From Saccharofermentanales bacterium (GTDB lineage: Bacteria; Bacillota; Clostridia; Saccharofermentanales; UBA5734): DNA of 63,596 nt. The DNA lies in NCBI GenBank assembly GCA_038326615.1, contig JBBQKF010000006.1, positions 1-63,596 on the forward strand. The letters are read 5' to 3'. Within the stretch, counting starts at the first letter, position 1. The number at the start of each line of letters is the position of its first letter. Under the pieces are notes generated by a model, which saw only the letters and a list, made by a program, of their open reading frames with translations, ran no database searches and had not been told where the DNA came from. Position numbers and translations under genes: made by a program. This document shows, in pieces, positions 1 through 63,596 of this stretch.

Positions 1-31
1 CTGTTCGAAAGAATCCTTTGCTAGAATTTAA

Positions 32-394
32 TCATACGGAAAGGGTGAAAATCCTTCCTTCTGGAGTATCGAGGGAATTAAATTTGAAAAGGCAAAAATT
101 GAAATTTATTTTCGTTTTTCAGAGAGCAAGCATGATAGCATATCTATAAGAAATTGTGACTTTGATGCTTTTACTGATGGGCCTAATGTAACTATGGATG
201 CTGCATCAAAACACCATTTGGTTTACCAAAAGCCTGTTGCTCCAATCGAATCGCAAAACAACGGCAAGAACTCTAATGGTAGACCATCTGGGTTATCTTT
301 TGGAACTTTGATTCTAATTATTGTAATTTCATTAATTGCTTTTGTCAGAATAATGTCATTGTCATATTTCATAACAAGAAAAAAACAGAGTTAA
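32..394 (+). other. 3' fragment of a probable membrane-anchored protein (possibly frameshifted or a pseudogene)
   Basis: The frame of ORF 194..394 is open back to a TAA at 29-31. It ends in a hydrophobic segment followed by RKK. No convincing start is visible. Confidence 0.3.
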
Positions 395-442
395 CAATCC
401 CAAGAATTCTCTTAGGGCTTATTTATAATTTTAAATAAGCTC

Positions 443-1222
443 TTACGGCTTAAAAGTTTTCTCGTTTTTCTTATAAATTAAAAATAGACCGTTTAGCATG
501 AGATCCGCATCATAAATAACCTCTATTTTACAATACGGCGCAATATACTTTGCTAGCCCGCCCGTTACAATTGCTGTCGCCTTCATTCCAATCTCATTTT
601 CTATTCTTTCTATTAAACCATCAATCATTGAAGCATTTCCGTAAGTTATTCCACTGTTCATGCTGTCAATAGTATTTCTTCCAATCACCTTTTTGGGTGC
701 TTCGAGGCTTATTCTAGGAAGCTGGGATGTTTTGCTGGAAAGAGCTTCGAGGGAAATATTGATACCTGGCATAATAATTCCGCCAAGGAAAGTTCCTTTG
801 TCATCAATTACGGAAACTGTTGTAGCAGTTCCTAAATCAAATATAACAATTGGTTTTGCATACTGAGCTATCGCTGCAACAGCAGCAACAACAAGGTCAC
901 TTCCAAGCTGCGCCGGGTTATCAGTCATTATATTCAAACCAGTTTTAAGGCCAGGTCCAACAACCATTGGCTCCTTCTTTGTAACTATGCTAGTAGCTTT
1001 CCTTATAGAATTAGTAAGTGGTGGAACAACAGACGAAATTATTGAACCATCTATTCTCGATGGATCAAAATCATACAGTTCAAGTATACTTTTGAGTTCT
1101 ATTGCATACTGCTCTTCAGTCTTAAGATGATTAGTTGCAAGTCTTGCAATAAAATAAATCTTATCTTCATCAATACACCCAAGTACTATATTAGTATTTC
1201 CAACATCTATTGCAAGTATCAT
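443..1222 (-). CDS. coaX: Type III pantothenate kinase
   Basis: N-terminal AIDVGNTNIVLG, plus LGSDLV, DLGTATT and GGIIMPG motifs. Confidence 0.93.
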   Translation of the reverse strand: MILAIDVGNTNIVLGCIDEDKIYFIARLATNHLKTEEQYAIELKSILELYDFDPSRIDGSIISSVVPPLTNSIRKATSIVTKKEPMVVGPGLKTGLNIMTDNPAQLGSDLVVAAVAAIAQYAKPIVIFDLGTATTVSVIDDKGTFLGGIIMPGINISLEALSSKTSQLPRISLEAPKKVIGRNTIDSMNSGITYGNASMIDGLIERIENEIGMKATAIVTGGLAKYIAPYCKIEVIYDADLMLNGLFLIYKKNEKTFKP

Positions 1223-1291
1223 ATGGTCCCCCTAAATTTATTAAGACAGAATTTATATTGGTAAAACTATTTCTCAATGCCGATATGATTT

Positions 1292-2020
1292 CTATTTCTT
1301 AGTTTGTATTTTTGAAATCTGTATTCGTTTCTGTGATACAAGAACAGCTTTACAAACCGCTGTGACAATTATTCCGGCAAGAATCGCTTCAGGTATGCCA
1401 TTTGTAGCAATTAATGCAAATAGAAATTTGTAAAACAAGTCAACTGTCGTTCCTACTAATTTTGAAAAATCACCTGCAAAGAAAAGATAAATAAACCCAA
1501 GAACGAATATTGTATTTGTTAATGCGCCTGCAACGCCAGATACAGCAAGGCTAACAACCTCATTTCCTTTGAAACGTAATAATTTGCTAAGTCCTTTGAA
1601 AACCAGAAAAGGCACAATCCCAACAAGAATTCTTGGCACAAAACAGACAACAAGGCTCCATGCATTACCTTGAAAAGCACCAACAGAATAAAATGGAGAG
1701 AACGCAAATGATGATGCATCTGGCAAAAATGTTGCATTTAGAAGGCTTGTCATTCCAAAGACAAACCCAAGGAATGCTCCATAACGCGGGCCTAATAAAA
1801 TACTGCCTACAATTACAGGTATATGAATAATTGTTAATGCCGTTAACCCGATTCTTATGAACCCAAGCGGAGTGAAGGCAAAAAGAATAATGACAGCCAT
1901 TAGAAATGCTGCTGATACTAGGTCTCTTACTTTGATACGGGATTTGGTAACTGAATCATTGAGATTTGACAACTGAACTTTTGAGTCAAAAGACTCCTGA
2001 CTAAAATTGGTGTTTTCCAT
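1292..2020 (-). CDS. panT: ECF transporter S component, pantothenate-type
   Basis: Hydrophobic protein with TIIHIPVIVGSILLGP and TNGIPEA motifs; directly upstream of coaX. Confidence 0.75.
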   Translation of the reverse strand: MENTNFSQESFDSKVQLSNLNDSVTKSRIKVRDLVSAAFLMAVIILFAFTPLGFIRIGLTALTIIHIPVIVGSILLGPRYGAFLGFVFGMTSLLNATFLPDASSFAFSPFYSVGAFQGNAWSLVVCFVPRILVGIVPFLVFKGLSKLLRFKGNEVVSLAVSGVAGALTNTIFVLGFIYLFFAGDFSKLVGTTVDLFYKFLFALIATNGIPEAILAGIIVTAVCKAVLVSQKRIQISKIQTKK

Positions 2021-2037
2021 AAATTTTCCTCCTGCTA

Positions 2038-2074
2038 CTGTTCCTTCTCAAACATGTCGAGATTCGGATACAAT
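2038..2074 (-). promoter_or_regulatory. Bulged hairpin in the panT-coaX leader (pan RNA motif-like)
   Basis: TTGTATCCGAATCTC-GACATGTTT-GAGAAGGAACAG stem with bulged A residues, just before the RBS. Confidence 0.45.
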
Positions 2075-2091
2075 GCTAATTTGATAATGTT

Positions 2092-2120
2092 ATAGTACGA
2101 TTTTATTCTTTTCATGTCAA
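2092..2120 (-). promoter_or_regulatory. Sigma-A promoter of panT-coaX
   Basis: TTGACA-17 bp-TACTAT on the minus strand. Confidence 0.6.
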
Positions 2121-2206
2121 CGCTTTTAAACAAATAGGCAATAAACAGTAAAAATACGTAATATAATTGCTGTTTTTACTCATTATTACAACAATATTCG
2201 GTCGCA

Positions 2207-2248
2207 AAAAGCACCGGCATTCTAAAATTTTAGAATGCCGGTGCTTTT
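2207..2248 (-). terminator. Rho-independent terminator of sugar ABC operon 1
   Basis: Perfect 42-bp palindrome AAAAGCACCGGCATTCTAAAA/TTTTAGAATGCCGGTGCTTTT immediately after the binding-protein stop. Confidence 0.85.
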
Positions 2249-2259
2249 GAGGAGGAGAA

Positions 2260-3354
2260 TTAATAGTTAAACTGATCAACATTCGTTTTATCAAATATGA
2301 GTGCTGGTCCAAGTACTACCATTTTGTCTTTTATGTCTCTTGCGCCAAGTCTGCCGGCTGTAAATGTTGTTGAGGAAGCTGTAATTGTTCCTTTTGACAT
2401 TTGATAAGCAGCCTGGATTGAAAGATATCCGAGGTCCATACAATTCCACAAAACGCCTGCATCGAATGGATTGTTATCATTTTTGATATACGCTTTAAGT
2501 CCATTCGGTGTCCCTAAACCAGTCATTGTTATTTTAGTAGGATCTGGTTTAGTTGCTGCTGCCTCATATTGTGAACCGAGAGCAGGTGCTGCCATTGAAG
2601 TTAATGCGATTGCAGCTTGAATTTGTGTTGCTCCAGGGCCCATTCTTCCGATTAGTGTTCCGCATTGTGTCTGTGTTGCTGTTTCATCAGCACCTGGATA
2701 ATAAACGTCAGTTGCTTCGTTTGCAATTTTCATCCAGCTGTAATCTGATGTTGCAAGTAATTTTTTAATTTCTGCAAGCCATGCTTGTTGGTTTGCATCT
2801 GTTTTAGCGGAAGAAACAACACCTAAATTAACTGATTTACTTGGGCCATAGCCTTTTGCAATTAATTTTTTAGCTGCGCCATCAACTAGTCCAAATGCAA
2901 CGCCTTCAGCTACAACCTGATTAATAAACAAGTCTCTTGCATCTGTTTGTGCATCTGCATCAAATGTCAAAACTTTAATTCCCTTGGATTGAGCTTTTTT
3001 GAGTGTTGTTGCAATAGCAGTAGGATCATTTGGCGAAACAAGAATAACATTAACTTTCTGTGCTATCCAGCCTTCGAGAATATCAACTTGTTTTTGGTTT
3101 GTAGCTTGATCCTGTGGTGGCCCATCATAAATAAATTCGATTTTAACTCCATCTTTGTTCATTTCGTCGACAGCTTCTTGTGCTCCTGTTTTAACTGCAT
3201 CAAAGTAGTTTTCCCCCTTGAATTTAGGAAGCATCGCGATTTTGATAGCACCGCTGCTAGTTTTGCTACAGCTGATCATGAGAGCGGATGGCACTAACAT
3301 TAGTACAACCAATGTAAAAGCCAAAATTCGTGAGACCATTTTCCCTTTTTTCAT
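2260..3354 (-). CDS. Monosaccharide ABC transporter substrate-binding lipoprotein (RhaS/LsrB-like)
   Basis: Signal peptide with Cys; IAMLPKFKGENYF, VLTFDAD and LWNCMDLGY motifs resemble rhamnose/AI-2-type binding proteins. Confidence 0.8.
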   Translation of the reverse strand: MKKGKMVSRILAFTLVVLMLVPSALMISCSKTSSGAIKIAMLPKFKGENYFDAVKTGAQEAVDEMNKDGVKIEFIYDGPPQDQATNQKQVDILEGWIAQKVNVILVSPNDPTAIATTLKKAQSKGIKVLTFDADAQTDARDLFINQVVAEGVAFGLVDGAAKKLIAKGYGPSKSVNLGVVSSAKTDANQQAWLAEIKKLLATSDYSWMKIANEATDVYYPGADETATQTQCGTLIGRMGPGATQIQAAIALTSMAAPALGSQYEAAATKPDPTKITMTGLGTPNGLKAYIKNDNNPFDAGVLWNCMDLGYLSIQAAYQMSKGTITASSTTFTAGRLGARDIKDKMVVLGPALIFDKTNVDQFNY

Positions 3355-3533
3355 ACCTTACCTCCAAAATTTTATTTGCCTTTATGGCATGTTCCTATGA
3401 CTTTATGCTGACAGAAAAAGTGCTCTAACTCCCTCTGTTAAACAACCTATATAAATAATTTAAAACCAATATTATTTATCACATCAATATTATCAATAAT
3501 TGAAAAAATATCATCAATTGAAAAGTTAGCAGT

Positions 3534-4538
3534 TTATGTTTTTAATGCTGATGCAACTTCTGTTATTTCACTAGTCTTAACTGCTATTATTCGTTTCATT
3601 TTTGCTCTTTCATTAAGTACACTGTAAACAACAAGGCTTGTAACGAGAACCAATCCATTAACAATAGTCTGCATATCAATTGGAATGTTAAGAACAGTAA
3701 GTCCGCTATTTAATAACGCAATGATTAATGTTGCAAGAATTGTTCCTTTCATGTCTCCATATCCTCCCAAAATGCTTGTGCCGCCTAGAACAATTACTGT
3801 TACAACTTTTAATGCAAGACTCATGCCTGCGTCATACTTTATACTTGTAAACCGTCCAAGCCATATAAGCGCTGCTATTCCACATATTAGTCCGCTCATA
3901 ACATAAATTATTATTTTAACCTTATCGGTGTCAATTCCTGAATATTTAGTTGCACCTTCATTAAGTCCAATTCCTTTGAGTTCTCTTCCTAGAATTCCTT
4001 TAGATAAAATAAGTGTAAAAATTATTGCAAAAACAATATAAATATATATCTGAATTGGTATTCCAAGAAAGTTTGTTGTGCCTAATAATTCTGATATTTT
4101 GTACGAGTAGACACTATCACCTGTTGAGATTCCACGAGCGATTCCAAGATATAGAAACATCGTTGCCAGCGTAGTAACAAGTGGAGAAATTTTTAGTTTA
4201 GAAATAATAATCCCATTTAGAAGTCCACACAACACTCCAGTGGTCAGTGTAATTACAAGACCTGCAATCCCGCTAGATGTCTGTTTTGCAACAATTCCAC
4301 CAACCATAGCAGATAAAACAAGGTTTGATCCTACAGATAAATCAATCCCTCCTGTAATGATTATAAGGGTGACAGGTAAAGCCATGAGACCTATTTCTAC
4401 AATATTTTTTAACATTACTCCTATAAGATAATCCGGAGAAAGGAAAGCCGAATTAAGACTGGCAATCACTATAAATAGAATTATAAAAAGGAAAAGCAAT
4501 GCCATATTGAAGTTAAATTTAATTTTTGGAATTTTCAT
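3534..4538 (-). CDS. Monosaccharide ABC transporter permease
   Basis: ITGGIDLSVGS and VLGGTSILGGYG motifs (RbsC/LsrD family). Confidence 0.9.
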   Translation of the reverse strand: MKIPKIKFNFNMALLFLFIILFIVIASLNSAFLSPDYLIGVMLKNIVEIGLMALPVTLIIITGGIDLSVGSNLVLSAMVGGIVAKQTSSGIAGLVITLTTGVLCGLLNGIIISKLKISPLVTTLATMFLYLGIARGISTGDSVYSYKISELLGTTNFLGIPIQIYIYIVFAIIFTLILSKGILGRELKGIGLNEGATKYSGIDTDKVKIIIYVMSGLICGIAALIWLGRFTSIKYDAGMSLALKVVTVIVLGGTSILGGYGDMKGTILATLIIALLNSGLTVLNIPIDMQTIVNGLVLVTSLVVYSVLNERAKMKRIIAVKTSEITEVASALKT

Positions 4539-4664
4539 TTTTATGCCCTTTCTAGATTGTAAATAAAATATATCTTTGCTCAGTTTTTAGTTTATTTTAA
4601 ATATTTCTTCCATGAGTTTAATCTGTCTAATAATTCATTCCGCAAGATTAGTCTGTTTCAAAAT

Positions 4665-5690
4665 CTATGCCGCAAGATTAGCCATTTTAACTTCTTTAAT
4701 AACCTTTGACTGTTTCTTTTTCATAACAAATCTCGATGCTGCAATTACAACAGATACAATAATTATTACTCCTTGTATTGCATCAGACCAGTCAGGACTT
4801 ATTCCCATATAGTTTATAGCAGGGGATATTATAGAAAGTATAAGCGCACCAAAAACTGTTCCTATCACTTTACCACTCCCTCCTGAAATACTAGTTCCAC
4901 CAAGCACAACCGCTGCGATGAAAGTCATTTCAAGTCCACTGCCCATTGTTGTTGTTACACGTTGACTTGCTGTTGCGATAATTGTACCCGAAACCCCAAA
5001 TAGTGCTCCTGCTATTGCGTATGCAATTACGATTGTCCGATCAACATTAATTCCTGCAAGTCTTGCACCATTTTTATTATTCCCAATTGCATAAAGTTTT
5101 TTTGAAAATTTTGAATATTTCATAAAAAGGATTGATATGATTGTTATCACTAAAACAATTACTATACTAGCTGGTATTATGCCAAATAATTTTGCATCAA
5201 ATGAGAGCCAGGTGAAGCTTCGTGGCAAGTCATAAATCGAACCTTCTACAACAATTGGCAAAATTCCAGTAAAGAGCTGTGTGGTGGCAAGGGTTGCAAC
5301 AATAGCAGGGATTCTAAGTTTAGTTATAAACAATCCATTTACACTGCTTAACAAAGCGCCAGTTATCATTGCTACGGGGAGTAAAACAAGGAGGCTTGCG
5401 CCTGTCTTTCCTACACCTGCAATTGTTATACATACAACTGATATTAATGCGCCTGAAGAAACATCAATGTTTGAAGTTATAATTATCAAATTCATTCCGA
5501 TGGCCGCAACAAGTACATAACTAAAGCGATTGAGGATACTCATGACATTGTTCAATTCGAAAAATCCTTTAGTAAAAAATTGAAGAAAAACTATAATAGC
5601 CAGCAAGAATATTGCTAGAAATAATTCCGTTGTGAAAAACTTTGAAATTTTAAGTTTTGATTTATTGTTTTTTAACATATTAGTAACCAT
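4665..5690 (-). CDS. Monosaccharide ABC transporter permease
   Basis: NIDVSSG, YAIGNNKNGARLAGIN and AAVVLGGTSISGGSG motifs. Confidence 0.9.
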   Translation of the reverse strand: MVTNMLKNNKSKLKISKFFTTELFLAIFLLAIIVFLQFFTKGFFELNNVMSILNRFSYVLVAAIGMNLIIITSNIDVSSGALISVVCITIAGVGKTGASLLVLLPVAMITGALLSSVNGLFITKLRIPAIVATLATTQLFTGILPIVVEGSIYDLPRSFTWLSFDAKLFGIIPASIVIVLVITIISILFMKYSKFSKKLYAIGNNKNGARLAGINVDRTIVIAYAIAGALFGVSGTIIATASQRVTTTMGSGLEMTFIAAVVLGGTSISGGSGKVIGTVFGALILSIISPAINYMGISPDWSDAIQGVIIIVSVVIAASRFVMKKKQSKVIKEVKMANLAA

Positions 5691-5730
5691 GATTGACTCA
5701 AGATAAAATCTTTTAAATCAATCATCCTTC

Positions 5731-7233
5731 CTATTGTATTTCCAAGGCAAGTTTTAGAATTTTTTCCTGCGTTGCTTCACTTCTGTCAAAACACCCTGCA
5801 ATATGGCCTTCTTGCATAACATAAATCCTGTCACACATTCCGAGAAGTTCTGGGAGTTCACTTGAAATCATTATGATTGTCAGCCCTTTTTGGGTGAGTT
5901 CACTAATCATTTTATGAATTTCAGCTTTAGCATTAACGTCAACACCACGAGTCGGTTCATCAAGGATCAATAGCTTTGGATTAAGCGCCAAGGCTTTTGC
6001 AACCGATACTTTTTGTTGATTTCCTCCTGAAAGGTTTGTCACAAGGAATCCTGTATCAGGTGCCTTAATGCCTATCTCCTCAATATACTTTTGGGCTACA
6101 ACGTTTTCTTTAGATTCGTCTAACATTCCAAATTTTGCAAATCGTGAAAGCTGTGGCATGGTTATATTGTTTTTAACACTCATATCAATTACAAGTCCAT
6201 ATTTACCGCGATCTTCAGAGACATAAACAATCCCGTTTTCCATCGCGTCATTGTAATGCTTAATGTTAATTTTCTTGCCTTCAAAAATCAAATCACCACT
6301 TGTTTTCTTAATTAGTCCACATAAAGTCTGTGCAAGTTCTGTTCTGCCAGATCCTGCAAGCCCAGCAAATCCAAGTATTTCACCATGTTTGACATTGAAC
6401 TCAACGTTGTTTAGTAATCCTGATACATATAAGTTTTCGGTTTTCAAAAGCTCTCCACCGATTTCGGTTTTAGTTTTTGGATAATAACTCTCCATGCTTC
6501 TTCCAACCATATCTTTAACTAATGAATCTTTATTCGTTTCGCTAACAATTTTTGTTGAAATATAATTCCCGTCGCGTATTACTGTAACTCGGTCACAAAC
6601 CTGAAATATTTCCTCAAGCCGATGACTGATATATACGATTCCAACTCCCTCTTCTTTCAGTTTTCGTATTATTGTGAATAATGCATCAACTTCACGTTGA
6701 GTAAGGGACGCTGTTGGTTCATCAAGAATTAGAATTTTTGCATCAAATGTGAGAGCTTTAGCTATTTCAATCATTTGTTTTTGCGCCATTCCAAGGGTTT
6801 TGATTTTAACATTAACATCGATTGATGAATTTAATCTCTCAAATATTTTCTTGGCATCTTCTGCCATTTTTTTATAGTCAATTACTGGAATGATACCAAA
6901 TGTTTTTTTTTGTTCTTCATGTCCAAGAAATATGTTCTCGAGAACTGTCATCTCTTCAAAAAGACTTGTTTCCTGATAAATTATAGATACACCTTTCCGA
7001 TACGATTCAAGTGGACTATTAAAGTCCTGCTTCTCGCCATTCAGAAATATTTCACCTTCATTTTGCTTATACACACCAGAAACAACTTTCATCAAAGTGG
7101 ATTTCCCTGCACCGTTTTCTCCACAAATTGCATGAATTTCACCGGGCATTAAATCAAAATTAATTCCACTAAGTGCAAGTACACCAGGAAATGTTTTTAC
7201 TATATTTTTTAGCTCTAGGACTGGTTGGTTCAT
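5731..7233 (-). CDS. Monosaccharide ABC transporter ATP-binding protein (double NBD)
   Basis: GENGAGKST, LDEPT and LSGGNQQK motifs; 500 aa RbsA/MglA type. Confidence 0.93.
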   Translation of the reverse strand: MNQPVLELKNIVKTFPGVLALSGINFDLMPGEIHAICGENGAGKSTLMKVVSGVYKQNEGEIFLNGEKQDFNSPLESYRKGVSIIYQETSLFEEMTVLENIFLGHEEQKKTFGIIPVIDYKKMAEDAKKIFERLNSSIDVNVKIKTLGMAQKQMIEIAKALTFDAKILILDEPTASLTQREVDALFTIIRKLKEEGVGIVYISHRLEEIFQVCDRVTVIRDGNYISTKIVSETNKDSLVKDMVGRSMESYYPKTKTEIGGELLKTENLYVSGLLNNVEFNVKHGEILGFAGLAGSGRTELAQTLCGLIKKTSGDLIFEGKKINIKHYNDAMENGIVYVSEDRGKYGLVIDMSVKNNITMPQLSRFAKFGMLDESKENVVAQKYIEEIGIKAPDTGFLVTNLSGGNQQKVSVAKALALNPKLLILDEPTRGVDVNAKAEIHKMISELTQKGLTIIMISSELPELLGMCDRIYVMQEGHIAGCFDRSEATQEKILKLALEIQ

Positions 7234-8321
7234 GGTTGCCTCCTGATTTTGCCGTACTTTTTTGCTGCATCAAAAAATGCATAAACATTTTCGACTGGTG
7301 TGTCTGGCTGCATATTATGAGCTGGTGCGATTATATATCCTTTTCCACCATTAGTTGCTGCAATACATCTTTTTACTTCTTCTTCAACATCGGCAGTAGT
7401 GCCATGTGGTAGAACATCCTGTACATCGATTGCCCCAAAGAAAATAAGCTTATCTGCATATTGGTTGTAGAGGAGAGACAGTTCCATGCCTTCCGCCATT
7501 GGCTGCAGCGGATTTAAAACATCTAATCCTATCTCAATAAGATCTGGTATTATTGGATTAATCGATCCACACGAATGATAAGCAATTTTGATTTCGGGGT
7601 TTTTTGCTTTAAATACATCAAACATTTTTTTCATTCTGGGCATAAAATGTTCCCGCCACATATCAGGAGATATCATCATTCCCTTTTGCGTTCCTACATC
7701 ATCGCCGGTCCAAATCATATCCACACCAAGTTCAATCATTTTTAATCCACAAAGTGTGCTATACTCAGCGATTCGGTCAAGCAATACAAAGATATAATCT
7801 TCTTCAGTTGCTAAATCCATAATGAATTTTTCCATCCCAACAAGATTCCATGCAAGCTCAAATATGCTGGCTTCCAAATCTCCGATGATTCCATATTGAT
7901 TTTTGTATTCTGAAATGTTTCTGACGGCAAATTCCCAGCGGCCAATATCAAGTGGATTCGGAAATGTATATTTATTTAAATCTTCAATTGATTCACAAAT
8001 AGATAATGGGCGAACAACTGCTTCCGAATAAAGGCCAACTGTTTTATACTCAAGACCCCATTCGTCCCTCACATTGCCATTTTGCAATTTGATTGTTGGG
8101 CTCCCTCGAGTTGCAGCTACGAGTACTGCATCATTCCCTAGTTTCAATAATATATCACGATGAGAAATCCTTGTTGCAAGAAATGAATCTTCCATTTGAA
8201 CATCACAGTGCAACTCGACTGCAAGAAGCTGTGCTAATTGTTCAGTCAGGTTTGCTACAATCGGAACCCGATCAGGACTAAGACCATTTATTGTAGCTAT
8301 AAATCTTTCTTTACTGTTCAT
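7230..8321 (-). CDS. URO-D/MtaA-CmuA superfamily protein (not HemE)
   Basis: MNSKERF...PDRVP start, DEWG, GDDVGTQ...MISP, YHSCG and APAHN motifs. Confidence 0.85.
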   Translation of the reverse strand: MNSKERFIATINGLSPDRVPIVANLTEQLAQLLAVELHCDVQMEDSFLATRISHRDILLKLGNDAVLVAATRGSPTIKLQNGNVRDEWGLEYKTVGLYSEAVVRPLSICESIEDLNKYTFPNPLDIGRWEFAVRNISEYKNQYGIIGDLEASIFELAWNLVGMEKFIMDLATEEDYIFVLLDRIAEYSTLCGLKMIELGVDMIWTGDDVGTQKGMMISPDMWREHFMPRMKKMFDVFKAKNPEIKIAYHSCGSINPIIPDLIEIGLDVLNPLQPMAEGMELSLLYNQYADKLIFFGAIDVQDVLPHGTTADVEEEVKRCIAATNGGKGYIIAPAHNMQPDTPVENVYAFFDAAKKYGKIRRQP

Positions 8322-8387
8322 ATGACCCCCATAAAACCTTAATCAAATTAAATTTCACACCACTTGTCTTGTCTTTTCTATGGCATA

Positions 8388-8451
8388 ATTTTAACACGAC
8401 TGTTTCTTGGAGGGTATATATTATCTAATTTGAATTATGCAAAATCTAATA
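8388..8451 (-). promoter_or_regulatory. Putative AraC/YesN-activated promoter of operon 1
   Basis: Extended -10 TGnTAAAAT at 8388-8396; ATCTAAT direct repeats at 8423 and 8444 (21-bp spacing). Confidence 0.45.
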
Positions 8452-8454
8452 CAT

Positions 8455-9357
8455 TTACAAATTTCTAAACTCTGAGGGGGTCTTCCCTGTTATGTTTTTA
8501 AAAACCCGACTAAAATAGAACTGATCGGCAAAGCCTGTTTGTTCAGCAATATCAGCTATTAAAAGGTCTTTACGTTCTCTTAGCAATGCTTTTGCGCTTG
8601 AAACCTTAAGTGAAATCAAATATTCGTTGTAAGTCATATTTTTTGTTTTTTTAAATATTTTGCTTAAATAGGGCTGACTAATCGCAAATTTTTTGCAGAT
8701 AACTACAATACCATTGTCACAATCCAGATTAATTTTTAGATACTTGTCTATTTCATTGATAATTTTTTCGGCGTTAGTCAAATAATTCTCCGAATAATTA
8801 CCGTTTTTATGATTTTCGTTGTTATGGTTAATTCCATTAATAATTTCCGTATCGTTAACACCTTTAGAGCCGATAGCAATGTCTTTGACATTAACACCTT
8901 TAAAAATGTCCATATCATTCATATCGTTAATGTCTCTGATTAATGAATCGTCAAGTTTCAAAAGTTCTATTTGTTTTCGATTATCAAGCTTCAATGCGAT
9001 CTTGTCTAATAGTTTTAAAACTTTCGCTGGTTCAACTGGCTTAAGTAAATATTCTTCTGCGCCATAAATAAATGCATCGTGAACATAATCAAAATTGTCA
9101 TATCCACTTAATACAACCGATAAAACTTCAATACTGCTATCTGCAATTGTTTTCAAAAGATCAATCCCAGTTTCTCCGGGCATCTTAATATCTGTAAAAA
9201 TAACATCTAGCTTAAGATTCTCTATTTTAATTCTTGCTTGTTTTGCCGAAAACGCTTCCCCCACAATTTCAAATCGAGAATCCTTTTTTATAACTTTCTC
9301 TAGCGTATCCAAAATGGCCGGTTCATCATCAACTAATAGTATTCTATATTCAGACAT
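8455..9357 (-). CDS. YesN-type response regulator (receiver + AraC HTH)
   Basis: LLVDDE, TDIKMPG and YLLKP motifs; C-terminal GFADQFYFSRVFK...TPSEFR. Confidence 0.92.
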   Translation of the reverse strand: MSEYRILLVDDEPAILDTLEKVIKKDSRFEIVGEAFSAKQARIKIENLKLDVIFTDIKMPGETGIDLLKTIADSSIEVLSVVLSGYDNFDYVHDAFIYGAEEYLLKPVEPAKVLKLLDKIALKLDNRKQIELLKLDDSLIRDINDMNDMDIFKGVNVKDIAIGSKGVNDTEIINGINHNNENHKNGNYSENYLTNAEKIINEIDKYLKINLDCDNGIVVICKKFAISQPYLSKIFKKTKNMTYNEYLISLKVSSAKALLRERKDLLIADIAEQTGFADQFYFSRVFKNITGKTPSEFRNL

Positions 9358-9558
9358 TTTTGACGTCCTTTCCTTAATAATTTCTATAATAATACATCCC
9401 TTCTAAAAATTATGAAACACTCATTACAACTTCGAAATTTATTTGAACACCAATTTAAGTTTTCGCATCATTTTTAGTTTCAATTCTAGTATTTTTTTAC
9501 TATTATAGTATTAGTATTCGTTTCTGTCCCTAATCACAAATTAGTATTTGTTTATTCT

Positions 9559-9653
9559 TTAATTTTTGTATTAGTCTTAATTTAGTTAATTTTTGCATTA
9601 GTCTTAATTTAGTTAATTTTTGTATTAGTCTTAATTTAGTTAATTTTTGCATT
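9559..9653. repeat. 27-bp tandem repeat, about 3.5 copies
   Basis: Unit TAATTTTTGYATTAGTCTTAATTTAGT. Confidence 0.9.
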
Positions 9654-9683
9654 GAGATAGTCATGGCCCTATTCTTAGTCATG

Positions 9684-9790
9684 GTCTTAGTCTTAGTCTT
9701 AGTCTTAGTCTTAGTCTTAGTCTTAGTCTTAGTCTTAGTCTTAGTCTTAGTCTTAGTCTTAGTCTTAGTCTTAGTCTTAGTCTTAGTCTT
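9684..9790. repeat. (GTCTTA)n microsatellite, about 18 perfect copies
   Basis: Read directly from the sequence. Confidence 0.97.
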
Positions 9791-9851
9791 CTCTTGATTC
9801 TAACTTTTGGGATACGACTTAGCTCTTTATATGAATTTTATATTTCTATCA

Positions 9852-11666
9852 CTAAATTATTATTTCTTCATCTGAATTTTTTGTTTCTTCCTTACTTGTC
9901 TCTATTTGTACTGTAATTGTCATACCAGAGACAAGATTATTTTCAATATTGTAATTGAAAGAATCGCCAAGATAAAGCTTTAGACGAAGCAGTGTGCCGA
10001 TTAATCCCATTCCACCGAATTTAATTTTACTTTTAATTTGTGAGTTTTCCAGATTTGTCTGTGATTCCGAAAGAATACTATCTATTTCCTCGAGTTTATC
10101 TTGGCTTATACCACAGCCATTGTCAGAAACTTCAATAAAAACAACACTATTAATTCTGTAAGTTTTAATACTAATAAATACTGTCTCATTCTCTATAAGA
10201 CTATATTTAATTGCATTTTCTGCTAAAGGTTGAAATGTCAATTTGGGAATTAAAACGGAATAAGTATTTTCATCAATTTCGATTGAATAATCGAGCCTTT
10301 GTCTGTATCTGCTTTTCATTAATTGCATATATGCTTTAAGATTTTCTGACTCCTCTTCAATTGACATAATCGTCGACTCATAGTCGGATGCATATCGAAG
10401 AATTTCAGATAAATTATAACATGCCTCGGCCGCCTCCTGATTGTCACCACTTTCACACATACTTGCGATACTCCCCAAAGAATTATACAAAAAATGCGGT
10501 CCGATTTCAGATTGCAGAATATTAAAAAGTGTTTTAGTTTGAATTGATTCAAGAACTGTCTGCTTTGTGAGTGACTCCGTGAGACGAGTTTTCATTTCCT
10601 TGAATGAACGATTAAGAACCTCAGTTTCATAATCTTTGCTTATATAATCAAATGGCTCTTTAAGATTGTTCAAATCAACCTTTTCCATCTTTTTTACAAA
10701 AGTCCGAATTGGTTTAGTCATTTTTCGTGTTACTATTGTTACAAACATTCCTGACAGAATAAAAAGAATTAAAACAATTACGATAAGATATAAGAGTATA
10801 ATTTTCATTGAAGAAAATAAAACTGACTTGTCGAGTATAAGGTAAGATTTATATTCTGTATAATTTGAATCTGTTACACTAATCAGTTCGTTTGATGTCT
10901 CAACCACCTTAGCACTTTCATTTTTGGTTTTATCAACTATTGATTTTATATAACTGTCTTCACTATTACGGTTTATATTAGTATAAAAAACGGAGCCATC
11001 TCGTCCAACTATAGCAAGGCTTAAATTGACCTTATTCCACTCGTTAACACAGATTTTTTCAATTACCTCGATTTTTTGTTGAACTTCAATATACCCGATA
11101 ACCTTATCTCCGTTTTTTATTGCTCGAATAAGTGAAATAACTTTCGCTTCGCTTTTCTTATCCCATGGATCTATTGTTGGTGGCAAATATATTCTTCGTC
11201 CGCTTTGAACGACAATATCAGTATACCAGCTTGATTTGAATATTTCCTTTTTAACTTGTCCTTTTGTAACATCAGTATTCCCAGTAGTAAATAAATCTCC
11301 ATATACGGTAAAAATAGAAATTCTGTGTATGTTTATTTTATTAATATAACTTTTTACTAGAATAGCTTTTATAATTGATTCATTTGCTGCCTTTTCGGTG
11401 TCTTTGCTTTTAACATCAACAATTGTGTTTAAAGCGTTGATAAGTTCAAAATTCGATGCAAGTTCAATTGAATTAACATCCATACTTTTCATTTGCATAT
11501 CAACCTGCGCCATTGTGGCTGTACCAAATTGTTCTACATTACTCTTTCCACTTGTTAATAGGATATATAAATTGTATCGGTAGAATGCTAAAGCGGACAA
11601 TATAATTATAGAAATTATAATTGCAGTATATGTAATAATTAGCTTCCCTGATAAAATTCTTTTCAT
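9852..11666 (-). CDS. YesM/LytS-type sensor histidine kinase
   Basis: Two TM segments, HAMP-like region, LQSEIGPHFLYNSL, QPLAENAIK and DNGCG motifs; start moved to ATG 11666 behind RBS AAAGGTGG. Confidence 0.9.
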   Translation of the reverse strand: MKRILSGKLIITYTAIIISIIILSALAFYRYNLYILLTSGKSNVEQFGTATMAQVDMQMKSMDVNSIELASNFELINALNTIVDVKSKDTEKAANESIIKAILVKSYINKINIHRISIFTVYGDLFTTGNTDVTKGQVKKEIFKSSWYTDIVVQSGRRIYLPPTIDPWDKKSEAKVISLIRAIKNGDKVIGYIEVQQKIEVIEKICVNEWNKVNLSLAIVGRDGSVFYTNINRNSEDSYIKSIVDKTKNESAKVVETSNELISVTDSNYTEYKSYLILDKSVLFSSMKIILLYLIVIVLILFILSGMFVTIVTRKMTKPIRTFVKKMEKVDLNNLKEPFDYISKDYETEVLNRSFKEMKTRLTESLTKQTVLESIQTKTLFNILQSEIGPHFLYNSLGSIASMCESGDNQEAAEACYNLSEILRYASDYESTIMSIEEESENLKAYMQLMKSRYRQRLDYSIEIDENTYSVLIPKLTFQPLAENAIKYSLIENETVFISIKTYRINSVVFIEVSDNGCGISQDKLEEIDSILSESQTNLENSQIKSKIKFGGMGLIGTLLRLKLYLGDSFNYNIENNLVSGMTITVQIETSKEETKNSDEEIII

Positions 11667-11802
11667 ATAATCCCACCTTTCATGCATTTCAATATTATCA
11701 CTAAAATCACAAAAGTGAAATATTATTTTAAAAGTGGAATTTTTATGATATACACTATGGCTTTTTAGTAATAAAAATCTTAGACTTAATATAATATTTA
11801 AT

Positions 11803-11957
11803 GGTTATCGCGTTTACTCAGTAAGTATTATAAAAATGTTATCATATTGAAATAATTGAGAAATCACTATTTCTACAATATCAATTTAGGGAGTTGCAGT
11901 GCATTCTTGCTTTATATAATCAAGAATGTCTGGTTATACTGAGTAAACACTATAGTC
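11803..11957. mobile_element. MITE family A, divergent copy
   Basis: Terminal inverted repeats GGTTATCGCGTTTACTCAGTA and TACTGAGTAAACACTATAGTC match copies at 31070 and 58699; 155 bp. Confidence 0.65.
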
Positions 11958-12117
11958 TTATAATATTTTATTCCTTGTAATTAGTAATTATACCACCCCC
12001 GTATCGTTTCTGATTATCCTTTGATTAAAATTCACTAACACTACTAACTATTAGGAAACTTACACATAAATTTATAATTTAAGAATTTACTAATCACGTA
12101 GTACAAGGAGATTTAAT

Positions 12118-12420
12118 ATGTTTGATAATCAAAAATATATCACAAATGGTGTCGAATCGCTAATTCCTAATTGTTTACAAGAATTCATGTGGAAATCTAT
12201 TGATCAAATGGATATCTCGACTAAAGACTATCTTCAGGTTTTCAAATTTATTAAAATCAATGAAGGAGGAAATCAGATCCAAAAGATTATACACTCACAG
12301 GAGCAGCCGCCATATAAGAAAGAATTTATGATTAAAGGTAATTTCGATAAGTTGTCCTTAAATATTTTTGTAATTGACGATGATACACATTGTACCATGC
12401 TACTTTCTGACGAATATTAG
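12118..12420 (+). CDS. DUF960 family protein
   Basis: KYITNGV, DYLQVF, IIHSQEQP and IFVIDD...TMLLSDEY pattern; RBS AAGGAG. Confidence 0.75.
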   Translation: MFDNQKYITNGVESLIPNCLQEFMWKSIDQMDISTKDYLQVFKFIKINEGGNQIQKIIHSQEQPPYKKEFMIKGNFDKLSLNIFVIDDDTHCTMLLSDEY

Positions 12421-12554
12421 AGACCTATTCCTACCTTTTTTAGCTCTTGTCTTTTACATGCCTAAACTTTTATATAATAAACTTTTGCATGTTCAATTTT
12501 TGCATGTTCAACTTATTACAACTCCAGTTTTTACAATTTTATAATTTCATTTAT

Positions 12555-12721
12555 GGTTCGAGCGTCAAAAGCATGACTTTTTTTTTTTCAATTAACTAGA
12601 TGTTGTTTAAAGATGCCTTCAGAAGATTTCAAGCTGTAGATTGCTGGTAATGGACAATTTCTGATGATTTCAAAAACTTTTTTAACATACATCTAGCCGG
12701 TTGACTTTTGACACTCGAACC
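12555..12721 (-). mobile_element. MITE family B copy (inverted relative to the other two)
   Basis: Ends GGTTCGAGCGTCAAAAG and CTTTTGACACTCGAACC; 167 bp; flanked by ATTTAT duplication. Confidence 0.85.
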
Positions 12722-12744
12722 ATTTATATAATTTTTATAAATTT

Positions 12745-12804
12745 AGCAAAGGAGTTATCACTCAATATAACTTTCGTAAATCGAGCAAAGGAGTTATCAC
12801 TCAA
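12745..12804. repeat. 21-bp direct repeat pair
   Basis: AGCAAAGGAGTTATCACTCAA at 12745 and 12784. Confidence 0.85.
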
Positions 12805-12826
12805 AATGTGAAGATGAATATTATAT

Positions 12827-12869
12827 AAAAAGCCCTCAAAATTAAGGATTAATCCATAATTCTGAGGGC
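12827..12869 (-). terminator. Terminator after rplL
   Basis: GCCCTCAGAATTATGGA...TCCTTAATTTTGAGGGC hairpin followed by a T run. Confidence 0.75.
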
Positions 12870-12908
12870 CAATTTTTTTAAATAAGACTTTGCAGTTTAA
12901 GAAATTAA

Positions 12909-13286
12909 TTACTTAACTTCTACAACAGCTCCAGCTTCCTTAAGTTTTGTTGCAACAGTTGCTGCATCTTCTTTGCTCACATTCTCTTTGACAGCTTTTG
13001 GAGCTGTATCAACTAGATCTTTTGCTTCTTTAAGTCCTAATCCTGTAATTTCACGAACAGCTTTGATGACGTTTATTTTAGTTGCGCCAGCTTCCATAAG
13101 CATTACTGTGAATTCTGTTTGTTCTTCGACTTCTGCTACAGCAGCTCCAGCTGCAGGAGCAGCAACTGCCATTGCAGATGCAGATACACCAAATTCTGTT
13201 TCGAGTGCTTTTACGAGTTCGGAAAGTTCCATAACGGTAAGAGCTTTGATTTCTTCAATAAACTTTGCAGTTTTTTCATTAGCCAT
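12909..13286 (-). CDS. rplL: 50S ribosomal protein L7/L12
   Basis: EEQTEFTV and [24 protein letters not shown] motifs; start at ATG 13286 behind GGAGGT. Confidence 0.97.
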
Positions 13287-13420
13287 GATAATATACCTCC
13301 ACATTTTTAATTTAATTTTTTCTTCGTGTTCTTTTTTCGTTGTTCCAAACTATAAAGTCTGGTTTCTAATCTTTCTTCTTTGAATAACACTTATTATGTT
13401 TCTCAAAACACTAAAGATTA

Positions 13421-13951
13421 TTAAACAGCAACAGCTGCAATTGTTTCAACTCCTGTTTCTTCACCTTTTTCGCGTATTGCGTTAAGGATCATTGCAAGGC
13501 CAGAGATTGGTGATGCGATTGCGCATACAATCTGAGCATAAAGGACTTCTCTTGGTGGGATTGATGCAAGTGCTTTAACATCGGCAACAGTCAACGTCTT
13601 GTTGTCAATTGTTCCGCCTTTGATTGAAAATGCTTCAATCTTGTCAGCGAATGGTTGCAATACTTTAGCAGGTGCAACAACATCAGTCTTGCTATAAGCG
13701 ATTGCAGTAGGTCCTACGAATAATGTTTCCATACCTTCAATTCCAGCTTCTTTAGCTGCAATTGTTGCTAATGTATTCTTGACAACCTTGTATATAACGC
13801 CTTCTTTACGAAGAGCATTTCTCATATCAGTGTCCTGTGAAACTGTTAATCCACGATAATCTGCAACTAAAATAGATTGAGCGCTCTTGAACTCTTCAAT
13901 AAGTTCATTAACTACATCTTTTTTTACATCTAATATTTTATTGCTTGGCAT
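13421..13951 (-). CDS. rplJ: 50S ribosomal protein L10
   Basis: DYRGLTV, VVKNTL and GPTAIAY motifs; operon position. Confidence 0.97.
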   Translation of the reverse strand: MPSNKILDVKKDVVNELIEEFKSAQSILVADYRGLTVSQDTDMRNALRKEGVIYKVVKNTLATIAAKEAGIEGMETLFVGPTAIAYSKTDVVAPAKVLQPFADKIEAFSIKGGTIDNKTLTVADVKALASIPPREVLYAQIVCAIASPISGLAMILNAIREKGEETGVETIAAVAV

Positions 13952-13979
13952 AATTTCGATTCCTCCTTTTTTAAAAATT

Positions 13980-14112
13980 AAAAATCCCTCGTGCCAAAAG
14001 ACATGAGGGATATCATTAAATCAAATTAAAATAATTTTAAATTGTTTAATCACCTCGGCAGGACGTCTAATGCGTTTATATCCGATTTTCGGATTCCTAC
14101 TGTCTTTGGGAC
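13980..14112 (-). promoter_or_regulatory. L10 leader autoregulatory RNA with attenuator hairpin
   Basis: CCAAAGACAGTAGG...CCTGCCGAGG core (14051-14112) and ATCCCTCATGTC...GGCACGAGGGAT hairpin with T run. Confidence 0.85.
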
Positions 14113-14120
14113 ACTTGACC

Positions 14121-14149
14121 ATTCTATTAGAGAATAACTAATTTGTCAA
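14121..14149 (-). promoter_or_regulatory. Sigma-A promoter of rplJL
   Basis: TTGACA-17 bp-TAGAAT. Confidence 0.75.
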
Positions 14150-14181
14150 CATTTATTTCTTAGACACGTTTTTTCTTAGAA

Positions 14182-14874
14182 TTATACTAAACGTGCAGAG
14201 TTAATCTTAATTCCTGTTCCCATTGTCGCAGAAATTGATACACTCTTAAGGTATTGGCCTTTTGCTGCTGACGGTTTCGCTTTAATAATTGCATCCATTA
14301 TTGTCTTAAAGTTTTCTGCAATTTTCTCCTGGCCAAAGGAAACTTTTCCGATTGGGCAGTGAATAATGTTTGTTTTATCAAGACGATATTCAATTTTACC
14401 TGCTTTGATGTCATTAATTGCCTTTGTTACATCCATAGTAACAGTTCCGGCCTTAGGGTTAGGCATAAGGCCTTTAGGGCCTAAAACTTTACCTAAACGA
14501 CCAACAACACCCATCATGTCTGGTGTTGCAACAACAACGTCAAACTCAAACCAGTTTTCGCTTGTAATCTTTGCAACAAGGTCTTCAGCGCCAACAAATT
14601 CAGCGCCTGCGGCTGTTGCTTCATCAGCTTTTGGTCCTTTAGCAAAAACAAGAACACGTACTTTACGGCCTGTTCCATGTGGCAGAACTACTGCTCCACG
14701 AACCTGCTGATCGGCATGTCTTGAGTCAACACCAAGTCTTACATGCAATTCCACTGATTCATCGAATTTAGCGGTAGCAGTTTTTTGGACGAGTGCGATT
14801 GCCTCTGAAGGATCATAAGTCAGGTTTCTATCTACGAGCTTTGAAAGCTCTTTAAATCTTTTGCCTCTTTTCAT
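14182..14874 (-). CDS. rplA: 50S ribosomal protein L1
   Basis: [23 protein letters not shown] and [14 protein letters not shown] motifs. Confidence 0.98.
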
Positions 14875-14897
14875 TTTCTTTTCACCTCTCCTTTGGA

Positions 14898-15326
14898 TTA
14901 ACCGTCAATTACGACGATTCCCATGCTACGCGCTGTTCCTGCTACCATTCTTGCACAAGCTTCTACACTTGCTGCGTTGGTATCTACCATTTTTAGCTCT
15001 GCAATTTTCATGCACTCAGATTTTGTGATTTTTGCAACCTTTGTTGAATTAGGTTTACTTGAACCACTTTCAATTTTGCATGCTTTCTTGAGCAATACCG
15101 GAACCGGAGGAGTTTTTGTTATGAAAGAGTATGATCTATCACCAAAAATGGTGATTACGACTGGGATGATTAATCCTACGTCCTTAGAAGTTCTTTCATT
15201 AAATTCCTTAACAAACTGCGCAATGTTTACGCCGTGTTGTCCAAGGGCTGGTCCTACCGGTGGTGCCGGTGTGGCTTTTCCTGCTGGTATCTGTAATTTT
15301 ACGTACGCTGTAATTTTCTTTGCCAT
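14898..15326 (-). CDS. rplK: 50S ribosomal protein L11
   Basis: [26 protein letters not shown]; start at ATG 15326. Confidence 0.98.
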
Positions 15327-15468
15327 TTCGTTCCACCTCCCAAATAATTTACGCACTTTCATACGTTTTCTATTTAATCTGCATTTGCAGTTTAATAGCT
15401 CATTAGTTAAATAATTAATTCATAAATTTTGAAAATTTGAGTTTTTTCAACTTTTCAAAAAAATATTA

Positions 15469-16002
15469 TCAGATTCTCATAATCTGAGTAAGCTCAAGTT
15501 CAACTGGTGTTTCTCTTCCAAACATTGAAACAAGAACTTTTACCTTCTTCTTGTCAAAGTTGATATCTTCAACTGTACCGATAAAACTCTCCAATGGTCC
15601 GTTAATGACTTTAACAGAATCGCCGACACCATAATCAACTTCAGGTTCCCACGTAGAGTCAAGTCCCATAAGTGCAAGCTCTTCTTCGGACAATGATACG
15701 GGTTTGGAATTTGGGCCAACAAAGCCTGTAACTCCTCTTGTATTTCGAACTATGTACCATATTTCGTCGGTAAGTACCATCTTTACAAGAACATATCCTG
15801 GATAAATCTTGCGCTGCAACATTTTAGTTTTACCGTCTTTGATTTCGGTATAATCTTCCATCGGCACTTCGATTTCCTGAATGAAATCTTGTATTCCACG
15901 GTTCTCCACGATTCTTTCTAGAGTCGCTTTAACCTTATTCTCATAGCCAGAGTATGTATGAATTACATACCATAGAGCTTCATTGTTTGTTTCCTCAGAC
16001 AT
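15469..16002 (-). CDS. nusG: Transcription termination/antitermination factor NusG
   Basis: WYVIHTYSGYENKV, PGYVLV and VSMFGRETPVEL motifs. Confidence 0.98.
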   Translation of the reverse strand: MSEETNNEALWYVIHTYSGYENKVKATLERIVENRGIQDFIQEIEVPMEDYTEIKDGKTKMLQRKIYPGYVLVKMVLTDEIWYIVRNTRGVTGFVGPNSKPVSLSEEELALMGLDSTWEPEVDYGVGDSVKVINGPLESFIGTVEDINFDKKKVKVLVSMFGRETPVELELTQIMRI

Positions 16003-16013
16003 TATTGGTCTCC

Positions 16014-16430
16014 TTAATTTGATGATGACGCAGAAGATGCTGATGATGCTGCTGTTGGTACAGAAGATACTGCAGTTGACGATGCGTCAACTGAAGCTTG
16101 TGTAGAGGTCACCGTACTTGTTGCAACTGTTGGATTTGCCATAGTTGGAATAAGGTTACTTGTAGCCACTATACTACTTTCTGTTTCAGGAAAAAACTTG
16201 ACTGCGCCTAAAAATCCTGACAATATTTTGTCAACAGAAAAGATAAGAACTGCTGCAAAAATACATATTGCAACCACCGCAATGGTGCTCTGTGTCAGTT
16301 TTTTTCTGTCAGGCCATACGACTTTTTTTAATTCGGCTCTAAGCTCTGAAAAGAATTTAACAACTCTCTTGCCAGCTTTTTCAAATAAATTTACTTTTTT
16401 TTCTTTACCGGCTTTCTCTTTATCTGCCAT
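16014..16430 (-). CDS. secE: Preprotein translocase subunit SecE with Ser/Thr/Ala-rich C-terminal tail
   Basis: FFSELRAELKKVVWP motif, one TM helix, located between rpmG and nusG; start at ATG 16430 behind GAGGAG. Confidence 0.92.
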   Translation of the reverse strand: MADKEKAGKEKKVNLFEKAGKRVVKFFSELRAELKKVVWPDRKKLTQSTIAVVAICIFAAVLIFSVDKILSGFLGAVKFFPETESSIVATSNLIPTMANPTVATSTVTSTQASVDASSTAVSSVPTAASSASSASSSN

Positions 16431-16474
16431 TTTGCGCTCCTCACTCATTCTAGGTTAAGCTACGAAAATAATAA

Positions 16475-16639
16475 TCACTTTGTTTCCTTGTGATTTGTGT
16501 GTTTGCGGCAGAACCTGCAATATTTCTTCATTTCGAGTCTGTCTGGATCATTTTTCTTGTTTTTCATTGAGTTATAATTTCTTTGTTTGCATACTTCGCA
16601 TGCTAATGTGATTTTCTCACGAGCCCCAGCTTTTGCCAT
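16475..16639 (-). CDS. rpmG: 50S ribosomal protein L33 (Zn-ribbon form); absent from the ORF track
   Basis: Manual translation [54 protein letters not shown]. Confidence 0.97.
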
Positions 16640-16720
16640 ATTCTATTTCCCCCCGCATTTTGCGTATTAATATACTTTCGTGCCATAAAAAAAAGAACCT
16701 ACACGTCGATAAGCAACAGA

Positions 16721-16749
16721 ATTCTACCATGTAAAAGTCGTTTTGTCAA
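16721..16749 (-). promoter_or_regulatory. Sigma-A promoter of rpmG-secE-nusG
   Basis: TTGACA-17 bp-TAGAAT with extended TG. Confidence 0.75.
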
Positions 16750-17061
16750 ACATTTTTTTTATTTACTAATCTTATTTATGAGTAACAAGTGATAATGTCT
16801 TATTGTAACACAAGTGATTATGTCCTAAAGTTTGAAAATAAGGATATAATTGAACCTCGCGATTATTAAGGTGACGAAATAGGATGGACAATGAGGAATT
16901 TCTCACGACTGATTAATGGATACAATAAAGTGAGAGTGAATTCTTATTGCGGTTTCTCTTAACAGTTGCTATAATAAAAGTATAAATTTATTTGGAAAAA
17001 AGATGAATTTATCAAAATCATTAACTACACCAAGCACACAAAACAAAGGAGTGATAAATTT

Positions 17062-17202
17062 ATGGGAAACAAAAACATTAAAAAAGAAGTAAAAAAGAAG
17101 AAGTCTACGTCTAAAACAACAGCTGCAGCACCATCGCTTATGTCGATTGTAACTCAACCGGAAATTATTAAAAAGCCTAAAAAGTCACCTAGTGATAAGT
17201 AA
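17062..17202 (+). CDS. Small lysine-rich protein (46 aa); absent from the ORF track
   Basis: RBS AAAGGAGTGAT; MGNKNIKKEVKKKKSTSKTTAAAPSLMSIVTQPEIIKKPKKSPSDK; followed by a terminator. Confidence 0.7.
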   Translation: MGNKNIKKEVKKKKSTSKTTAAAPSLMSIVTQPEIIKKPKKSPSDK

Positions 17203-17328
17203 CACCTAAATCCTATTTATAATTTTAGATGTTACAAAGGATTATGACTGGTGATTTTAGTAAATTATAACTGCTGGTTGTTGATTAATTGTTTGTCATT
17301 TGATTATTATAATTACAACTTTAAATGG

Positions 17329-17366
17329 AAAAGCTTTCTTCTTATACAAATGAAGAAAGCTTTTTT
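17329..17366 (+). terminator. Bidirectional-type terminator
   Basis: AAAAGCTTTCTTC-loop-GAAGAAAGCTTTTTT. Confidence 0.8.
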
Positions 17367-17610
17367 AATATTCATAATTTTTTAGCTCATTTAAACCTTG
17401 ATGAAGGAATCTGAAAAACTCGTTTAAATTATCGAAAATTTTGCAGAACTTATTTGGGAGTTTTGTTTATTTACTTTCGATATCAACCCTATAATAATTC
17501 AAAATGAATTTAGTAAATTCAAAAATAACTGCTAATTTCAGAAATTATTCCTAATTATGCAATGTTCTGAAAACCATCCAATTTAAATTGAAAATTGGCG
17601 GCCACTAAAA

Positions 17611-18534
17611 TCAATGACTTCGAAACCCTTCACCTAGCACTTCACGGACATCAGTCATAATAACGAAAGCATGTGGATCCACACTTTTGACTAAAGACTT
17701 TAATTTTGGAATCTGCTTACGGTCAAGCACACAAAGCAAGACTTTTTTGTCAGTTCCAGTAAACATTCCTGTGCCGTTAAGCCCAGTCACACCGCGGTCA
17801 ATCTCAGACATTATTTTCGTTGAAATAATCTGCGATTCGTTCGAAATAACAAAAACCGCTTTGGCATAATCGACGCCTTCTAGGATTGTATCGATTACTT
17901 TTGAACAAATATAAATTGTAATTATTGCATAAAGCCCTATAAGGAAACTTCTAAAAGCTATTGCTGCCATAACAACAACCATTCCATCTATAACGAGTAG
18001 TATCTTGCCGACTGTAAAATGTGGTACAAAGTGGTGAACCATCTGTGCTGCAAGGTCTGTGCCTCCGGTTGTAGCCCCTGCCCGGAAAACTATTCCAAGC
18101 CCAATTCCCATTAAAACGCCACCAAATACACAGTACAGCATCAAGTTTGAATTAACGCCTGTATCAGAAATCCCGCCTAGGAAACTCCCAACAAATTTGC
18201 TTGTAAAAGGCTCTAACACATCAATAAAAACTGATAGCAAAACGGTACTAAAAAGTGTTTTGATTAAAAATCTTCTGCCAACGATTTTCATTCCACCTAT
18301 AAAAAGCGGAATGTTAATAATAAGTATTAATGTACCAACTGGTATTTTTGAATTGGTCAGATAAAATATAACAGTTGCGATTCCCGTTATACCACCGGGT
18401 GCGATTTTATATGGAAACAAGAAAATATCAATGGCACAAGCTGCAATTAAACATCCGATAACCAAAAATGCATATTCTTTTATCCTTAAAAACTCATTCT
18501 TAACTATTTTCACAGGGTTTTGAATTTTATTCAT
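17611..18534 (-). CDS. YitT family membrane protein
   Basis: APGGITG, GATTGGTD, RGVT and DPHAFV motifs. Confidence 0.9.
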   Translation of the reverse strand: MNKIQNPVKIVKNEFLRIKEYAFLVIGCLIAACAIDIFLFPYKIAPGGITGIATVIFYLTNSKIPVGTLILIINIPLFIGGMKIVGRRFLIKTLFSTVLLSVFIDVLEPFTSKFVGSFLGGISDTGVNSNLMLYCVFGGVLMGIGLGIVFRAGATTGGTDLAAQMVHHFVPHFTVGKILLVIDGMVVVMAAIAFRSFLIGLYAIITIYICSKVIDTILEGVDYAKAVFVISNESQIISTKIMSEIDRGVTGLNGTGMFTGTDKKVLLCVLDRKQIPKLKSLVKSVDPHAFVIMTDVREVLGEGFRSH

Positions 18535-18624
18535 GAATATGTCCTTTCGATTGTGTCGTTTGCCCGAAATTCATTGTAACATTTTACAGGTAGTGTTTCA
18601 ATCAGAAAAATCAACTCAAAAATT

Positions 18625-18653
18625 TTGCATTTGATGTTTATTTGTGCTAGAAT
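18625..18653 (+). promoter_or_regulatory. Sigma-A promoter of tRNA-Val
   Basis: TTGCAT-17 bp-TAGAAT with extended TG. Confidence 0.65.
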
Positions 18654-18662
18654 TGTAAAAAT

Positions 18663-18739
18663 GGAAGCATAGCTCAGCTGGTTAGAGCGCTTGCCTCACA
18701 CGCAAGAGGTCGCAGGTTCAAGTCCTGCTGTTTTCACCA
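18663..18739 (+). tRNA. tRNA-Val (anticodon CAC)
   Basis: 77-nt cloverleaf: D arm AGCTCAGCTGGTTAGAGC, anticodon arm CTTGC-CTCACAC-GCAAG, T arm GCAGG-TTCAAGT-CCTGC, encoded CCA. Confidence 0.96.
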
Positions 18740-18746
18740 GACGTAT

Positions 18747-18790
18747 AAGCCTTATGGGGATTGCATTCGCAGACTTCATAGGGCTTTTTT
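18747..18790 (+). terminator. Terminator after the tRNA
   Basis: AAGCCTTATGGGG...CTTCATAGGGCTTTTTT hairpin. Confidence 0.75.
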
Positions 18791-18827
18791 GCATAAAAAC
18801 GCCTCACTTAATGTTAATTTTATCTCA

Positions 18828-18853
18828 GGGACAGGAGCCATGGTGAATTTTCA
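18828..18853 (+). repeat. Solitary REP-like unit of the 54.5-54.8 kb family
   Basis: GGGACAGGAGCCATGGTGAATTTT matches GGGGACAGGAACCATGKTAAAATTT. Confidence 0.65.
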
Positions 18854-18935
18854 GTAATATAATAAAGAAATTATTTCGAATTATCATGTTATAATAATAA
18901 GGATGTCTTCATTTTTTATACAGGAGGACCCTTAC

Positions 18936-21197
18936 GTGAAAACTTATGTGCCCGAATATATGATATCCCCTTTTGAAAAACAAGGTGTTTTGACAAGTTC
19001 TCTTATTTATGCAATTCATACTGATCTTGCTTTAGATGCTGATGATTGCGATGTCTATACAGCATTTGATGGCGAGAAGCTTTATATTTTATATGGCGAT
19101 GAGAAAATAACAAGAACTAAAGGTGCAAGAAAGTTGGCAACAACTTTTGAATCTCGTGAATTTGTGGTTATTGTGCTAGATAACAATGACGTTTTGACTG
19201 TCGAAAAGTTGTTATCCACAGGCAGGCTTTGTGTAGAAAAAGAAGGCGAGTCAAAAGTTCTTCTTTTATTTTCACTTGGGTACTTATCTGTTGTTCAAAA
19301 ACTTATTAAAGTTATTCAAAATTTGAAAGATGGAAAGCTTGCACTTCAAGATGTAAATATTGATGAAGACCTGTTTTGCGCAAAATGCGGCACTCGTTAT
19401 CCTGAGCCCGAACGCAAAATATGTCCGAAGTGCATTGATAAAAGTTCTATAACGCTGCGCCTGATGGGGTTTTTTAAAAGTTATTGGAAGAAAGTTCTCT
19501 TGGTTTTCATAATAATGTTAGCAGGCTCAGTTTTCTCAATATTTTCACCTCTCCTTGGCACGAAGTTTCTTTTTGACGAAGTTTTAACTAAGAATGGAAG
19601 TTATTATGGAGCTATACTCTTTTGCGTTTTACTGATTTTTCTTGTTAGATTAATAACTGTAGCTCTTAACATTCTTTACTCGTATGTGCTTGCTAAGGTT
19701 GTACCATGGATTGTATTTGATCTGAAACTGAGAATCTTTGAAGCGATGCAGCGCCTGTCCGTAGGTTTTTATACATCAAAAAGAACTGGCTCTTTGATGA
19801 ACCGCGTTAATCGAGATGCCAACAATATTTATTGGTTCTTCATTGATGGAGTTCCCTTTGTTATCGTAAATTTACTTACTCTTGCTGGCGTAATTGCCTT
19901 GATGTGTGTTTTGAATATTAAGCTTGCTGCTGTCTGTATAGTAATTCTGCCTGTTTCAATTCTCATGTTTCGTCTTCTTTGGGGTGTTTTCAGGCGTTAC
20001 CATCACAAGAATTGGGTTTACAGCTCTAACCTTAACTCTATGGTAGGAGATTCAGTCAATGGTCAACGAGTTATTAAAGCCTTTGCTAGAGAAAATGAAG
20101 AATCAGAAAGATTTTCTGACATGTCGGGCAAACAAGCTGGAGTTGAAATAAACTCTCTAAACACTGGTTTTACTGCTTTCCCTCTTATATACCTTTTTAT
20201 GTTTTTAGGGCAGGTAGTCATTACAGGTTTTGGTGGAATTATGGTTTTGAATAAGGAAATCACCTTAGGTACGCTCCTTACATTCATTGCATATCTTTCA
20301 ATGTTATACGGACCACTTGAATTCATGTCATGGGTTTCAAACTGGTGGGCAAGGTGTGTCGACTCTGCACAACGTGTTTTTGAAATTATAGATGCAATTC
20401 CTGACATTGCTGACCCTATATCCCCTTCTGTAATTGATTCGATTAAGGGTGATATAGAAATTTTTGGTGTTAAATTCGAGTATGATCCTGCAACACCTGT
20501 TCTTAAAGGATTGGATCTTAGTGTCAAAGCAGGTCAAATGCTAGGAATTGTAGGTAAAACAGGTGCCGGTAAATCAACTTTGGCGAACCTTATTGCAAGA
20601 CTCTATGATGTTACTGAAGGATCAATTCATATTGATGGCATTAATGTTAAAGATTTACCACTAAAGCAATTACGGCAAAGTGTTGGAATTGTATCACAGG
20701 ATATCTACCTTTTTATTGGTACAATTGCAGATAACATAAGGTATGCAATTCCACAAGCAGGAATTGAGGAAGTAATTCTAGCAGCAAAGGCAGCCTCGGC
20801 GCATGATTTTATAATGCTTTTACCTGATGCATACGAAACAAAAGTTGGTGCTGGCGGACAGGATTTATCCGGAGGTGAAAAACAACGCCTTTCTATAGCA
20901 AGAACAATTCTGCAAAACCCAAAAATTCTAATACTAGATGAAGCAACTGCTGCTATGGACACAGAAACAGAAGCTAGCATTCAGAAAGCATTGTCCGCGC
21001 TTCAAAAAGGTAGAACAACGATTGCTATTGCTCATAGACTTTCAACTTTACGCGATGCAGACATGCTTGCAGTAATCAATGATGGGAAAATAAGTGAGAG
21101 TGGGACACACCCCGAGTTATTACTCATAAAGGGTGAATATCACAAGCTTTATAACATACAACAAGAAGGCCTTAAAACAATTAACATGGAGTCCTAA
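18936..21197 (+). CDS. Type IV ABC exporter (TMD-NBD) with N-terminal extension and Zn ribbon
   Basis: CAKC...CPKC, six-TM domain, GKTGAGKS, LSGGEKQR, LDEAT, IAHRLST; GTG start behind AGGAGG. Confidence 0.9.
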   Translation: MKTYVPEYMISPFEKQGVLTSSLIYAIHTDLALDADDCDVYTAFDGEKLYILYGDEKITRTKGARKLATTFESREFVVIVLDNNDVLTVEKLLSTGRLCVEKEGESKVLLLFSLGYLSVVQKLIKVIQNLKDGKLALQDVNIDEDLFCAKCGTRYPEPERKICPKCIDKSSITLRLMGFFKSYWKKVLLVFIIMLAGSVFSIFSPLLGTKFLFDEVLTKNGSYYGAILFCVLLIFLVRLITVALNILYSYVLAKVVPWIVFDLKLRIFEAMQRLSVGFYTSKRTGSLMNRVNRDANNIYWFFIDGVPFVIVNLLTLAGVIALMCVLNIKLAAVCIVILPVSILMFRLLWGVFRRYHHKNWVYSSNLNSMVGDSVNGQRVIKAFARENEESERFSDMSGKQAGVEINSLNTGFTAFPLIYLFMFLGQVVITGFGGIMVLNKEITLGTLLTFIAYLSMLYGPLEFMSWVSNWWARCVDSAQRVFEIIDAIPDIADPISPSVIDSIKGDIEIFGVKFEYDPATPVLKGLDLSVKAGQMLGIVGKTGAGKSTLANLIARLYDVTEGSIHIDGINVKDLPLKQLRQSVGIVSQDIYLFIGTIADNIRYAIPQAGIEEVILAAKAASAHDFIMLLPDAYETKVGAGGQDLSGGEKQRLSIARTILQNPKILILDEATAAMDTETEASIQKALSALQKGRTTIAIAHRLSTLRDADMLAVINDGKISESGTHPELLLIKGEYHKLYNIQQEGLKTINMES

Positions 21198-21219
21198 AAC
21201 GCATAAACTGGAGGCAAAA

Positions 21220-21765
21220 ATGGAAAATTCAAACGAAACTCAAGCATTAAATCTTTCTGATTCAATCGATATTGGTCTATTAGATGTGGGAAAGACAAAT
21301 TTCTACACCACTAAAGGTGGATTCACAGCTCTTAAATATGAAGATACTGATTATGGTCGGGTCACATTGAGACGTGCTCTGCCTTCTTCTAATCCCATGA
21401 GTTATATTTCAGTTGCAAATAAAGAGAATAAGGAAATCGGCATATTAAAGTCTGTTTTCGATTTGAATCCGGAACAACAGAAAATTATCATTAACGAACT
21501 GAATAAAAGGTATTATTGCCCTCAGGTTTATGAGATTAAATCAGTTAAGGAGAAATTGGGCTATGTCTATTTTGAATTTCTTATCGGTCACGATAACGTA
21601 AGATATGTTAAAAACTGTGCAGTCAAAGATGTAAGCCGAAACATTAGGATGCTTGGCGATAAGGAGCTATTAATCTTTGATGTTGATGGCAATCGCTATG
21701 CTGTAAAATCTCTCGAAGCCCTTGACAAGAAAAGCATTAAACGGCTTGAACCTTTCCTTTTTTAG
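21220..21765 (+). CDS. DUF1854 family protein
   Basis: RVTLRRALP...YISV...EIGI, ELNKRYYCPQV and IFDVDGNRY...LDKKS pattern; start behind GGAGG. Confidence 0.75.
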   Translation: MENSNETQALNLSDSIDIGLLDVGKTNFYTTKGGFTALKYEDTDYGRVTLRRALPSSNPMSYISVANKENKEIGILKSVFDLNPEQQKIIINELNKRYYCPQVYEIKSVKEKLGYVYFEFLIGHDNVRYVKNCAVKDVSRNIRMLGDKELLIFDVDGNRYAVKSLEALDKKSIKRLEPFLF

Positions 21766-21899
21766 ACAATAACTGATTAGAAATTTATTAAACCACGTTG
21801 TTTACCAGTGAAAATAGCGTTGTTTGAAATTTTTAGACCTTACATCAGATATGGATTTTTTGCATCACCTTAACATCACTGGAGAAAATACGGTTTTAC

Positions 21900-24041
21900 A
21901 TGGGAAATTCACATATATTTAAATATGATCTTGATTTGGATATGCAACCAGTAAAAGGCTTGCTTACATTTAGTGAGGATACAAGAATTGTCGCACTTAT
22001 TAATGGAACAGAAAGCTTTAATGAATCAGCTGATAAAATTACAGAAACTATTGTTATGCCTGGAGTTGGGTGTGGACTAATATTTGCAAAGATGAAAGAT
22101 GGAAACGACTTAATACTTTGTCGATTTACAATGTCTGGAATAAAAGAGGCTGGAGAATTCTGCAAAATTGTCAATTTTTATATTCTTACAGGTAATTGTG
22201 TTATTCCTGAAGAAAAAATCAGACCTGTTTGCGACAAATGCGGACGAACATTAGCTGAAGGAATGAACATCTGTTTGTTTTGTTATAACAAAATTGGCGT
22301 TCTGAAACGTGCACTTGAACTTATGCGGCCATTTGCAAAAAAAATTATAACCGCAGAAATTTTTCTTACCATTGCATCAATTATTTATCTATTAGTACCA
22401 TTATTCAGTAGGTATCTGATTGATGACTATTTAAGGCCAATGAATGGAACTGCATTTCAGATATTGTCAATTGCAGCTGCGATGTTTATTGCCAGAACAT
22501 GCGGTGAGATCATTTTTATATTGAGTTCTCGTGTTTTCAATAAAGCAAGTATTCTTTACTCCACACATTTAAGGAATCAGGCATATGAGAAAATTCAGAA
22601 ATTATCTCTTAGTTCTTTGTCCAAAAGAACACCCGGAGACCTAATTCGAAGAGTAATGGAAGATACAAGCACTATTAAAGATTTTATTTCAGATGGCGGG
22701 CGATGGGCTATTGATCAGATAATAATGTTTGTTATCGTACTAATTATTCTGCTTTTTACTAACCCAATACTAACTTTAGTTGTTTTTATTCCAGTTCCAT
22801 TAGTTATGATAGCTCTTTCGCGCTTCTGGAAGCATATAAATTTAAGGTACGAAAAGCAATGGCGCAAAAACGCAAAGTGCCAGTCAATTCTTCATGATAT
22901 AATCAAAGGGATCCGCACGGTTAAGTCGTTTGGAAAAGAAGATGAAGAAATCAAGAAATTCTCTGACGCTACACGTGAACTTGCTGTTGTATCCTCTGAT
23001 AACGAAGCACTATGGGCAAGACTCTTCCCTTTACTTACATTTATTACAGGAATTGGTGAATTTTTGGTTTTATATTTCGGTGGTCGGGATATTCTTAATG
23101 GCACTCTTAGCTTTGGTGTTTTTGTTCAGTTTACAATGTATATTACTTACGTTTATGCACCACTGCGGTGGCTTGTTTCTTTCCCACGTTGGCTTGCCGA
23201 CGCAATGACTAGTATGGTAAAAGTATTTGAAATCATTGACGAGGAGCCGGATATCTCTTCAAGTAAAACCCCCCACGATGTGCCACTATCCGGCTCATTA
23301 AAATTTGAAGGGGTTACTTTTGGATATAAGTCGTATGAACCTGTTCTTAAGGGAATTGATATTGATATCAAACCTGGTGAAATGATAGGAATAGTTGGTC
23401 GTTCAGGAGCTGGAAAATCAACTTTAATCAATCTAATAATGCGACTTTACGACCCAGTTCAAGGGAAAATTTGTATTAATGGAACCGATATAAAAGATAT
23501 GTCGTTGAATCACCTGCACGAAAACATTGGCATTGTTTTTCAGGACACTTTTCTTTTTGCTGGTTCGATTTATGACAACATCGCATATGCTAAAACTGGA
23601 GCGACTCCAAACGAAGTAATCGCAGCAGCTAAAGTTGCAAATGCTCACGATTTCATAATGCAAACATCGGATGGTTATAATACTTTAATCGGAGAAAGTG
23701 GTTATTCGATTTCCGGAGGAGAAAGGCAAAGAATCTCTATTGCAAGAGCGATTATCAAAAATCCAGGTATTCTTATTTTAGATGAAGCAACCAGTTCCCT
23801 TGATGTTGAAACCGAATCTGTAATTCAGGAAAGCCTTTCAAGAATTGTAAAAGGGCGGACAACAATTGCGATTGCTCATCGGCTTTCAACTCTTCGCAGT
23901 GCGGACAGACTATTTGTTTTAGATAAAGGGGCGATTGCTGAATCTGGGACACATATCGAACTATTAAAACAAAAAGGAATTTATTACAAGCTTGTCATGG
24001 CACAGCGTCAGACGAGTAAAATTCCTGATGCTATTAATTAG
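21900..24041 (+). CDS. Type IV ABC exporter (TMD-NBD) with N-terminal extension and Zn ribbon
   Basis: CDKC...CLFC, GRSGAGKS, ISGGERQR and LDEATSSLD motifs. Confidence 0.9.
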   Translation: MGNSHIFKYDLDLDMQPVKGLLTFSEDTRIVALINGTESFNESADKITETIVMPGVGCGLIFAKMKDGNDLILCRFTMSGIKEAGEFCKIVNFYILTGNCVIPEEKIRPVCDKCGRTLAEGMNICLFCYNKIGVLKRALELMRPFAKKIITAEIFLTIASIIYLLVPLFSRYLIDDYLRPMNGTAFQILSIAAAMFIARTCGEIIFILSSRVFNKASILYSTHLRNQAYEKIQKLSLSSLSKRTPGDLIRRVMEDTSTIKDFISDGGRWAIDQIIMFVIVLIILLFTNPILTLVVFIPVPLVMIALSRFWKHINLRYEKQWRKNAKCQSILHDIIKGIRTVKSFGKEDEEIKKFSDATRELAVVSSDNEALWARLFPLLTFITGIGEFLVLYFGGRDILNGTLSFGVFVQFTMYITYVYAPLRWLVSFPRWLADAMTSMVKVFEIIDEEPDISSSKTPHDVPLSGSLKFEGVTFGYKSYEPVLKGIDIDIKPGEMIGIVGRSGAGKSTLINLIMRLYDPVQGKICINGTDIKDMSLNHLHENIGIVFQDTFLFAGSIYDNIAYAKTGATPNEVIAAAKVANAHDFIMQTSDGYNTLIGESGYSISGGERQRISIARAIIKNPGILILDEATSSLDVETESVIQESLSRIVKGRTTIAIAHRLSTLRSADRLFVLDKGAIAESGTHIELLKQKGIYYKLVMAQRQTSKIPDAIN

Positions 24042-24214
24042 CTGCTGAGAATGATTTATTAAGATTTACTTACTATTGAATTTAAGTGAGTTTTTTTTAA
24101 AATGTGTCCAAATTTCGTTCAACGATCAAAAGCAACTTTGGTCCGGGGAATAAAATTACTCAAATAACTTTAGCATAAAAAGAAAAACTTTTTTTAACCA
24201 CAAGATGCAATTTT

Positions 24215-24381
24215 GGTTCGGGTGTCAAAAGCAACAAAGTAGTGATAGGTGATAAATGTTTATGAAATCGCCAAATATTGGCAATTACAAGCAATCTGGC
24301 ATTTGAAATCTTTTAAAGTCAACGTAGAGCAAAATCTGACTAATCACAATAAATAAAAAATATGCTTTTGACACCCGAACC
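24215..24381 (+). mobile_element. MITE family B copy
   Basis: Perfect 19-bp TIR GGTTCGGGTGTCAAAAGCA; 167 bp; flanked by AATTTT duplication. Confidence 0.9.
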
Positions 24382-24565
24382 AATTTTATAGCACAAATTA
24401 ATTTATGTTATTTTTATGAAGAAATACCGAACATTTGGTTAATATATTGTGTGTTCTTCTTCTTTGTCTTTTTAATTGTATTTTTGTAGTGTATAATTGT
24501 AATCAATCATGAAATTTGAATTAATTTTTGTCAATTAAAAACTTAGGAAACAAGGAGGCAGTAAA

Positions 24566-26191
24566 ATGTCATTTAAAAATACAAACACAGAGAATCGTGT
24601 CAGAAGAAGAATTTTCATTGGAATAGCAGTTGCATTAGTTTTAAGCTTTTTGGTTTATTACTTTTTTCTTAAAGGGCCAGCTCCCTACAAAGTTACAATA
24701 GCAGATTTACAGGCAGGAGACATCTCAAGCAAGATGTATGTTAAAGCTCAAATAAAGCCAGGAGCATCTATTTCTCAAACTATTAAAATCAAACAAAAAG
24801 TTCTTGCAGTAAATGTTAAGCCTGGTGATCAGGTAAATAAAGGTGATATTCTCATGACTCTTGACAGGCAGGAGGTACAGGTACAATATGACAATGCTAA
24901 AAAATCAAGAATAAGCATAGAAAATTCAAACGCCGCTAAGAAAAAAGCAGCTGCAGCAGACAGTATTAAACAGGCAGCACAGCAAAAAGAATATTCGAAG
25001 CAAGTAAGTAACCTTACCGGTGCACTAACACGAATTGTTACAAATATTGCCCTTTTATCGGCAACCCCATCAACAAATTCAACCTTTCAATCTGATCTTG
25101 CAAAAATAATTCAAGATCAACTTGCGAATTATAATCCTAATTCACCTAATGCTCAACAACAGATACAAGATCTGATAACTGCAATAACAAGTAGTGTAAG
25201 TGTTTCCCAGAATCCACAGTATCAGACCATCCTTGCAAATCTCAATAAAGATATTGCAATTCTTAATGCATCTTTACCTAAGGTTCTTACGGGGCTTGGA
25301 GGGGGTGTAACTTCTGGCCTTACATCGGGTTTGACCTCTGGACTTGCTGTATCTCCAGATTTAATTAATCAGTTAAAAATGCTTGGTTTAAATGTATCTG
25401 ACCCTCTTGTTTCAGCAATTCAGCAAGAAAAATCAGCGAAAGAGGCACTGGATAATTCAGTTATTGAATTAATTTCAGGAATGTCTGGTATTGTAGCTGA
25501 AGTGAATGCAACCCCTGGTTCATATATTGGAACAGATACTACCCAGAGCAGTTCATCGGTAAACAGCCTTTTGTCAGGTGCACTAGGAGATCTTTCACAA
25601 CTCGGTTTGTCGAATAATTCTGCCTCAACCAAACCTGCTATTACTATTTATGATAATCTAAATCCAAAAGCTGTATTTCAGATAAGTCAATTCGACTCAA
25701 CAAGAATCGATAAAGGGATGTCTGTTGATTATCAGCAAAATGGACACACTTACAATGGAACAGTCACATTTAAATCAAAATTTGTCGCAGACAGTAGTCT
25801 AGGGAGCAACGCTGCAAGCAGCCTTTTACAACAAGCAGGAATCGTCGGCCTTACTGGGCAGGAACCTCAATTGCTTGTTGAAATGAATATTTTAGGCTCA
25901 AATCTTACAGATCTAACATTAGGGTTTTTGATCGATGCCGAAATAAACACTGCTTCTGCAAAAAATGTAATTAAGTTGCCTGCGCAGGCTATGCGAAAAG
26001 AAATTAGCAGTTATTATGTATTTGTAGTTGATGAAAATAACCGTCTTGTCAAAAAGAATTTTGTTCCTGGAATTCAATCGGACATGTATGTCGAAGTTTT
26101 ATCGGGACTTACTGCAGCTGACAAAGTTGTTACGAATCCTACCAACACTATGGTCGAGGGTCAGAAAGTCAGCTTGCAGGGAGGTAAATAA
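24566..26191 (+). CDS. MacA/HlyD-like membrane fusion (adaptor) protein
   Basis: N-terminal TM, VNVKPGDQVNKGDIL lipoyl-like half, long helical insert, C-terminal VEVLSGL...V motif. Confidence 0.8.
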   Translation: MSFKNTNTENRVRRRIFIGIAVALVLSFLVYYFFLKGPAPYKVTIADLQAGDISSKMYVKAQIKPGASISQTIKIKQKVLAVNVKPGDQVNKGDILMTLDRQEVQVQYDNAKKSRISIENSNAAKKKAAAADSIKQAAQQKEYSKQVSNLTGALTRIVTNIALLSATPSTNSTFQSDLAKIIQDQLANYNPNSPNAQQQIQDLITAITSSVSVSQNPQYQTILANLNKDIAILNASLPKVLTGLGGGVTSGLTSGLTSGLAVSPDLINQLKMLGLNVSDPLVSAIQQEKSAKEALDNSVIELISGMSGIVAEVNATPGSYIGTDTTQSSSSVNSLLSGALGDLSQLGLSNNSASTKPAITIYDNLNPKAVFQISQFDSTRIDKGMSVDYQQNGHTYNGTVTFKSKFVADSSLGSNAASSLLQQAGIVGLTGQEPQLLVEMNILGSNLTDLTLGFLIDAEINTASAKNVIKLPAQAMRKEISSYYVFVVDENNRLVKKNFVPGIQSDMYVEVLSGLTAADKVVTNPTNTMVEGQKVSLQGGK

Positions 26192-27450
26192 TGCTTCTTG
26201 AAAGTCTTAAAATGGCATATCACAGCCTAATCGAAAACAAAATGCGTGCTCTTCTTACAATGCTTGGCATTATTGTTGGAATTTCGTCTGTAATTGCAAT
26301 TGTTTCTCTTGGTGAAGGGGGTAAAAAAGAAATCCTTGGCCAGTTTGAACAGATTGGAGCATCGACTGTCATAATTCAGGTAAAAACTTCAAAAGCACAA
26401 GCCGGTGATTATTTTACACAAAGTGATATTGATGCAATCAGAAACAATCTCGACTCTGTTAAACATGTAACCGCACCAATCCAGACAGCCGGATACGCAT
26501 CAACAAAGCTTGACCGCAAACGGATATTTCTATCTGCTATTGACGTGGATTACAATGAATTTTCACCGCTAATAATTGTATACGGTAGGCAATTTACTGA
26601 TATTGAATATCAGGAAGCCTTTCCAGTAGTAATCATTGATCGTGCCGGTGCCCTAGCACTATTCGGCAGAGAAAATGCAGTTGGCGAAAAAGTTGATATT
26701 GAAAGCAAAGGAAAAATTTTAAGAACAACAGTTGTAGGTGTTTGCGAGTCAGTCACAACGCAATATGCTGGTCTAATCGGTGGTCTTAGCGGATTAGATG
26801 ATTCGGGAGATAGCAGGAACATCCCTGCTTTTGTTTATACACCCTTTTTGTCAGGCAGTCGCATTGTTTCAGGTGACAAGACAATCTCAATGCTTAACAT
26901 AATGTCTGTCACTCCTGAAAGAGTTGATGAAGCGGCGGCTGCGGCAATTCGTCTCGTAGAAATGAGACATGGCAACAGCGGTCGAGAGGTTTATCGCAGT
27001 CAGAACTTAGCTTCTATACTTGACCAGATAAACAATGTAATCAATATACTTACGATGTTTATAAGTGCTGTTGCAGCAATATCTCTATTAGTTGGTGGAA
27101 TTGGGGTTATGAATATCATGCTAGTTTCTGTAACTGAAAGAACGCGTGAAATCGGACTTCGCAAGGCAATTGGCGGAACCCCTTCAGATATTCTTCTGCA
27201 ATTCATAACTGAGTCAATTATTCTTACATTGTTTGGTGGTCTAATCGGAATTCTGTTTGGACTAGGCCTAGCATATGGAATTTCGTTTTTTATATCCTAT
27301 TCTGGAGTAGGAAATATAACTCCTGTATTAAGTTTCAAGGCAATATTCATCGCAGTTGCTTTTTCATCAGCAGTTGGTCTATTCTTCGGAATTTATCCTG
27401 CGCGTAAAGCATCAAAACTTAACCCGATTGACGCTCTAAGGCGTGAATAA
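26191..27450 (+). CDS. MacB/FtsX-like ABC permease
   Basis: RALLTMLGIIVGI, VGGIGVMNIMLVSVTERTREIGLRKAIG and PARKASKLNPIDALR motifs. Confidence 0.93.
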   Translation: MLLESLKMAYHSLIENKMRALLTMLGIIVGISSVIAIVSLGEGGKKEILGQFEQIGASTVIIQVKTSKAQAGDYFTQSDIDAIRNNLDSVKHVTAPIQTAGYASTKLDRKRIFLSAIDVDYNEFSPLIIVYGRQFTDIEYQEAFPVVIIDRAGALALFGRENAVGEKVDIESKGKILRTTVVGVCESVTTQYAGLIGGLSGLDDSGDSRNIPAFVYTPFLSGSRIVSGDKTISMLNIMSVTPERVDEAAAAAIRLVEMRHGNSGREVYRSQNLASILDQINNVINILTMFISAVAAISLLVGGIGVMNIMLVSVTERTREIGLRKAIGGTPSDILLQFITESIILTLFGGLIGILFGLGLAYGISFFISYSGVGNITPVLSFKAIFIAVAFSSAVGLFFGIYPARKASKLNPIDALRRE

Positions 27451-27620
27451 TATGCCGATTTTGAAGCATTGAAATGTGTAAAATAAAAGAGAATAATCAA
27501 ATTCACCCTAAAATCACACAATAAACTACAATATTTCAGCGCATTTGCGCCTTCTATTTTTGTTATTTCTCTGATATACTCTCTGAGGATTATTTATTAT
27601 ATGAAAATAAGGAGAAATCA

Positions 27621-28169
27621 ATGAACAATCAGTCAATTACATCAAACCCAGCTCCCTTAGGTCTTCTTGGATTTGGAATGACGACAATTTTGCTTAATCT
27701 ACATAATTCAGGAATAATATCACTATCAATCGTTATAATTTCAATGGGTATTACCTTAGGTGGTCTTGCACAAATATTAGCTGGAATAATGGAATTTAAA
27801 GCAGGCAACACTTTTGGTGCAACAGCATTTAGTGCTTACGGTTTCTTTTGGATCTCATTAGTGATCATCTGGATATTACCTGCTGGCAATAAAGCAGACG
27901 AAAAATCAATGGGATTTTATCTCCTTCTCTGGGCAATTTTTACAGCATTCATGTATGTTGCAGCTTTAACTCACAATAAAATAACACGGCTTGTTTTCGG
28001 TTCACTTACAGTATTATTTCTTCTTTTGTCAGTTGGAGACTTTACAGGCATTCGCGAAATAAAGATAATTGCCGGTTATGAAGGTATTATTTGTGGTTTT
28101 CTTGCAATATACAGCGCAATGGGACAAATCATTAATCACGAACACAAGAAAGAACTTATTAAAATGTAA
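27621..28169 (+). CDS. satP: Acetate/succinate transporter, GPR1/FUN34/YaaH family
   Basis: NPAPLGLLGF signature, GGLAQ, GNTFGATAFSAYG. Confidence 0.85.
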   Translation: MNNQSITSNPAPLGLLGFGMTTILLNLHNSGIISLSIVIISMGITLGGLAQILAGIMEFKAGNTFGATAFSAYGFFWISLVIIWILPAGNKADEKSMGFYLLLWAIFTAFMYVAALTHNKITRLVFGSLTVLFLLLSVGDFTGIREIKIIAGYEGIICGFLAIYSAMGQIINHEHKKELIKM

Positions 28170-28183
28170 TCAAAGTATAAACG

Positions 28184-28918
28184 TTATTTTTTTCCTTTTA
28201 CTTCGCAGTATTCAGCGACAGGAGGATTTTTCTCTTCTTCAATATTATTTTTCTTCATAAGCAAGTATGCAATTCCAACAGTGACTAGTGCCAGTAGAGC
28301 AAGTCCAGTAATAATTAACCCAGTTCCAAGTTTAAGTTCAACTTTTGCCACCTGAAAACAGCCAACAAACCCAAACACAACAAAAGCACAGGCAGATACA
28401 AATTTGATAGTCTTTTCGGGGATTCTTTTACACATTACAACCCCAATAATTATTCCTATTCCATCCGCTATAAGCATCCCCGTTGTTGTACCCATTAAAA
28501 TTCCAAATGGATTAGAGGGAAATTTTGTCGCAAGTGCAATTGTAGCTAATTGTGTCTTGTCGCCCATTTCAGCTATAAAAAACGCAATGGCAACTGTTGC
28601 AATTGCTCCAAACTTACTTACACGATTTTCTTCGCCTTCAAGTTTATCACCTCTAATTGTCCAAAGCCCAAAAAATATAAAAGACAAAGATGCAATTCCT
28701 TGAATCCAAACCTGTGCAGAGTCAAAACGTGTGATGTAATTTCCGACTGCAACTGCAAGTGCATGATTTAAAATAGTTGCGATAAATACTCCGGCCATTA
28801 CCTTAGATGCCTTATATTTAGTAGCAAAAGCCATGGCAAGTAGCTGAGTTTTATCCCCCATTTCGGCGAGTACAACCGCTCCTGCTGAAAAAAGAAATGC
28901 GATAAAGTTCATGTACAT
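28184..28918 (-). CDS. UPF0016/GDT1/TMEM165 family cation (probably Mn2+) exporter
   Basis: Two AEMGDKTQL motifs; yybP-ykoY riboswitch upstream. Confidence 0.92.
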   Translation of the reverse strand: MYMNFIAFLFSAGAVVLAEMGDKTQLLAMAFATKYKASKVMAGVFIATILNHALAVAVGNYITRFDSAQVWIQGIASLSFIFFGLWTIRGDKLEGEENRVSKFGAIATVAIAFFIAEMGDKTQLATIALATKFPSNPFGILMGTTTGMLIADGIGIIIGVVMCKRIPEKTIKFVSACAFVVFGFVGCFQVAKVELKLGTGLIITGLALLALVTVGIAYLLMKKNNIEEEKNPPVAEYCEVKGKK

Positions 28919-28963
28919 GTTTAAAAACCTTCCTCAAAATATTTGTTAAAAGCCTATAGAATC

Positions 28964-29092
28964 AAAAAACTTTCAGCATAACAAGAAATTTCTTGTTATG
29001 CTAAAAGTCTCGCTACCACTAATTGGTTACAAAGCCAGGTGATTAATCGCACCAGCATGTTGACTTTGTATTTAAAACTACTCCCTCTTAAC
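28964..29092 (-). ncRNA. yybP-ykoY manganese riboswitch with expression-platform terminator
   Basis: AAGAGGGAGTAG...GTCAACATG...TGGC...AGCGAGAC consensus elements, then ACTTTTAGCATAACAAGAA/TTCTTGTTATGCTGAAAGT hairpin and T run. Confidence 0.88.
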
Positions 29093-29283
29093 TTACGTAA
29101 ATAATACATCAGAAACATCAGTTTTGTCAAGAATTACAATTCAAAAATTCAAAACTTACCCAAAAATATTGCATTGAAATCTTGTCCAAAAATCTTTAAC
29201 AATTCTAGTTTTTAGTTGTTACTCAATATGTTTATTATAAAATTCATAAATAATCTATAAATATATAACGAATAGTATTAATT

Positions 29284-30744
29284 TTATCGGAAAAGTTCCT
29301 TCAGGTTTTTGCCATCAAGATCCATGTCTTTTGCAATAGCTGGCATTTTACTTGTAGAAGGATTTAGCGCATAATCCAATACGAATGTTTTATCGTTTAG
29401 TAGATTAACATAAGTTCCATATGAAAGACCTGTATAAATTAATTTATCAGCTGTCCCATCAAACTTTATGCTATGAAGATAATAATTATTAGCATATGTC
29501 CCTGCAACTGCATCTTTGTCATATTCAGCATAGAATATATTGCCCTTGTACGAATTAAGCGTTGCAATCGGCTTCGCACCAGCAGCACGAACAAGTTTTA
29601 TGTTTTTGCCCTTGACATCCATGTGTTTGATATCACCAGTTTTTGCCTCGTATACAATTTTGCCATTCCCAATGATAAACCTTGTTATCGGTTCAGTTGA
29701 AATTTTAACACTTGCAGTACCATCTGCTTTTGCAGTGTAAAGGGCACCTAGGCTATTAAGATAATAAAGTTTAGAATCATATATTACAAAAAAGTATATC
29801 GGTCCTTTGAGAATTTGCTTTTCGTTTTTGCCATCAAGCCCACTGCTATAAATATCGTATTCTTCAGATTTTACATCTGGTTTTTTTACGTAGTAAAGGT
29901 TGTTATTATAAATACTCATCCCATAACAATAACCGATATTTAGTTTCTCAAGTCCTGTTCCATCAGTTCTTATTCTAAAAAGATTATATGTACCATCAAT
30001 CGTTTTCCCCTGGTTTCCAGAAAAGTATAGCCAGTTCTGATTAATGACCAACGACCAACCAAATCCATCAAATAGAGATGTCCCTTTGCTAGATCCTTTT
30101 GCTATTTTGTAAATATGTGCAGCAGTATTTGAGTCAAAACTCGAGTAATATTGATTGGAGCCATCATCAAAGAAGTATTGTCCATTCATAATATTGCCAA
30201 GATCATCCGTGTTAACGCCTTTTGATACAAGAGACGATTTCGTGCTTTTTAGAACTCCTGACGGCTTAAATATCATATAAGCGCCAACTAATACAATTCC
30301 TATAATAAGAATGCTGGCAATGCCTATCGCAAGAATGTTTTTCTTCTTGGGGACAGGAGTCGCGGTAAAAGAATTGTAATTTTGATTCATTCCTGCGTTG
30401 TTATTTGCATTATTATAAGGTTGTTGCGAGAAAGCTTGTGGATTTGTTGGTTGTTGCGAGTAACTTTGTTGATTTGTTGGTTGCTGCTGGTAACCTTGTT
30501 GATTTGTTGGTTGTTGCGAAAACCCTTGTTGGTTTAGTTGCGAAGGAGCAACACCTGGCATGCTAGGTTGATTTATGGTATTTGGCGGAGTAGCTTGTGG
30601 ACGAGGGATTGGGGGAGGGGTTATAATGGGAGGCGTTTGATGTGCGGCATTATTTGTTTCTTGCGAAGGTTTTAACGGGGCTCCACAACTCTGACAAAAT
30701 AAATCAGTGTCTTTCATTTGACTTCCACAGTTTTGACAAAACAT
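29284..30744 (-). CDS. Zinc-ribbon / Gln-Pro-rich linker / TM / DUF5050-like beta-propeller membrane protein
   Basis: MFCQNCG...FCQSCG start, QQPTN repeats, one TM, WLYF...LFRIRTDGT-type repeats. Confidence 0.7.
   Translation of the reverse strand: MFCQNCGSQMKDTDLFCQSCGAPLKPSQETNNAAHQTPPIITPPPIPRPQATPPNTINQPSMPGVAPSQLNQQGFSQQPTNQQGYQQQPTNQQSYSQQPTNPQAFSQQPYNNANNNAGMNQNYNSFTATPVPKKKNILAIGIASILIIGIVLVGAYMIFKPSGVLKSTKSSLVSKGVNTDDLGNIMNGQYFFDDGSNQYYSSFDSNTAAHIYKIAKGSSKGTSLFDGFGWSLVINQNWLYFSGNQGKTIDGTYNLFRIRTDGTGLEKLNIGYCYGMSIYNNNLYYVKKPDVKSEEYDIYSSGLDGKNEKQILKGPIYFFVIYDSKLYYLNSLGALYTAKADGTASVKISTEPITRFIIGNGKIVYEAKTGDIKHMDVKGKNIKLVRAAGAKPIATLNSYKGNIFYAEYDKDAVAGTYANNYYLHSIKFDGTADKLIYTGLSYGTYVNLLNDKTFVLDYALNPSTSKMPAIAKDMDLDGKNLKELFR
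30412..30531 (-). repeat. Four 30-bp coding repeats (QQxxxQQPTN)
   Basis: QQGFSQQPTN QQGYQQQPTN QQSYSQQPTN PQAFSQQPYN. Confidence 0.85.
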
Positions 30745-30849
30745 AATTTTTTCCTCCTACACTCTTTCATCATAAGAATTAAATTCTTGTTCTATAGAAT
30801 ATATTATCATGAAATCGTCTGTTTATAAATCATTTATCAAATTTTACTA

Positions 30850-31029
30850 AATCTGCCGAACTTATTAAACTTACCGAACTTACTAAACTTACTTAACTTA
30901 CTTAACTTGCTGAACTGACTAAACTTACTTAACTTGCTGAACTGTCTAAACTTACTGAACTGTCTAAACTTACTTAACTTGCTGAACTGACTAAACTGAC
31001 TAAACTTACTTAACTTGCTGAACTTGCTG
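30850..31029. repeat. Degenerate 9-bp tandem array (about 20 units)
   Basis: Units AACTTACTT / AACTTGCTG / AACTGACTA with higher-order 27-bp periodicity. Confidence 0.9.
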
Positions 31030-31069
31030 GATTATTCTCGTTCAACGCAATGTAAATATTATTTTTTGA

Positions 31070-31225
31070 GGCTATAGCGTTTACTTAAGTAGGATTAAAT
31101 TGCTCTTAAAAATACTATCAAAGAAAGTGGCTTCCATTAATTTATCCATAGTTCAATTTGTAATTGTTTATTTTTAGCATGATTCTGCAGAGTTTTTCAA
31201 CCTTTACTGAGTAAACGCTATAGCC
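31070..31225 (+). mobile_element. MITE family A copy
   Basis: TIR GGCTATAGCGTTTACT and AGTAAACGCTATAGCC; 156 bp; interior homologous to 58699-58854. Confidence 0.85.
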
Positions 31226-31235
31226 ATTTTATTTT

Positions 31236-31871
31236 TTACTCTGCTAAATCTTTTATGGGAGCTTTTCGTCTTTTAATAATAAACCAAGTAATTGCTGCAA
31301 CTCCGATAATTGCTAGTAAAATTGCTGCCACTGTCGAATAAGTATCCATGAATTTAACAATTCTTTCCCATTCATTGCCCATAAGAGCGCCTAAATTTAC
31401 TAGAACAATATTCCAAATAGCTGTTCCCACTGTTGTCAAAAGAAGAAATTTTCCCATATTCATTCCTGCCATTCCTGCTGGAATTGAAATAAGACTTCTG
31501 ATAATAGGAATGAATCGGCATAAAAAAACCGTAACGCCGCCCTTCTTGGCAAACCAATTTTCAGCATTATCAAGATCTTTCCTTTTAAGTCTTAAGATTT
31601 TGCCCCATTTGTCTATAATCCAATAAAGCCTTTCACGACTCAATATTTTACCAAGGCCATACAAAATAACTGCTCCGCCAACAGATCCGAATGTCGCAAA
31701 AAGGCATACAATCCAAATATTCATATGAGTTCTAGGGTCAGTTGTCATGAATCCACCAAAAGTAAGGATAATTTCTGAAGGAATCGGTGGGAAAATATTT
31801 TCGATTGCTATCAAAAGCATAATGCCCCAATAACCAAATTGTTCCATAATCCTGATTATCCAGTCTTGCAT
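31236..31871 (-). CDS. DedA family membrane protein
   Basis: ENIFPPIPSEIIL and RFIPIIRSLISIPAG motifs; likely start ATG 31871. Confidence 0.92.
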   Translation of the reverse strand: MQDWIIRIMEQFGYWGIMLLIAIENIFPPIPSEIILTFGGFMTTDPRTHMNIWIVCLFATFGSVGGAVILYGLGKILSRERLYWIIDKWGKILRLKRKDLDNAENWFAKKGGVTVFLCRFIPIIRSLISIPAGMAGMNMGKFLLLTTVGTAIWNIVLVNLGALMGNEWERIVKFMDTYSTVAAILLAIIGVAAITWFIIKRRKAPIKDLAE

Positions 31872-32036
31872 GTTTGTATTCTCCATAACAGCCAATATGT
31901 TTTTGCTAGATGCTGTCTTCAATTTCTATTTTATAATATTTTACCACAGATCTAGATTTAATATAATAAGGCAATCATCAAATTTCAATCGTTACATCTA
32001 TTAAATTTCTATCACAATCTATTTTCCTCTAATTTT

Positions 32037-32912
32037 TCACCAATGAACCATTAGAGCTTTGGGAAGAATTTCAAACTGAGCCTTGTCAAACGCAAATATT
32101 TCACCATCAACATTAACCCGCATTTTAGAATTTGATTCGATCTTAACAGTATTTGCTTTGAATGACACAGTATCTTTAAATGTCAGAATTTTGCCTGACA
32201 ATAAACCTGGCAAATACCTAATCATCCATGGACGCGTCACATCCTTTATTACAACAACATCAAGAAGTCCATCATCCACTTTAGAGTTTGGTGAAATTGG
32301 CATTCCACCACCGATAAATTTTCCATTTGCAACAGAACAAACAAGAACCTTTTGAGAAAGAACTTTTGCGTCATCAATAAAGAGTGTTATGTCCGATGCT
32401 TTATAATGTATTATTGTTTGTATTACACCCCAAAGATATGGAATCATACCTTTAAAATATTTTTTCGCTTTTATTGAATAGTCTAGCACTGAAACGTCAA
32501 AACCGATTCCACATACATTCATGAATAGTTCGCCATTTATTAAGCCAATATCCACCGGTCTCGGTTTATTCTGCAAAATAAAATCAAGAGCATCCAGTGG
32601 AGATTTAGGTAAACCTAATGATTTTATAAAATCATTTCCAGTCCCAGCAGGAATTATACCAAGTGATGTGTTTGAATTAAACAATCCACGTGAAACTTCA
32701 AAAACCGTCCCATCACCACCAAGTGCTATTATACATTTTATACCTGCGCCTGCAGATTTCTTTGCGATCTCTTCGGCGTGTCCTGCTTTTTCGGTATAAA
32801 ACGCTTGGTAATCAACCTTCTCTTCAGATAGCTTTTCTAAAACTATTGTAGCAATTCTTTTTGCAGCCCCATTGCCAGCTGTTGGATTAATAATCAGATG
32901 AATATTTTCCAT
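32037..32912 (-). CDS. Diacylglycerol/lipid kinase family protein (YegS/BmrU)
   Basis: INPTAG, GGDGT, IPAGTGNDF and VDGE motifs. Confidence 0.92.
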   Translation of the reverse strand: MENIHLIINPTAGNGAAKRIATIVLEKLSEEKVDYQAFYTEKAGHAEEIAKKSAGAGIKCIIALGGDGTVFEVSRGLFNSNTSLGIIPAGTGNDFIKSLGLPKSPLDALDFILQNKPRPVDIGLINGELFMNVCGIGFDVSVLDYSIKAKKYFKGMIPYLWGVIQTIIHYKASDITLFIDDAKVLSQKVLVCSVANGKFIGGGMPISPNSKVDDGLLDVVVIKDVTRPWMIRYLPGLLSGKILTFKDTVSFKANTVKIESNSKMRVNVDGEIFAFDKAQFEILPKALMVHW

Positions 32913-33254
32913 AATCAGACTCCTTGTCTTAGAGCAAATCGAAAAATCATATATCTAACAATAGAATACTACTTTTTGGGATTTATTGAAATAGAAAATT
33001 AGTTTGGTCAGAAGTTTTAGTAAGTATTTAACTGCATATAGCAATTAATTGAAAAATGAGTGTTTCAAAAGTTTTTTTCATTTCACAGGTAAGTTCGCTA
33101 GTTTTGCAGGTTTAATGTAATGAAAAAACAATTGATCCATTTGCTCGCTAATGCTAGACTAAACGTATATTATCCATATACTTTTCAATGATTTCAAACG
33201 CACCTGCCTATATTGTACTACGAAATCCGGTTTCAATTAAGTTAAATAAAAAAA

Positions 33255-34307
33255 TTATCTGTTTTCGATATTGTAAAAAGCAAGGATATTTTCTAAAGGA
33301 ACATCCGCTTGCAAAAAATGACATGAACTCATTATATAACCGCCATTTTCTCCTAGGACAGAAGAAAGATATTTGGCATTCTGATTAACCTCTTCAATTG
33401 TCCCATGTGGTAGTATTTTTTGAGTTTCTCCTGCTCCATGAAAAGTCAGACTGTTTCCAAATTCGGCTTTGATTTTTTTAGGTTCCATGTTCCTTGCAAC
33501 TGTTTGTACAGGGTCAAGTATCTTTATACCCATTTCAACAAACTCTCCCATAAGATTATAAGCAGATCCACAGCAATGGAAAAACGGAGTCACACCATAT
33601 GATTTGGCTAGCGAAATATATTCTACCATTGAAGGTTTGAAAAATTCTCTGAACATATCTTTGCTAATCAACAAGTCAGTCTGGGATGAATAATCATCCG
33701 CCAACTGCATTGCATCTAATCGCCCTTTACCAGCCTTTAATAACCTCTCATGGTAATCGATATGCCAATCAAAACATCGTTTTAGTAAATGTTTAATTAG
33801 TTTTGGGTTCAACATCATATCAACAAAAATATCTTCCATGTTTCTAACAAGAGTCGGGTAATAAAAAATACTGGCAAATCCACCAATCAAAAATCTACCC
33901 TCATATGTTTTACAATTCGCCGTTATACTATTGAAATCCCAATTATCCAAATCAGGTAACTGTAAAACTCGGTCAATGTCTTGAGGAGTTTCGCATTCTT
34001 GTGTAACATAATGTACAACCTCATCATGGGCTCCATAATTATTGTAGACTTTTTTGAGTTTGCTACCGCCCCAGCCAATAATCAGGCCATTATTATCTTT
34101 TTTTTCAGGTTCTCTATTCACTTGAGGGTCAACCCATGCTACATCAATTTCTAGCCCATCCAGTACATCTTTCATTTTATCTGTTTTGAAATGTTTTAAC
34201 ATAATATCCCATATTTCTCCCACGGCTTGGAAATCTACTGGAGTTCTGTCAGGTTGTTTATGATTCAGAGCACATATAACTCTTTCTCTAAATTCCATAT
34301 TTTTCAT
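33255..34307 (-). CDS. URO-D/MtaA superfamily protein
   Basis: RERV...PDRTP, ADDYSSQ...LIS, FHCCG and SSCHF motifs. Confidence 0.85.
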   Translation of the reverse strand: MKNMEFRERVICALNHKQPDRTPVDFQAVGEIWDIMLKHFKTDKMKDVLDGLEIDVAWVDPQVNREPEKKDNNGLIIGWGGSKLKKVYNNYGAHDEVVHYVTQECETPQDIDRVLQLPDLDNWDFNSITANCKTYEGRFLIGGFASIFYYPTLVRNMEDIFVDMMLNPKLIKHLLKRCFDWHIDYHERLLKAGKGRLDAMQLADDYSSQTDLLISKDMFREFFKPSMVEYISLAKSYGVTPFFHCCGSAYNLMGEFVEMGIKILDPVQTVARNMEPKKIKAEFGNSLTFHGAGETQKILPHGTIEEVNQNAKYLSSVLGENGGYIMSSCHFLQADVPLENILAFYNIENR

Positions 34308-34330
34308 CCTTTCTTAAGTGCTAGTTCGTG

Positions 34331-35377
34331 TTAATAGTTACCATACTTTTTTACTGCGTCAAAAAGAGATAAAATATTTTCAATGCTAGTATCAGCTTGT
34401 ACGTTATGTGCTGGGCCAATCAATAGTCCTCCGCCCTTACCTATTGTGTCCATTCTTAATTTTACTTCATCAAAAATATCTTGTCTGGATCCTTTAGGAA
34501 GAGTTTTTTGTATACATATGCTACCCCAAAATGATAGTCTATCGCCAAATTTATCCTTAACCATAGCAGGATCCATTGCTAGCGGCTGTATAGGATTTAG
34601 AACGTCTAACCCGATTTCTATAAGTTCTTCAATAATGGGGATAATGTATCCACAGCTATGATATGCTATAATTATGTTTGGATTCTGCTTTTTGAATTCA
34701 AAAATTAGTTTTTTCATTCTTGGTTTAAGATATTTTCTCCACATCTCCGGAGACATTAGCATTGAATTCTGCATGCCTACATCATCACCAAGCCAAAGCA
34801 TATCCACCCCTTCTTTGATATATCTAATCCCTGCTTTTAGCGGGAATTCCATAACTTTATCAAATAAATCATTTGCGTATTCTTCATTACCTGCCATATC
34901 CATGAGCATGTTATCAATCCCTCTAAGATACCAGGCGGCCTCGAAAATCGAACAAGTAATAGCGCCACAAATAAAGTGACTATCTCCATATTTGTGCATG
35001 AGTTCTTTCATCGGTTTGTATATTTCATCATTCTCTGGATTCGGTATTTGATATTTCAAAAGCAGTTCGCCGTCCTCGTCATTTTCCAAAGGGTGTTCCA
35101 CGATTGTTGTATATCTTCCTGATTCATTTTCAAAGTATCTCCATTTACAGCCCCAGTCACAAATATATTCTTCGCCTTTTCCGTAATAACTATTACCTAT
35201 TCCAGCACCACTCATAAGCATATCGTTTCCAAGTGCGACTTCCATATCATGCTCATTATAAATACCAAAGTGTTCAAACAATGCCGCTGACACTTCAGGT
35301 ACAAATGAAGCAAAAACCGGCACACGATCTGGAATTTTTCTCATTAATGCAATTTTTACTCTTTCTTTAGAATTCAT
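34331..35377 (-). CDS. URO-D/MtaA superfamily protein
   Basis: MNSKERV...PDRVP, CDWG, GDDVGMQ...MSP, YHSCG and GPAHN motifs. Confidence 0.85.
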   Translation of the reverse strand: MNSKERVKIALMRKIPDRVPVFASFVPEVSAALFEHFGIYNEHDMEVALGNDMLMSGAGIGNSYYGKGEEYICDWGCKWRYFENESGRYTTIVEHPLENDEDGELLLKYQIPNPENDEIYKPMKELMHKYGDSHFICGAITCSIFEAAWYLRGIDNMLMDMAGNEEYANDLFDKVMEFPLKAGIRYIKEGVDMLWLGDDVGMQNSMLMSPEMWRKYLKPRMKKLIFEFKKQNPNIIIAYHSCGYIIPIIEELIEIGLDVLNPIQPLAMDPAMVKDKFGDRLSFWGSICIQKTLPKGSRQDIFDEVKLRMDTIGKGGGLLIGPAHNVQADTSIENILSLFDAVKKYGNY

Positions 35378-35389
35378 ACTCAATCTCCT

Positions 35390-36652
35390 CTAGATCCCAC
35401 GGAATTTATTTAATATTTTATACATTTCGATCAGATTTTCAACTGGAACATTTGCGACAACATTATGTATTGCTGCAAAGACAAAGCCGCCGTCCGGAGA
35501 AAAGATTTCGAGTCTTTCCTTAACTTCTTTTTGCACTTCTTCTTTGCTGCCAAAAGGCAAAGTTTTTTGAGTATCTATACCGCCTCCCCAAAAAACCAGC
35601 TTGTCCCCAAATTCATTTTTCAACCGCTGTGGATCCATTCCTGTTGCGCTGCATTGAACAGGGTTTACGATATCCACCCCCATTTCAATAAAGTCGTTTA
35701 GCAAAGGATAAATCGCCCCACAAGTATGATAAAATGTTTTCCAACTTGTATTCTTATGAATCCAGTCATTAATCCTTTTGTAGAAAGGTTTATATAATCT
35801 TCTAAAAACATCCGCTGATGTAAATGTAGCATTCTGAGTTCCAAAATCCGTCCCGGAAAGCCAAATTGTCTGAATTCGGTCGCCAACAGATTGTTTGTAT
35901 AGTTCAAGGTTCTTTAGTGCAATGTCGCATTGATAATCAAAAACTGCTTCAATATATTCTGGATAGAGTAAATGAGCCATCAGCCACTCATCCATTTTTC
36001 TTATCCCCGTGGGTTTAGTCAGAAAAGGGCCTGGTAGTTCTGCAACATCACCGAAACCAGCTCCTCCGAGTACCCCCATTATTGCATAGTCAGTGTATTG
36101 ATAAAGCTCCTTTGACTTTTTTTCCCAGCACTTACAGGTCTCTTCCGAATGCAGATTATAAGAATCTTTAAAATCCTTTACTGGGGTCAGATTTTCTTCA
36201 TCAACTAGGCCGGATCTATCAATATTATCAAAGAAAAACCCATTTTTCGGCATATGTAGACTATACTCAGCATTCCTGTCACCACTGGGATAAACATAAA
36301 TATCACCATCTCCGATTACATCATATTCGAAATTTTGTGGCATTAATACAGGTGTTCCGTCACTCATTGTCCATTTTTTACTCGGTGTACTATTGATTCC
36401 CATTAATGTCCCCGGATTCCATAGAGGTAGTACATCACCTTTAACAATATCAAGCAAATCAGGTTCGATTTCGCCAAGCATCTGATATGGCTCGACAATT
36501 TTAATATCATGTTCATTCAAACCAAGTGCTTTTCTTAATTTAAAAACAGTACTTGCATTCATTCCAGTTTGCCCACAACCTCCTAAATCCATGGGAGTAT
36601 AGTCAGGTTGTTCATGGTTTATCGCCGCGATCACTCGTTCTCTTGAATTCAT
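35390..36652 (-). CDS. URO-D/MtaA superfamily protein (long form)
   Basis: MNSRERV...PDYTPMDLGG, GTDFGTQ, YHTCG, FWGGGIDTQ and AAIHN motifs. Confidence 0.85.
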   Translation of the reverse strand: MNSRERVIAAINHEQPDYTPMDLGGCGQTGMNASTVFKLRKALGLNEHDIKIVEPYQMLGEIEPDLLDIVKGDVLPLWNPGTLMGINSTPSKKWTMSDGTPVLMPQNFEYDVIGDGDIYVYPSGDRNAEYSLHMPKNGFFFDNIDRSGLVDEENLTPVKDFKDSYNLHSEETCKCWEKKSKELYQYTDYAIMGVLGGAGFGDVAELPGPFLTKPTGIRKMDEWLMAHLLYPEYIEAVFDYQCDIALKNLELYKQSVGDRIQTIWLSGTDFGTQNATFTSADVFRRLYKPFYKRINDWIHKNTSWKTFYHTCGAIYPLLNDFIEMGVDIVNPVQCSATGMDPQRLKNEFGDKLVFWGGGIDTQKTLPFGSKEEVQKEVKERLEIFSPDGGFVFAAIHNVVANVPVENLIEMYKILNKFRGI

Positions 36653-36724
36653 ATTTCCTCCAGTAGCTATTTCAAAATCTCACTCATAACTTCATGCTTT
36701 CTCAAGTTAATTCTATAAATAAGA

Positions 36725-37705
36725 TCAAGCTAGTCTTTTTGATTTTTTTGCAACCATCTGGATAATAACTGCAATGACCAGAACTACCCCGGTAGCAATA
36801 TCACGAAATGCTTGAGGAGCGCCAATCATAATCAATCCATTTGATAATATCCCTGTCACCACAACTCCTAAGAATGCACCAAAAACGTTGCCTTCTCCAC
36901 CAGCAAGTATCGTCCCCCCCAGTACTGCTGCAGCGATTGATTCAAGTGCGTATGAACTACCAATGCTTGGATTTGCAGTTGCAATACGGGATGCCAGCAT
37001 GATTCCGGCGAAACCTGCCAACAAGCTACTCAATGCATAGGTTTTCATGGTTACTCTTTGAATATTTATCCCTGCAATTTCAGCTGCTTTTGGATTTCCG
37101 CCTGTGCAATATAGATGTCGGCCGAACTTTGAGTATTTAAGTATAAACCCAAAGAAAATGTACATAAATATGAGAATAATGATTGGAAGAGGGAACTTTA
37201 TTGCTCCAAATGTAGTTGCACCTAGAAATTTAAATGCCGGCAGATTGACTGTTATCGGTTGTTTCGTTATAAGGATAACAACACCACCTAATATGAAACT
37301 CATTGACATTGTTGCAATAAATGGTGATACTCTGGCTTTTGTTATCAAAATACCATTTGTTAACCCAATGGTTAAAGCTACAAGCAACCCTGCTGGAAGT
37401 CCTATCCAATAGGGAAGGCCCAGCATCGAAGGAGAACATATAGCTCCCACTACCACTCCAGAAAGTGCTGCCACTCCACCAACCGATAGATCAAATCCGC
37501 CATTAAGAATACATAGTGTCTGTGCTATAGCAATGATGCCAAGAGTTGCTATTTCTCTGCCAACAGGCAAAAAATTATCAAGTTTTAAGAAATATGGCGT
37601 CAAGTTTGAAAATATCAGAATTTCAATGCCAATCAAAATGACAAGCAACAACCTGTTCATAATTGAATAATTTAATTTCAAAAAAATCCTTTTTTTATTA
37701 TTCAT
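36725..37705 (-). CDS. Monosaccharide ABC transporter permease
   Basis: GGFDLSVG, GGNPKAAEIAGI and AAAVLGGT motifs. Confidence 0.9.
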   Translation of the reverse strand: MNNKKRIFLKLNYSIMNRLLLVILIGIEILIFSNLTPYFLKLDNFLPVGREIATLGIIAIAQTLCILNGGFDLSVGGVAALSGVVVGAICSPSMLGLPYWIGLPAGLLVALTIGLTNGILITKARVSPFIATMSMSFILGGVVILITKQPITVNLPAFKFLGATTFGAIKFPLPIIILIFMYIFFGFILKYSKFGRHLYCTGGNPKAAEIAGINIQRVTMKTYALSSLLAGFAGIMLASRIATANPSIGSSYALESIAAAVLGGTILAGGEGNVFGAFLGVVVTGILSNGLIMIGAPQAFRDIATGVVLVIAVIIQMVAKKSKRLA

Positions 37706-37725
37706 TATCTTTATAATCCCCCAAA

Positions 37726-39222
37726 TTAAGTCTTAATTGCATAGCTTAATATATCTTCTTCGCTAAGCTCGCTTATTGATTCCAATTCCACTTCTATCCT
37801 GCCATCACGCATAACCAATAATCGATCTGACATTGCAAATATTTCCGGCAGTTCAGATGAAATCATGATGATCGATTTTCCTTCCATTGTAAGTTTGTCC
37901 ATAAGTCTGTATATTTCAGCTTTTGCACCAACATCAATACCTCTAGTCGGTTCATCAAAAATCAATATATCCGCTTTTGCTCCTAACCATTTGGAAATTG
38001 CGATTTTTTGCTGATTCCCACCTGAAAGAGTTTCTACTTTGGTCCTTACACTTGGTGTTTTTGTATTTAACATTTTCACCATTTGCTTTGTGAATTTTTC
38101 TTCTTCAGTGATTCTAATAATTCCATTTTTTATAAAATTTTTCAGACTTGGCATTGTTGTATTTTCTGTAACATTTAATCCTACTGCCAGGCCTTCACCA
38201 CGCCTGTCTTCTGTAAGAAATCCGATTTTAAGATTTACTGCATCCTCTGGATGCCTTATTTCAACGATCTTATTGTTAACTTTTATTATTCCGGAATCTT
38301 TCTTTTGCAGTCCGAATATCAGTCTTGCTGTCTCGGTTCTACCGGCACCTACAATTCCGAACATTCCAAGAATTTCACCTTTTTTTAGACAGAAAGATAC
38401 ACCTTGAACTTTGGATCCCCATGATAGGTCAGAGACTTCCAATACATTTTCATCGATAACATTTCCTCGGTGTTTTTCATATAATTTCATATCTCTTCCC
38501 ACCATCATTGTAATGATGTTCTGCGTAGTGATCTTGTCAACATCATTTGTTCCTATGTAATTACCGTCTTTAAAAACTGATACTCTTTGACAAATCTGAA
38601 ATATTTCTGCAAGTCTATGACTTACATATATTATTGAAATCCCCTGTGCTGTTAATTGCTTTATTAACGCGAACATTTCTGCAGTTTCTTCATCCGACAA
38701 TGAACTAGTGGGTTCATCAAATGCAATAATATTTACATCCATAGAGATTGCTTTCATTATTTCAACTAATTGTTGATGTCCCATACTCAATGTTGATACA
38801 ATTTGTTCAGGTCTAAAAGAAAGGGCGGCGGATCCAAGCCTATTTTGAAGTTTAGTAGTATCTTCATTCATCTTGTTCCAGTCAACAATTCCTTTTTTCA
38901 TCGGATAATTAGTCATAAAAACATTTTCTGCAACAGTCAAAGTTTGTGCCAAATGTAATTCCTGAGGAATTAATGCGATTCCATTTTTTCTGCACTCCAT
39001 TGTGTTTTTATAATTGACTTTTTCGCCTAAGTATTCAATTGTTCCTTCGTCTTTTTCATATAAGCCAGTTACAATTTTTATCAATGTTGATTTGCCTGCT
39101 CCATTTTCACCGCATAGGGCATGCACTTCTCCTTTACGAAGATCAAATCTTACATTATTTAATGCTTTGACACCAGGAAAACTTTTACTGATATTCTCAC
39201 ATTTTAATATAACCTCATTCAT
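37726..39222 (-). CDS. Monosaccharide ABC transporter ATP-binding protein
   Basis: GENGAGKST, FDEPT and LSGGNQQK motifs; likely start ATG 39222. Confidence 0.93.
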   Translation of the reverse strand: MNEVILKCENISKSFPGVKALNNVRFDLRKGEVHALCGENGAGKSTLIKIVTGLYEKDEGTIEYLGEKVNYKNTMECRKNGIALIPQELHLAQTLTVAENVFMTNYPMKKGIVDWNKMNEDTTKLQNRLGSAALSFRPEQIVSTLSMGHQQLVEIMKAISMDVNIIAFDEPTSSLSDEETAEMFALIKQLTAQGISIIYVSHRLAEIFQICQRVSVFKDGNYIGTNDVDKITTQNIITMMVGRDMKLYEKHRGNVIDENVLEVSDLSWGSKVQGVSFCLKKGEILGMFGIVGAGRTETARLIFGLQKKDSGIIKVNNKIVEIRHPEDAVNLKIGFLTEDRRGEGLAVGLNVTENTTMPSLKNFIKNGIIRITEEEKFTKQMVKMLNTKTPSVRTKVETLSGGNQQKIAISKWLGAKADILIFDEPTRGIDVGAKAEIYRLMDKLTMEGKSIIMISSELPEIFAMSDRLLVMRDGRIEVELESISELSEEDILSYAIKT

Positions 39223-39288
39223 TTTGTTCCTCAATTCAAAATCAGAGTGTGATAACCAGAAAATCTGGTCATCACACACTTCGTTTCC

Positions 39289-40308
39289 TTATTTTTTGAT
39301 CAGTTCAGCCCAGTTTGCCAATGTTGCAACTTTGCCGTTTACATGTGTGACTAGCGGCATTGCAGTTCCGTTCTTAATTTTATTGTATAGTGTCTGCATC
39401 GCGATTTCACCTTCGCCATATGGGTTCAAAACAACTGTCATATAGCTGTCGTTTCCTTTTTCGAATTCCTGAACAGCCATCGAATACCCACCAAGTCCAC
39501 AAGCCAAAATGTTCTTAAGTGGAATTTTGCCTTGTTCTTCAAGCGCTTTTAGGAATGCGACAGCTGAGTCATCATTGACTGCACCACATATCCAATGAGT
39601 AACCTCAGGATGTGCTTGTATTGTTGCTTGTGCAGCAGCCAATGAGTCTTCCAGCATACATTCCGAAGTTTCCACGTAGATAAAATTACTATCTTTTAAA
39701 GGAGTTTTTGCCATTAAGGCTTCTTTATAACCATCTAACCTTGGCCTTAAAACAGAAATATCAGGAGCATCAATTTGCATTACAGCAACAACATTACCCG
39801 CTGCAAAGAAATTTCTTTCATTTGCATATTTAGCGAGCATTTCGCCGCCCAAAACTCCTACATCTTTAGTAGGCATTCCGACATGTGCAACAGGTTTTTT
39901 GTTTTCATCTACGATATTGTCATCAAGTGTTATTAGTTCGACTCCCTTTTCTCTGCATTTGATTGCAAGAGCCGGTCCATTTCCTTGATTAGTGATGCAG
40001 ATGGCTAATCCATCAATATCCTGAGCCAGAGCGTTGTCGATAGCAGCATCACAAGCCTCATCTTTTAAGTTAGCATCGATGGAAAAATATTCAACTCCAA
40101 GTTCCTTTGCTTTAGCTTTCAATCCTTCATCTTCAGAAACAAACCATGGATTCGTCAGCATCTTACTGATGTATGCAATTTTTATCTTGTCTTTTGCACC
40201 ATTTGATTCAGTTGAAGCTGATTCTTTTGATGTTCCCGCTCCATTATTACATGAAGCTACTGAAAGGAGCATCAATGCGGTCATTACCATTGCCAAAACT
40301 TTTTTCAT
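39289..40308 (-). CDS. Monosaccharide-binding lipoprotein (AraF-like)
   Basis: Lipobox VASC; IAYISKMLTNPWF and LITLDD motifs; likely start ATG 40308. Confidence 0.82.
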   Translation of the reverse strand: MKKVLAMVMTALMLLSVASCNNGAGTSKESASTESNGAKDKIKIAYISKMLTNPWFVSEDEGLKAKAKELGVEYFSIDANLKDEACDAAIDNALAQDIDGLAICITNQGNGPALAIKCREKGVELITLDDNIVDENKKPVAHVGMPTKDVGVLGGEMLAKYANERNFFAAGNVVAVMQIDAPDISVLRPRLDGYKEALMAKTPLKDSNFIYVETSECMLEDSLAAAQATIQAHPEVTHWICGAVNDDSAVAFLKALEEQGKIPLKNILACGLGGYSMAVQEFEKGNDSYMTVVLNPYGEGEIAMQTLYNKIKNGTAMPLVTHVNGKVATLANWAELIKK

Positions 40309-40363
40309 TTCTATTTCCTCCATTTTTATTTTTTGTCAGAGATTATTCTCTAACTTTAACAAC

Positions 40364-40427
40364 ATTTTATCAAAGCATTGTTTTGATTTAAATGATGTAT
40401 ACTTGTTATTTAATGCAGTAAAATTGT
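40364..40427 (-). promoter_or_regulatory. Putative AraC/YesN-activated promoter of operon 2
   Basis: Extended -10 TGnTAAAAT (40364-40372); direct repeats GTATACTTGT (40397) and GTAAAATTGT (40418), 21-bp spacing. Confidence 0.45.
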
Positions 40428-40527
40428 CTTGTTGTTGTTTTTAATAAAAAAAACAGCACTAGTGCGTGCTGTTCTGTGTTTTATGTCATAAATATTTTTT
40501 TAAGACTCAAAGTACATAAATAATACT

Positions 40528-41538
40528 CTAATTCTCCATGAATATTTTGTAATTATCACATGTAATTATTTGTCCGCCTAGAACCGTCACTGTCTTAAAT
40601 CTGGTTCCATTAACAAGGTTTTCATATATCATATCAACTCCTTTTTGTCCTTCTACCTCTGGTTGTGCTGCAATAGTAATATAATTTTTATTGCCTTTCA
40701 AAAATTCGCTTTTTACTTCGTCTCTTGAGGAAAGACCCAATCCACAGGCAATAATATTTTTGTCCAAAACACCGTTTTCCCTTAAAATCCATAGCGGTGC
40801 AATAGCACTTTCGTCATTAACTCCTGTAATAATCCAATGGGTTATTTTTGTATATTTCTTTAGAGCTTCTTTCACTTTTGGTAGGTTTTCCTTTATCATC
40901 CCTGTCGAGCTTTCGATAATAATGAAATCCTTTTCCTTTAAAGGGGTTTGAGCCTTGAGAGCTTCCCTATATCCGACCAGTCGTTCTCCGATGACAGAAA
41001 GAGTAGGAACATCTATTTGTATAACACCTACAATGTTTCCTTCATCAAAAAACCCCTTTTCGTTTGCGAGTTTCGCTAGCGCTGTCCCACCCAAAATGCA
41101 TAATTCCGTTGTCGCCATTCCTATATGTGGGAGTTGAATCCCGTTTTTATCTTTCATCGAATCATCGATTGTTACAAGATTTACACTTGCCTTCACACAT
41201 TTCTCTGCAATGACTGGTCCTAATTCCTGATTGGTCGTGCAGATCAATATTCCATCCGCTCCCCAATTTATTGCATCATCAACAAACTGAATACACTTTT
41301 CGTCATTATACTCGGCATCCAAAGGCAGATACTCAATATCATATTTTTTGCAACTGTTCTCAATGCCTTTAGAAACCTGTTGAAACCAAGAATTTGAAAG
41401 TTGCTTGCATATATAGGCAATCTTGAACTTTTCATTTTTACTATTCTTTTGGTCATTAAGCGAAATGAAAATACTGATAAGTATAGCGGAAACGAGAATA
41501 ATTGCAATACCCGTTGGCAATAATGTTTTCTTTTTCAT
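40528..41538 (-). CDS. Membrane-anchored sugar-binding protein, paralog of 39289..40308 (probable sensor accessory)
   Basis: N-terminal TM; IAYICKQLSNSWF, KTPLK-like and THWII blocks shared with the neighbour. Confidence 0.8.
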   Translation of the reverse strand: MKKKTLLPTGIAIILVSAILISIFISLNDQKNSKNEKFKIAYICKQLSNSWFQQVSKGIENSCKKYDIEYLPLDAEYNDEKCIQFVDDAINWGADGILICTTNQELGPVIAEKCVKASVNLVTIDDSMKDKNGIQLPHIGMATTELCILGGTALAKLANEKGFFDEGNIVGVIQIDVPTLSVIGERLVGYREALKAQTPLKEKDFIIIESSTGMIKENLPKVKEALKKYTKITHWIITGVNDESAIAPLWILRENGVLDKNIIACGLGLSSRDEVKSEFLKGNKNYITIAAQPEVEGQKGVDMIYENLVNGTRFKTVTVLGGQIITCDNYKIFMEN

Positions 41539-41640
41539 TTATTTATCTAAATAACTTATCATTGTGTGACAAATTATTCAGGCCTCCTTTCTCAAATTTA
41601 TATATGCTCATTTAAAATGCATTTGCATCTTCTATTTGAA

Positions 41641-42909
41641 TTATTTATTGATAATGGCAAAATCCTCTAAATCCATTTTGCCACTAATCAGCTTATGATA
41701 ATTATCCAAAATCACACTTCTGTTTTTTGTGTAAGAATTTAAAACAGGCTGTGTTTTCCCATTTTCTGACATAAAAAACAGATAGTTTGAATGCGCTGGA
41801 AAATGCACATCTCCAAAACTAGTATAGAACACCATGTTTAGGGATGAAAATAACCGTTCTCCTTGTTCCAGTCGGATTTTTTGCCCAAAACTACTTACAA
41901 AAAATCGAACAAATTTCTTTGAAATCTCCGCATTATTGCTTTTCGCTACTGCAATTTGAGGAACTTCAATTACAGTTGAAGAAAAATTCGAACCAATCAT
42001 CGGCATTGGTACAACATCCCACTCAAATCCTATTGGTTTAGATAATTCATATATATAATCAATTGGCCCTACAACCATAGGAACGGCTTCAGATCGAAAC
42101 AAACTCAATGAATCCGATCCCCACTGAAGTTCGTTCGAGTACAAAACAACTCCTGACTTTATCAACGCTGTCAAGACTGACAGTGCTTCGATTCCTTTTT
42201 CATCAAGAATTAGTTTGTTGTTTTCATTGAATCCCATTATTTTACCGCCATTACCAATGATAAAACTATAAAAACTTTGCCATTCAGGTGATATTGCGAA
42301 AACAGGTTGTTGCGTCTTTGAATAAATAAATCTGCAATATAAATCGAAATTTCTCAAATTCCATGCCTTATTATCCATGAATTCTTGAGGAGTCTGTTGT
42401 CCTTTCCAGTTCAATTTGACTTTATTGTAATAAATACAATATGGCCTTACACCTGTTGGTAAAGCATATTGCGCGCCAAAAACTTTTCCTTCCTGCAAAG
42501 CAACTTCAATAAACGTGTCGCCCTCCGACTGAATCTCTAAAAGGATGTCATCTAGTGGCTCCAATTTCTTTTTCAATTGTTGAAGGCTTTGTTGGTCAGC
42601 ATAAAAAATGTCAAATGGTTCACCAGCAGAATATTGGGAAACAACAATTGTTTGAAGTGATTCTAATGATGAGAAAGAATAGATATCTACTTCACAATTA
42701 TTCTCACGTTCAAAATATTTAACAGTTTCACTAATAATTCTTCTTTGTTCTGCGTCTCCATATACTGCAAATGTTATCGTTTTTTTTGATTCTTGAACCT
42801 TAATAACCTCTTCTTTTCCTAATAGACTAATCGAAATCAGGGAAATGCCTGAAATAAGTAGTACTGCCATGATAATATATAGAAAAGTGTATTTTCTATC
42901 TGTTCTCAT
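41641..42909 (-). CDS. Extracellular solute-binding protein (family 1)
   Basis: N-terminal TM, QYALP...IYYNK and WDVVPMP motifs; start overlaps the response-regulator stop. Confidence 0.75.
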   Translation of the reverse strand: MRTDRKYTFLYIIMAVLLISGISLISISLLGKEEVIKVQESKKTITFAVYGDAEQRRIISETVKYFERENNCEVDIYSFSSLESLQTIVVSQYSAGEPFDIFYADQQSLQQLKKKLEPLDDILLEIQSEGDTFIEVALQEGKVFGAQYALPTGVRPYCIYYNKVKLNWKGQQTPQEFMDNKAWNLRNFDLYCRFIYSKTQQPVFAISPEWQSFYSFIIGNGGKIMGFNENNKLILDEKGIEALSVLTALIKSGVVLYSNELQWGSDSLSLFRSEAVPMVVGPIDYIYELSKPIGFEWDVVPMPMIGSNFSSTVIEVPQIAVAKSNNAEISKKFVRFFVSSFGQKIRLEQGERLFSSLNMVFYTSFGDVHFPAHSNYLFFMSENGKTQPVLNSYTKNRSVILDNYHKLISGKMDLEDFAIINK

Positions 42910-44492
42910 CTACTTTTACTCCTGTATTCGCTAGGAGTTACTCCAACATTCTTTTTGAAGAGTTCGCTGAAATACCTCACACTAATAAATCCAACTTTTT
43001 CGGAAACTTCATAGTTTTTGAATTCAGGATTATTGGTCAACAATTCCTTTGCTTTACTCATTCGGATATTTGTCAAATAAGAAATGAAATTTTCTCCAAT
43101 TATTCTCTTAAATATTTTGCTGAAATACCATTTACTCATAAAGACCTGGGACGCTATACTATCCAAATTAATATCCTTATTGTAATTATCATTAATAATT
43201 TTTTTTGCTATTTCCATGGCCTGGAAGTATCTACTGCTTATTCTTTTGGTCATAACATTATCAATCAATACTGCAATTGCATAAAAGCTATCGGATATAT
43301 CGTTTAAGGTTTTTGCATGAGTTATTGATTCTAAAGGAATTATAAAGGAATCAAACAAGTCTTCGATTTTTCCACACGAAGAACAATAAGTTGTTACGCC
43401 TAGAACTATTGCCTCAAGCGCAGTATTTCTAGACATATTTTCGTCTCTGGATTCAACTATTTTTGATTGAATTATCCTTGCCTCATTAAGTATGTCTTCA
43501 CCATTTTGGATAGCGTTGATAAAATCTTTTATTGTTATTTTCTCATCACTAGTCGAATTGCAATGGTTTATGGCATTATTAAATATTACTTTGCTGTCAC
43601 CAACAAACACTCTTTGCTCTAAACATTCATCAACCTCTTTTCTTGCCCATCTCAGTTTGTCAATATTTTCGTATATGTCACTAACACCAACACTCACAGT
43701 AAATTTTCCTTGAGTTTTAACATGAATACATAATTCTTTTAAGAATTCCTCTAATTCTTCTTTCGAATAATTCATGCATTCCACAATGGCATAGATACAT
43801 CTATCACGTATAATTGTAGTAGCAGCAATCTGCGTCTTTGCAATTAAATCATCAAATATATTCTTAGTTAAAAACATAAGAATATTTATATCCTCTTCTG
43901 TAAAGTATGTTTCAAGTTCACTGAAAGAATCAAGACTAATACCTAAAAGGCGATATGATTTTGTATTAATATCATAATACTTAGCTTTACTCTCAACGTC
44001 AGCAATTTTGATAAAAGGTCTGAACATTAATTCGTACAAAAATTTATCTTTTAATTGATCCTTTGAGTTTCTGACTATATCTCTTAACTTTTCGGTTTCG
44101 TCAGTAATTTGGATTTTGTTTCTAATTTCTTTAGCTAACTCTCGTACTGCAGACTCCAATTCATCCGGATCTGTTGGTTTTAATAAATAGTTGGAGACAC
44201 CCATTTTTATTGCTTGCTTAACAAAGTCAAATTCCTTGTACCCTGTTAATAGAATTATTTTCACACCAGAATACGTGTTCAATATGCGGTCTGAAAGTTC
44301 CAAACCATCCATTTCTGGCATCATAATATCACTTATTACAATATCAGGCGCACATATTTCGATTTGCCGAATAGCATCATTACCATTTTCAGCCAATGCT
44401 ATTACTTCACAATCCATCGATTCCCAGTCCAATGAATTTGCTATTCCATTTCTTATTATGGGTTCATCTTCAACAATCATTATTTTCAACAT
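42906..44492 (-). CDS. YesN-type response regulator (receiver + AraC HTH)
   Basis: IVEDE, SDIMMPEMDG and YLLKP motifs; C-terminal YFSELFKK...TPSEYR. Confidence 0.92.
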   Translation of the reverse strand: MLKIMIVEDEPIIRNGIANSLDWESMDCEVIALAENGNDAIRQIEICAPDIVISDIMMPEMDGLELSDRILNTYSGVKIILLTGYKEFDFVKQAIKMGVSNYLLKPTDPDELESAVRELAKEIRNKIQITDETEKLRDIVRNSKDQLKDKFLYELMFRPFIKIADVESKAKYYDINTKSYRLLGISLDSFSELETYFTEEDINILMFLTKNIFDDLIAKTQIAATTIIRDRCIYAIVECMNYSKEELEEFLKELCIHVKTQGKFTVSVGVSDIYENIDKLRWARKEVDECLEQRVFVGDSKVIFNNAINHCNSTSDEKITIKDFINAIQNGEDILNEARIIQSKIVESRDENMSRNTALEAIVLGVTTYCSSCGKIEDLFDSFIIPLESITHAKTLNDISDSFYAIAVLIDNVMTKRISSRYFQAMEIAKKIINDNYNKDINLDSIASQVFMSKWYFSKIFKRIIGENFISYLTNIRMSKAKELLTNNPEFKNYEVSEKVGFISVRYFSELFKKNVGVTPSEYRSKSR

Positions 44493-44493
44493 A

Positions 44494-46287
44494 TCATATA
44501 CCCCCATCATTAAAATCAGTTTCTAGTTTCAAAGGAACTCTAATTGTAATTATTGTTCCTTTGTCAATAATGCTTTCCAATTGTATGCCGTAAGCTTCAC
44601 CAAATAAAAGCTTGATTCTATTATGCACGTTTTTTAAACCAACACCAGTATGACCTTCAACATCTTCTTCAATATCTTCTTCCATCACTTGATTAATGCG
44701 TTCACTAGTCATTCCTATCCCATCATCTTTAATAATCAATTCCAGAGTGTTTTCTACATGCCTGGCAGAAACTTCAATTCTTCCAGATCCGGATTTGTTA
44801 TTCAACCCATGCACTAAAGCATTTTCAATTATGGGCTGTAGTGTGCTCCTGGGAATAACACAACTTATATAATCGGCTGGAACATTTGCTTCAAAATTTA
44901 ATCTCTCGCCATATCGCAGTTTCTGAATTGTTATATAATCATTAATGCCCTCTAGTTCATCGCCCAAGCGAATTACATTTTGCTTTCCAGATATACTTCT
45001 TCGGAGTAGCCGCCCAAGTGCAATTGTAATCCTACTTATTTCTTTTTGTCCTACATTTATTGCTAACCAGTTTATAGAGTCAAGTGTGTTGTATATGAAA
45101 TGAGGATTTATCTGAGCTCTTAAATATTTATATTCGGCGTCTTGAAGGATTAGTTTCTTCTTATAATCTTCTTCAATTAATATTCTTATTTTTTTAACCA
45201 TTAAATTAAAATCTTGTGCAAGCTCTCCAAATTCATCCCCTCGGCAATCATCGGCATAAACATCAAAATCCTCTTTTTTAACTTTTTCCATTTCACCCAT
45301 TAATTGTTTTATTGGCTTTACCATTGAATTGGTGTATATTCTTACAATGAACAAAATTATTGCTAGTGCAATTAAAATAATACCAAATATTATGTATCTG
45401 GTTTTATTTACAGAACTCATTATCTCTTTGTATGGTGTTGCTTGAACTATTGTCCAACTGGTATAATCTGATTTTTTTGAAATGTAATTATAATTATTTA
45501 CAATTGTGTCTAATCCATTACCATTTTTTATGGATTTATAGATTTCTTCAAAATTAGTCTCGCTTTTTGCATCTGTTGATATTATATCTCCCTTTTCATC
45601 AAATATTGCAAAATAACTTCCTGATGTTGTTTTTAAGTTTGAATATGATTTTGCAATTTGTTCCCCTCTAATACCTATAACCAATAATCCTATCTTATTC
45701 ATATATTCTACATCATAAACATCTCTTATTCCGAGTATAATGTTATCGTTTTTCATAAGTTTAACCCATTTTATCTGGCCATCAGTTTTTTTAGCATATT
45801 CTGAAATTAAATCACGCATATTCCAAAATCCGTCAACAAGCACTTCTGCTTCGGTACTTGTAGCTATTGAATACTCCTCACTATCAGTCCTAATTAAATA
45901 AAATAACTCTATACCTAATCTAGTATTTGTCATAATCTGCATTTTATTAATTACATTTTGCATGTCTAATTTTCGATCTCTTAATGTACTATTAGTATAA
46001 TCCCTCCTTAACATTTTTTGGATATCTTGATTCCATTGAAAGTTTAACATGACATTATCTAGCTCTTCTAATTCTTTTTCAATATTAACAACCGCTTGTA
46101 TCACAAATTGATTACTTGAATTTTCAAATTGCTTATTTGTTGTTTTACTCATCATCTGGCTAAAAACAAGTGCAAAAAACACCAGGGGAACTACAACTAA
46201 AATCAGGAAAAAAACTAACAATTTCTCTCCTATTGTCATTTTCAAAAAAACTCTTTTAATGAATAATTTTTTCACTTTGTTTTCCAC
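44494..46287 (-). CDS. YesM/LytS-type sensor histidine kinase
   Basis: HAMP (DEFGELAQDFN), LRAQINPHFIYNTL, LQPIIENA and DDGIG motifs. Confidence 0.92.
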   Translation of the reverse strand: MENKVKKLFIKRVFLKMTIGEKLLVFFLILVVVPLVFFALVFSQMMSKTTNKQFENSSNQFVIQAVVNIEKELEELDNVMLNFQWNQDIQKMLRRDYTNSTLRDRKLDMQNVINKMQIMTNTRLGIELFYLIRTDSEEYSIATSTEAEVLVDGFWNMRDLISEYAKKTDGQIKWVKLMKNDNIILGIRDVYDVEYMNKIGLLVIGIRGEQIAKSYSNLKTTSGSYFAIFDEKGDIISTDAKSETNFEEIYKSIKNGNGLDTIVNNYNYISKKSDYTSWTIVQATPYKEIMSSVNKTRYIIFGIILIALAIILFIVRIYTNSMVKPIKQLMGEMEKVKKEDFDVYADDCRGDEFGELAQDFNLMVKKIRILIEEDYKKKLILQDAEYKYLRAQINPHFIYNTLDSINWLAINVGQKEISRITIALGRLLRRSISGKQNVIRLGDELEGINDYITIQKLRYGERLNFEANVPADYISCVIPRSTLQPIIENALVHGLNNKSGSGRIEVSARHVENTLELIIKDDGIGMTSERINQVMEEDIEEDVEGHTGVGLKNVHNRIKLLFGEAYGIQLESIIDKGTIITIRVPLKLETDFNDGGI

Positions 46288-46317
46288 CTACTTGTATTTT
46301 TTAAATAGAAATCGGGG

Positions 46318-47226
46318 TTATGAAACTACAAATTCAAAAACTTCTTTATATCGAAAATCTTTTTTTGTAGTTTGATTGCCATTTATCATCTCTGCAAATT
46401 GAGTCAAGGCTTCCAAATTAGTCTTTGCATCCTCAATAATAAGAGAAACCATTAAATCGTCAGTCTTAGGATAATTTCCATTTATGCTTGATCTTGCCAA
46501 AACTTTATTTTTAGAATATGATAGCATTTGAAAATTAGTATCACTGAAAAAAACACATATTCCATCAAATTTCGTAAAATCATCTTCTCCGCTTACAAGT
46601 GTTATTTTGCCATCCATTAAAACAATATGTCTGCCACTTATATAAGCCTCTGGAACGATTTCTCTTAATCCTTCGATTAGTCCTTGCTCAATCATCTTCC
46701 ATTCATATTCAAGAGAATATAGACCTATTTTGGGAGAACTAATTCCTTTTTTTATAAATATATCTCCCATTTTTTTACCAATCAGATATCCTACATATGT
46801 GTAATTAATTGAGACCGAGATGTCATTTTGGTAATAATCTCCACCAAATTCGATGACAGTCACATCAGAATTATTGATATTTTTCAAATAACTATCAATT
46901 TCATAATTATAGGGCAAAGAGACAACTATCCCTGATGTTTTTGATAAGTCAATCAATTCGCTGATTTTTGAATAATCAGTATCCACTAAATCAACAATTT
47001 CAACTGATATGCTATACGTACTTATAATACTTCTTATAGTTTCAAGGTCTGGCTGCATAAGTATCGGGTTTTTCGAATCATAAATAACTGAAATGCGCAT
47101 GTTTTTATTGTTTTCTAGTTTAATGTCCGGAACTTGTAAAGACGGCTCTAATTTACATCCGAAAAAAGCTAGTGATATTACTAATGTAGCAAGCAGGCAG
47201 AAGCATGGTTTTTTCAAAAACAGCAC
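46318..47226 (-). CDS. Hypothetical lipoprotein, possibly a degenerate periplasmic-binding fold
   Basis: Signal peptide ending FFGC; SVSINYTYVGYLIG resembles sugar-binding proteins; first gene of the two-component operon. Confidence 0.55.
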   Translation of the reverse strand: MLFLKKPCFCLLATLVISLAFFGCKLEPSLQVPDIKLENNKNMRISVIYDSKNPILMQPDLETIRSIISTYSISVEIVDLVDTDYSKISELIDLSKTSGIVVSLPYNYEIDSYLKNINNSDVTVIEFGGDYYQNDISVSINYTYVGYLIGKKMGDIFIKKGISSPKIGLYSLEYEWKMIEQGLIEGLREIVPEAYISGRHIVLMDGKITLVSGEDDFTKFDGICVFFSDTNFQMLSYSKNKVLARSSINGNYPKTDDLMVSLIIEDAKTNLEALTQFAEMINGNQTTKKDFRYKEVFEFVVS

Positions 47227-47726
47227 CTCTCAATTTCAACATTTTCGCTTAGGCTCCAATTTCACATCTTTAAACCGGCGATTACAATAATTATTAAATT
47301 TTCCTATTCAGAAATACTCTAATTCTAAATTGCAAGTAATGCTTCGTTTATTCCCTAATATTTGTTTAATTTACCATATTTCAGTATCAATGTCTACTGC
47401 TTATGGATAAATTCCCAGTATTTTCATAAGTGGCATTTTATTTTTCCATTTGCATTAATTTATATAAAAGTTTTACAATTTGCAAGCAAAAATCATCAAT
47501 AATCAAATAAAATTGAATTGGAATATTAATTTCGATTCGTTTTTCTATTAGAAAAGTTATAAATGATCCAACCCTCTTTATGCGAAGGCATTCCCGCAAT
47601 CTGGATTAATTTAAAAACTCATAAAATTGTTTTTTTTAGGTTTTTTTAATGCATTGTATGGGAAGGCAATCAACTCATAATAGTTAACAGGTTCTTTCCA
47701 GAAAGCAAGCAGTGCAGCTGCTGTCA

Positions 47727-49013
47727 CTACAGGAACTGGGAACTAAAACTTGAAGACCGTATCTGAAATCTCCAACCTTGTTCGGCCATATATGAGCTCC
47801 TAACAAGCGGACCTGATGCTACATATAAAAATCCTTCTTTAAGAGCTTGTTCTTTATACCAATCAAATTGTTCTGGCGCAATATATTCAACAACCACGTG
47901 ATGTTTTGACGACGGAGCAAGATATTGGCCAATTGTCAAAAAGTCGCAATGATTTTTACGCAAATCCTTAAACACCTTTAAAACTTCGTCCTTTGTCTCG
48001 CCAAGTCCTAACATTATTCCTGATTTCGTCAGCATTGAAGCATCGAATTCCTTGACTTTTCTTAACAAATCAAGCGATCGCTGATATTGCGCCTGTGGTC
48101 TTACAGAATCGTATAGTCTTTCAACAGTTTCAATATTGTGATTTAAAACATCAGGTTTAGCCTCAATAACAATCTTTAATGCATTCTCATCGCCTGCAAA
48201 ATCCGGTATTAAAACCTCGACAATCGCAGTTTCTAATTTATTCTCTGAGTTCTTTCCTTCTAATTTAGGTTCAGATTTATCATTTCCCAATTTGTGTTCA
48301 GATTCAGTTGCTGTTTTAGGCTCAGAGTTATTAACTTCAAATTCGATTTCTGTACCATCTTCTGCTGTTTCTGGTTTAGTTTTGTTTGATGTTAATTTTG
48401 ATTCAGATTCTAATTTTGAATTGAATTCTGATTTATTGTTTGCAAATTCGAGTTCTGTGCCATCTTCTGCAGATTTTGTAGAAAATTTCAATTCTGATTC
48501 GGTTTCTGAATTCTTTCCCTTTATCTTAAGCTCAAGTTCATCGTCTAAAATTTCGAGTTCAGATTTGTTTTCTGAAGATTTCAATTCTGCTTTTGCTTCT
48601 AAATTGTCAAAAGCTTGGTTAGATGTTTTTTTGATAGCAGAAATAACTTTAGCAAAATGTTCAGCGCCTCCATCAGCAAGGTCATCTCTTGTAACCGATG
48701 TTATAACGACATATCGCAAGCCAAGCTCTCTCACCGCTTTTGAAATATTATAAGGCTCAAGTGGATCAGGCATCGAAGGCGTTCCCTTGCTCACACAGCA
48801 AAACGTGCAATTTCTTGTACATTCTTTTCCCAATATCATAAAAGTGGCAGTCTTTCGTCCAAAGCATTCCCCGCAATTAGGACAGTTGGCCTCTTCACAT
48901 ACGGTGTGCAGGCTAAGTGCTTGAAGCATTTTCATTACTGCTTCATTGTTTGCTCCGGTGTTAGATGGAACTTTGAGCCATTGAGGCTTTGGTTTAAAAT
49001 TCGGATTGTTCAT
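47727..49013 (-). CDS. lipA: Lipoyl synthase with large internal insertion
   Basis: [42 protein letters not shown] and GPLVRSSY motifs. Confidence 0.93.
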
Positions 49014-49299
49014 TTTTATACTTTCGATTAACTCACTAATGATTCAATTTATGAGTTAACCACCTTTCAAATTTTGTAGTCTTCATTGTCTTTATTATTA
49101 ATTGCCAAACTTTATTAATCTTTATTATTCATAGTCAGACTTTTTCAATTTCTAATAATTTTTATTAATCTTTGATTCCATTTAAAGATCTTTACGAAGC
49201 TTTTTATTGCACTTTCCAGCCCTTGCTTTTTCTTTATTACTCGTTTACCTTTTCTATAATAATTATTTATCTTCTTAAATTCGTTTGAGTAAATATGAG

Positions 49300-49983
49300 T
49301 TAGGTCTCTATCATGTTCTCGATATCCGCTAGACTGACCCATTCGTAATCCCAACCGAAATGTTCTGCAAAACTTTTGCCAACGAGGTCAACTGTTTTAT
49401 CAAAATCCGCAACAGTCCCAGTTTCATTTGCCACGGAAGTTACTCCAAGCGACAATCCACAAGGGTTTATGACATTAAAATGTTCTAAATTAGTGTTAAC
49501 GTTAAAAGCAAATCCGTGCATGGTAACGCCATGCTGAACTGCAAGCCCAAACGCGACGATTTTGGTATCATTAACCCAAACTCCGGTATACTTGTCTTTT
49601 CGAGGATATGCCTCTATTCCAAATTCAGAATCTAGAAGATCAATCAGCGATTGCTCCATTGTACTAATAAACCAGCGTATCCCCTCATCAAACTCTTTAA
49701 GCTGAACGATGGGATACCCAACAATCTGTCCAGGACCATGGTAAGTTACATCGCCTCCCCTATTAACTTCGTAAACACTCATCCCCATATCGGCTAATTG
49801 TTCTTTGCTAAGATATATATTAGCCGAGTCAGTTCTGGTTCCTTTAGTCAAAACGGCAGGATGTTCAAGCAATAAAAGAACATTGCTTATTTTGCCTTTA
49901 AGTCTTGCATCGACAAGTCTGTACTGAAGGTCTAAAGCTTCTCCGTATGGAATTTTTCCTAATTTGCAAATTAAAATTTTCAT
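49300..49983 (-). CDS. lipB: Octanoyltransferase
   Basis: LLEHPAVLTKG, RGGDVTYHGPGQ, HGFAFNV and INPCG motifs. Confidence 0.93.
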   Translation of the reverse strand: MKILICKLGKIPYGEALDLQYRLVDARLKGKISNVLLLLEHPAVLTKGTRTDSANIYLSKEQLADMGMSVYEVNRGGDVTYHGPGQIVGYPIVQLKEFDEGIRWFISTMEQSLIDLLDSEFGIEAYPRKDKYTGVWVNDTKIVAFGLAVQHGVTMHGFAFNVNTNLEHFNVINPCGLSLGVTSVANETGTVADFDKTVDLVGKSFAEHFGWDYEWVSLADIENMIET

Positions 49984-50225
49984 GAATAAATTATACCAAA
50001 ATTTAGCTCTTTATATATTTCGATTTCGTTCCTTTTTATAAAGATTTTCGTTCTGATTTTAGTAAATAAGATTTGAGGATCAAGAATATTTAAAATAACC
50101 CCTTAGGCATTTTAGATTTTTCCACTAATGAGTTGGATGATTTTACATGCTAAATCATCAAAGTTTATCGTGCCAATTTATAATTATGTTGCTGTAATGA
50201 ATTATCACAACAATTTCAAAATTAA

Positions 50226-51044
50226 TTATTTGACAGTCGTCAAAACTTTTTTAATCTCCGACAAATATTCATAGAGCTTATCTGATGCATTTTCGCCGTA
50301 TTCTTCAATTATTCTCACAATCGCACTTCCTATTATTACTCCGTCCGAAATAGCAGCAAAACTCTTAGCCTGCGCAGGTGTCGAAATGCCAAAACCAACA
50401 GCAATTTTTGTTTCTGTCACAGATTTAATTTCTCTTACGATTGCATCAATATCTGTTTTGATATCACTGCGAACGCCTGTGACGCCCATCGACGAGACTA
50501 AATAAACAAAGCCTTCCGCATTTTGAGCTAGCATTTTAATCCTGTCATTTGAAGTTGGTGCAATCAAAGTAATTATTTTAATTCCGTGAGCATTTGAGTA
50601 GGAAATGATTTCGCCTTTTTCTTCATAAGGTAAATCAGGAATAATTACGCCGCTAATACCAGCGCTTTTACAATTTTCAAAAAATCGATCAGAACCATAA
50701 ACAAAAATAGGATTAATATATGTAAGAAAAACAAGCGGAACGGAAATTTCACTTCTTACCTGCTTTACCATTTCAAAAATTTTATCCGTTGTAGTGCCAA
50801 CACTAAGAGCACGCAAATTCGCTCTTTGAATTACTTCGCCTTCTGCAATAGGATCAGAGAAAGGTATTCCAATTTCAATAAGATCAACCCCAGCATTTTC
50901 CATAATATGAATATATTCTTTTGTCTTTTCGAGGTTTGGGTCACCAGCAGTAAGAAAACCAATAAGTGCTTTGCCTTTACTAAATGCATCATCTATATTT
51001 ATATCTATATCTATATCTATATCTCTATCTCTATCTCTATTCAT
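50226..51044 (-). CDS. trpA: Tryptophan synthase alpha chain
   Basis: [23 protein letters not shown] and VGFGIS motifs; likely start ATG 51044 overlapping the trpB end. Confidence 0.95.
50991..51038 (-). repeat. In-frame hexamer microsatellite in the trpA N-terminus
   Basis: (AGAGAT)3(ATAGAT)3 ATAAAT ATAGAT encoding [16 protein letters not shown]. Confidence 0.9.
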
Positions 51045-52263
51045 ATAACGCCTCTCCTCTATATCTTGCAATCGCAGCCACATCTTTATCTCCACGACCT
51101 GAAAGATTTATAATTATAATTTGCTCACGGGTCATTTCTTTAGCAAGTTTCATCGCGTAAGCAACCGCATGAGCAGACTCAATCGCCGGTATTATTCCTT
51201 CAGTTTTTGATAAATATTCAAAAGCATCAACTGCCTCATCATCGGTAACTGGATAATATTCTGCTCTTTTAGTGTCGAAAAGATTTGCATGTTCAGGCCC
51301 GATTCCAGGATAATCAAGTCCTGCCGAAATAGAATAGACAGGAGCAATTTGTCCGAATTCGTCCTGACAAAAATAGGATTTCATACCGTGAAATATTCCT
51401 GTTGTTCCTTTTGCAATAGTGGCCGCATGAAAAGCTGTGTCAACGCCTTTTCCTGCAGCTTCGCAGCCAATAAGCCTGACGCCCTTGTCCTTTATAAAAT
51501 TGTAAAAAGCGCCAATTGCATTACTTCCGCCACCAACACACGCAACAACAGCGCTGGGAAGTTTTCCTTCTTTTTCAAAAATCTGCTCTCGCGCTTCTTT
51601 GCTTATAATACTTTGAAAATCGCGAACCATTTCGGGAAAAGGATGCGGCCCCATAACAGATCCTAGAACATAGTGTGTATCATGTACTCTTGTCGTCCAC
51701 TCTCTCATTGTCTCGTTGACAGCATCTTTAAGAGTCATTGTTCCGCTTGTCACAACGTTCACTTTTGCGCCCAAAAGCCTCATTCGATATACATTTAGCG
51801 ACTGACGGTCAGTGTCTTCTTTTCCCATGAAAATTTCGCACTCAAGACCCATTAAGGCTGCAGCTGTAGCTGTAGCTACTCCATGTTGTCCTGCTCCGGT
51901 TTCAGCAATAACTCGGGTTTTGCCCATTCTTTTTGCTAAAAGAGTTTGGCCTAGAACATTATTTATCTTATGTGAGCCGGTGTGATTTAAATCCTCGCGT
52001 TTTAGATAAATTTTGGCGCCTCCAAGGGCATGGGTCATTTTTTTCGCAAAATAAAGTCTTGAAGGACGACCGGCATATTCATTTAAAAGTTCTGTGAGTT
52101 CGTCTTGAAAACTCTTATCATTTTTATAAAATTCATACGCTTTCTCAAGTTCAATTACAGCATTCATCAATGTTTCAGGGATAAACTGCCCGCCATAAAT
52201 CCCAAAACGACCTTTAGAAACTTTTTCATCATTATGCTCTTTACTATTTTCAAATTTACTCAT
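51037..52263 (-). CDS. trpB: Tryptophan synthase beta chain
   Basis: [30 protein letters not shown] and NLSGRGDKD motifs. Confidence 0.97.
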
Positions 52264-52361
52264 TACTAATCCCTTCTCTTTCGATTTTTTTTCACTATAA
52301 CTATTGCTGTTAATATTTCTGTTATTGTTGCTGCTTCAGTTATTTTTGCTGGGATGCTTCT

Positions 52362-52457
52362 ATTGTTGATGGCATTGTTGATGGCATTGTTGATGGCATT
52401 GTTGTTTTTATTGTTGATGGCATTGTTGATGGCATTGTTGATGGCATTGTTGATGGT
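52362..52457. repeat. 12-bp tandem repeat, 8 units
   Basis: ATTGTTGATGGC x3, one variant, x3, one variant. Confidence 0.92.
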
Positions 52458-52487
52458 ATTCCTTATTCCGATTAATATTCTATTCTT

Positions 52488-52651
52488 GGTTCGGGTGTCA
52501 AAAGCAACAAAGTAGTGATAGGTGATATATGTTGATGAAATCGCCAAATATTGGCCATTACAAGCAATCTGCATTTGAAATCTTCTTAAATCATCGTCGA
52601 GCAAATCTGACTAATCACAATAACTAAAATCATGCTTTTGGCACCCGAACC
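52488..52651 (+). mobile_element. MITE family B copy, inside the trp operon
   Basis: TIR GGTTCGGGTGTCAAAAGCA / TGCTTTTGGCACCCGAACC; 164 bp; flanked by ATTCTT duplication. Confidence 0.9.
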
Positions 52652-52720
52652 ATTCTTACTTTGTTCACATCAATTTTCGCTCTTCTTTTTACTGCTCTTT
52701 ACTTAAACTGCCTATTTTAC

Positions 52721-53470
52721 TTAAACTTTCACTTCCACTTTTTTAATCACTACACTTTCATTCTCAATTTTGTTATCACATATTTCTGATTGATTCATTG
52801 ATTTCACCAAATTAACTATGTCAATAATTTTTTGTCTGTCCTTAATCCCATTTGTTTCAACTCCACTGCTTATGTCAACGCAAAAAGGGTTAGTCAAATT
52901 TATTGCATCGACTACATTATCAAAGTTTAATCCTCCGGCAAGGAAAAATGGCTTTTTATAGTCTTTAATGATTTCCCAAGAAAAAGTCCTTCCCGTTCCA
53001 CCGTATGCTTCCTTAATTAAAGTGTCAAATAAAGGGTATTGGATTAATTCTGAATTGCTAGTATTAGTAAAAATTTTTTTACTAGTCCCATTTCTATTCT
53101 TCTTTTGAAGTTTTTCAAATAATTCAATACCGAGGGTATTGCTAGCTTCAACTCTTATCGCCTTTATTATTGGTTTGTAAACGATCTTTTTAAGTTTCTT
53201 AATGTATTTTTCATCTTCATCACCGTGAAGTTGAACCATATCAATGATTCCCCTTTCGCAGCATTTTGAGACAAAATCAATGTCCTCATTAACGAAAACG
53301 CCAACTGTTTTAATGCTTTTATCGAGTTCAGATTTAAGGAGATATGCTTTATTAAAATCAACATGACGCTTGCTTTTGGCAAATACAAAACCTACAAAAT
53401 CAGGCAAAGCAGCATTCACATATTCAACATCCTTAAAACTCTTTATTCCACAAATCTTAATCTTTGTCAT
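52721..53470 (-). CDS. trpF: Phosphoribosylanthranilate isomerase
   Basis: KIKICGI, VQLHGDE, GGTG, LAGGL and DISSGVE motifs. Confidence 0.93.
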   Translation of the reverse strand: MTKIKICGIKSFKDVEYVNAALPDFVGFVFAKSKRHVDFNKAYLLKSELDKSIKTVGVFVNEDIDFVSKCCERGIIDMVQLHGDEDEKYIKKLKKIVYKPIIKAIRVEASNTLGIELFEKLQKKNRNGTSKKIFTNTSNSELIQYPLFDTLIKEAYGGTGRTFSWEIIKDYKKPFFLAGGLNFDNVVDAINLTNPFCVDISSGVETNGIKDRQKIIDIVNLVKSMNQSEICDNKIENESVVIKKVEVKV

Positions 53471-53699
53471 TTTCACTCCATGATTTATTCATCGCCAAAT
53501 GCAATAGATAAATCATCATCCTTTCATAAAAATTTCGTTACCGTCGCAGGCGGTGGGTATGACATTGGTATTTCAATACCTGTAATATTTGCATAATCTG
53601 AATTTATTCAGATTTACTACCCTTTATTTTTCGTTCATAACCGATAAATATTACAATTATTTTTTAGATCTAGTCTTCTTGCCTTATATTAGTTCTCGA

Positions 53700-54497
53700 T
53701 TAAAGCGAAATGTTTACCTTGTTTTCGCCCTTAAGCCTCGCAATTTCTTTTGTTATATTATCCGATTTCATAAGGGTTTCTCCTATGAGTACGGCATTTA
53801 CGTCGTTTTTATCAAGCAATTCAACATCCTCCGGAGTTTTAATTCCACTTTCTGAAACAAAAACTATATTGTCTGGAACATTGCTACGAAGATTAATGCT
53901 TGTATCGATACTAACATCGAAAGTCTGAAGGTCGCGATTGTTTACCCCTATAACTCTTGCTCCACATTTAATTGCAGTTTGGATTTCAAGCTCGTTTCTG
54001 GTTTCAACAAGAGACGAAAGCCCAAGTGAATCGGCAATTTTTATAAATTCTACTATTTTTTTGGCGCTCAAGACCGCACATATAAGAAGTATGCCATCTG
54101 TGCCTATATAACTTGCCTCGTAAATTTGATATTCATCAATGATAAAATCCTTTTGCAAAACAGGAATGCTGACACTTTTTTTAATTTCCGTAAGAAATTT
54201 TTTGTTTCCCAGAAAAAACTCTGGCTCAGTAAGTACAGAAATGGCGTCGGCTCCTGCATCCTCATATTCTTTGGCGATTTTTATGTAATCAAATTCGTCG
54301 GACAAAACACCTTTTGACGGCGAAGCTTTTTTAACTTCGCAAATGAATGCGATTTTTCCACTTCGCAAGAGAGCCTTTTCAAATGCAAATGGACTGGTGT
54401 TAACTCTAGCCATTTGCATAATTTTATCAAGAGATATTTCTGCCTTAGCATTTTCAACCCTTCGAATTGTTGATTCTATTATTCTATCCAAAATCAT
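53700..54497 (-). CDS. trpC: Indole-3-glycerol phosphate synthase
   Basis: EVKKASPSKG, SVLTE, GVNNRDL and SESGI motifs. Confidence 0.95.
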   Translation of the reverse strand: MILDRIIESTIRRVENAKAEISLDKIMQMARVNTSPFAFEKALLRSGKIAFICEVKKASPSKGVLSDEFDYIKIAKEYEDAGADAISVLTEPEFFLGNKKFLTEIKKSVSIPVLQKDFIIDEYQIYEASYIGTDGILLICAVLSAKKIVEFIKIADSLGLSSLVETRNELEIQTAIKCGARVIGVNNRDLQTFDVSIDTSINLRSNVPDNIVFVSESGIKTPEDVELLDKNDVNAVLIGETLMKSDNITKEIARLKGENKVNISL

Positions 54498-54520
54498 ATT
54501 ATTCTCCTTTTAACCTTAAT

Positions 54521-54770
54521 GACAGGAACCGCGGTAAACGTTTTGCGGAGATTTATCCTTGGGGACAGGAACCGCGGTAAAAAATTTATTGGGATTTTCA
54601 AAATGGACAGTTTACTACAGACAGGAACCAAGAGAAGAGTATAAGTTTTCACCTTGGTTCCTGTCACCGTGGTGAAATTTTAACATGGTTCCTGTCCCCG
54701 TGGAAAATTTTACCATAGTTCCTGTCCCCGTGTGAAATTTTAACATGGTTCCTGTCACCGTGGAAAATTT
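54521..54770. repeat. REP-like cluster (GACAGGAACC / GGTTCCTGTC), 7 units in both orientations
   Basis: GACAGGAACC at 54521, 54564 and 54620; inverse units at 54656, 54687, 54717 and 54747 (30-31 bp period). Confidence 0.85.
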
Positions 54771-55768
54771 GAAAGTTTGATAAAATCTGTCAGTAGTTGT
54801 TTTGCTTTGCCGCTTTCGATTGCCGATTGCGCCATTTTCACACAATCGCGAAGGGTCATATTATTGTAGAACATATAAAGGCAAACAGCTGAGTTTAAGA
54901 CAACAACATCGCGTTTAGGACCTTTTTCACCATCAAGAATATCCATAGCTATCTTGGCATTTTCTAAAGGTTCGCCGCCAATTAAGTCTTTCATCTCACA
55001 ACGCGTTAGACCTAATTGCTCAGGAGTCATAAAGAAACTATTTAATTTACCGTCTGCTACTTCACAAATTGTTGTCGTTCCACAAAGAGTAATTTCATCG
55101 AGACCATCATGTCCATGAACAACCATTGCCCGTTTGACACCTAAGTTCGCAAGAACATTCGCCATCGGTTCTACTAAGTTTTCGTCGTATACGCCAAGGA
55201 GCTGCATATTTGCTCCAGCAGGATTTGCAAGAGGTCCAAGAATGTTGAAAATTGTTCTGACGCCAAGCTCGCGTCTAACTGGAGCTGCGTATTTCATTGA
55301 AGCATGATAGGTTGGTGCAAACATAAAACAAATTCCGATATCTTCAAGAATTTTTCCACTCATTTCGGCAGAAATATCAATTTTAACGCCAAGAGCTTCC
55401 AATAAATCCGCACTTCCACATTTACTCGATACACTGCGGTTTCCGTGTTTTGCAACTGGAACTCCGCAAGATGCAACGACCAAAGCCGCTATTGTAGATA
55501 TATTAAATGTAGAAAACTCATCGCCACCCGTTCCAACAATATCAAGCACATCTTTGCTATGCGAAAGCTTCGTAGATTTTTCTCTCATGACCCTTGCACA
55601 AGCAGTAATTTCTTCAATAGTCTCACCTTTCATTCTCATCGCAGTAAGAAAAGCCGCAATCTGGGCGTTTGTAGCCCGCCCTTCCATTATCTGATTCATA
55701 ACTTCCTTGGTTGTTTCAAGGGATAAATCTCTCCCGTTTAAAAGATCATAAATTGCTGATTTAATCAT
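54755..55768 (-). CDS. trpD: Anthranilate phosphoribosyltransferase
   Basis: DIVGTGGD, KHGNRSVSSKCGSAD and RTIFNILGPL motifs. Confidence 0.96.
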   Translation of the reverse strand: MIKSAIYDLLNGRDLSLETTKEVMNQIMEGRATNAQIAAFLTAMRMKGETIEEITACARVMREKSTKLSHSKDVLDIVGTGGDEFSTFNISTIAALVVASCGVPVAKHGNRSVSSKCGSADLLEALGVKIDISAEMSGKILEDIGICFMFAPTYHASMKYAAPVRRELGVRTIFNILGPLANPAGANMQLLGVYDENLVEPMANVLANLGVKRAMVVHGHDGLDEITLCGTTTICEVADGKLNSFFMTPEQLGLTRCEMKDLIGGEPLENAKIAMDILDGEKGPKRDVVVLNSAVCLYMFYNNMTLRDCVKMAQSAIESGKAKQLLTDFIKLSNFPR

Positions 55769-56346
55769 TAAACTTCACCCCCGATTTTAAGAAAGTTTTC
55801 GATAATTTTTATACCGTTTTTAGAAAGAATTGATTCCGGATGAAATTGTACGCCATAAATGTCATAGTCTTTATGCTTAACACCCATCACCTCTGCATCA
55901 TCATCTTCAGCAATTACAAGAATTGAGTCTGGAAGTGTTTCTCTTAAGGCACACAAAGAATGATATCTGCCTCCCTCAATAATTGGAGGAAGCCCCCGAA
56001 AAATAGGATTACCATTGGCAATATGAATAGTGCTTTTTTTACCGTGGACTAATTTTTTGGCATATGTTATTTCTCCGCCGAAAACTTCACAAATAGCCTG
56101 ATGCCCAAGGCAAACTCCAAGTATAGGAACCTCGCCTTTCAAATTCGATATTACAGATTCGCAAACGCCCGCATCACAAGGGCGGCCAGGGCCTGGAGAA
56201 ATAATAATATGCGTAGACTTAAGTTTTCTTATTTCCTCAATACCAAGCTCATCGTTTTTAATAACCTTTATGTCCTGATTAAATTTGCCAATGTACTGAT
56301 ACAGGTTATATGTAAAACTGTCATAGTTATCAATTAATAAAATCAT
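55768..56346 (-). CDS. trpG: Anthranilate synthase component II
   Basis: IDNYDSFTYNL, SPGPG, GVCLGHQ and QFHPES motifs. Confidence 0.95.
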   Translation of the reverse strand: MILLIDNYDSFTYNLYQYIGKFNQDIKVIKNDELGIEEIRKLKSTHIIISPGPGRPCDAGVCESVISNLKGEVPILGVCLGHQAICEVFGGEITYAKKLVHGKKSTIHIANGNPIFRGLPPIIEGGRYHSLCALRETLPDSILVIAEDDDAEVMGVKHKDYDIYGVQFHPESILSKNGIKIIENFLKIGGEV

Positions 56347-57821
56347 TCTTCTACCTCCGCCGATAATTCTATTGCGCTTATCATCGCACGACCCTTATTA
56401 ATGCATTCTGCATATTCGTTTTCTGGAACGCTATCGTAAACGATTCCCGCACCAGCTTGTACAAATATTTTATTATCCTTTTTAACTGTCATGCGGATTG
56501 CAATGCAAAGATCCATATTGCCAGAAAAATCAATATATCCGATTCCCCCGCCGTAAATTCCTCTTTTGCACCCTTCAAGGCCATTAATTATTTCACAAGC
56601 TCTTATTTTAGGAGCGCCCGATAAGGTTCCTGCAGGTAAAACCGCTGATAAAGCATCAAACTGATCAAGTCCCGATTTAAGATTCCCTGTAACAGTTGAA
56701 GCAATATGAGAAACATGCGAGAATTTAAGTATTTGCTGATAATCCAAAACATTAACAGTTCCAAAATCACTGATTTTTCCAATGTCATTTCGGCTTAAGT
56801 CAACTAACATGTTATGCTCAGCAAGTTCCTTCTCATTTTTTAACAATTCATCAATCAACATATCGTCTTCCTGCTTAGTTTTCCCACGTGGGCAAGTTCC
56901 TGCTATCGGAAAGGTTGAAAGCGTGTTGTTTTTTAAAGATACTAATGTTTCAGGAGAAGCACCGGCAATCTGTGTATCACCAAAACTCATATAAAACATA
57001 TAAGGAGAAGGATTAATGGTTCTTAAAGCCCGATATACAGAGAGCAGGTCCCCTTCAAACTCAGCTTCTGACCGGTTAGACAGAACGGCTTGAAAAATGT
57101 CGCCTTCATGAATATGATCTTTGATTTTTAACACCTTTTCACAATACTCATCTTTTGAAAACATCGGTTTGAATTCCGACAGAAGCCTGGAAGTATATTT
57201 TTTTGGAGAAGCAATAGATTTTATTATACCTTCGATTTCTTTAAGTGCAATAACGCCCTTGATATAGCTGTTTTCAAAATCTTTTACAGAAACATTTACT
57301 ATCAAAATAATTTTCTGCCTCAAGTGGTCAAATACAATAACTTTGTCGAAAAGCATAAGGTTTAGGTCATCAAAGTTATAATCATTTGAATTCACAAGCT
57401 TTAGCGATTTTTCTGTATATTTAATATAGTCGTATGAAATATACCCCACAAGGCCTCCGGTGAAAGGTGGCATTATATCAAGTTTCGGGCTCTTATATTC
57501 CGTCATTATTTTTCGCAGTTCAAAGTTAGGGTCATTTGTTTGAATAGCTTTGCTGCCAATAAATTTTTTGCAATCGTTAATAGTAAATATGCCATTTTTG
57601 CATATCAAAATATTTTTGGGGTCATATCCAAGGAAAGAGTATCGTCCCCACTTTTTTCCGCCTTCAACACTTTCAAGCAAATAGCACAATTCACTTTTTT
57701 CTTTAAGGATTCGCAAGACTTCAATCGGAGTCTTTATATCCGAATAAAGTTCCAGACTGATAGGAATAATTGTATTCCCCTGACATAAACCCCTTGCCTC
57801 ATCTAATGGTGGTCTTATCAT
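56343..57821 (-). CDS. trpE: Anthranilate synthase component I
   Basis: LLESVE, GDIFQAVLS, NPSPY, KELAEHNMLVDL and GTLSGAPK motifs; ATG 57821 fits the RBS better than 57827. Confidence 0.95.
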   Translation of the reverse strand: MIRPPLDEARGLCQGNTIIPISLELYSDIKTPIEVLRILKEKSELCYLLESVEGGKKWGRYSFLGYDPKNILICKNGIFTINDCKKFIGSKAIQTNDPNFELRKIMTEYKSPKLDIMPPFTGGLVGYISYDYIKYTEKSLKLVNSNDYNFDDLNLMLFDKVIVFDHLRQKIILIVNVSVKDFENSYIKGVIALKEIEGIIKSIASPKKYTSRLLSEFKPMFSKDEYCEKVLKIKDHIHEGDIFQAVLSNRSEAEFEGDLLSVYRALRTINPSPYMFYMSFGDTQIAGASPETLVSLKNNTLSTFPIAGTCPRGKTKQEDDMLIDELLKNEKELAEHNMLVDLSRNDIGKISDFGTVNVLDYQQILKFSHVSHIASTVTGNLKSGLDQFDALSAVLPAGTLSGAPKIRACEIINGLEGCKRGIYGGGIGYIDFSGNMDLCIAIRMTVKKDNKIFVQAGAGIVYDSVPENEYAECINKGRAMISAIELSAEVEE

Positions 57822-57836
57822 AAACATTACCTCCTA

Positions 57837-57882
57837 AAGTTTTCATAAGTTTTCATAAGTTTTTATAAGTTTTCATAAGTTT
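57837..57882. repeat. 10-bp tandem repeat (AAGTTTTCAT), about 4.5 copies
   Basis: Read directly; abuts the trpE RBS. Confidence 0.85.
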
Positions 57883-57954
57883 GTTTTCCATTGCTTGGAC
57901 CTTCGTTTATTAGTTTTAATTCCTGGTTTTTCTTTGTCAAGTTTTAACTTTCTG

Positions 57955-58041
57955 GTTTTTCATTGGCTTGTTCTAAATCCCTAGGTTTTCATTGGCTTGT
58001 TCTAAATCCCTAGGTTTTCATAGGATAGTTTTAAATCCCTA
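57955..58041. repeat. 29-bp tandem repeat, 3 copies
   Basis: Unit GGTTTTCATTGGCTTGTTCTAAATCCCTA; third copy diverged. Confidence 0.85.
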
Positions 58042-58109
58042 GATTTTACTAATTAGTTAAACCTCAGCTCAAGTTTTTTTATCAAATTGGCATTTTTCGA
58101 TTTATTTTT

Positions 58110-58405
58110 AAAAAACAAAAACACCCGCCCGCGACAATAATTTGTCAAGGACGAGTGTATAAAAATCACCCGTGGTACCACCTCGTATTTGCAAAACATT
58201 ACATTTTGCACACTTTTCGGAATACTAATATATTCCTCACATCTTACGCATGTGTGACGTCATAGAATACTCAGGAATTTGTATACTCCTTTTGACTATG
58301 CCCTCCGTGGTCCATTTGATATACTGCGTTGTGTAAGGCTCTCAGCTCTCCCTACTCTCTGTAACTGCACATAATACCGTTATCTCCACTTCATCGGTTT
58401 AGCGG
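58110..58405 (-). ncRNA. T-box riboswitch, Trp specifier
   Basis: AGAGA and GCTGAG stem I motifs, specifier TGG (58312-58314), T-box AGGTGGTACCACGG, terminator ACACTCGTCC...GGGCGGGTGT with T run. Confidence 0.92.
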
Positions 58406-58535
58406 ATATTCAGTTTTTGATAGCTTAATACCTTTTTGCGGTTTTGTCAATAGGGATTTTTGTGAAATTCTTGACATAGGGATTTCTATTTCTGTCCAGT
58501 TCTCTTCGGATTTCATTGTTTCATACATTATATGT

Positions 58536-58658
58536 TTATTCTATTCTTAAACAAAATGTAATAGGCTCGCCATTAACTGCTGCGTTTATTTGCTCTTCAT
58601 GGGTTGCCTGATAAACATAACCGCGCTCATTCAAATACTCAAAAGCATTACTATTCAT
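58536..58658 (-). pseudogene. tyrS: Truncated tyrosyl-tRNA synthetase (first ~40 codons only)
   Basis: MNSNAFEYLNERGYVYQATHEEQINAAVNGEPITFCLRIE* resembles the TyrRS N-terminus, stopping before the DPT...HIGH motif; RBS AAAGGTGG; Tyr T-box upstream. Confidence 0.8.
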
Positions 58659-58698
58659 TTCAAATCCACCTTTCGCCTTCTAATAAAATAAAAAATAA

Positions 58699-58854
58699 GA
58701 CTATAGCGTTTACTCAGTAGGACTAAATTGTTTCTTACAAATACTATCAAGGAAAGTGGCTTCCATTAATTTTTCAACAGTTCGATTTATAATTGCTTAA
58801 ATTTAGTATGATTCTACGGAGTTTTTCAACCTTTACTGAGTTAACACGATAGCC
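58699..58854 (+). mobile_element. MITE family A copy
   Basis: GACTATAGCGTTTACTCAGTA ... TACTGAGTTAACACGATAGCC; 156 bp; homologous to 31070-31225. Confidence 0.85.
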
Positions 58855-58860
58855 ATTAAT

Positions 58861-59135
58861 AAAAAATTCCCGTCCCCGAAGAATAAACTTCATAGGACGA
58901 GAATTACTTTCACGCGTTACCACCTAAATTTGTCACTACTTTACAATAGCAACCTCAACAAGTATTAGAATTAATACTTTTCAATATAACGTTTGCACAC
59001 GGAAACATCCTAATGGTTTTACCGTTCAGAGTTCAGCTCAGGGATGTATTCAAATTAACTTTCTTACTTCTTTGCACCAACCAGAAGTTCTCTGTAAAGC
59101 TAAGTTAATATTACTTCTTCCCATCATAGCTATTG
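58861..59135 (-). ncRNA. T-box riboswitch, Tyr specifier
   Basis: AGAGA and GGTGCAA stem I motifs, GAA-TAC specifier (59046-59048), T-box AGGTGGTAACGCG, terminator AATTCTCGTCC...GGACGGGAATT with T run. Confidence 0.9.
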
Positions 59136-59420
59136 TTCATATTATTTGTATAGAATATTAACATATTTTTTGAAAATTGCCTAATGTTTCTGCGCAATCT
59201 TTTTTAACCACGCATGTTCTTTGCCTTCCTCCGTATATGCATCATACGCACGAAAGGCCTTGATAAATAATTCTTGTAAGGCAATGGATCTATATAAAAC
59301 TCTAATGTTTGAATACGGACTCTGCAAAATACACAAAGGTGCTGGGACTGCCGTAAATTTGTTAAAATTCATGAAACCTTTGGCATGAATATGTCGTGCA
59401 TTAATATTCCAATGATTTAT

Positions 59421-60335
59421 TCAATTCTTCTTATTTCTGAATTCAGAAGGAGTCGTTCCCGTAAGCTTTTTGAAAGTTAAATTGAAATGGCTAAGGTTAT
59501 GAAATCCACATCCCAATGCTATTTCTGTAATGCCACTATTTGTTGTTAATAATTTTTCTTTAACAAGTGAAATCTTTCTAGAGATTATATAATCAGAAAA
59601 ATTGCTTCCCATGGCATCCTTAAAAAGAACACTAAAGTGCTGCGGAGTCACATGTAATATGTCCGCATATGATTTTGAATCAATTCGTTCGATAACCTTT
59701 TTTGACTCGCTTCGTTTTATTTCATTAGCAAACGCATACGGCAATGAAATATTTCTCTCTATTTTCATAATTACAGGCTGCATCCGGAGCAATAGTTGCC
59801 TTTGCCCCTGATTGTTATTATCGGATTTGAAGTGACGGTAAAGCAAAGTAAGAAGTTCAAGAAGCTTTGCTTTAATCATTAACTGAAAGCCCGTTAACTT
59901 TTCACCATACTCCTTATCAATTTCAAGTACAAGCTTATTTACATCGCTAAAGTACGGATTGTTTTTTGATATTTTATTGCTAAAACCAATGCCGCGATCA
60001 ATAAATGCTTTCATATAGTTATAATCCAAAAGGTCCTTTGCACCAGACCAGATAAGCGATGGATTAAAAGTTATAATTAGTTGGGTTAATCCACCTGCAT
60101 CTGCTTGCATCCTATGAGGCTCGACATTATTGATAACCACCATTTCGCCTTTTTCAATTGGATATTCCCGGTCCTCTATGTAATAAGTACCAGATCCACT
60201 TTTTGCGAATGAAAGCTCAAAGCAATCGTGCCAGTGAAACACCTCACCCATTGTGTAGAGTGGTTCATGGATAGATTCATAAATAGAAAAAGGGAAGTCA
60301 TCCGGCAATTTTATTATTGCATGTTCAATAATCAT
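59421..60335 (-). CDS. AraC family regulator with cupin sensor domain
   Basis: FHWHDCFEL and EPH motifs; C-terminal ITEIALGCGFHNLSHFN...TPSEFR. Confidence 0.92.
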   Translation of the reverse strand: MIIEHAIIKLPDDFPFSIYESIHEPLYTMGEVFHWHDCFELSFAKSGSGTYYIEDREYPIEKGEMVVINNVEPHRMQADAGGLTQLIITFNPSLIWSGAKDLLDYNYMKAFIDRGIGFSNKISKNNPYFSDVNKLVLEIDKEYGEKLTGFQLMIKAKLLELLTLLYRHFKSDNNNQGQRQLLLRMQPVIMKIERNISLPYAFANEIKRSESKKVIERIDSKSYADILHVTPQHFSVLFKDAMGSNFSDYIISRKISLVKEKLLTTNSGITEIALGCGFHNLSHFNLTFKKLTGTTPSEFRNKKN

Positions 60336-60520
60336 TTGCTAAATTTACTCCCTTCTGAATTTAAATAAACTTATTTTTTAAAACTTATTCAAATTAATTT
60401 GGTGTTAAAATATGAAACTGGCTCTTTTGTTCCTTACAGTTAATTTGTTTTGAATTTTCATTAATAACTATTATTGCAAACTGTACTAGCACAATAGTAA
60501 TATAAACATTTATTATTGCC

Positions 60521-61594
60521 TCACATCAAGTTTGTTACGGTTTCAATTAATTTTTCTGCATCTTGTTGTGTAGGAGCGGATGTAGAGAAAACAAGCCCTT
60601 GCGGTGACAATTCTTTGAAATTATTAATAATTTCTTCGTTTGTCCAGTCATAAAGCCATAGTCCTTTGCCAGCTTTTTGGATTTTCTTAAGTAAATCCAT
60701 CCACTCAATCGATCTTGGTTGACCGTCCCCTGGCACCCACTGGATTACATCAATTTCTTTAATTGCTAAAATATCATCCAGATGTCCAAGCGCATCTTTG
60801 CCATCATAATGATAAACGCAATGGTCAAGAAATGAAGCTTCTTCTGCTATTGCAGGAATAACAAATTCTCTGGCTTGTGAAGGACTAATCATACAGGAAA
60901 AATCACACTGAATAACTGCAAATTTGCCAGATGGGGCATAAGTAGGAGCCCATCCCATAGAACCTGTTTTTGCCATATCGCCTGCTGTATATGCCATTTC
61001 AAAAACATCGTTATAAGTTTTTCTTACTTCATTTAAGACCCTGTGAACATCTTCGGGGCAATCCATTAGATCAAAGCAAAGATCTTGAGGTCCGCGTAAT
61101 GCGCTCAAAGCGTCCATGTTGCTATGGAGATCAAGCATTCCTATAACAAAATTGCTGTTTGCAAACTTGGTGCCATACTCCATGAACTTTTTCATTTTAG
61201 TATAATATGAGTCTTTGCATTTATCAAGTTTAACTTCGAAATTGCTCCAGTCATCAACGATACTGTGAACCCATGTGGTATCATAATCATCTTTTGCATT
61301 AATTTTCGCTCCAAGGAAAGCTGCATATTGATCAGGGCCAAGCGTCAAATTTACATAAGGAATAGCTTCTCCACCATAAAATGTTGTATCGACTGATTTC
61401 TGAAAAGATTCAAAAAACGGATCGTAATTCTCAGAAAGGCAAACTTGTGCTGCTATCCTGTCTGTTTGCATATGCCAAAAAGGAATTGTATCTTTTTTTG
61501 GGGAGGTCACACATATAAGCGGACGGTCGATTACTTCTTTTTGCCAAAAAGCGGCCCAATAATTTTTCTTACTATCAAAATCCTGGATATTCAT
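60521..61594 (-). CDS. Divergent URO-D superfamily protein (often labelled trimethylamine corrinoid protein 2-like)
   Basis: DRP, LGPD, DALSALRG, QCDFSCMISP, YHYDG and IQWVPG motifs. Confidence 0.7.
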   Translation of the reverse strand: MNIQDFDSKKNYWAAFWQKEVIDRPLICVTSPKKDTIPFWHMQTDRIAAQVCLSENYDPFFESFQKSVDTTFYGGEAIPYVNLTLGPDQYAAFLGAKINAKDDYDTTWVHSIVDDWSNFEVKLDKCKDSYYTKMKKFMEYGTKFANSNFVIGMLDLHSNMDALSALRGPQDLCFDLMDCPEDVHRVLNEVRKTYNDVFEMAYTAGDMAKTGSMGWAPTYAPSGKFAVIQCDFSCMISPSQAREFVIPAIAEEASFLDHCVYHYDGKDALGHLDDILAIKEIDVIQWVPGDGQPRSIEWMDLLKKIQKAGKGLWLYDWTNEEIINNFKELSPQGLVFSTSAPTQQDAEKLIETVTNLM

Positions 61595-61847
61595 ATATTA
61601 TATTCCTCCAATTTTATATTCACCATGCGATTTCACAAAGCGCTAGCATAATTATAAATAGTAAAGCACACAACTACTATATCATAATTTATGCAAAATG
61701 CGTGGTATTTTAAGATTGGCAAATATTTTTTCTGAAACTCGATATTCTTAATACTATATTAACTGCATATCCAAATCGGCCAAATGCTCTGTACCGCCTT
61801 CAATCATAATGGAACTGTTCATTTCTTCAAGGGTCAAATCAATTAGC

Positions 61848-61943
61848 GGTGCTCTTCTAGTGATATGTTTCTTTAAGCTGCACAGTATGCGTGTAAGCGC
61901 ACTATGTGAAAGGGTGCTCTTCTAGTGATATGTTTCTTTAAGC
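61848..61943. repeat. Two identical 31-bp direct repeats around a 34-bp spacer
   Basis: GGTGCTCTTCTAGTGATATGTTTCTTTAAGC at 61848 and 61913. Confidence 0.9.
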
Positions 61944-61956
61944 CTTGCGGTAAAAA

Positions 61957-62436
61957 TTATTTTACAGCAACTAAAGTGCCATCTGTAATACTTAATAAGG
62001 CAGCTGGAGTAAGTTTAAATACTGCATTTGGAGTTCCGGCAGCAGCCCAGATTTCTTCATGCTTTAACAGATCTTCATCAATTAGCGTTTTAATTGCTTT
62101 TTTGTGTCCGATCGGTGGAATACCTCCAATTGCAAAGCCAGTACTTTCCAAAACAAAATCAGCATCAGCTTTTTCAAGTTTCTGCCCAACTATTTTCCTT
62201 ATCTTTTTTTCATCTATTCTATTTGGTCCACTGGCTATTATTAATAATGGTTCCTTTGAGTCTTTACACTTAAAAATGATTGATTTGGCTATTTGTTCAA
62301 CAGTACAACCAATTGAATCTGCAGCTTCTTGGGCTGTGCGAGTTGATTCAGCAAATTCTTTGATATTGATGTCTAACCCAAATTGATTTAGGGCATCTTG
62401 GATTATCTGAGCACTTTTCTTAAGATTATTTTCCAT
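61957..62436 (-). CDS. YbaK/EbsC family aminoacyl-tRNA editing protein
   Basis: TRTAQEAA, QIAKS, TGFAIGGIPP and WAAAG motifs. Confidence 0.9.
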   Translation of the reverse strand: MENNLKKSAQIIQDALNQFGLDINIKEFAESTRTAQEAADSIGCTVEQIAKSIIFKCKDSKEPLLIIASGPNRIDEKKIRKIVGQKLEKADADFVLESTGFAIGGIPPIGHKKAIKTLIDEDLLKHEEIWAAAGTPNAVFKLTPAALLSITDGTLVAVK

Positions 62437-62531
62437 TCAAACTTCCTCCTTTGGTGAAAATGATATATAATTATATGTATGTTTTATTATACAATAAGTC
62501 AATATAACATACAAGTGTAGATGGAGGATAT

Positions 62532-63086
62532 ATGAAAGATTTCAATTTAATTATTGGTCATAATCTGAAGAAAATTAGAAGGCAGAAACAAATAAGTTTA
62601 GATAAAGTTGCAGAACTGACAGGTGTTAGTAAAGGAATGTTGGCACAGATAGAGAAAGGAACGTCCAATCCTACAGTTACAGTTTTATGGAAAATTGCTA
62701 CAGGATTGAATGTTTCATTTTCGTACTTTATGGAAGAATCAGAAGAAGAATTGCATATCGTTTCAAAATTTACGACAAAGCCTTTGCTGGAGGAAAATGG
62801 GAAGATGAGGGTTTACCCACTATTTTCCTATGACATTGAGAGAAAATTTGAAGTATTTACAATTGTATTATACCCTGATTGTGAGCATCGATCAGAGGCC
62901 CATACTCAGGGTGTTGAAGAAAATATTATTGTTACAAAAGGAAATATGTTATTGATGATTGGGGAAAAGATGATTCAATTAGTTGAAGGAGATGCAATTC
63001 GGTATAAGGCTGATATTCCACATGGATATAAAAATACCACCGAAAGTGAAGTTGTCTTTCAACAAATTATTTATTACTCAAGATAA
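62532..63086 (+). CDS. XRE-family HTH regulator with C-terminal cupin
   Basis: SLDKVAELTGVSKGMLAQIEKG...NPT, H...EE and ADIPHGY motifs. Confidence 0.9.
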   Translation: MKDFNLIIGHNLKKIRRQKQISLDKVAELTGVSKGMLAQIEKGTSNPTVTVLWKIATGLNVSFSYFMEESEEELHIVSKFTTKPLLEENGKMRVYPLFSYDIERKFEVFTIVLYPDCEHRSEAHTQGVEENIIVTKGNMLLMIGEKMIQLVEGDAIRYKADIPHGYKNTTESEVVFQQIIYYSR

Positions 63087-63507
63087 GCGTCTATGAGATG
63101 AACAAGAACAAATAAAGATATGATCTAAATTATATAAGGACGTTTAATAAGCGTTTATACTATTATTATGTGAGAGCGGTTTTTTAGTTTTTACTTGACA
63201 CAGGCTGAGCCATACGACAGTAAGAAAAACTTCCGAAAAACTACTGTTAGTAAACCTTGATGATATAATTATATGTGTGCTAACGGAACGTCAGTGGGTT
63301 AGATGAGTGATTTATGGCTAGCGTGACTTTCCTACAATATGCGTTGCAATAACGACTAAAAACCACGAAAATACGCACGACGACGGCGTTTCAGTGGTTT
63401 TTATTTTACTCAAATTTGTATAGTTAACTATATATTTCTGTAAATCTTTATTGAAAATGGTTATATAAAGGTGTATAGTTAATTATAAGAAGAATTGAGG
63501 TGATGAT

Positions 63508-63596
63508 ATGGCAAGTTTGCAGAAAAAGCACATCAAAGGTCACGATTACTGGTACATTGTCGAATCCAAGCGAATAAATGGCAAGCCGACGCCCAT
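63508..63596 (+). mobile_element. 5' end of a probable IS1634-family transposase (runs off the window)
   Basis: RBS GAGGTG; MASLQKKHIKGHDYWYIVESKRINGKPTP resembles IS1634-type N-termini. Confidence 0.6.

Follow-up and report, generated by a model that had tools for sequence, protein, structure and literature searches.

A URO-D-fold protein in a CUT2 sugar-import operon as a candidate methyltransferase for O-methyl sugars

Gene content of the operon

The window, the whole stretch of 63,596 nucleotides analyzed here from a Saccharofermentanales genome, carried seven genes on its minus strand (11687..2207, terminator included), encoding a sensor kinase, a response regulator, a URO-D protein (P0001) and a CUT2 ABC importer (Table 1). 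Profile matches recovered all seven in the composition and order given in the original prediction, with one minor correction to the gene extents: the kinase ORF, read from its first ATG, begins at 11687 and not at 11666. The 4-bp overlap described earlier was found at bases 7230-7233, which are common to the end of the URO-D gene and the start of the ATPase gene. Isomerase, sugar kinase and glycosidase genes were absent from the operon, as had been claimed, leaving the URO-D protein as its sole enzyme. The terminator of the same description proved real, with 0 of 200 shuffles folding as well; the consensus scan did not pick it up at 2248..2207 of the minus strand.

The flanking genes were unrelated housekeeping genes (ECF S-component and CoaX below; DUF960, L7/L12 and L10 above). 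Orthologous operons at four loci (L001, L002, L003 and L005) were flanked by the same kinase cluster. The kinase-regulator spacing was unusually long in the window, compared with 33 bp in L001, and the repeat-filled spacer probably has no function in this system.

Table 1 Features of the operon in the window and partner genes on other contigs (C) of the same genome
Feature	Position	Strand	Supporting data
Sensor histidine kinase, YesM-like, 611 aa	9852..11687	-	PF06580 His_kinase 75.2 bits, HATPase_c 30.8, HAMP 22.1
Kinase-regulator spacer, tandem repeats	9358..9851		(TCTTAG) x19.7 at 9673-9790; 27-nt unit x3.5 at 9559-9653
Response regulator, YesN-like, REC + AraC HTH, 300 aa	8455..9357	-	Response_reg 80.4 bits, HTH_AraC 75, HTH_18 70.3
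P0001, URO-D-fold Zn-type methyltransferase candidate, proposed MT1, 363 aa	7230..8321	-	PF01208 125.3 bits
CUT2-type sugar ABC ATPase, 500 aa	5731..7233	-	two ABC_tran domains, 200.6 bits
ABC permease 1, 341 aa	4665..5690	-	BPD_transp_2 123.1 bits
ABC permease 2, 334 aa	3534..4538	-	BPD_transp_2 133 bits
Substrate-binding protein, diverged RhaS/LsrB type, 364 aa	2260..3354	-	Peripla_BP_4 128.9 bits
Intrinsic terminator, operon end	2207..2248	-	19-bp perfect stem + UUUUU, -30.7 kcal/mol, z -8.34
Corrinoid protein	C22:20567-21208		54-58% identical to corrinoid proteins of L006, L029, L030; DxHxxG motif
RACo, ATP-dependent reductive activator	C20:28027-29847		second RACo on C38
Pterin-binding methyltransferase II	C8:43521-44378		303 bits to that of L029; NF005719 355 vs cut-off 259; followed by MTHFR-like and EtfBA genes

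Family, metal site and fold of P0001

P0001 belongs to the URO-D superfamily (gathering score of PF01208, 23.9 bits). It scored below the cut-offs of the narrower models, with 24.2 bits for hemE (TIGR01464, cut-off 302.95), 80.5 for MtaA/CmuA (TIGR01463, 235.4), 76.1 for NF040654 (400) and 92.2 for NF004889 (244). P0001 thus did not group with HemE, a grouping named beforehand as counting against the original prediction, nor was it an MtaA or MT2 equivalog. The RQAGR-type motif of HemE is N-terminal and binds substrate. As predicted, it was not found in the P0001 translation, the N-terminus of which reads ...DRVPIVANLTEQ..., and the stretch ...DRVPIVANLTEQLAQ... shows no RQAGR. The predicted H-x-C (YHSCG) and C-terminal His (APAHN) were present, within AYHSCGS at 247-253 and APAHNMQPD at 332-340. 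They contribute the metal triad His249-Cys251-His335, which was invariant in 27 aligned relatives.

The AF2 model of P0001 (pLDDT 93.5) has the (beta/alpha)8 URO-D fold. In Foldseek, its top 26 entries were MtaA-like or HemE (TM 0.68-0.76), the best solved match was 4ay7 of M. mazei (TM 0.71/0.76), and MetE appeared as a weak structural neighbor (TM 0.4-0.57). At the third metal position, P0001 has a His where the aligned 4ay7 has the Cys of APGCG, and the His-Cys-Cys zinc site of the MtaA/CmuA type is absent from P0001. The accessible part of one study on the superfamily, to which O-demethylases belong, describes S-methyltransferases as His-Cys-Cys and O-methyltransferases as having replaced Cys, in O-demethylase MT I at least one of the two, as is the case in P0001 (PMC10418091). 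Because the replacements named in that part are Glu/Asp or non-coordinating residues, His as the third ligand would be a further variant.

Orthologous loci and partner genes

P0001 and its ortholog in L006 fell in a 7-row clade (UFboot/SH-aLRT 96/95) nested in a 12-row clade (100/100; FastTree was also run). L006 (65% identity) reads rhaB-rhaA-aldolase II (rhaD)-rhaM-membrane transporter-URO-D-corrinoid protein-URO-D/thioredoxin, with 12-48 bp between genes. L029 (57%) combines DeoR-ASRT-SBP-ATPase-permease with URO-D-URO-D-corrinoid protein-Pterin_bind-RACo-LutC-LutB, L030 (54%) reads ABC-FGGY-isomerase-URO-D-corrinoid protein, and L031 (54%) LacI-URO-D-ABC-rhaM-URO-D-rhaB-rhaA-aldolase II. 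The corrinoid protein gene adjoins the ortholog in three of 80 related loci (L006, L029 and L030). Within the fetched 10-kb flanks, a corrinoid gene was found in 6/80 loci and RhaA in 5/80, most loci having neither. Two carriers of orthologous operons (G009 with L025, G012 with L028) encode URO-D-CP-(URO-D-CobW)-DUF2284-RACo-RhaA clusters (CP, corrinoid protein) elsewhere in their genomes. RhaA was present in 14/14 genomes of the nearest clade and in that of L004.

In the window's genome, the cognate corrinoid protein, methyltransferase II and activator that accompany an MT I are encoded on C22, C8 and C20/C38, and none of them in the window's operon. CODH/ACS, FTHFS, two RhaA and aldolase II (RhaD) are encoded as well. 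URO-D paralogs number about 30 in this genome, and many of them lie in carbohydrate loci; genomes of the family had 1-46 URO-D matches. Among the paralog metal sites (n = 30), two were His-Cys-Cys (on C44 and C55), 12 His-Cys-His and the rest His/Asp mixes. About 27 non-His-Cys-Cys paralogs stand against one cognate-type corrinoid protein, and since they lie in different sugar loci, many substrates are implied.

RACo was found in 62/80 genomes carrying a P0001 relative vs 14/201 genomes of one background order. Within the sample of that order, 4/8 carriers and 10/193 non-carriers had RACo (p = 9e-4; p = 0.044 without two seeded genomes). In 31 genomes related to that of the window, RACo occurred in 21/22 URO-D-positive and 0/9 URO-D-negative ones, which overstates the association because kin are not independent. 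Many of the 18 carriers lacking a RACo match are incomplete MAGs, and 16 of the 18 have a 213-260-aa B12-binding_2 ORF. The demethylation of an imported O-methyl deoxy sugar suggested in the original prediction gains support, at the level of gene content, both from this genome-level co-occurrence and from the ortholog contexts that join rhamnose catabolism, or corrinoid protein, RACo and pterin methyltransferase, to the URO-D gene in one operon.

Proposed function, alternatives and known systems

From the observed gene content, family assignments, metal-site residues, ortholog contexts and co-occurrence we infer methyl transfer, the identity of the substrate, the partnering corrinoid protein and the destination of the methyl group. 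We lean towards a corrinoid-dependent O-methyl-sugar demethylase in which P0001 is the substrate-specific MT1 and the substrate is probably a methyl-rhamnose. The operon, turned on by the YesM/YesN-like pair, would import an O-methylated monosaccharide through its RhaS-like CUT2 ABC system, most likely L-rhamnose or a close 6-deoxyhexose in methyl-ether form. A zinc site of His249, Cys251 and His335 would bind and polarize the ether oxygen of the sugar, and Co(I) of a separate corrinoid protein would accept the methyl group. P0001 cannot act alone in this scheme and would depend on a corrinoid protein together with an activator and an acceptor for the methyl group, all encoded on other contigs, with the shared parts supplied from C22 (corrinoid protein), C20 (RACo) and C8 (pterin methyltransferase II). 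As the methyl group would be taken by the corrinoid protein and then by the pterin-binding methyltransferase II, it would end on tetrahydrofolate, to be passed to CODH/ACS or oxidized. The freed sugar would enter the RhaA/RhaB/RhaD route. Literature searches found no paper on such a methyl-sugar demethylase system.

P0001 might instead be a metal enzyme of the URO-D/MetE fold that works without a corrinoid and modifies the imported sugar in another way, for instance by direct alkyl transfer to a thiol, sugar-acid decarboxylation or isomerization, with the corrinoid links due to other paralogs. The 74/80 related loci without a corrinoid gene nearby and the 18/80 carrier genomes without a RACo match point this way and count against the proposed MT1, as do the window's operon itself, which has no corrinoid protein gene, and the half of the background-sample carriers (4/8) that lack RACo. 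The URO-D gene beside corrinoid protein and RhaA genes in L103 and L104 is also of another paralog type (His-Cys-Asn; its ortholog in the window's genome is C102). The structural neighbors include MetE, a Zn methyltransferase that does not use B12, and in Thermotogota and Bacteroidota the gene contexts suggest use of amino sugars and sulfated glycans, for which demethylation is not obviously required. We nevertheless consider such an enzyme unlikely: the corrinoid protein gene lies directly 3' of the ortholog in L006, L029 and L030, the second of which adds MT2 and RACo, RACo co-occurrence is far above background, the HemE catalytic signature and model are unmatched, and the MetE matches are weak.

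A corrinoid-dependent MT1 could also serve another cargo, such as methyl-fucose, methyl-xylose, a methylated cyclitol of the pinitol type or an AI-2-like furanose. The fused double ATPase, BPD_transp_2 permeases and Peripla_BP_4 binding protein identify a CUT2 monosaccharide importer, and the NCBIfam models nearest to the ATPase, XylG (584.6) and RbsA (577.6), were both below cut-off. As the binding protein falls short of the RhaS cut-off (TIGR02637, 177.6 vs 342.25), with an LsrB match of 103.4, the imported sugar is perhaps not derived from rhamnose; this also fits the binding protein being only 30-33% identical to its counterparts in the rhamnose-linked operons L031 and L030, and the spread of paralogs across sugar loci. 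Against it, 4kvf (8e-35) and 5bq3 (9e-31), the two solved proteins closest to the binding protein, bind rhamnose, L006, the closest ortholog with catabolic neighbors, lies in a complete rha operon, and RhaA accompanies the nearest clade. We consider an MT1 with a cargo other than a methyl-rhamnose rather improbable.

That P0001 is an aryl O-demethylase MT1 for methoxylated aglycones of plant rhamnosides, next to a rhamnose transporter by metabolic association only, seems very improbable. The characterized URO-D-type O-demethylase MT1s and corrinoid O-demethylases found in print all act on aryl methyl ethers, which counts against a sugar substrate, as does the alkoxide that would have to leave, a much worse leaving group. 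GH1 adjoins RhaA in L104. Yet translational coupling ties the URO-D gene to a CUT2 importer of the monosaccharide type, neither the operon nor its orthologs contain aromatic-compound genes, and L006 has nothing beyond rhamnose genes, the methyltransferase set and a transporter. A true HemE or MtaA-type methylcobamide:thiol methyltransferase (MT2) out of place in a sugar operon would agree with the Pfam match and with the best solved relative, a methylcobalamin:CoM methyltransferase, and is hardly credible given the model scores, the missing RQAGR, the third-position His, the separate His-Cys-Cys paralogs and the pterin-binding protein that fills the MT2 role in L029.

If the MT1 reading is true, the operon represents oxygen-free use of methylated sugars. 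More tentatively, anaerobes might possess a general, so far undescribed hub-and-spoke methyl-sugar demethylation, in which dozens of URO-D MT1 spokes (about 27 here), each tied to a separate sugar importer or polysaccharide locus, would share one hub made up of a corrinoid protein, RACo and a pterin methyltransferase. Glycans of plants, algae and bacteria would then have their methyl ethers cleaved without oxygen, the methyl groups would enter folate/Wood-Ljungdahl metabolism, and cob(I)alamin chemistry would extend to aliphatic sugar ethers via a His-Cys-His zinc site.

Among known systems, the corrinoid-dependent aryl O-demethylases of acetogens and Desulfitobacterium consist of MT I, corrinoid protein, MT II and activating enzyme, the same four parts as in the L029 operon; the window's genome likewise holds URO-D, a DxHxxG B12-binding protein, a pterin-binding methyltransferase and RACo. 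The proposed system differs in its ABC-imported aliphatic sugar methyl ether, in an MT1 gene linked to a transporter and separated from the corrinoid protein, in the His-Cys-His triad and in the paralog-to-corrinoid-protein ratio. MtaA (4ay7/4ay8) shares the URO-D fold and the aligned H-x-C, at 20% identity, with sub-cut-off model scores and Cys as third ligand, and is a thiol-methylating MT2, whereas P0001 would act on the methyl donor side. HemE shares Pfam family and fold with P0001, unlike it in model score (24 bits for P0001 vs 303), RQAGR, sugar-transport context and the conserved metal triad, which HemE does not need. RhaSTPQ-type rhamnose importers and LsrACDB have the same CUT2 architecture, and rhamnose-binding proteins are the nearest solved relatives of the window's binding protein, whereas all components of the window fall below the NCBIfam equivalog cut-offs. 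According to the accessible text of two studies, marine bacteria demethylate 6-O-methyl-D-galactose by a cytochrome P450 (PMC6292453, PMC10033563), which similarly removes a sugar methyl ether before catabolism and is encoded among polysaccharide- and sugar-use genes. That P450 requires O2 and releases formaldehyde, whereas the system proposed here, of unrelated fold, would work without oxygen and pass the methyl group from corrinoid to folate.

Operon architecture and the identity of P0001

The seven genes form one unit on the minus strand of the window (see table). The locus had been described correctly as seven genes with a 4-bp overlap, a terminator and a URO-D-fold protein as sole enzyme; no isomerase, sugar kinase, aldolase or glycosidase gene was found within the operon. 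A consensus terminator scan gave no match after the binding-protein gene, where direct folding revealed the hairpin. The operon is flanked by housekeeping genes, those for an ECF S-component and CoaX at one end and for DUF960, ribosomal L7/L12 and L10 at the other. The best solved relatives of its binding protein were the rhamnose-binding proteins 4kvf and 5bq3, and identity to the binding proteins of rhamnose-linked operons was only 30–33%. The 494-bp spacer between kinase and regulator is filled by repeats, namely a microsatellite of 19.7 TCTTAG hexamers (9673-9790) and 3.5 copies of a 27-nt unit (9559-9653), compared with a spacing of 33 bp in the related locus L001. A second locus of like design, with URO-D paralogs as the only enzymes, lies at 33255-44510 on the minus strand.

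Coordinates of the P0001 operon and of the second locus of like design in the window
Feature	Position	Strand	Remarks
Kinase	11687..9852	-	His_kinase, HATPase_c, HAMP
REC-AraC regulator	9357..8455	-	
P0001, URO-D-fold protein	8321..7230	-	363 aa
Fused double ABC ATPase	7233..5731	-	Start shares 4 bp with URO-D stop
BPD_transp_2 permease	5690..4665	-	
BPD_transp_2 permease	4538..3534	-	
Peripla_BP_4 binding protein	3354..2260	-	
Closing terminator	2248..2207	-	19-bp hairpin + U-run; -30.7 kcal/mol, z -8.3 (direct folding)
Second locus, REC-AraC regulator	44510..42906	-	Followed by three binding-protein-like genes
Second locus, ABC ATPase (CUT2)	39279..37726	-	
Second locus, permease	37705..36725	-	
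Second locus, three consecutive URO-D paralogs	36652..35390, 35383..34331, 34307..33255	-	Each His-Cys-His

A word-indexed search with P0001 scored 8000 candidates, of which 6009 proteins reached E ≤ 0.001; the 120 best were 51–83% identical to P0001. Where source names were given among the listed matches, they read only "uroporphyrinogen decarboxylase (family protein)" or "hypothetical protein", and protein atlas matches were confined to clusters auto-named URO-D. P0001 is not HemE, as it scored 24.2 bits on the hemE equivalog model (cut-off 302.95), and it is not an MtaA member, with 49–92 bits on the MtaA/CmuA, MtaA and MtbA models (cut-offs 235–600); the metal triad argues against both. 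The sole solved relatives by sequence were 4ay7/4ay8, the methylcobalamin:CoM methyltransferase of M. mazei (E 5e-11; profile 3e-14). In this alignment YHSCG stands opposite LHICG and APAHN opposite APGCG, and the P0001 N-terminus contains no RQAGR motif, which bears out the motif assignments of the original prediction. The AF2 model of P0001 (pLDDT 93.5, pTM 0.91) matched 4ay7 first (TM 0.71/0.76, 20% identity), followed by HemE, with MetE far behind.

The residues H249, S250, C251 and H335 were invariant in 27 relatives, down to 51% identity. According to PMC10418091, S-methyltransferases of the UroD superfamily have a His-Cys-Cys site, and O-methyltransferases have one or both Cys exchanged for carboxylates or non-coordinating residues. 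Among 120 aligned URO-D proteins, drawn from related loci and the window's genome, the residues at the three metal positions were HCH in 86, HDH in 11, DDH in 6, HDN, HCN and HCC in 3 each, and HCD in 2, with six further types occurring once each. The 30 paralogs of the window's own genome comprised 12 HCH and two HCC proteins (contigs C44 and C55, both also with a full-length Pfam URO-D match), and the others were HDH, DDH, HDN, HCN, HDE, HDS, HCD or HAH. Because it is HCH, compared with the HCC of S-methyltransferases, the P0001 site would be "harder" than that of thiol-methylating enzymes.

Phylogeny and gene neighbourhoods of the relatives

A scan of one genome per species gave 175 relatives among 188 matched stretches, and the best 80 loci were kept. 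These were distributed over Bacillota, Fusobacteriota, Bacteroidota, Spirochaetota, Thermotogota, Atribacterota, Planctomycetota, Verrucomicrobiota and Acidobacteriota. For the IQ-TREE phylogeny (LG+C20), 36 of 116 rows were chosen, leaving 80 outside: a 29-row P0001 clade, four Bacteroidota rows, two distant rows and one further paralog from the window's genome. P0001 was sister to L001 (95/97), and both fell within a 7-row clade (96/95) with L006, L005, L024, L002 and L003. This clade was nested in a 12-row clade (100/100), in which all rows except L006 were ABC-linked operons, and the neighbouring clade consisted of the rha/corrinoid-linked L029, L030, L049, L031, L032 and L034. A FastTree phylogeny of all 116 rows agreed.

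For the neighbour census, ORFs were called and clustered in the 80 loci and the clusters named by Pfam; the window was not counted, and L033 and L036, where the full-length target ORF was not recovered, were kept in the statistics. The fetched flanks contained a CUT2 ATPase at 22/80 loci and a Peripla_BP_4 binding protein at 17/80. A corrinoid protein was present at 3/80 (L006, L029, L030), the reductive activator RACo at 4/80 (L029, L049, L055, L062), a pterin methyltransferase at 1/80 (L029) and any corrinoid marker at 6/80. The corresponding counts were 5/80 for RhaA, 4/80 for RhaM, 5/80 for FGGY kinase and 12/80 for class II aldolase. Most loci therefore have neither a corrinoid nor a rhamnose marker.

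The informative loci are tight strings of genes on the same strand. L029, from Paradesulfitobacterium ferrireducens (ortholog 57% identical to P0001), reads DeoR-ASRT-SBP-ATPase-permease-URO-D-URO-D-corrinoid protein-Pterin_bind-RACo-LutC-LutB and is predicted from its gene content to combine all four components of a methyltransferase system within one sugar ABC operon. The pterin-binding protein there fills the role of the acceptor-side methyltransferase (MT II), and the URO-D orthologs would therefore serve only as substrate-side methyltransferase (MT I). In L006, a Fusobacteriaceae MAG (65% identity), an AraC regulator, rhaB-rhaA-aldolase II-rhaM and a 556-aa polytopic membrane protein are followed by the URO-D ortholog, then a corrinoid protein and finally a fusion of URO-D and thioredoxin, with intergenic gaps of 12–48 bp. 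L030 (54%) has an ABC importer, an FGGY kinase, a RhaA-like isomerase, URO-D and a corrinoid protein; an aldehyde dehydrogenase gene is close by. L031, L032 and L034 (54%) read LacI-URO-D-ABC importer, with rhaM next in L031 and L034; beyond rhaM, L031 continues with a second URO-D-rhaB-rhaA-aldolase II, and RhaA and FGGY matches were also found in L032 and L034.

Other lineages showed different surroundings. Two Opitutaceae loci (L088, L091; 41%) encode a lyxose-type isomerase, a DeoC aldolase, a Ru5P epimerase and URO-D, together with an aldolase II/SDR fusion and an MFS sugar transporter. In 13 Bacteroidota loci (L056, L058, L059, L065, L070, L073, L077, L078, L081, L082, L089, L092, L094) the ortholog comes third in a recurrent string, after a GH43-like and a MORN-repeat gene, surrounded by BNR_2, sulfatase, esterase, NosD-like and DUF4832 genes. 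Across the Bacteroidota loci, the setting of this string comprises BNR, sulfatase, GH97 and esterase genes, and in L055 and L062 RACo adjoins the ortholog. In the sister subclade of L025, L026, L028 and L043, a phosphotriesterase-family (PF02126) gene comes after the URO-D-ABC operon, and Peptidase_M24-like genes lie at the flanks, which suggests that another substrate is processed further there. URO-D proteins of about 450 aa occur downstream of the corrinoid protein both in L006 (11766-13139) and in the further fetched locus L104 (3704-5059). The former carries a C-terminal Thioredoxin_3 domain and scored 152 bits on MtaA/CmuA. Both are candidate MT II proteins that would use a thiol acceptor where the genome may have no folate route.

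Partner genes and their co-occurrence

With 3.45 Mb in 237 contigs and a completeness of 96.7%, the window's genome contains 28 URO-D copies by Pfam and 30 by phmmer, many of them surrounded by ABC importer genes and large unannotated ORFs; the window's second locus adds three more (36652..33255). The sequencing runs listed for this DNA were all DNA metagenomes, from sediment, sand and freshwater, one of them perhaps the source, and they included no RNA run. A corrinoid protein of the cognate type is present in one copy (C22:20567-21208, 213 aa, with DxHxxG), 54–58% identical to those of L006, L029 and L030 and scoring 258 bits to that of the fetched locus L103. Before it in this stretch (L097, C22:18955-26392) lies a PocR-AraC regulator. 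PocR domains are associated with 1,2-propanediol, which is formed when rhamnose is fermented. A gene for a class II (B12) ribonucleotide reductase is also located nearby. Contig C27 carries a second, divergent corrinoid protein with a full-length URO-D, amid signalling genes. An MTHFR-like gene and EtfB/EtfA come after a stand-alone pterin methyltransferase (C8:43521-44378; NF005719 355 vs 259; 303 bits to that of L029), and this stretch (L098, C8:43521-47447) is possibly a methyl-THF oxidation or bifurcation module. One RACo copy adjoins 5-formyl-THF cyclo-ligase (C20) and another adjoins CODH, ACS and CdhD (C38). FTHFS was found, as were RhaA and aldolase II (C1), a second RhaA (C76), FGGY kinase (C39) and RhaM (C114). 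Judged from its gene content, the genome is predicted to encode all parts required by the model, though dispersed. Among the relatives examined, the ACS-linked RACo type (335 bits) occurred only in this genome and its congener.

RACo (PF14574) was present in 62/80 genomes with a relative (34/40 + 28/40) and in 1/14 control genomes. In 201 genomes sampled from the order of G049, including G049 and G069 themselves, RACo occurred in 14; it was found in 4/8 carriers (A1, the profile from the P0001 alignment, E ≤ 1e-70) vs 10/193 non-carriers (Fisher p = 9e-4), and without the two seeded genomes in 2/6 carriers (p = 0.044). URO-D matches were found in 22 of 31 genomes related to that of the window, with 1 to 46 matches each, and RACo was found in 21 of the 31, that is in 21/22 URO-D-positive and 0/9 URO-D-negative genomes, an association inflated by kinship; the single discordant genome was G306. 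Within the window genome's own family (G280-G297), URO-D copy number ranged from 1 to 46. Of 18 carriers lacking RACo, 17 had a B12-binding_2 match, 16 in an ORF of 213–260 aa. In the RACo-less Cytophagales/Cyclobacteriaceae loci L066, L067, L080 and L083, a 233-aa neighbour weakly resembles the MetH activation domain (PF02965, 28.9 bits) and may represent an alternative route of corrinoid reactivation.

RhaA was present in 19/26 genomes of the wider clade, and in all 14 of the nearest clade plus L004. The orthologous operons L025 and L028 belong to two Oscillospiraceae MAGs (G009 and G012), in each of which RACo stands immediately upstream of RhaA. L103 (4905-10064) reads URO-D (338 aa)-corrinoid protein-DUF2284-RACo-RhaA, and L104 (1988-10784) reads URO-D-corrinoid protein-URO-D (451 aa)-CobW-DUF2284-RACo-RhaA-GH1. 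The URO-D there is of another paralog type, His-Cys-Asn, with an ortholog in the window's genome at C102:1410-2507. By gene order, these clusters link predicted corrinoid methyl transfer to rhamnose, not via P0001's own type. DUF2284 also adjoins RACo in L049, and the window's genome encodes it once (C2:52261-52896).

Proposed demethylation route and known systems

In the proposed route, the binding protein would capture an O-methyl deoxyhexose and the importer carry it inside. P0001 would place the sugar's ether oxygen on Zn, probably along with an adjacent hydroxyl, making the sugar alkoxide a leaving group; MtaB activates methanol by Zn in like manner. Co(I) of the C22 corrinoid protein would then attack the methyl carbon, the C8 enzyme would pass the methyl group to tetrahydrofolate, and RACo would repair oxidised Co(II). 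The free sugar would enter the pathway of RhaA, RhaB and RhaD. The original prediction of demethylation of an imported O-methyl deoxy sugar gained comparative-genomic support and is unproven. Against the mechanism, most related loci, like the window's operon, lack corrinoid or rhamnose genes, the binding protein has the low identity to those of rhamnose-linked operons given above, and the literature searched held no precedent for corrinoid chemistry on an aliphatic ether. On balance, we put the full mechanism of corrinoid-dependent demethylation, with P0001 as MT I, at slightly better than an even chance. It is directly testable with a defined four-protein set.

Many glycans of plants, algae and bacteria contain O-methyl sugars, whose methyl group obstructs normal sugar catabolism. 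According to PMC6292453, sugars bearing methyl groups can inhibit the breakdown of carbohydrates, and taking the methyl group off is a challenge for biocatalysis. The main text of the rhamnose-regulon paper PMC3870299 mentions neither uroporphyrinogen nor corrinoid, and a full-text literature search, with most subscription journals outside its reach, found no oxygen-free sugar demethylation. The known sugar demethylase, as described in PMC6292453 and PMC10033563, is an O2-dependent P450 acting on 6-O-methyl-D-galactose. The corrinoid demethylases in the literature found act on aryl ethers, methanol, chloromethane and quaternary amines, none on sugars. If the proposed route is correct, it would give a function to a very large, misnamed family, tie glycan degradation in sediments and guts to C1/acetogenic metabolism and to the demand for B12, and extend corrinoid O-demethylation to aliphatic ethers.

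Follow-up and report, generated by a model that had tools for sequence, protein, structure and literature searches.

UroD-fold genes in sugar-import loci of a Saccharofermentanales bacterium as candidate substrate-side components of a shared corrinoid demethylase

The window analyzed here is a 63,596-nucleotide stretch of one contig (C6) from a Saccharofermentanales bacterium. It carries five minus-strand genes whose products have, or are predicted to have, the barrel fold of uroporphyrinogen decarboxylase (UroD). Four exceed the gathering score of Pfam family PF01208 (URO-D, 23.9 bits). These are paralog 1 (7230..8321; 363 aa, 125.3 bits), proposed below to be a substrate:corrinoid protein methyltransferase (methyltransferase I), paralog 2 (33255..34307; 350 aa, 75.5 bits), paralog 3 (34331..35383; 350 aa from a TTG start, 92.0 bits) and paralog 4 (35390..36652; 420 aa, 50.4 bits over residues 222–415), the last with insertions in its N-terminal half. 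Paralog 1 is 42% identical to paralog 3 and 28% identical to paralog 2. The fifth gene (60521..61594; 357 aa), which defines the F5 family, gave no Pfam match up to E 10 and no NCBIfam match up to E 0.1. Its AlphaFold2 model (mean pLDDT 95.8, pTM 0.92) was matched by Foldseek to uroporphyrinogen decarboxylase 2eja (E 6.5e-8, TM 0.57–0.60) and to the methyltransferase MtaA 4ay7 (E 6.5e-7, TM 0.61–0.65). The F5 and URO-D profiles are colinear by hhalign (E 5.6e-4), at a probability of only 29.8%. A search for F5 homologs found 719, and none of the 120 listed carries a precomputed Pfam domain. A preliminary description of this DNA had named five genes of this fold; all five are open reading frames at these positions, four assigned by PF01208 and the fifth by predicted fold.

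The genes fall into three loci, in which every feature described lies on the minus strand. In locus A, the end of paralog 1 overlaps by 4 bases the start of a double ABC ATPase gene (5731..7233; two PF00005 stretches, 200.6 bits). Two CUT2 ABC permeases follow (4665..5690 and 3534..4538; PF02653, 123.1 and 133 bits), then a CUT2 substrate-binding protein (2260..3354; PF13407, 128.9 bits) that resembles rhamnose-binding proteins, its best solved relatives being 4kvf (E 8.4e-35) and 5bq3 (E 8.9e-31). On the other side lie a response regulator with an AraC-type HTH (8455..9357; PF00072, PF00165, PF12833) and a sensor histidine kinase of the PF06580 type (9852..11687; PF06580, PF02518). Paralogs 2–4 belong to locus B, with a CUT2 ABC permease (36725..37705; PF02653, 136.8 bits), a double ABC ATPase (37726..39279; PF00005, 184 bits) and a CUT2 substrate-binding protein (39289..40323; PF13407) that, among solved structures, comes nearest to the L-arabinose-binding proteins 4kzk (E 6e-26) and 1abe (E 1.2e-22). 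A second PF13407 binding protein (40528..41538; 68.3 bits) is possibly the sensor partner of the locus B kinase. It is followed by an SBP_bac_8 binding protein (41641..42909; PF13416), a response regulator with an AraC-type HTH (42906..44510; PF00072, PF12833), the sensor histidine kinase (44494..46287; PF06580, PF02518, PF00672) and a 302-aa predicted lipoprotein without a Pfam match (46318..47226), whose N terminus, read by eye, resembles a lipoprotein signal with a final Cys. Locus C pairs the fifth gene with an AraC-family regulator (59421..60335; PF12833) that has an AraC ligand-binding domain (PF02311). This domain scan agrees with the earlier placement of the genes beside sugar importers and/or AraC-type regulators.

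The AlphaFold2 model of the paralog 1 product (pLDDT 92.4) aligned with UroD (Z 30.5, rmsd 3.0 Å over 322 residues) and with MtaA (Z 28.6, rmsd 3.1 Å over 312 residues, 21% identity) in VIA-align. By sequence, the nearest solved relative is the corrinoid methyltransferase MtaA 4ay7, at E 5e-11 with the single protein and 1.1e-13 with the profile; it ranks ahead of UroD, and its HxC motif is aligned. CdmB, a known O-demethylase relative of methyltransferase I type, is remote from the clade (E 0.089). Homology thus does not by itself give the direction of transfer, since by sequence the clade is nearer to MtaA, which passes methyl from corrinoid to thiol, than to CdmB. The genes score 35–92 bits against MtaA-type NCBIfam models with cut-offs of 235–244. 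The hemE model TIGR01464 (cut-off 302.95) gives 14.5–26.6 bits for three of the five and no match to paralog 4 or the fifth gene. All NCBIfam scores are far below cut-off, and the paralogs do not map to already characterized enzymes. His249 and His335 are invariant in the clade; Cys251 is mostly kept, with Asp instead in 3 of 14 paralogs, and the F5 family has HxD where the URO-D clade and MtaA have HxC. The third zinc ligand of MtaA, a Cys, is His in the clade. This ligand exchange, together with the Asp in those three paralogs and in all F5, would make the putative metal site unlike that of any characterized member.

The preliminary description had seen no corrinoid partner in 63 kb, and a scan of 51 open reading frames bears this out: B12-binding, pterin-binding and RACo domains are absent from all of them, whole-genome searches with PF02310, PF14574 and PF00809 gave no match on the window's contig, and no cobalamin riboswitch was found in the window. 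All partner types are encoded elsewhere in the genome. A 213-aa corrinoid protein (C22:20567-21208; PF02310 and PF02607) is 48–64% identical to six corrinoid proteins that adjoin clade members in other genomes, as against only 23% for the other small corrinoid protein, on C27, which has an MtaA-like protein beside it. Two RACo activators are encoded on C20 and C38, a CODH/ACS cluster on C38, and a pterin methyltransferase at C8:43521-44378. A genome-wide count of barrel paralogs, suggested at the outset, gave 30 that are URO-D-like and six of the F5 type, so that some 36 stand against one matching corrinoid protein. With the partners on other contigs and none in the window, we infer their pairing with the barrel enzymes in this organism. 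No CobS was found in the genome (96.7% complete), and the corrinoid would therefore need to be imported.

Clade members in other genomes do adjoin such partners. We examined 46 loci elsewhere, 26 with an ortholog of paralog 1 and 20 further clade loci, and a corrinoid protein directly adjoins the clade member in only six. Three of the 26 paralog 1 orthologs are directly followed by one (L026, L032 and L035), and three of the 20 further loci have one adjacent (L062, L071 and L074). L032, from Paradesulfitobacterium ferrireducens, is a complete operon, in the order CUT2 binding protein, ATPase, permease, two URO-D proteins, corrinoid protein, pterin methyltransferase and RACo; its pterin methyltransferase is 52% identical to the C8 protein. 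In L026, a full-length MtaA-like protein (167.8 bits) comes after the corrinoid protein. Relatives of paralog 3 are directly followed by a corrinoid protein in L071 and L074, and in L062 the ortholog of paralog 4 (phmmer E 2e-161) has two corrinoid proteins and a DUF1638 gene as its flanking genes, the latter with a homolog in the genome studied here. The gene contexts of clade members are heterogeneous.

The association recurs in a survey of 300 same-class genomes with a completeness of 90% or more, 58 of which have the clade and 114 RACo. A C22-like corrinoid protein, called at a best E of 1e-70 or lower, is present in 58 of 58 clade genomes versus 28 of the 242 others, and RACo in 57 of 58 versus 57 of 242; related genomes are non-independent samples in these counts. 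The co-occurrence could be due in part to shared ancestry or lifestyle, for example among acetogen-like Clostridia. RACo is present in 23 of the 26 genomes with a paralog 1 ortholog, and the F5 family, found in 35 of the 300 genomes, is always accompanied by the URO-D clade.

Complex prediction supports binding of the paralog 1 product to the genome's C22 corrinoid protein. The pair scored 0.61 and the best of three controls 0.00, relative to a mark that 58 of 80 solved complexes attained, as did 2 of 110 mismatched pairs; these counts are only rough because our own alignments were used. At least 87% of the contacts were common to the runs, and partner pLDDT was at least 85. The predicted interface sets the DxHxxG loop region of the corrinoid protein (97–106) against barrel residues 211–221 and 338–340 and adjoins conserved Asp208 and His335. 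Part of the score may be owed to resemblance to solved methyltransferase–corrinoid protein complexes.

Linkage to sugar transport is conserved. CUT2 genes are present in 20 of the 26 loci with a paralog 1 ortholog and directly adjoin it in 15. Orthologs in L026 and L035 adjoin RhaA (756 bits), RhaM, a class II aldolase and FGGY kinases, and clade members in L065 and L069 adjoin RbsK and RbsD; a sugar context was not evident for the two orthologs of the paralog 4 type in L063 and L070. RhaA is also encoded in the genome studied here, where 25 of the 33 paralogs scanned have glycoside hydrolases, sugar transporters or carbohydrate-binding proteins within seven open reading frames. Several adjoin GH78 rhamnosidases, GH43 or GH2, and for five an AraC regulator is the only neighbor of note. 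The rhamnose- and arabinose-type binding proteins, the rhamnose and ribose catabolic genes and the glycoside hydrolases near most paralogs point to sugars as substrates. The earlier suggestion that the enzymes act on sugars thus stands as a well-supported genomic association, and not as proven chemistry.

We propose that the four URO-D genes, and probably the fifth, encode the methyltransferase I components of a corrinoid demethylase for imported sugars, a reading to which we assign a probability of about 0.5. Corrinoid dependence of the clade is its firmer part and is likely; given that dependence, methylated sugars are the favored substrates, with somewhat less assurance. At each locus, a dedicated and regulated CUT2 ABC transporter would bring in a methylated monosaccharide, with a rhamnose-type binding protein at locus A and an arabinose/galactose-type one at locus B. 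The barrel enzyme would then move the methyl of the sugar, most probably held as an O-methyl ether, onto Co(I) of the common corrinoid protein encoded on C22, assisted by the putative His-x-Cys/Asp...His site at the barrel mouth. A second methyltransferase would pass the methyl to tetrahydrofolate, the candidates being the C8 pterin-binding protein and the C27 MtaA-like protein, and oxidized corrinoid would be re-reduced by a RACo-type ATP-dependent activator (C20 or C38). The free sugar would enter ordinary catabolism and the methyl group the Wood-Ljungdahl pathway, so that the whole route would strip sugar methyl groups without oxygen.

An alternative that we consider unlikely accepts the corrinoid and changes the donor. 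The clade would act as methyltransferase I on the methoxylated aromatic aglycones that plant glycosides carry (flavonoids, lignans) or on S- or N-methyl compounds, and would be found in sugar loci because these loci process the glycosides too. Every result on corrinoid dependence fits this equally. Sections of two papers describe UroD-superfamily methyltransferase I enzymes acting on methoxylated aromatics, haloalkanes and methyl-thiols (PMC13222342, PMC10418091), and the GH78, GH43 and GH2 enzymes also deglycosylate plant glycosides. In 4 of the 26 loci with a paralog 1 ortholog, PTE-family and M24-family hydrolases take the place of sugar catabolic genes in the operon, a hint that part of the substrate is not a sugar. 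However, the operon transporters are of the monosaccharide CUT2 type with binding proteins closest to rhamnose and arabinose binders, orthologs sit within rhamnose and ribose catabolic operons, and CdmB, the relative from aromatic O-demethylation, is only distantly similar to the clade. A reversed, MtaA-like direction, with methyl passing from methyl-corrinoid to a sugar hydroxyl or thiol, is improbable. It would make the clade a methyltransferase II or a sugar-methylating enzyme and is compatible with all the evidence on corrinoid dependence, with MtaA as nearest solved relative and with the retained HxC motif. Yet L032 has a separate pterin-binding methyltransferase II and L026 a separate MtaA-like protein, which leaves the clade member as the substrate-side enzyme, and the setting of importers, kinases, isomerases and hydrolases is catabolic.

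The preliminary description had left a choice between a common corrinoid hub encoded elsewhere and a B12-independent zinc enzyme family. The hub is supported by the partners on other contigs, their adjacency to orthologs, the 300-genome co-occurrence and the complex prediction, and the same results speak against the other branch, in which a metal enzyme of the UroD/MetE superfamily would modify sugars directly. We consider that branch distinctly improbable, despite a window without a partner gene, the ratio of paralogs to matching corrinoid protein, the match of the paralog 1 model to UroD, a putative metal site that differs from MtaA's, and the corrinoid-independent superfamily members UroD and MetE described in part of PMC10418091: the corrinoid protein and RACo are far commoner in clade genomes than in others, six loci have an adjoining corrinoid protein, one of them a complete operon, and the complex prediction, run with controls, favors binding. 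Very improbable is a role without methyl transfer, for example as a decarboxylase or other lyase on sugar acids, with the corrinoid co-occurrence an ecological coincidence. The enzyme that founded the fold is a decarboxylase without a cofactor, the paralog 1 model fits UroD no less closely than MtaA, and a glucuronoyl esterase follows one ortholog operon; but scores against the hemE model are minimal beside its cut-off, and neither the adjacent corrinoid proteins nor the supported complex would then have an explanation.

The closest known systems are the corrinoid O-demethylases, whose methyltransferase I (OdmB, VdmB, MtvB, MtoB and the related CdmB) is likewise a UroD-superfamily barrel. They too combine it with a B12-binding protein of about 210 aa that carries a cap domain, with a methyltransferase II that is pterin-binding or MtaA-like, and with an activator of the RACo type, and their methyl group ends on tetrahydrofolate and in the Wood-Ljungdahl pathway, as proposed here. 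The substrates of known three- and four-component systems, in the sections of PMC13222342 that treat them, are methoxylated aromatics or haloalkanes, whereas the context here is monosaccharide import and sugar catabolism. The modules here also differ in having no corrinoid protein of their own. To speak of a new system, for which the preliminary description had seen a candidate here, is too strong, because the multi-component architecture is already known; the substrate class and the extent of hub sharing would be new. Our literature search found no report of corrinoid-dependent methyl removal from sugars. Hub sharing has a parallel in quaternary-amine demethylation by Eubacterium limosum, in which several MttB-family methyltransferases reportedly share one corrinoid protein, MtqC, one methyltransferase II, MtqA, and an activator; that methyltransferase I has the MttB and not the UroD fold, its substrates are amines, and its paralogs per hub are far fewer. 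The soluble coenzyme M methyltransferases, including MtaA, share the fold but have a coenzyme M context that is missing here, and the transfer proposed for the clade is opposite to theirs.

A marine bacterial cytochrome P450, described in excerpts of PMC6292453 as a 6-O-methyl-D-galactose demethylase, shares the proposed role: it takes off a methyl ether that would otherwise keep the sugar from being catabolized. It is an oxygen-dependent monooxygenase of unrelated fold and mechanism, and the system proposed here would, if real, be its anaerobic counterpart. HemE shares its fold and Pfam family with the clade, but the genes here lie in sugar loci rather than in those for heme biosynthesis.

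The five genes that the preliminary description had assigned to the URO-D superfamily are all present on the minus strand where it placed them, at 7230–8321, 33255–34307, 34331–35383, 35390–36652 and 60521–61594. The first four match PF01208 with scores of 125.3, 75.5, 92.0 and 50.4 bits, respectively, against a gathering score of 23.9. The 33255, 34331 and 35390 proteins share 28%, 42% and 30% identity, respectively, with the 7230 protein, and the four are regarded as old paralogs. The fifth gene has no Pfam or NCBIfam match. Its family (F5) has six members in the same genome and 719 homologs at E ≤ 0.001; no precomputed Pfam domain is recorded among the 120 of these homologs that were listed. 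The AlphaFold2 model of the fifth protein (pLDDT 95.8, pTM 0.92) matched uroporphyrinogen decarboxylase (2eja, E = 6.5e-8) and MtaA (4ay7, E = 6.5e-7) in Foldseek, with TM scores of 0.57–0.65. When the F5 and URO-D profiles were compared with hhalign, they were colinear over the 'ISP..R..P' and 'YH.[CD]G' stretches (E = 5.6e-4, probability 29.8%). The URO-D-fold label is therefore correct for all five genes, four by PF01208 and the fifth by predicted fold and profile alignment.

The AlphaFold2 model of the 7230 protein (pLDDT 92.4) aligns over its full length with UroD (4wsh; Z = 30.5, rmsd 3.0 Å over 322 residues). The same model aligns with MtaA (4ay7; Z = 28.6, rmsd 3.1 Å over 312 residues, 21% identity), and its scores against MetE are far lower (Z = 16–19). 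A UroD-type (β/α)8 barrel is thus predicted for both the 7230 protein and the fifth protein. No NCBIfam equivalog or subfamily assignment was obtained for any of the five genes. An identity as HemE (TIGR01464, cut-off 302.95 bits) was rejected: the 7230, 33255 and 34331 genes scored 24.2, 26.6 and 14.5 bits, respectively, and neither 35390 nor the fifth gene matched. The MtaA/CmuA subfamilies (TIGR01463 and NF004889, cut-offs 235.4 and 244) gave best scores of 92.2, 48.3, 79.5 and 35.9 bits and none for the fifth gene, and MetE/MetE-like (NF002119, cut-off 258 bits) gave 19.1 and 15.9 bits for two genes. The clade of paralogs that resemble the four PF01208 genes differs from MtaA in scoring far under the MtaA cut-offs. 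It also appears distinct from the aromatic methyltransferase I branch (OdmB, VdmB, MtvB, MtoB and CdmB), for which CdmB (9rui) was the sole comparison; the clade profile matched it at E = 0.089 and the F5 profile at E = 0.2.

The zinc site of MtaA consists of a His-x-Cys motif and a distal Cys. The His-x-Cys of the clade lines up with this motif, whereas the position aligned with the distal Cys is an invariant His. The motif Cys is replaced by Asp in 3 of 14 paralogs and in the F5 family. By likeness to MtaA, these residues would form a metal site in the barrel enzymes.

At locus A (around 7230), the binding protein, two permeases and ATPase of a monosaccharide-type ABC importer (CUT2) form a tightly spaced operon with the URO-D gene on the minus strand, in which the URO-D stop and the ATPase start overlap by 4 bases. 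Genes for a PF06580 kinase and an AraC-type response regulator lie alongside; a promoter/terminator scan of the locus was not above shuffles (39 versus 47.2; 5 versus 4.7). Locus B contains the 33255, 34331 and 35390 genes with a permease, an ATPase and a binding protein, at spacings of 6–72 bases. It also encodes a second and a third binding protein, a kinase with a response regulator, and a lipoprotein that falls outside known families. At locus C (around 60521), an AraC regulator adjoins the F5 gene. The preliminary description had recognized no corrinoid partner in the window, and this is borne out. None of the 51 window ORFs scanned with Pfam has a B12-binding, pterin-binding or RACo domain, and genome-wide searches also place none on the contig (C6). 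The Rfam matches in the window are confined to a T-box, tRNA and an L10 leader, with no cobalamin riboswitch.

The genome as a whole (3.45 Mb in 237 contigs, 96.7% complete, the window being all of C6) matches PF01208 at 28 places, and phmmer searches with the window proteins recovered 30 URO-D-like and six F5 ORFs. The neighborhoods of 33 of these 36 paralogs were scanned with Pfam, leaving out the three on C143, C175 and C216. Carbohydrate genes lie within seven ORFs of 25 of the 33. They include hydrolases (among them GH2, GH4, GH29, GH31, GH32, GH36, GH42-like, GH43 and GH78), a BNR protein, a sulfatase, CBM9 or F5/8-type-C proteins, CUT1/CUT2 ABC importers and an MFS_2 transporter. Five paralogs have an AraC regulator as their sole relevant neighbor. 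The remaining three are those with the highest PF01208 scores (188.6, 179.3 and 170.6 bits), and the one on C27 follows a small corrinoid protein. The densest paralog cluster of the genome occupies 16 kb (C50:1294–16844, locus L010), where GH31, GH4, a BNR protein and several ORFs without a family lie in between three URO-D and two F5 genes.

Candidate partners are encoded elsewhere in the genome. PF02310 matches 12 places, including two small corrinoid proteins; others include MetH and B12-radical-SAM-type proteins. One small corrinoid protein (C22:20567–21208, 213 aa, PF02310 and PF02607) adjoins a PocR-AraC regulator and is 48–64% identical to six corrinoid proteins that neighbor clade members in other genomes. 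The second (C27:24268–24903, 211 aa), adjoined by an MtaA-like gene, is only 23% identical to the first. Two PF14574 genes (335 and 249.7 bits) encode RACo activators: one on C20 (606 aa) adjoins 5-formyl-THF cyclo-ligase and the other, on C38 (643 aa), is within a CODH/ACS cluster. There are three pterin-binding places, of which that on C8 encodes a 285-aa protein followed by MTHFR-like and ETF genes. This protein and the C27 MtaA-like gene are the candidates for methyltransferase II. A DUF1638 gene is also present.

In the CODH/ACS cluster (C38:18150–27016, L048), genes for CODH (Prismane), CdhD and RACo lie together with one for a 1174-aa ACS/CdhC-CdhD fusion. This cluster and the pterin methyltransferase, MTHFR-like and ETF genes on C8 make the organism look acetogen-like. 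CobS (PF02654) has no match in the 96.7%-complete genome, so the corrinoid may be imported. As MetH and a class II ribonucleotide reductase are encoded in addition to the corrinoid proteins, this result suggests reliance on imported corrinoids.

Orthologs of the 7230 protein, sought in one genome per species, were found at 26 loci with 50–80% identity. The hosts are Oscillospiraceae, Christensenellaceae, other Clostridia, Desulfitobacteriaceae and Peptococcaceae, together with Fusobacteriaceae, Atribacterota, Aerophobetes and Spirochaetaceae. CUT2 genes are present at 20 of the 26 loci and directly adjacent to the ortholog at 15; four of the six loci without them are contig ends or short contigs. 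At three loci (L026, L032 and L035), a corrinoid protein directly follows the ortholog. In Paradesulfitobacterium ferrireducens (L032), the gene order is BMC shell protein, acetate kinase, DeoR, ASRT-family protein, CUT2 binding protein, ATPase, permease, URO-D, URO-D ortholog, corrinoid protein, pterin methyltransferase, RACo and LutC/LutB-like. The pterin methyltransferase of this locus is 52% identical to the C8 pterin-binding protein, and its RACo is 34% identical to each RACo of the window's genome. L035 comprises a CUT2 importer, an FGGY kinase, a RhaA-like isomerase, the URO-D ortholog, a corrinoid protein, an aldehyde dehydrogenase and LarA. L026 runs from two FGGY kinases through AraC, RhaA (756 bits), a class II aldolase, RhaM and an unknown gene to the URO-D ortholog, a corrinoid protein and a fusion of a full-length MtaA-like protein with thioredoxin. 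The CUT2/URO-D/corrinoid operons of L032 and L035 (Desulfitobacteriaceae/Peptococcaceae) are headed by an ASRT-family protein (PF07100, 'Anabaena sensory rhodopsin transducer').

Twenty further clade members came from a class-wide sample; L072, where no URO-D ORF was recovered, is counted in the denominator and left out of the contexts. Nine of these loci (L059, L060, L062, L063, L065, L068, L069, L070 and L074) were scanned with Pfam, and the others were classified by phmmer with window and genome seeds only. A corrinoid protein is adjacent at 3 of the 20 (L062, L071 and L074), giving 6 of the 46 loci examined for orthologs and relatives overall. At L062, an ortholog of the 35390 protein (E = 2e-161) lies between two corrinoid proteins, along with DUF1638. 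The members at L071 and L074 are relatives of the 34331 protein, and the L074 order is DeoR, FGGY kinase, URO-D, corrinoid protein. CUT2 genes occur at 4 of the 20 loci; L065 and L069 are ribose-type operons with RbsK and RbsD, and L060 combines CUT2 with GH38. At the short, 4-kb loci of F5 homologs (L076–L088), a CUT2 permease and binding protein stand beside the gene in L082 only.

The distribution of the clade, defined by a profile of 14 paralogs from the window's genome at E ≤ 1e-30, was examined in 300 scored genomes from the class of the window's genome, all with a completeness of 90% or more. The clade occurs in 58 of these, from 27 families, and RACo in 114. RACo accompanies the clade in 57 of the 58 genomes, compared with 57 of the 242 others; these and the following counts are descriptive and are not tests, because related genomes are not independent. 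The sole exception, G274, is a 92% complete assembly split into 310 contigs; RACo is present in every other clade-bearing genome sampled from its genus. A corrinoid protein like that on C22 (best E ≤ 1e-70, a threshold that we placed in the gap separating such proteins from MetH-type matches) is found in all 58 clade genomes and in 28 of the 242 others. The F5 family is present in 35 genomes, all within the 58, and 34 of them have RACo. Among the 26 genomes in which a 7230 ortholog was found, 23 have RACo.

In many clade genomes, tens of unverified first-look URO-D candidates stand against one corrinoid-protein match (E ≤ 1e-40); G061 has 92 and G200 has 78, each with one corrinoid match. Both belong to family f37, whose sampled genomes (also G297, G225, G174, G319 and others) have 38–92 candidates and one corrinoid match each at E ≤ 1e-40. 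Genomes of families f28, f63 and f68 mostly have 10 scored corrinoid-protein matches each (7 in G051). By coordinate comparison, the C22-like corrinoid protein and RACo are 2–6 kb apart in many class-sample genomes (e.g., G229:C68, G152:C4, G323:C13 and G029:C82), which would constitute a compact hub cluster; they are on separate contigs in the window's genome.

Predicted as a complex, the 7230 protein and the C22 corrinoid protein scored 0.61, compared with 0.00 for the best of three controls. Solved complexes reach the mark for this score in 58 of 80 cases and mismatched pairs in 2 of 110, rates that hold only roughly here because our own alignments were used. At least 87% of contacts were common to the runs, and the partner pLDDT was at least 85. 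The corrinoid protein contributes its cap helix (55–67) and the DxHxxG loop region (97–106) to the predicted interface. On the barrel side, residues 163–172, 211–221 and 338–340 flank the invariant Asp208 and His335. The model supports binding of the C22 corrinoid protein by the 7230 protein, although solved methyltransferase–corrinoid protein complexes may have helped the pair to pass.

Methyl ethers on sugars block ordinary catabolism, and methylated sugars include 4-O-methyl-glucuronate, 2-O-methyl-fucose, 2-O-methyl-xylose, 3-O-methyl-rhamnose and 6-O-methyl-galactose. The binding protein of locus A is closest to rhamnose-binding proteins (4kvf, E = 8.4e-35) and that of locus B to L-arabinose-binding proteins (4kzk, E = 6e-26). 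These similarities, the operons for rhamnose and ribose in other genomes and the two RhaA genes of this one point to methylated monosaccharides whose demethylated products would enter a standard pathway. We also considered S-methyl sugars such as 5-methylthioribose, in view of the thiol chemistry of MtaA and MetE; the bona fide rhamnose genes of L026 argue for deoxyhexoses, at least in that subfamily.

The substrate picture is not uniform across loci. Four of the 26 ortholog loci (L028, L029, L031 and L044) share a conserved variant that runs LacI, M24 creatinase/prolidase-like protein, URO-D, CUT2 importer, PTE-family protein (228–255 bits) and M24, to which L044 adds a double class II aldolase. 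In an Oscillospiraceae MAG (L021:15628–18417), a 929-aa CBM9 and glucuronoyl-esterase-like protein directly follows the URO-D-ABC operon and hints at xylan bearing 4-O-methyl-glucuronate as the substrate source. At L063 and L070, which hold 35390-type orthologs, a sugar context is not evident.

In our most far-reaching reading, this very large, uncharacterized UroD branch and its Pfam-less sister family would be dedicated to removing methyl ethers anaerobically from sugars of plant, algal and microbial glycans, with dozens of substrate-specific enzymes docking on a single corrinoid/activator hub in many Clostridia and the methyl group passing to acetogenesis. We give this a probability of roughly 0.4. 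The methyl-sugar would be imported and held by the barrel enzyme at a site formed by His249, Cys or Asp251 and His335. The Co(I) corrinoid protein would then dock at the barrel mouth and accept the methyl group, methyltransferase II would transfer it to tetrahydrofolate, and RACo would repair the oxidized cofactor. What is demonstrated goes no further than the inventory of parts, their associations and a docking model that has support; the demethylation chemistry would be that of the families (PMC13222342, PMC10418091).

The proposed system has the same architecture as known corrinoid O-demethylases, which combine methyltransferase I, a corrinoid protein, methyltransferase II and an activator; the barrel enzymes would take the part of methyltransferase I. 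It is set apart from the searched literature by its sugar context, a clade outside the MtaA and CdmB branches and the extreme sharing of one hub. Among the open-access papers and preprints searched, none joins corrinoid or cobalamin methyltransferases with methylated sugars, although a report in a subscription journal could exist, and none describes URO-D genes in sugar loci. The only carbohydrate demethylase found in this literature, and the only route described there for removing such methyl ethers, is an aerobic, oxygen-dependent P450 (PMC6292453). Against 1.84 billion representatives, the clade profile has 4,140 matches at E ≤ 1e-30, a branch of ~4,140 clusters at 50% identity, with up to ~90 first-look candidates per genome.

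If this far-reaching reading is true, the system would be an oxygen-free counterpart of the P450 sugar demethylases, extend corrinoid methyltransferases to a new class of substrates and supply anoxic carbon cycling with C1 units that have so far gone uncounted. Polysaccharide breakdown would be tied to C1 metabolism, namely acetogenesis and, by cross-feeding, methanogenesis. The reading would also account for the tens of 'uroporphyrinogen decarboxylase family' genes in carbohydrate loci of many Clostridia. The real interest of the finding is that it can be tested directly, with concrete candidates for the enzyme, binding protein and importer and named partners (corrinoid protein, activator and methyltransferase II).

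Other features of the window were also recorded. The T-box leader (58890–59136, minus strand, 126.5 bits) is upstream of a complete trp operon (50226–57827, minus strand) encoding TrpE, TrpG, TrpD, TrpC, TrpF, TrpB and TrpA, with a 112-aa ORF of no family (52266–52604) between trpF and trpB. At 47727–49983 on the minus strand, a radical SAM protein of 428 aa carries a lipoyl-synthase N-terminal domain and adjoins a protein with an LplA/LipB-type lipoyl ligase domain. At 18903–24041 on the plus strand, a DUF1854 gene lies between the genes for two fused ABC exporters of 764 and 713 aa.
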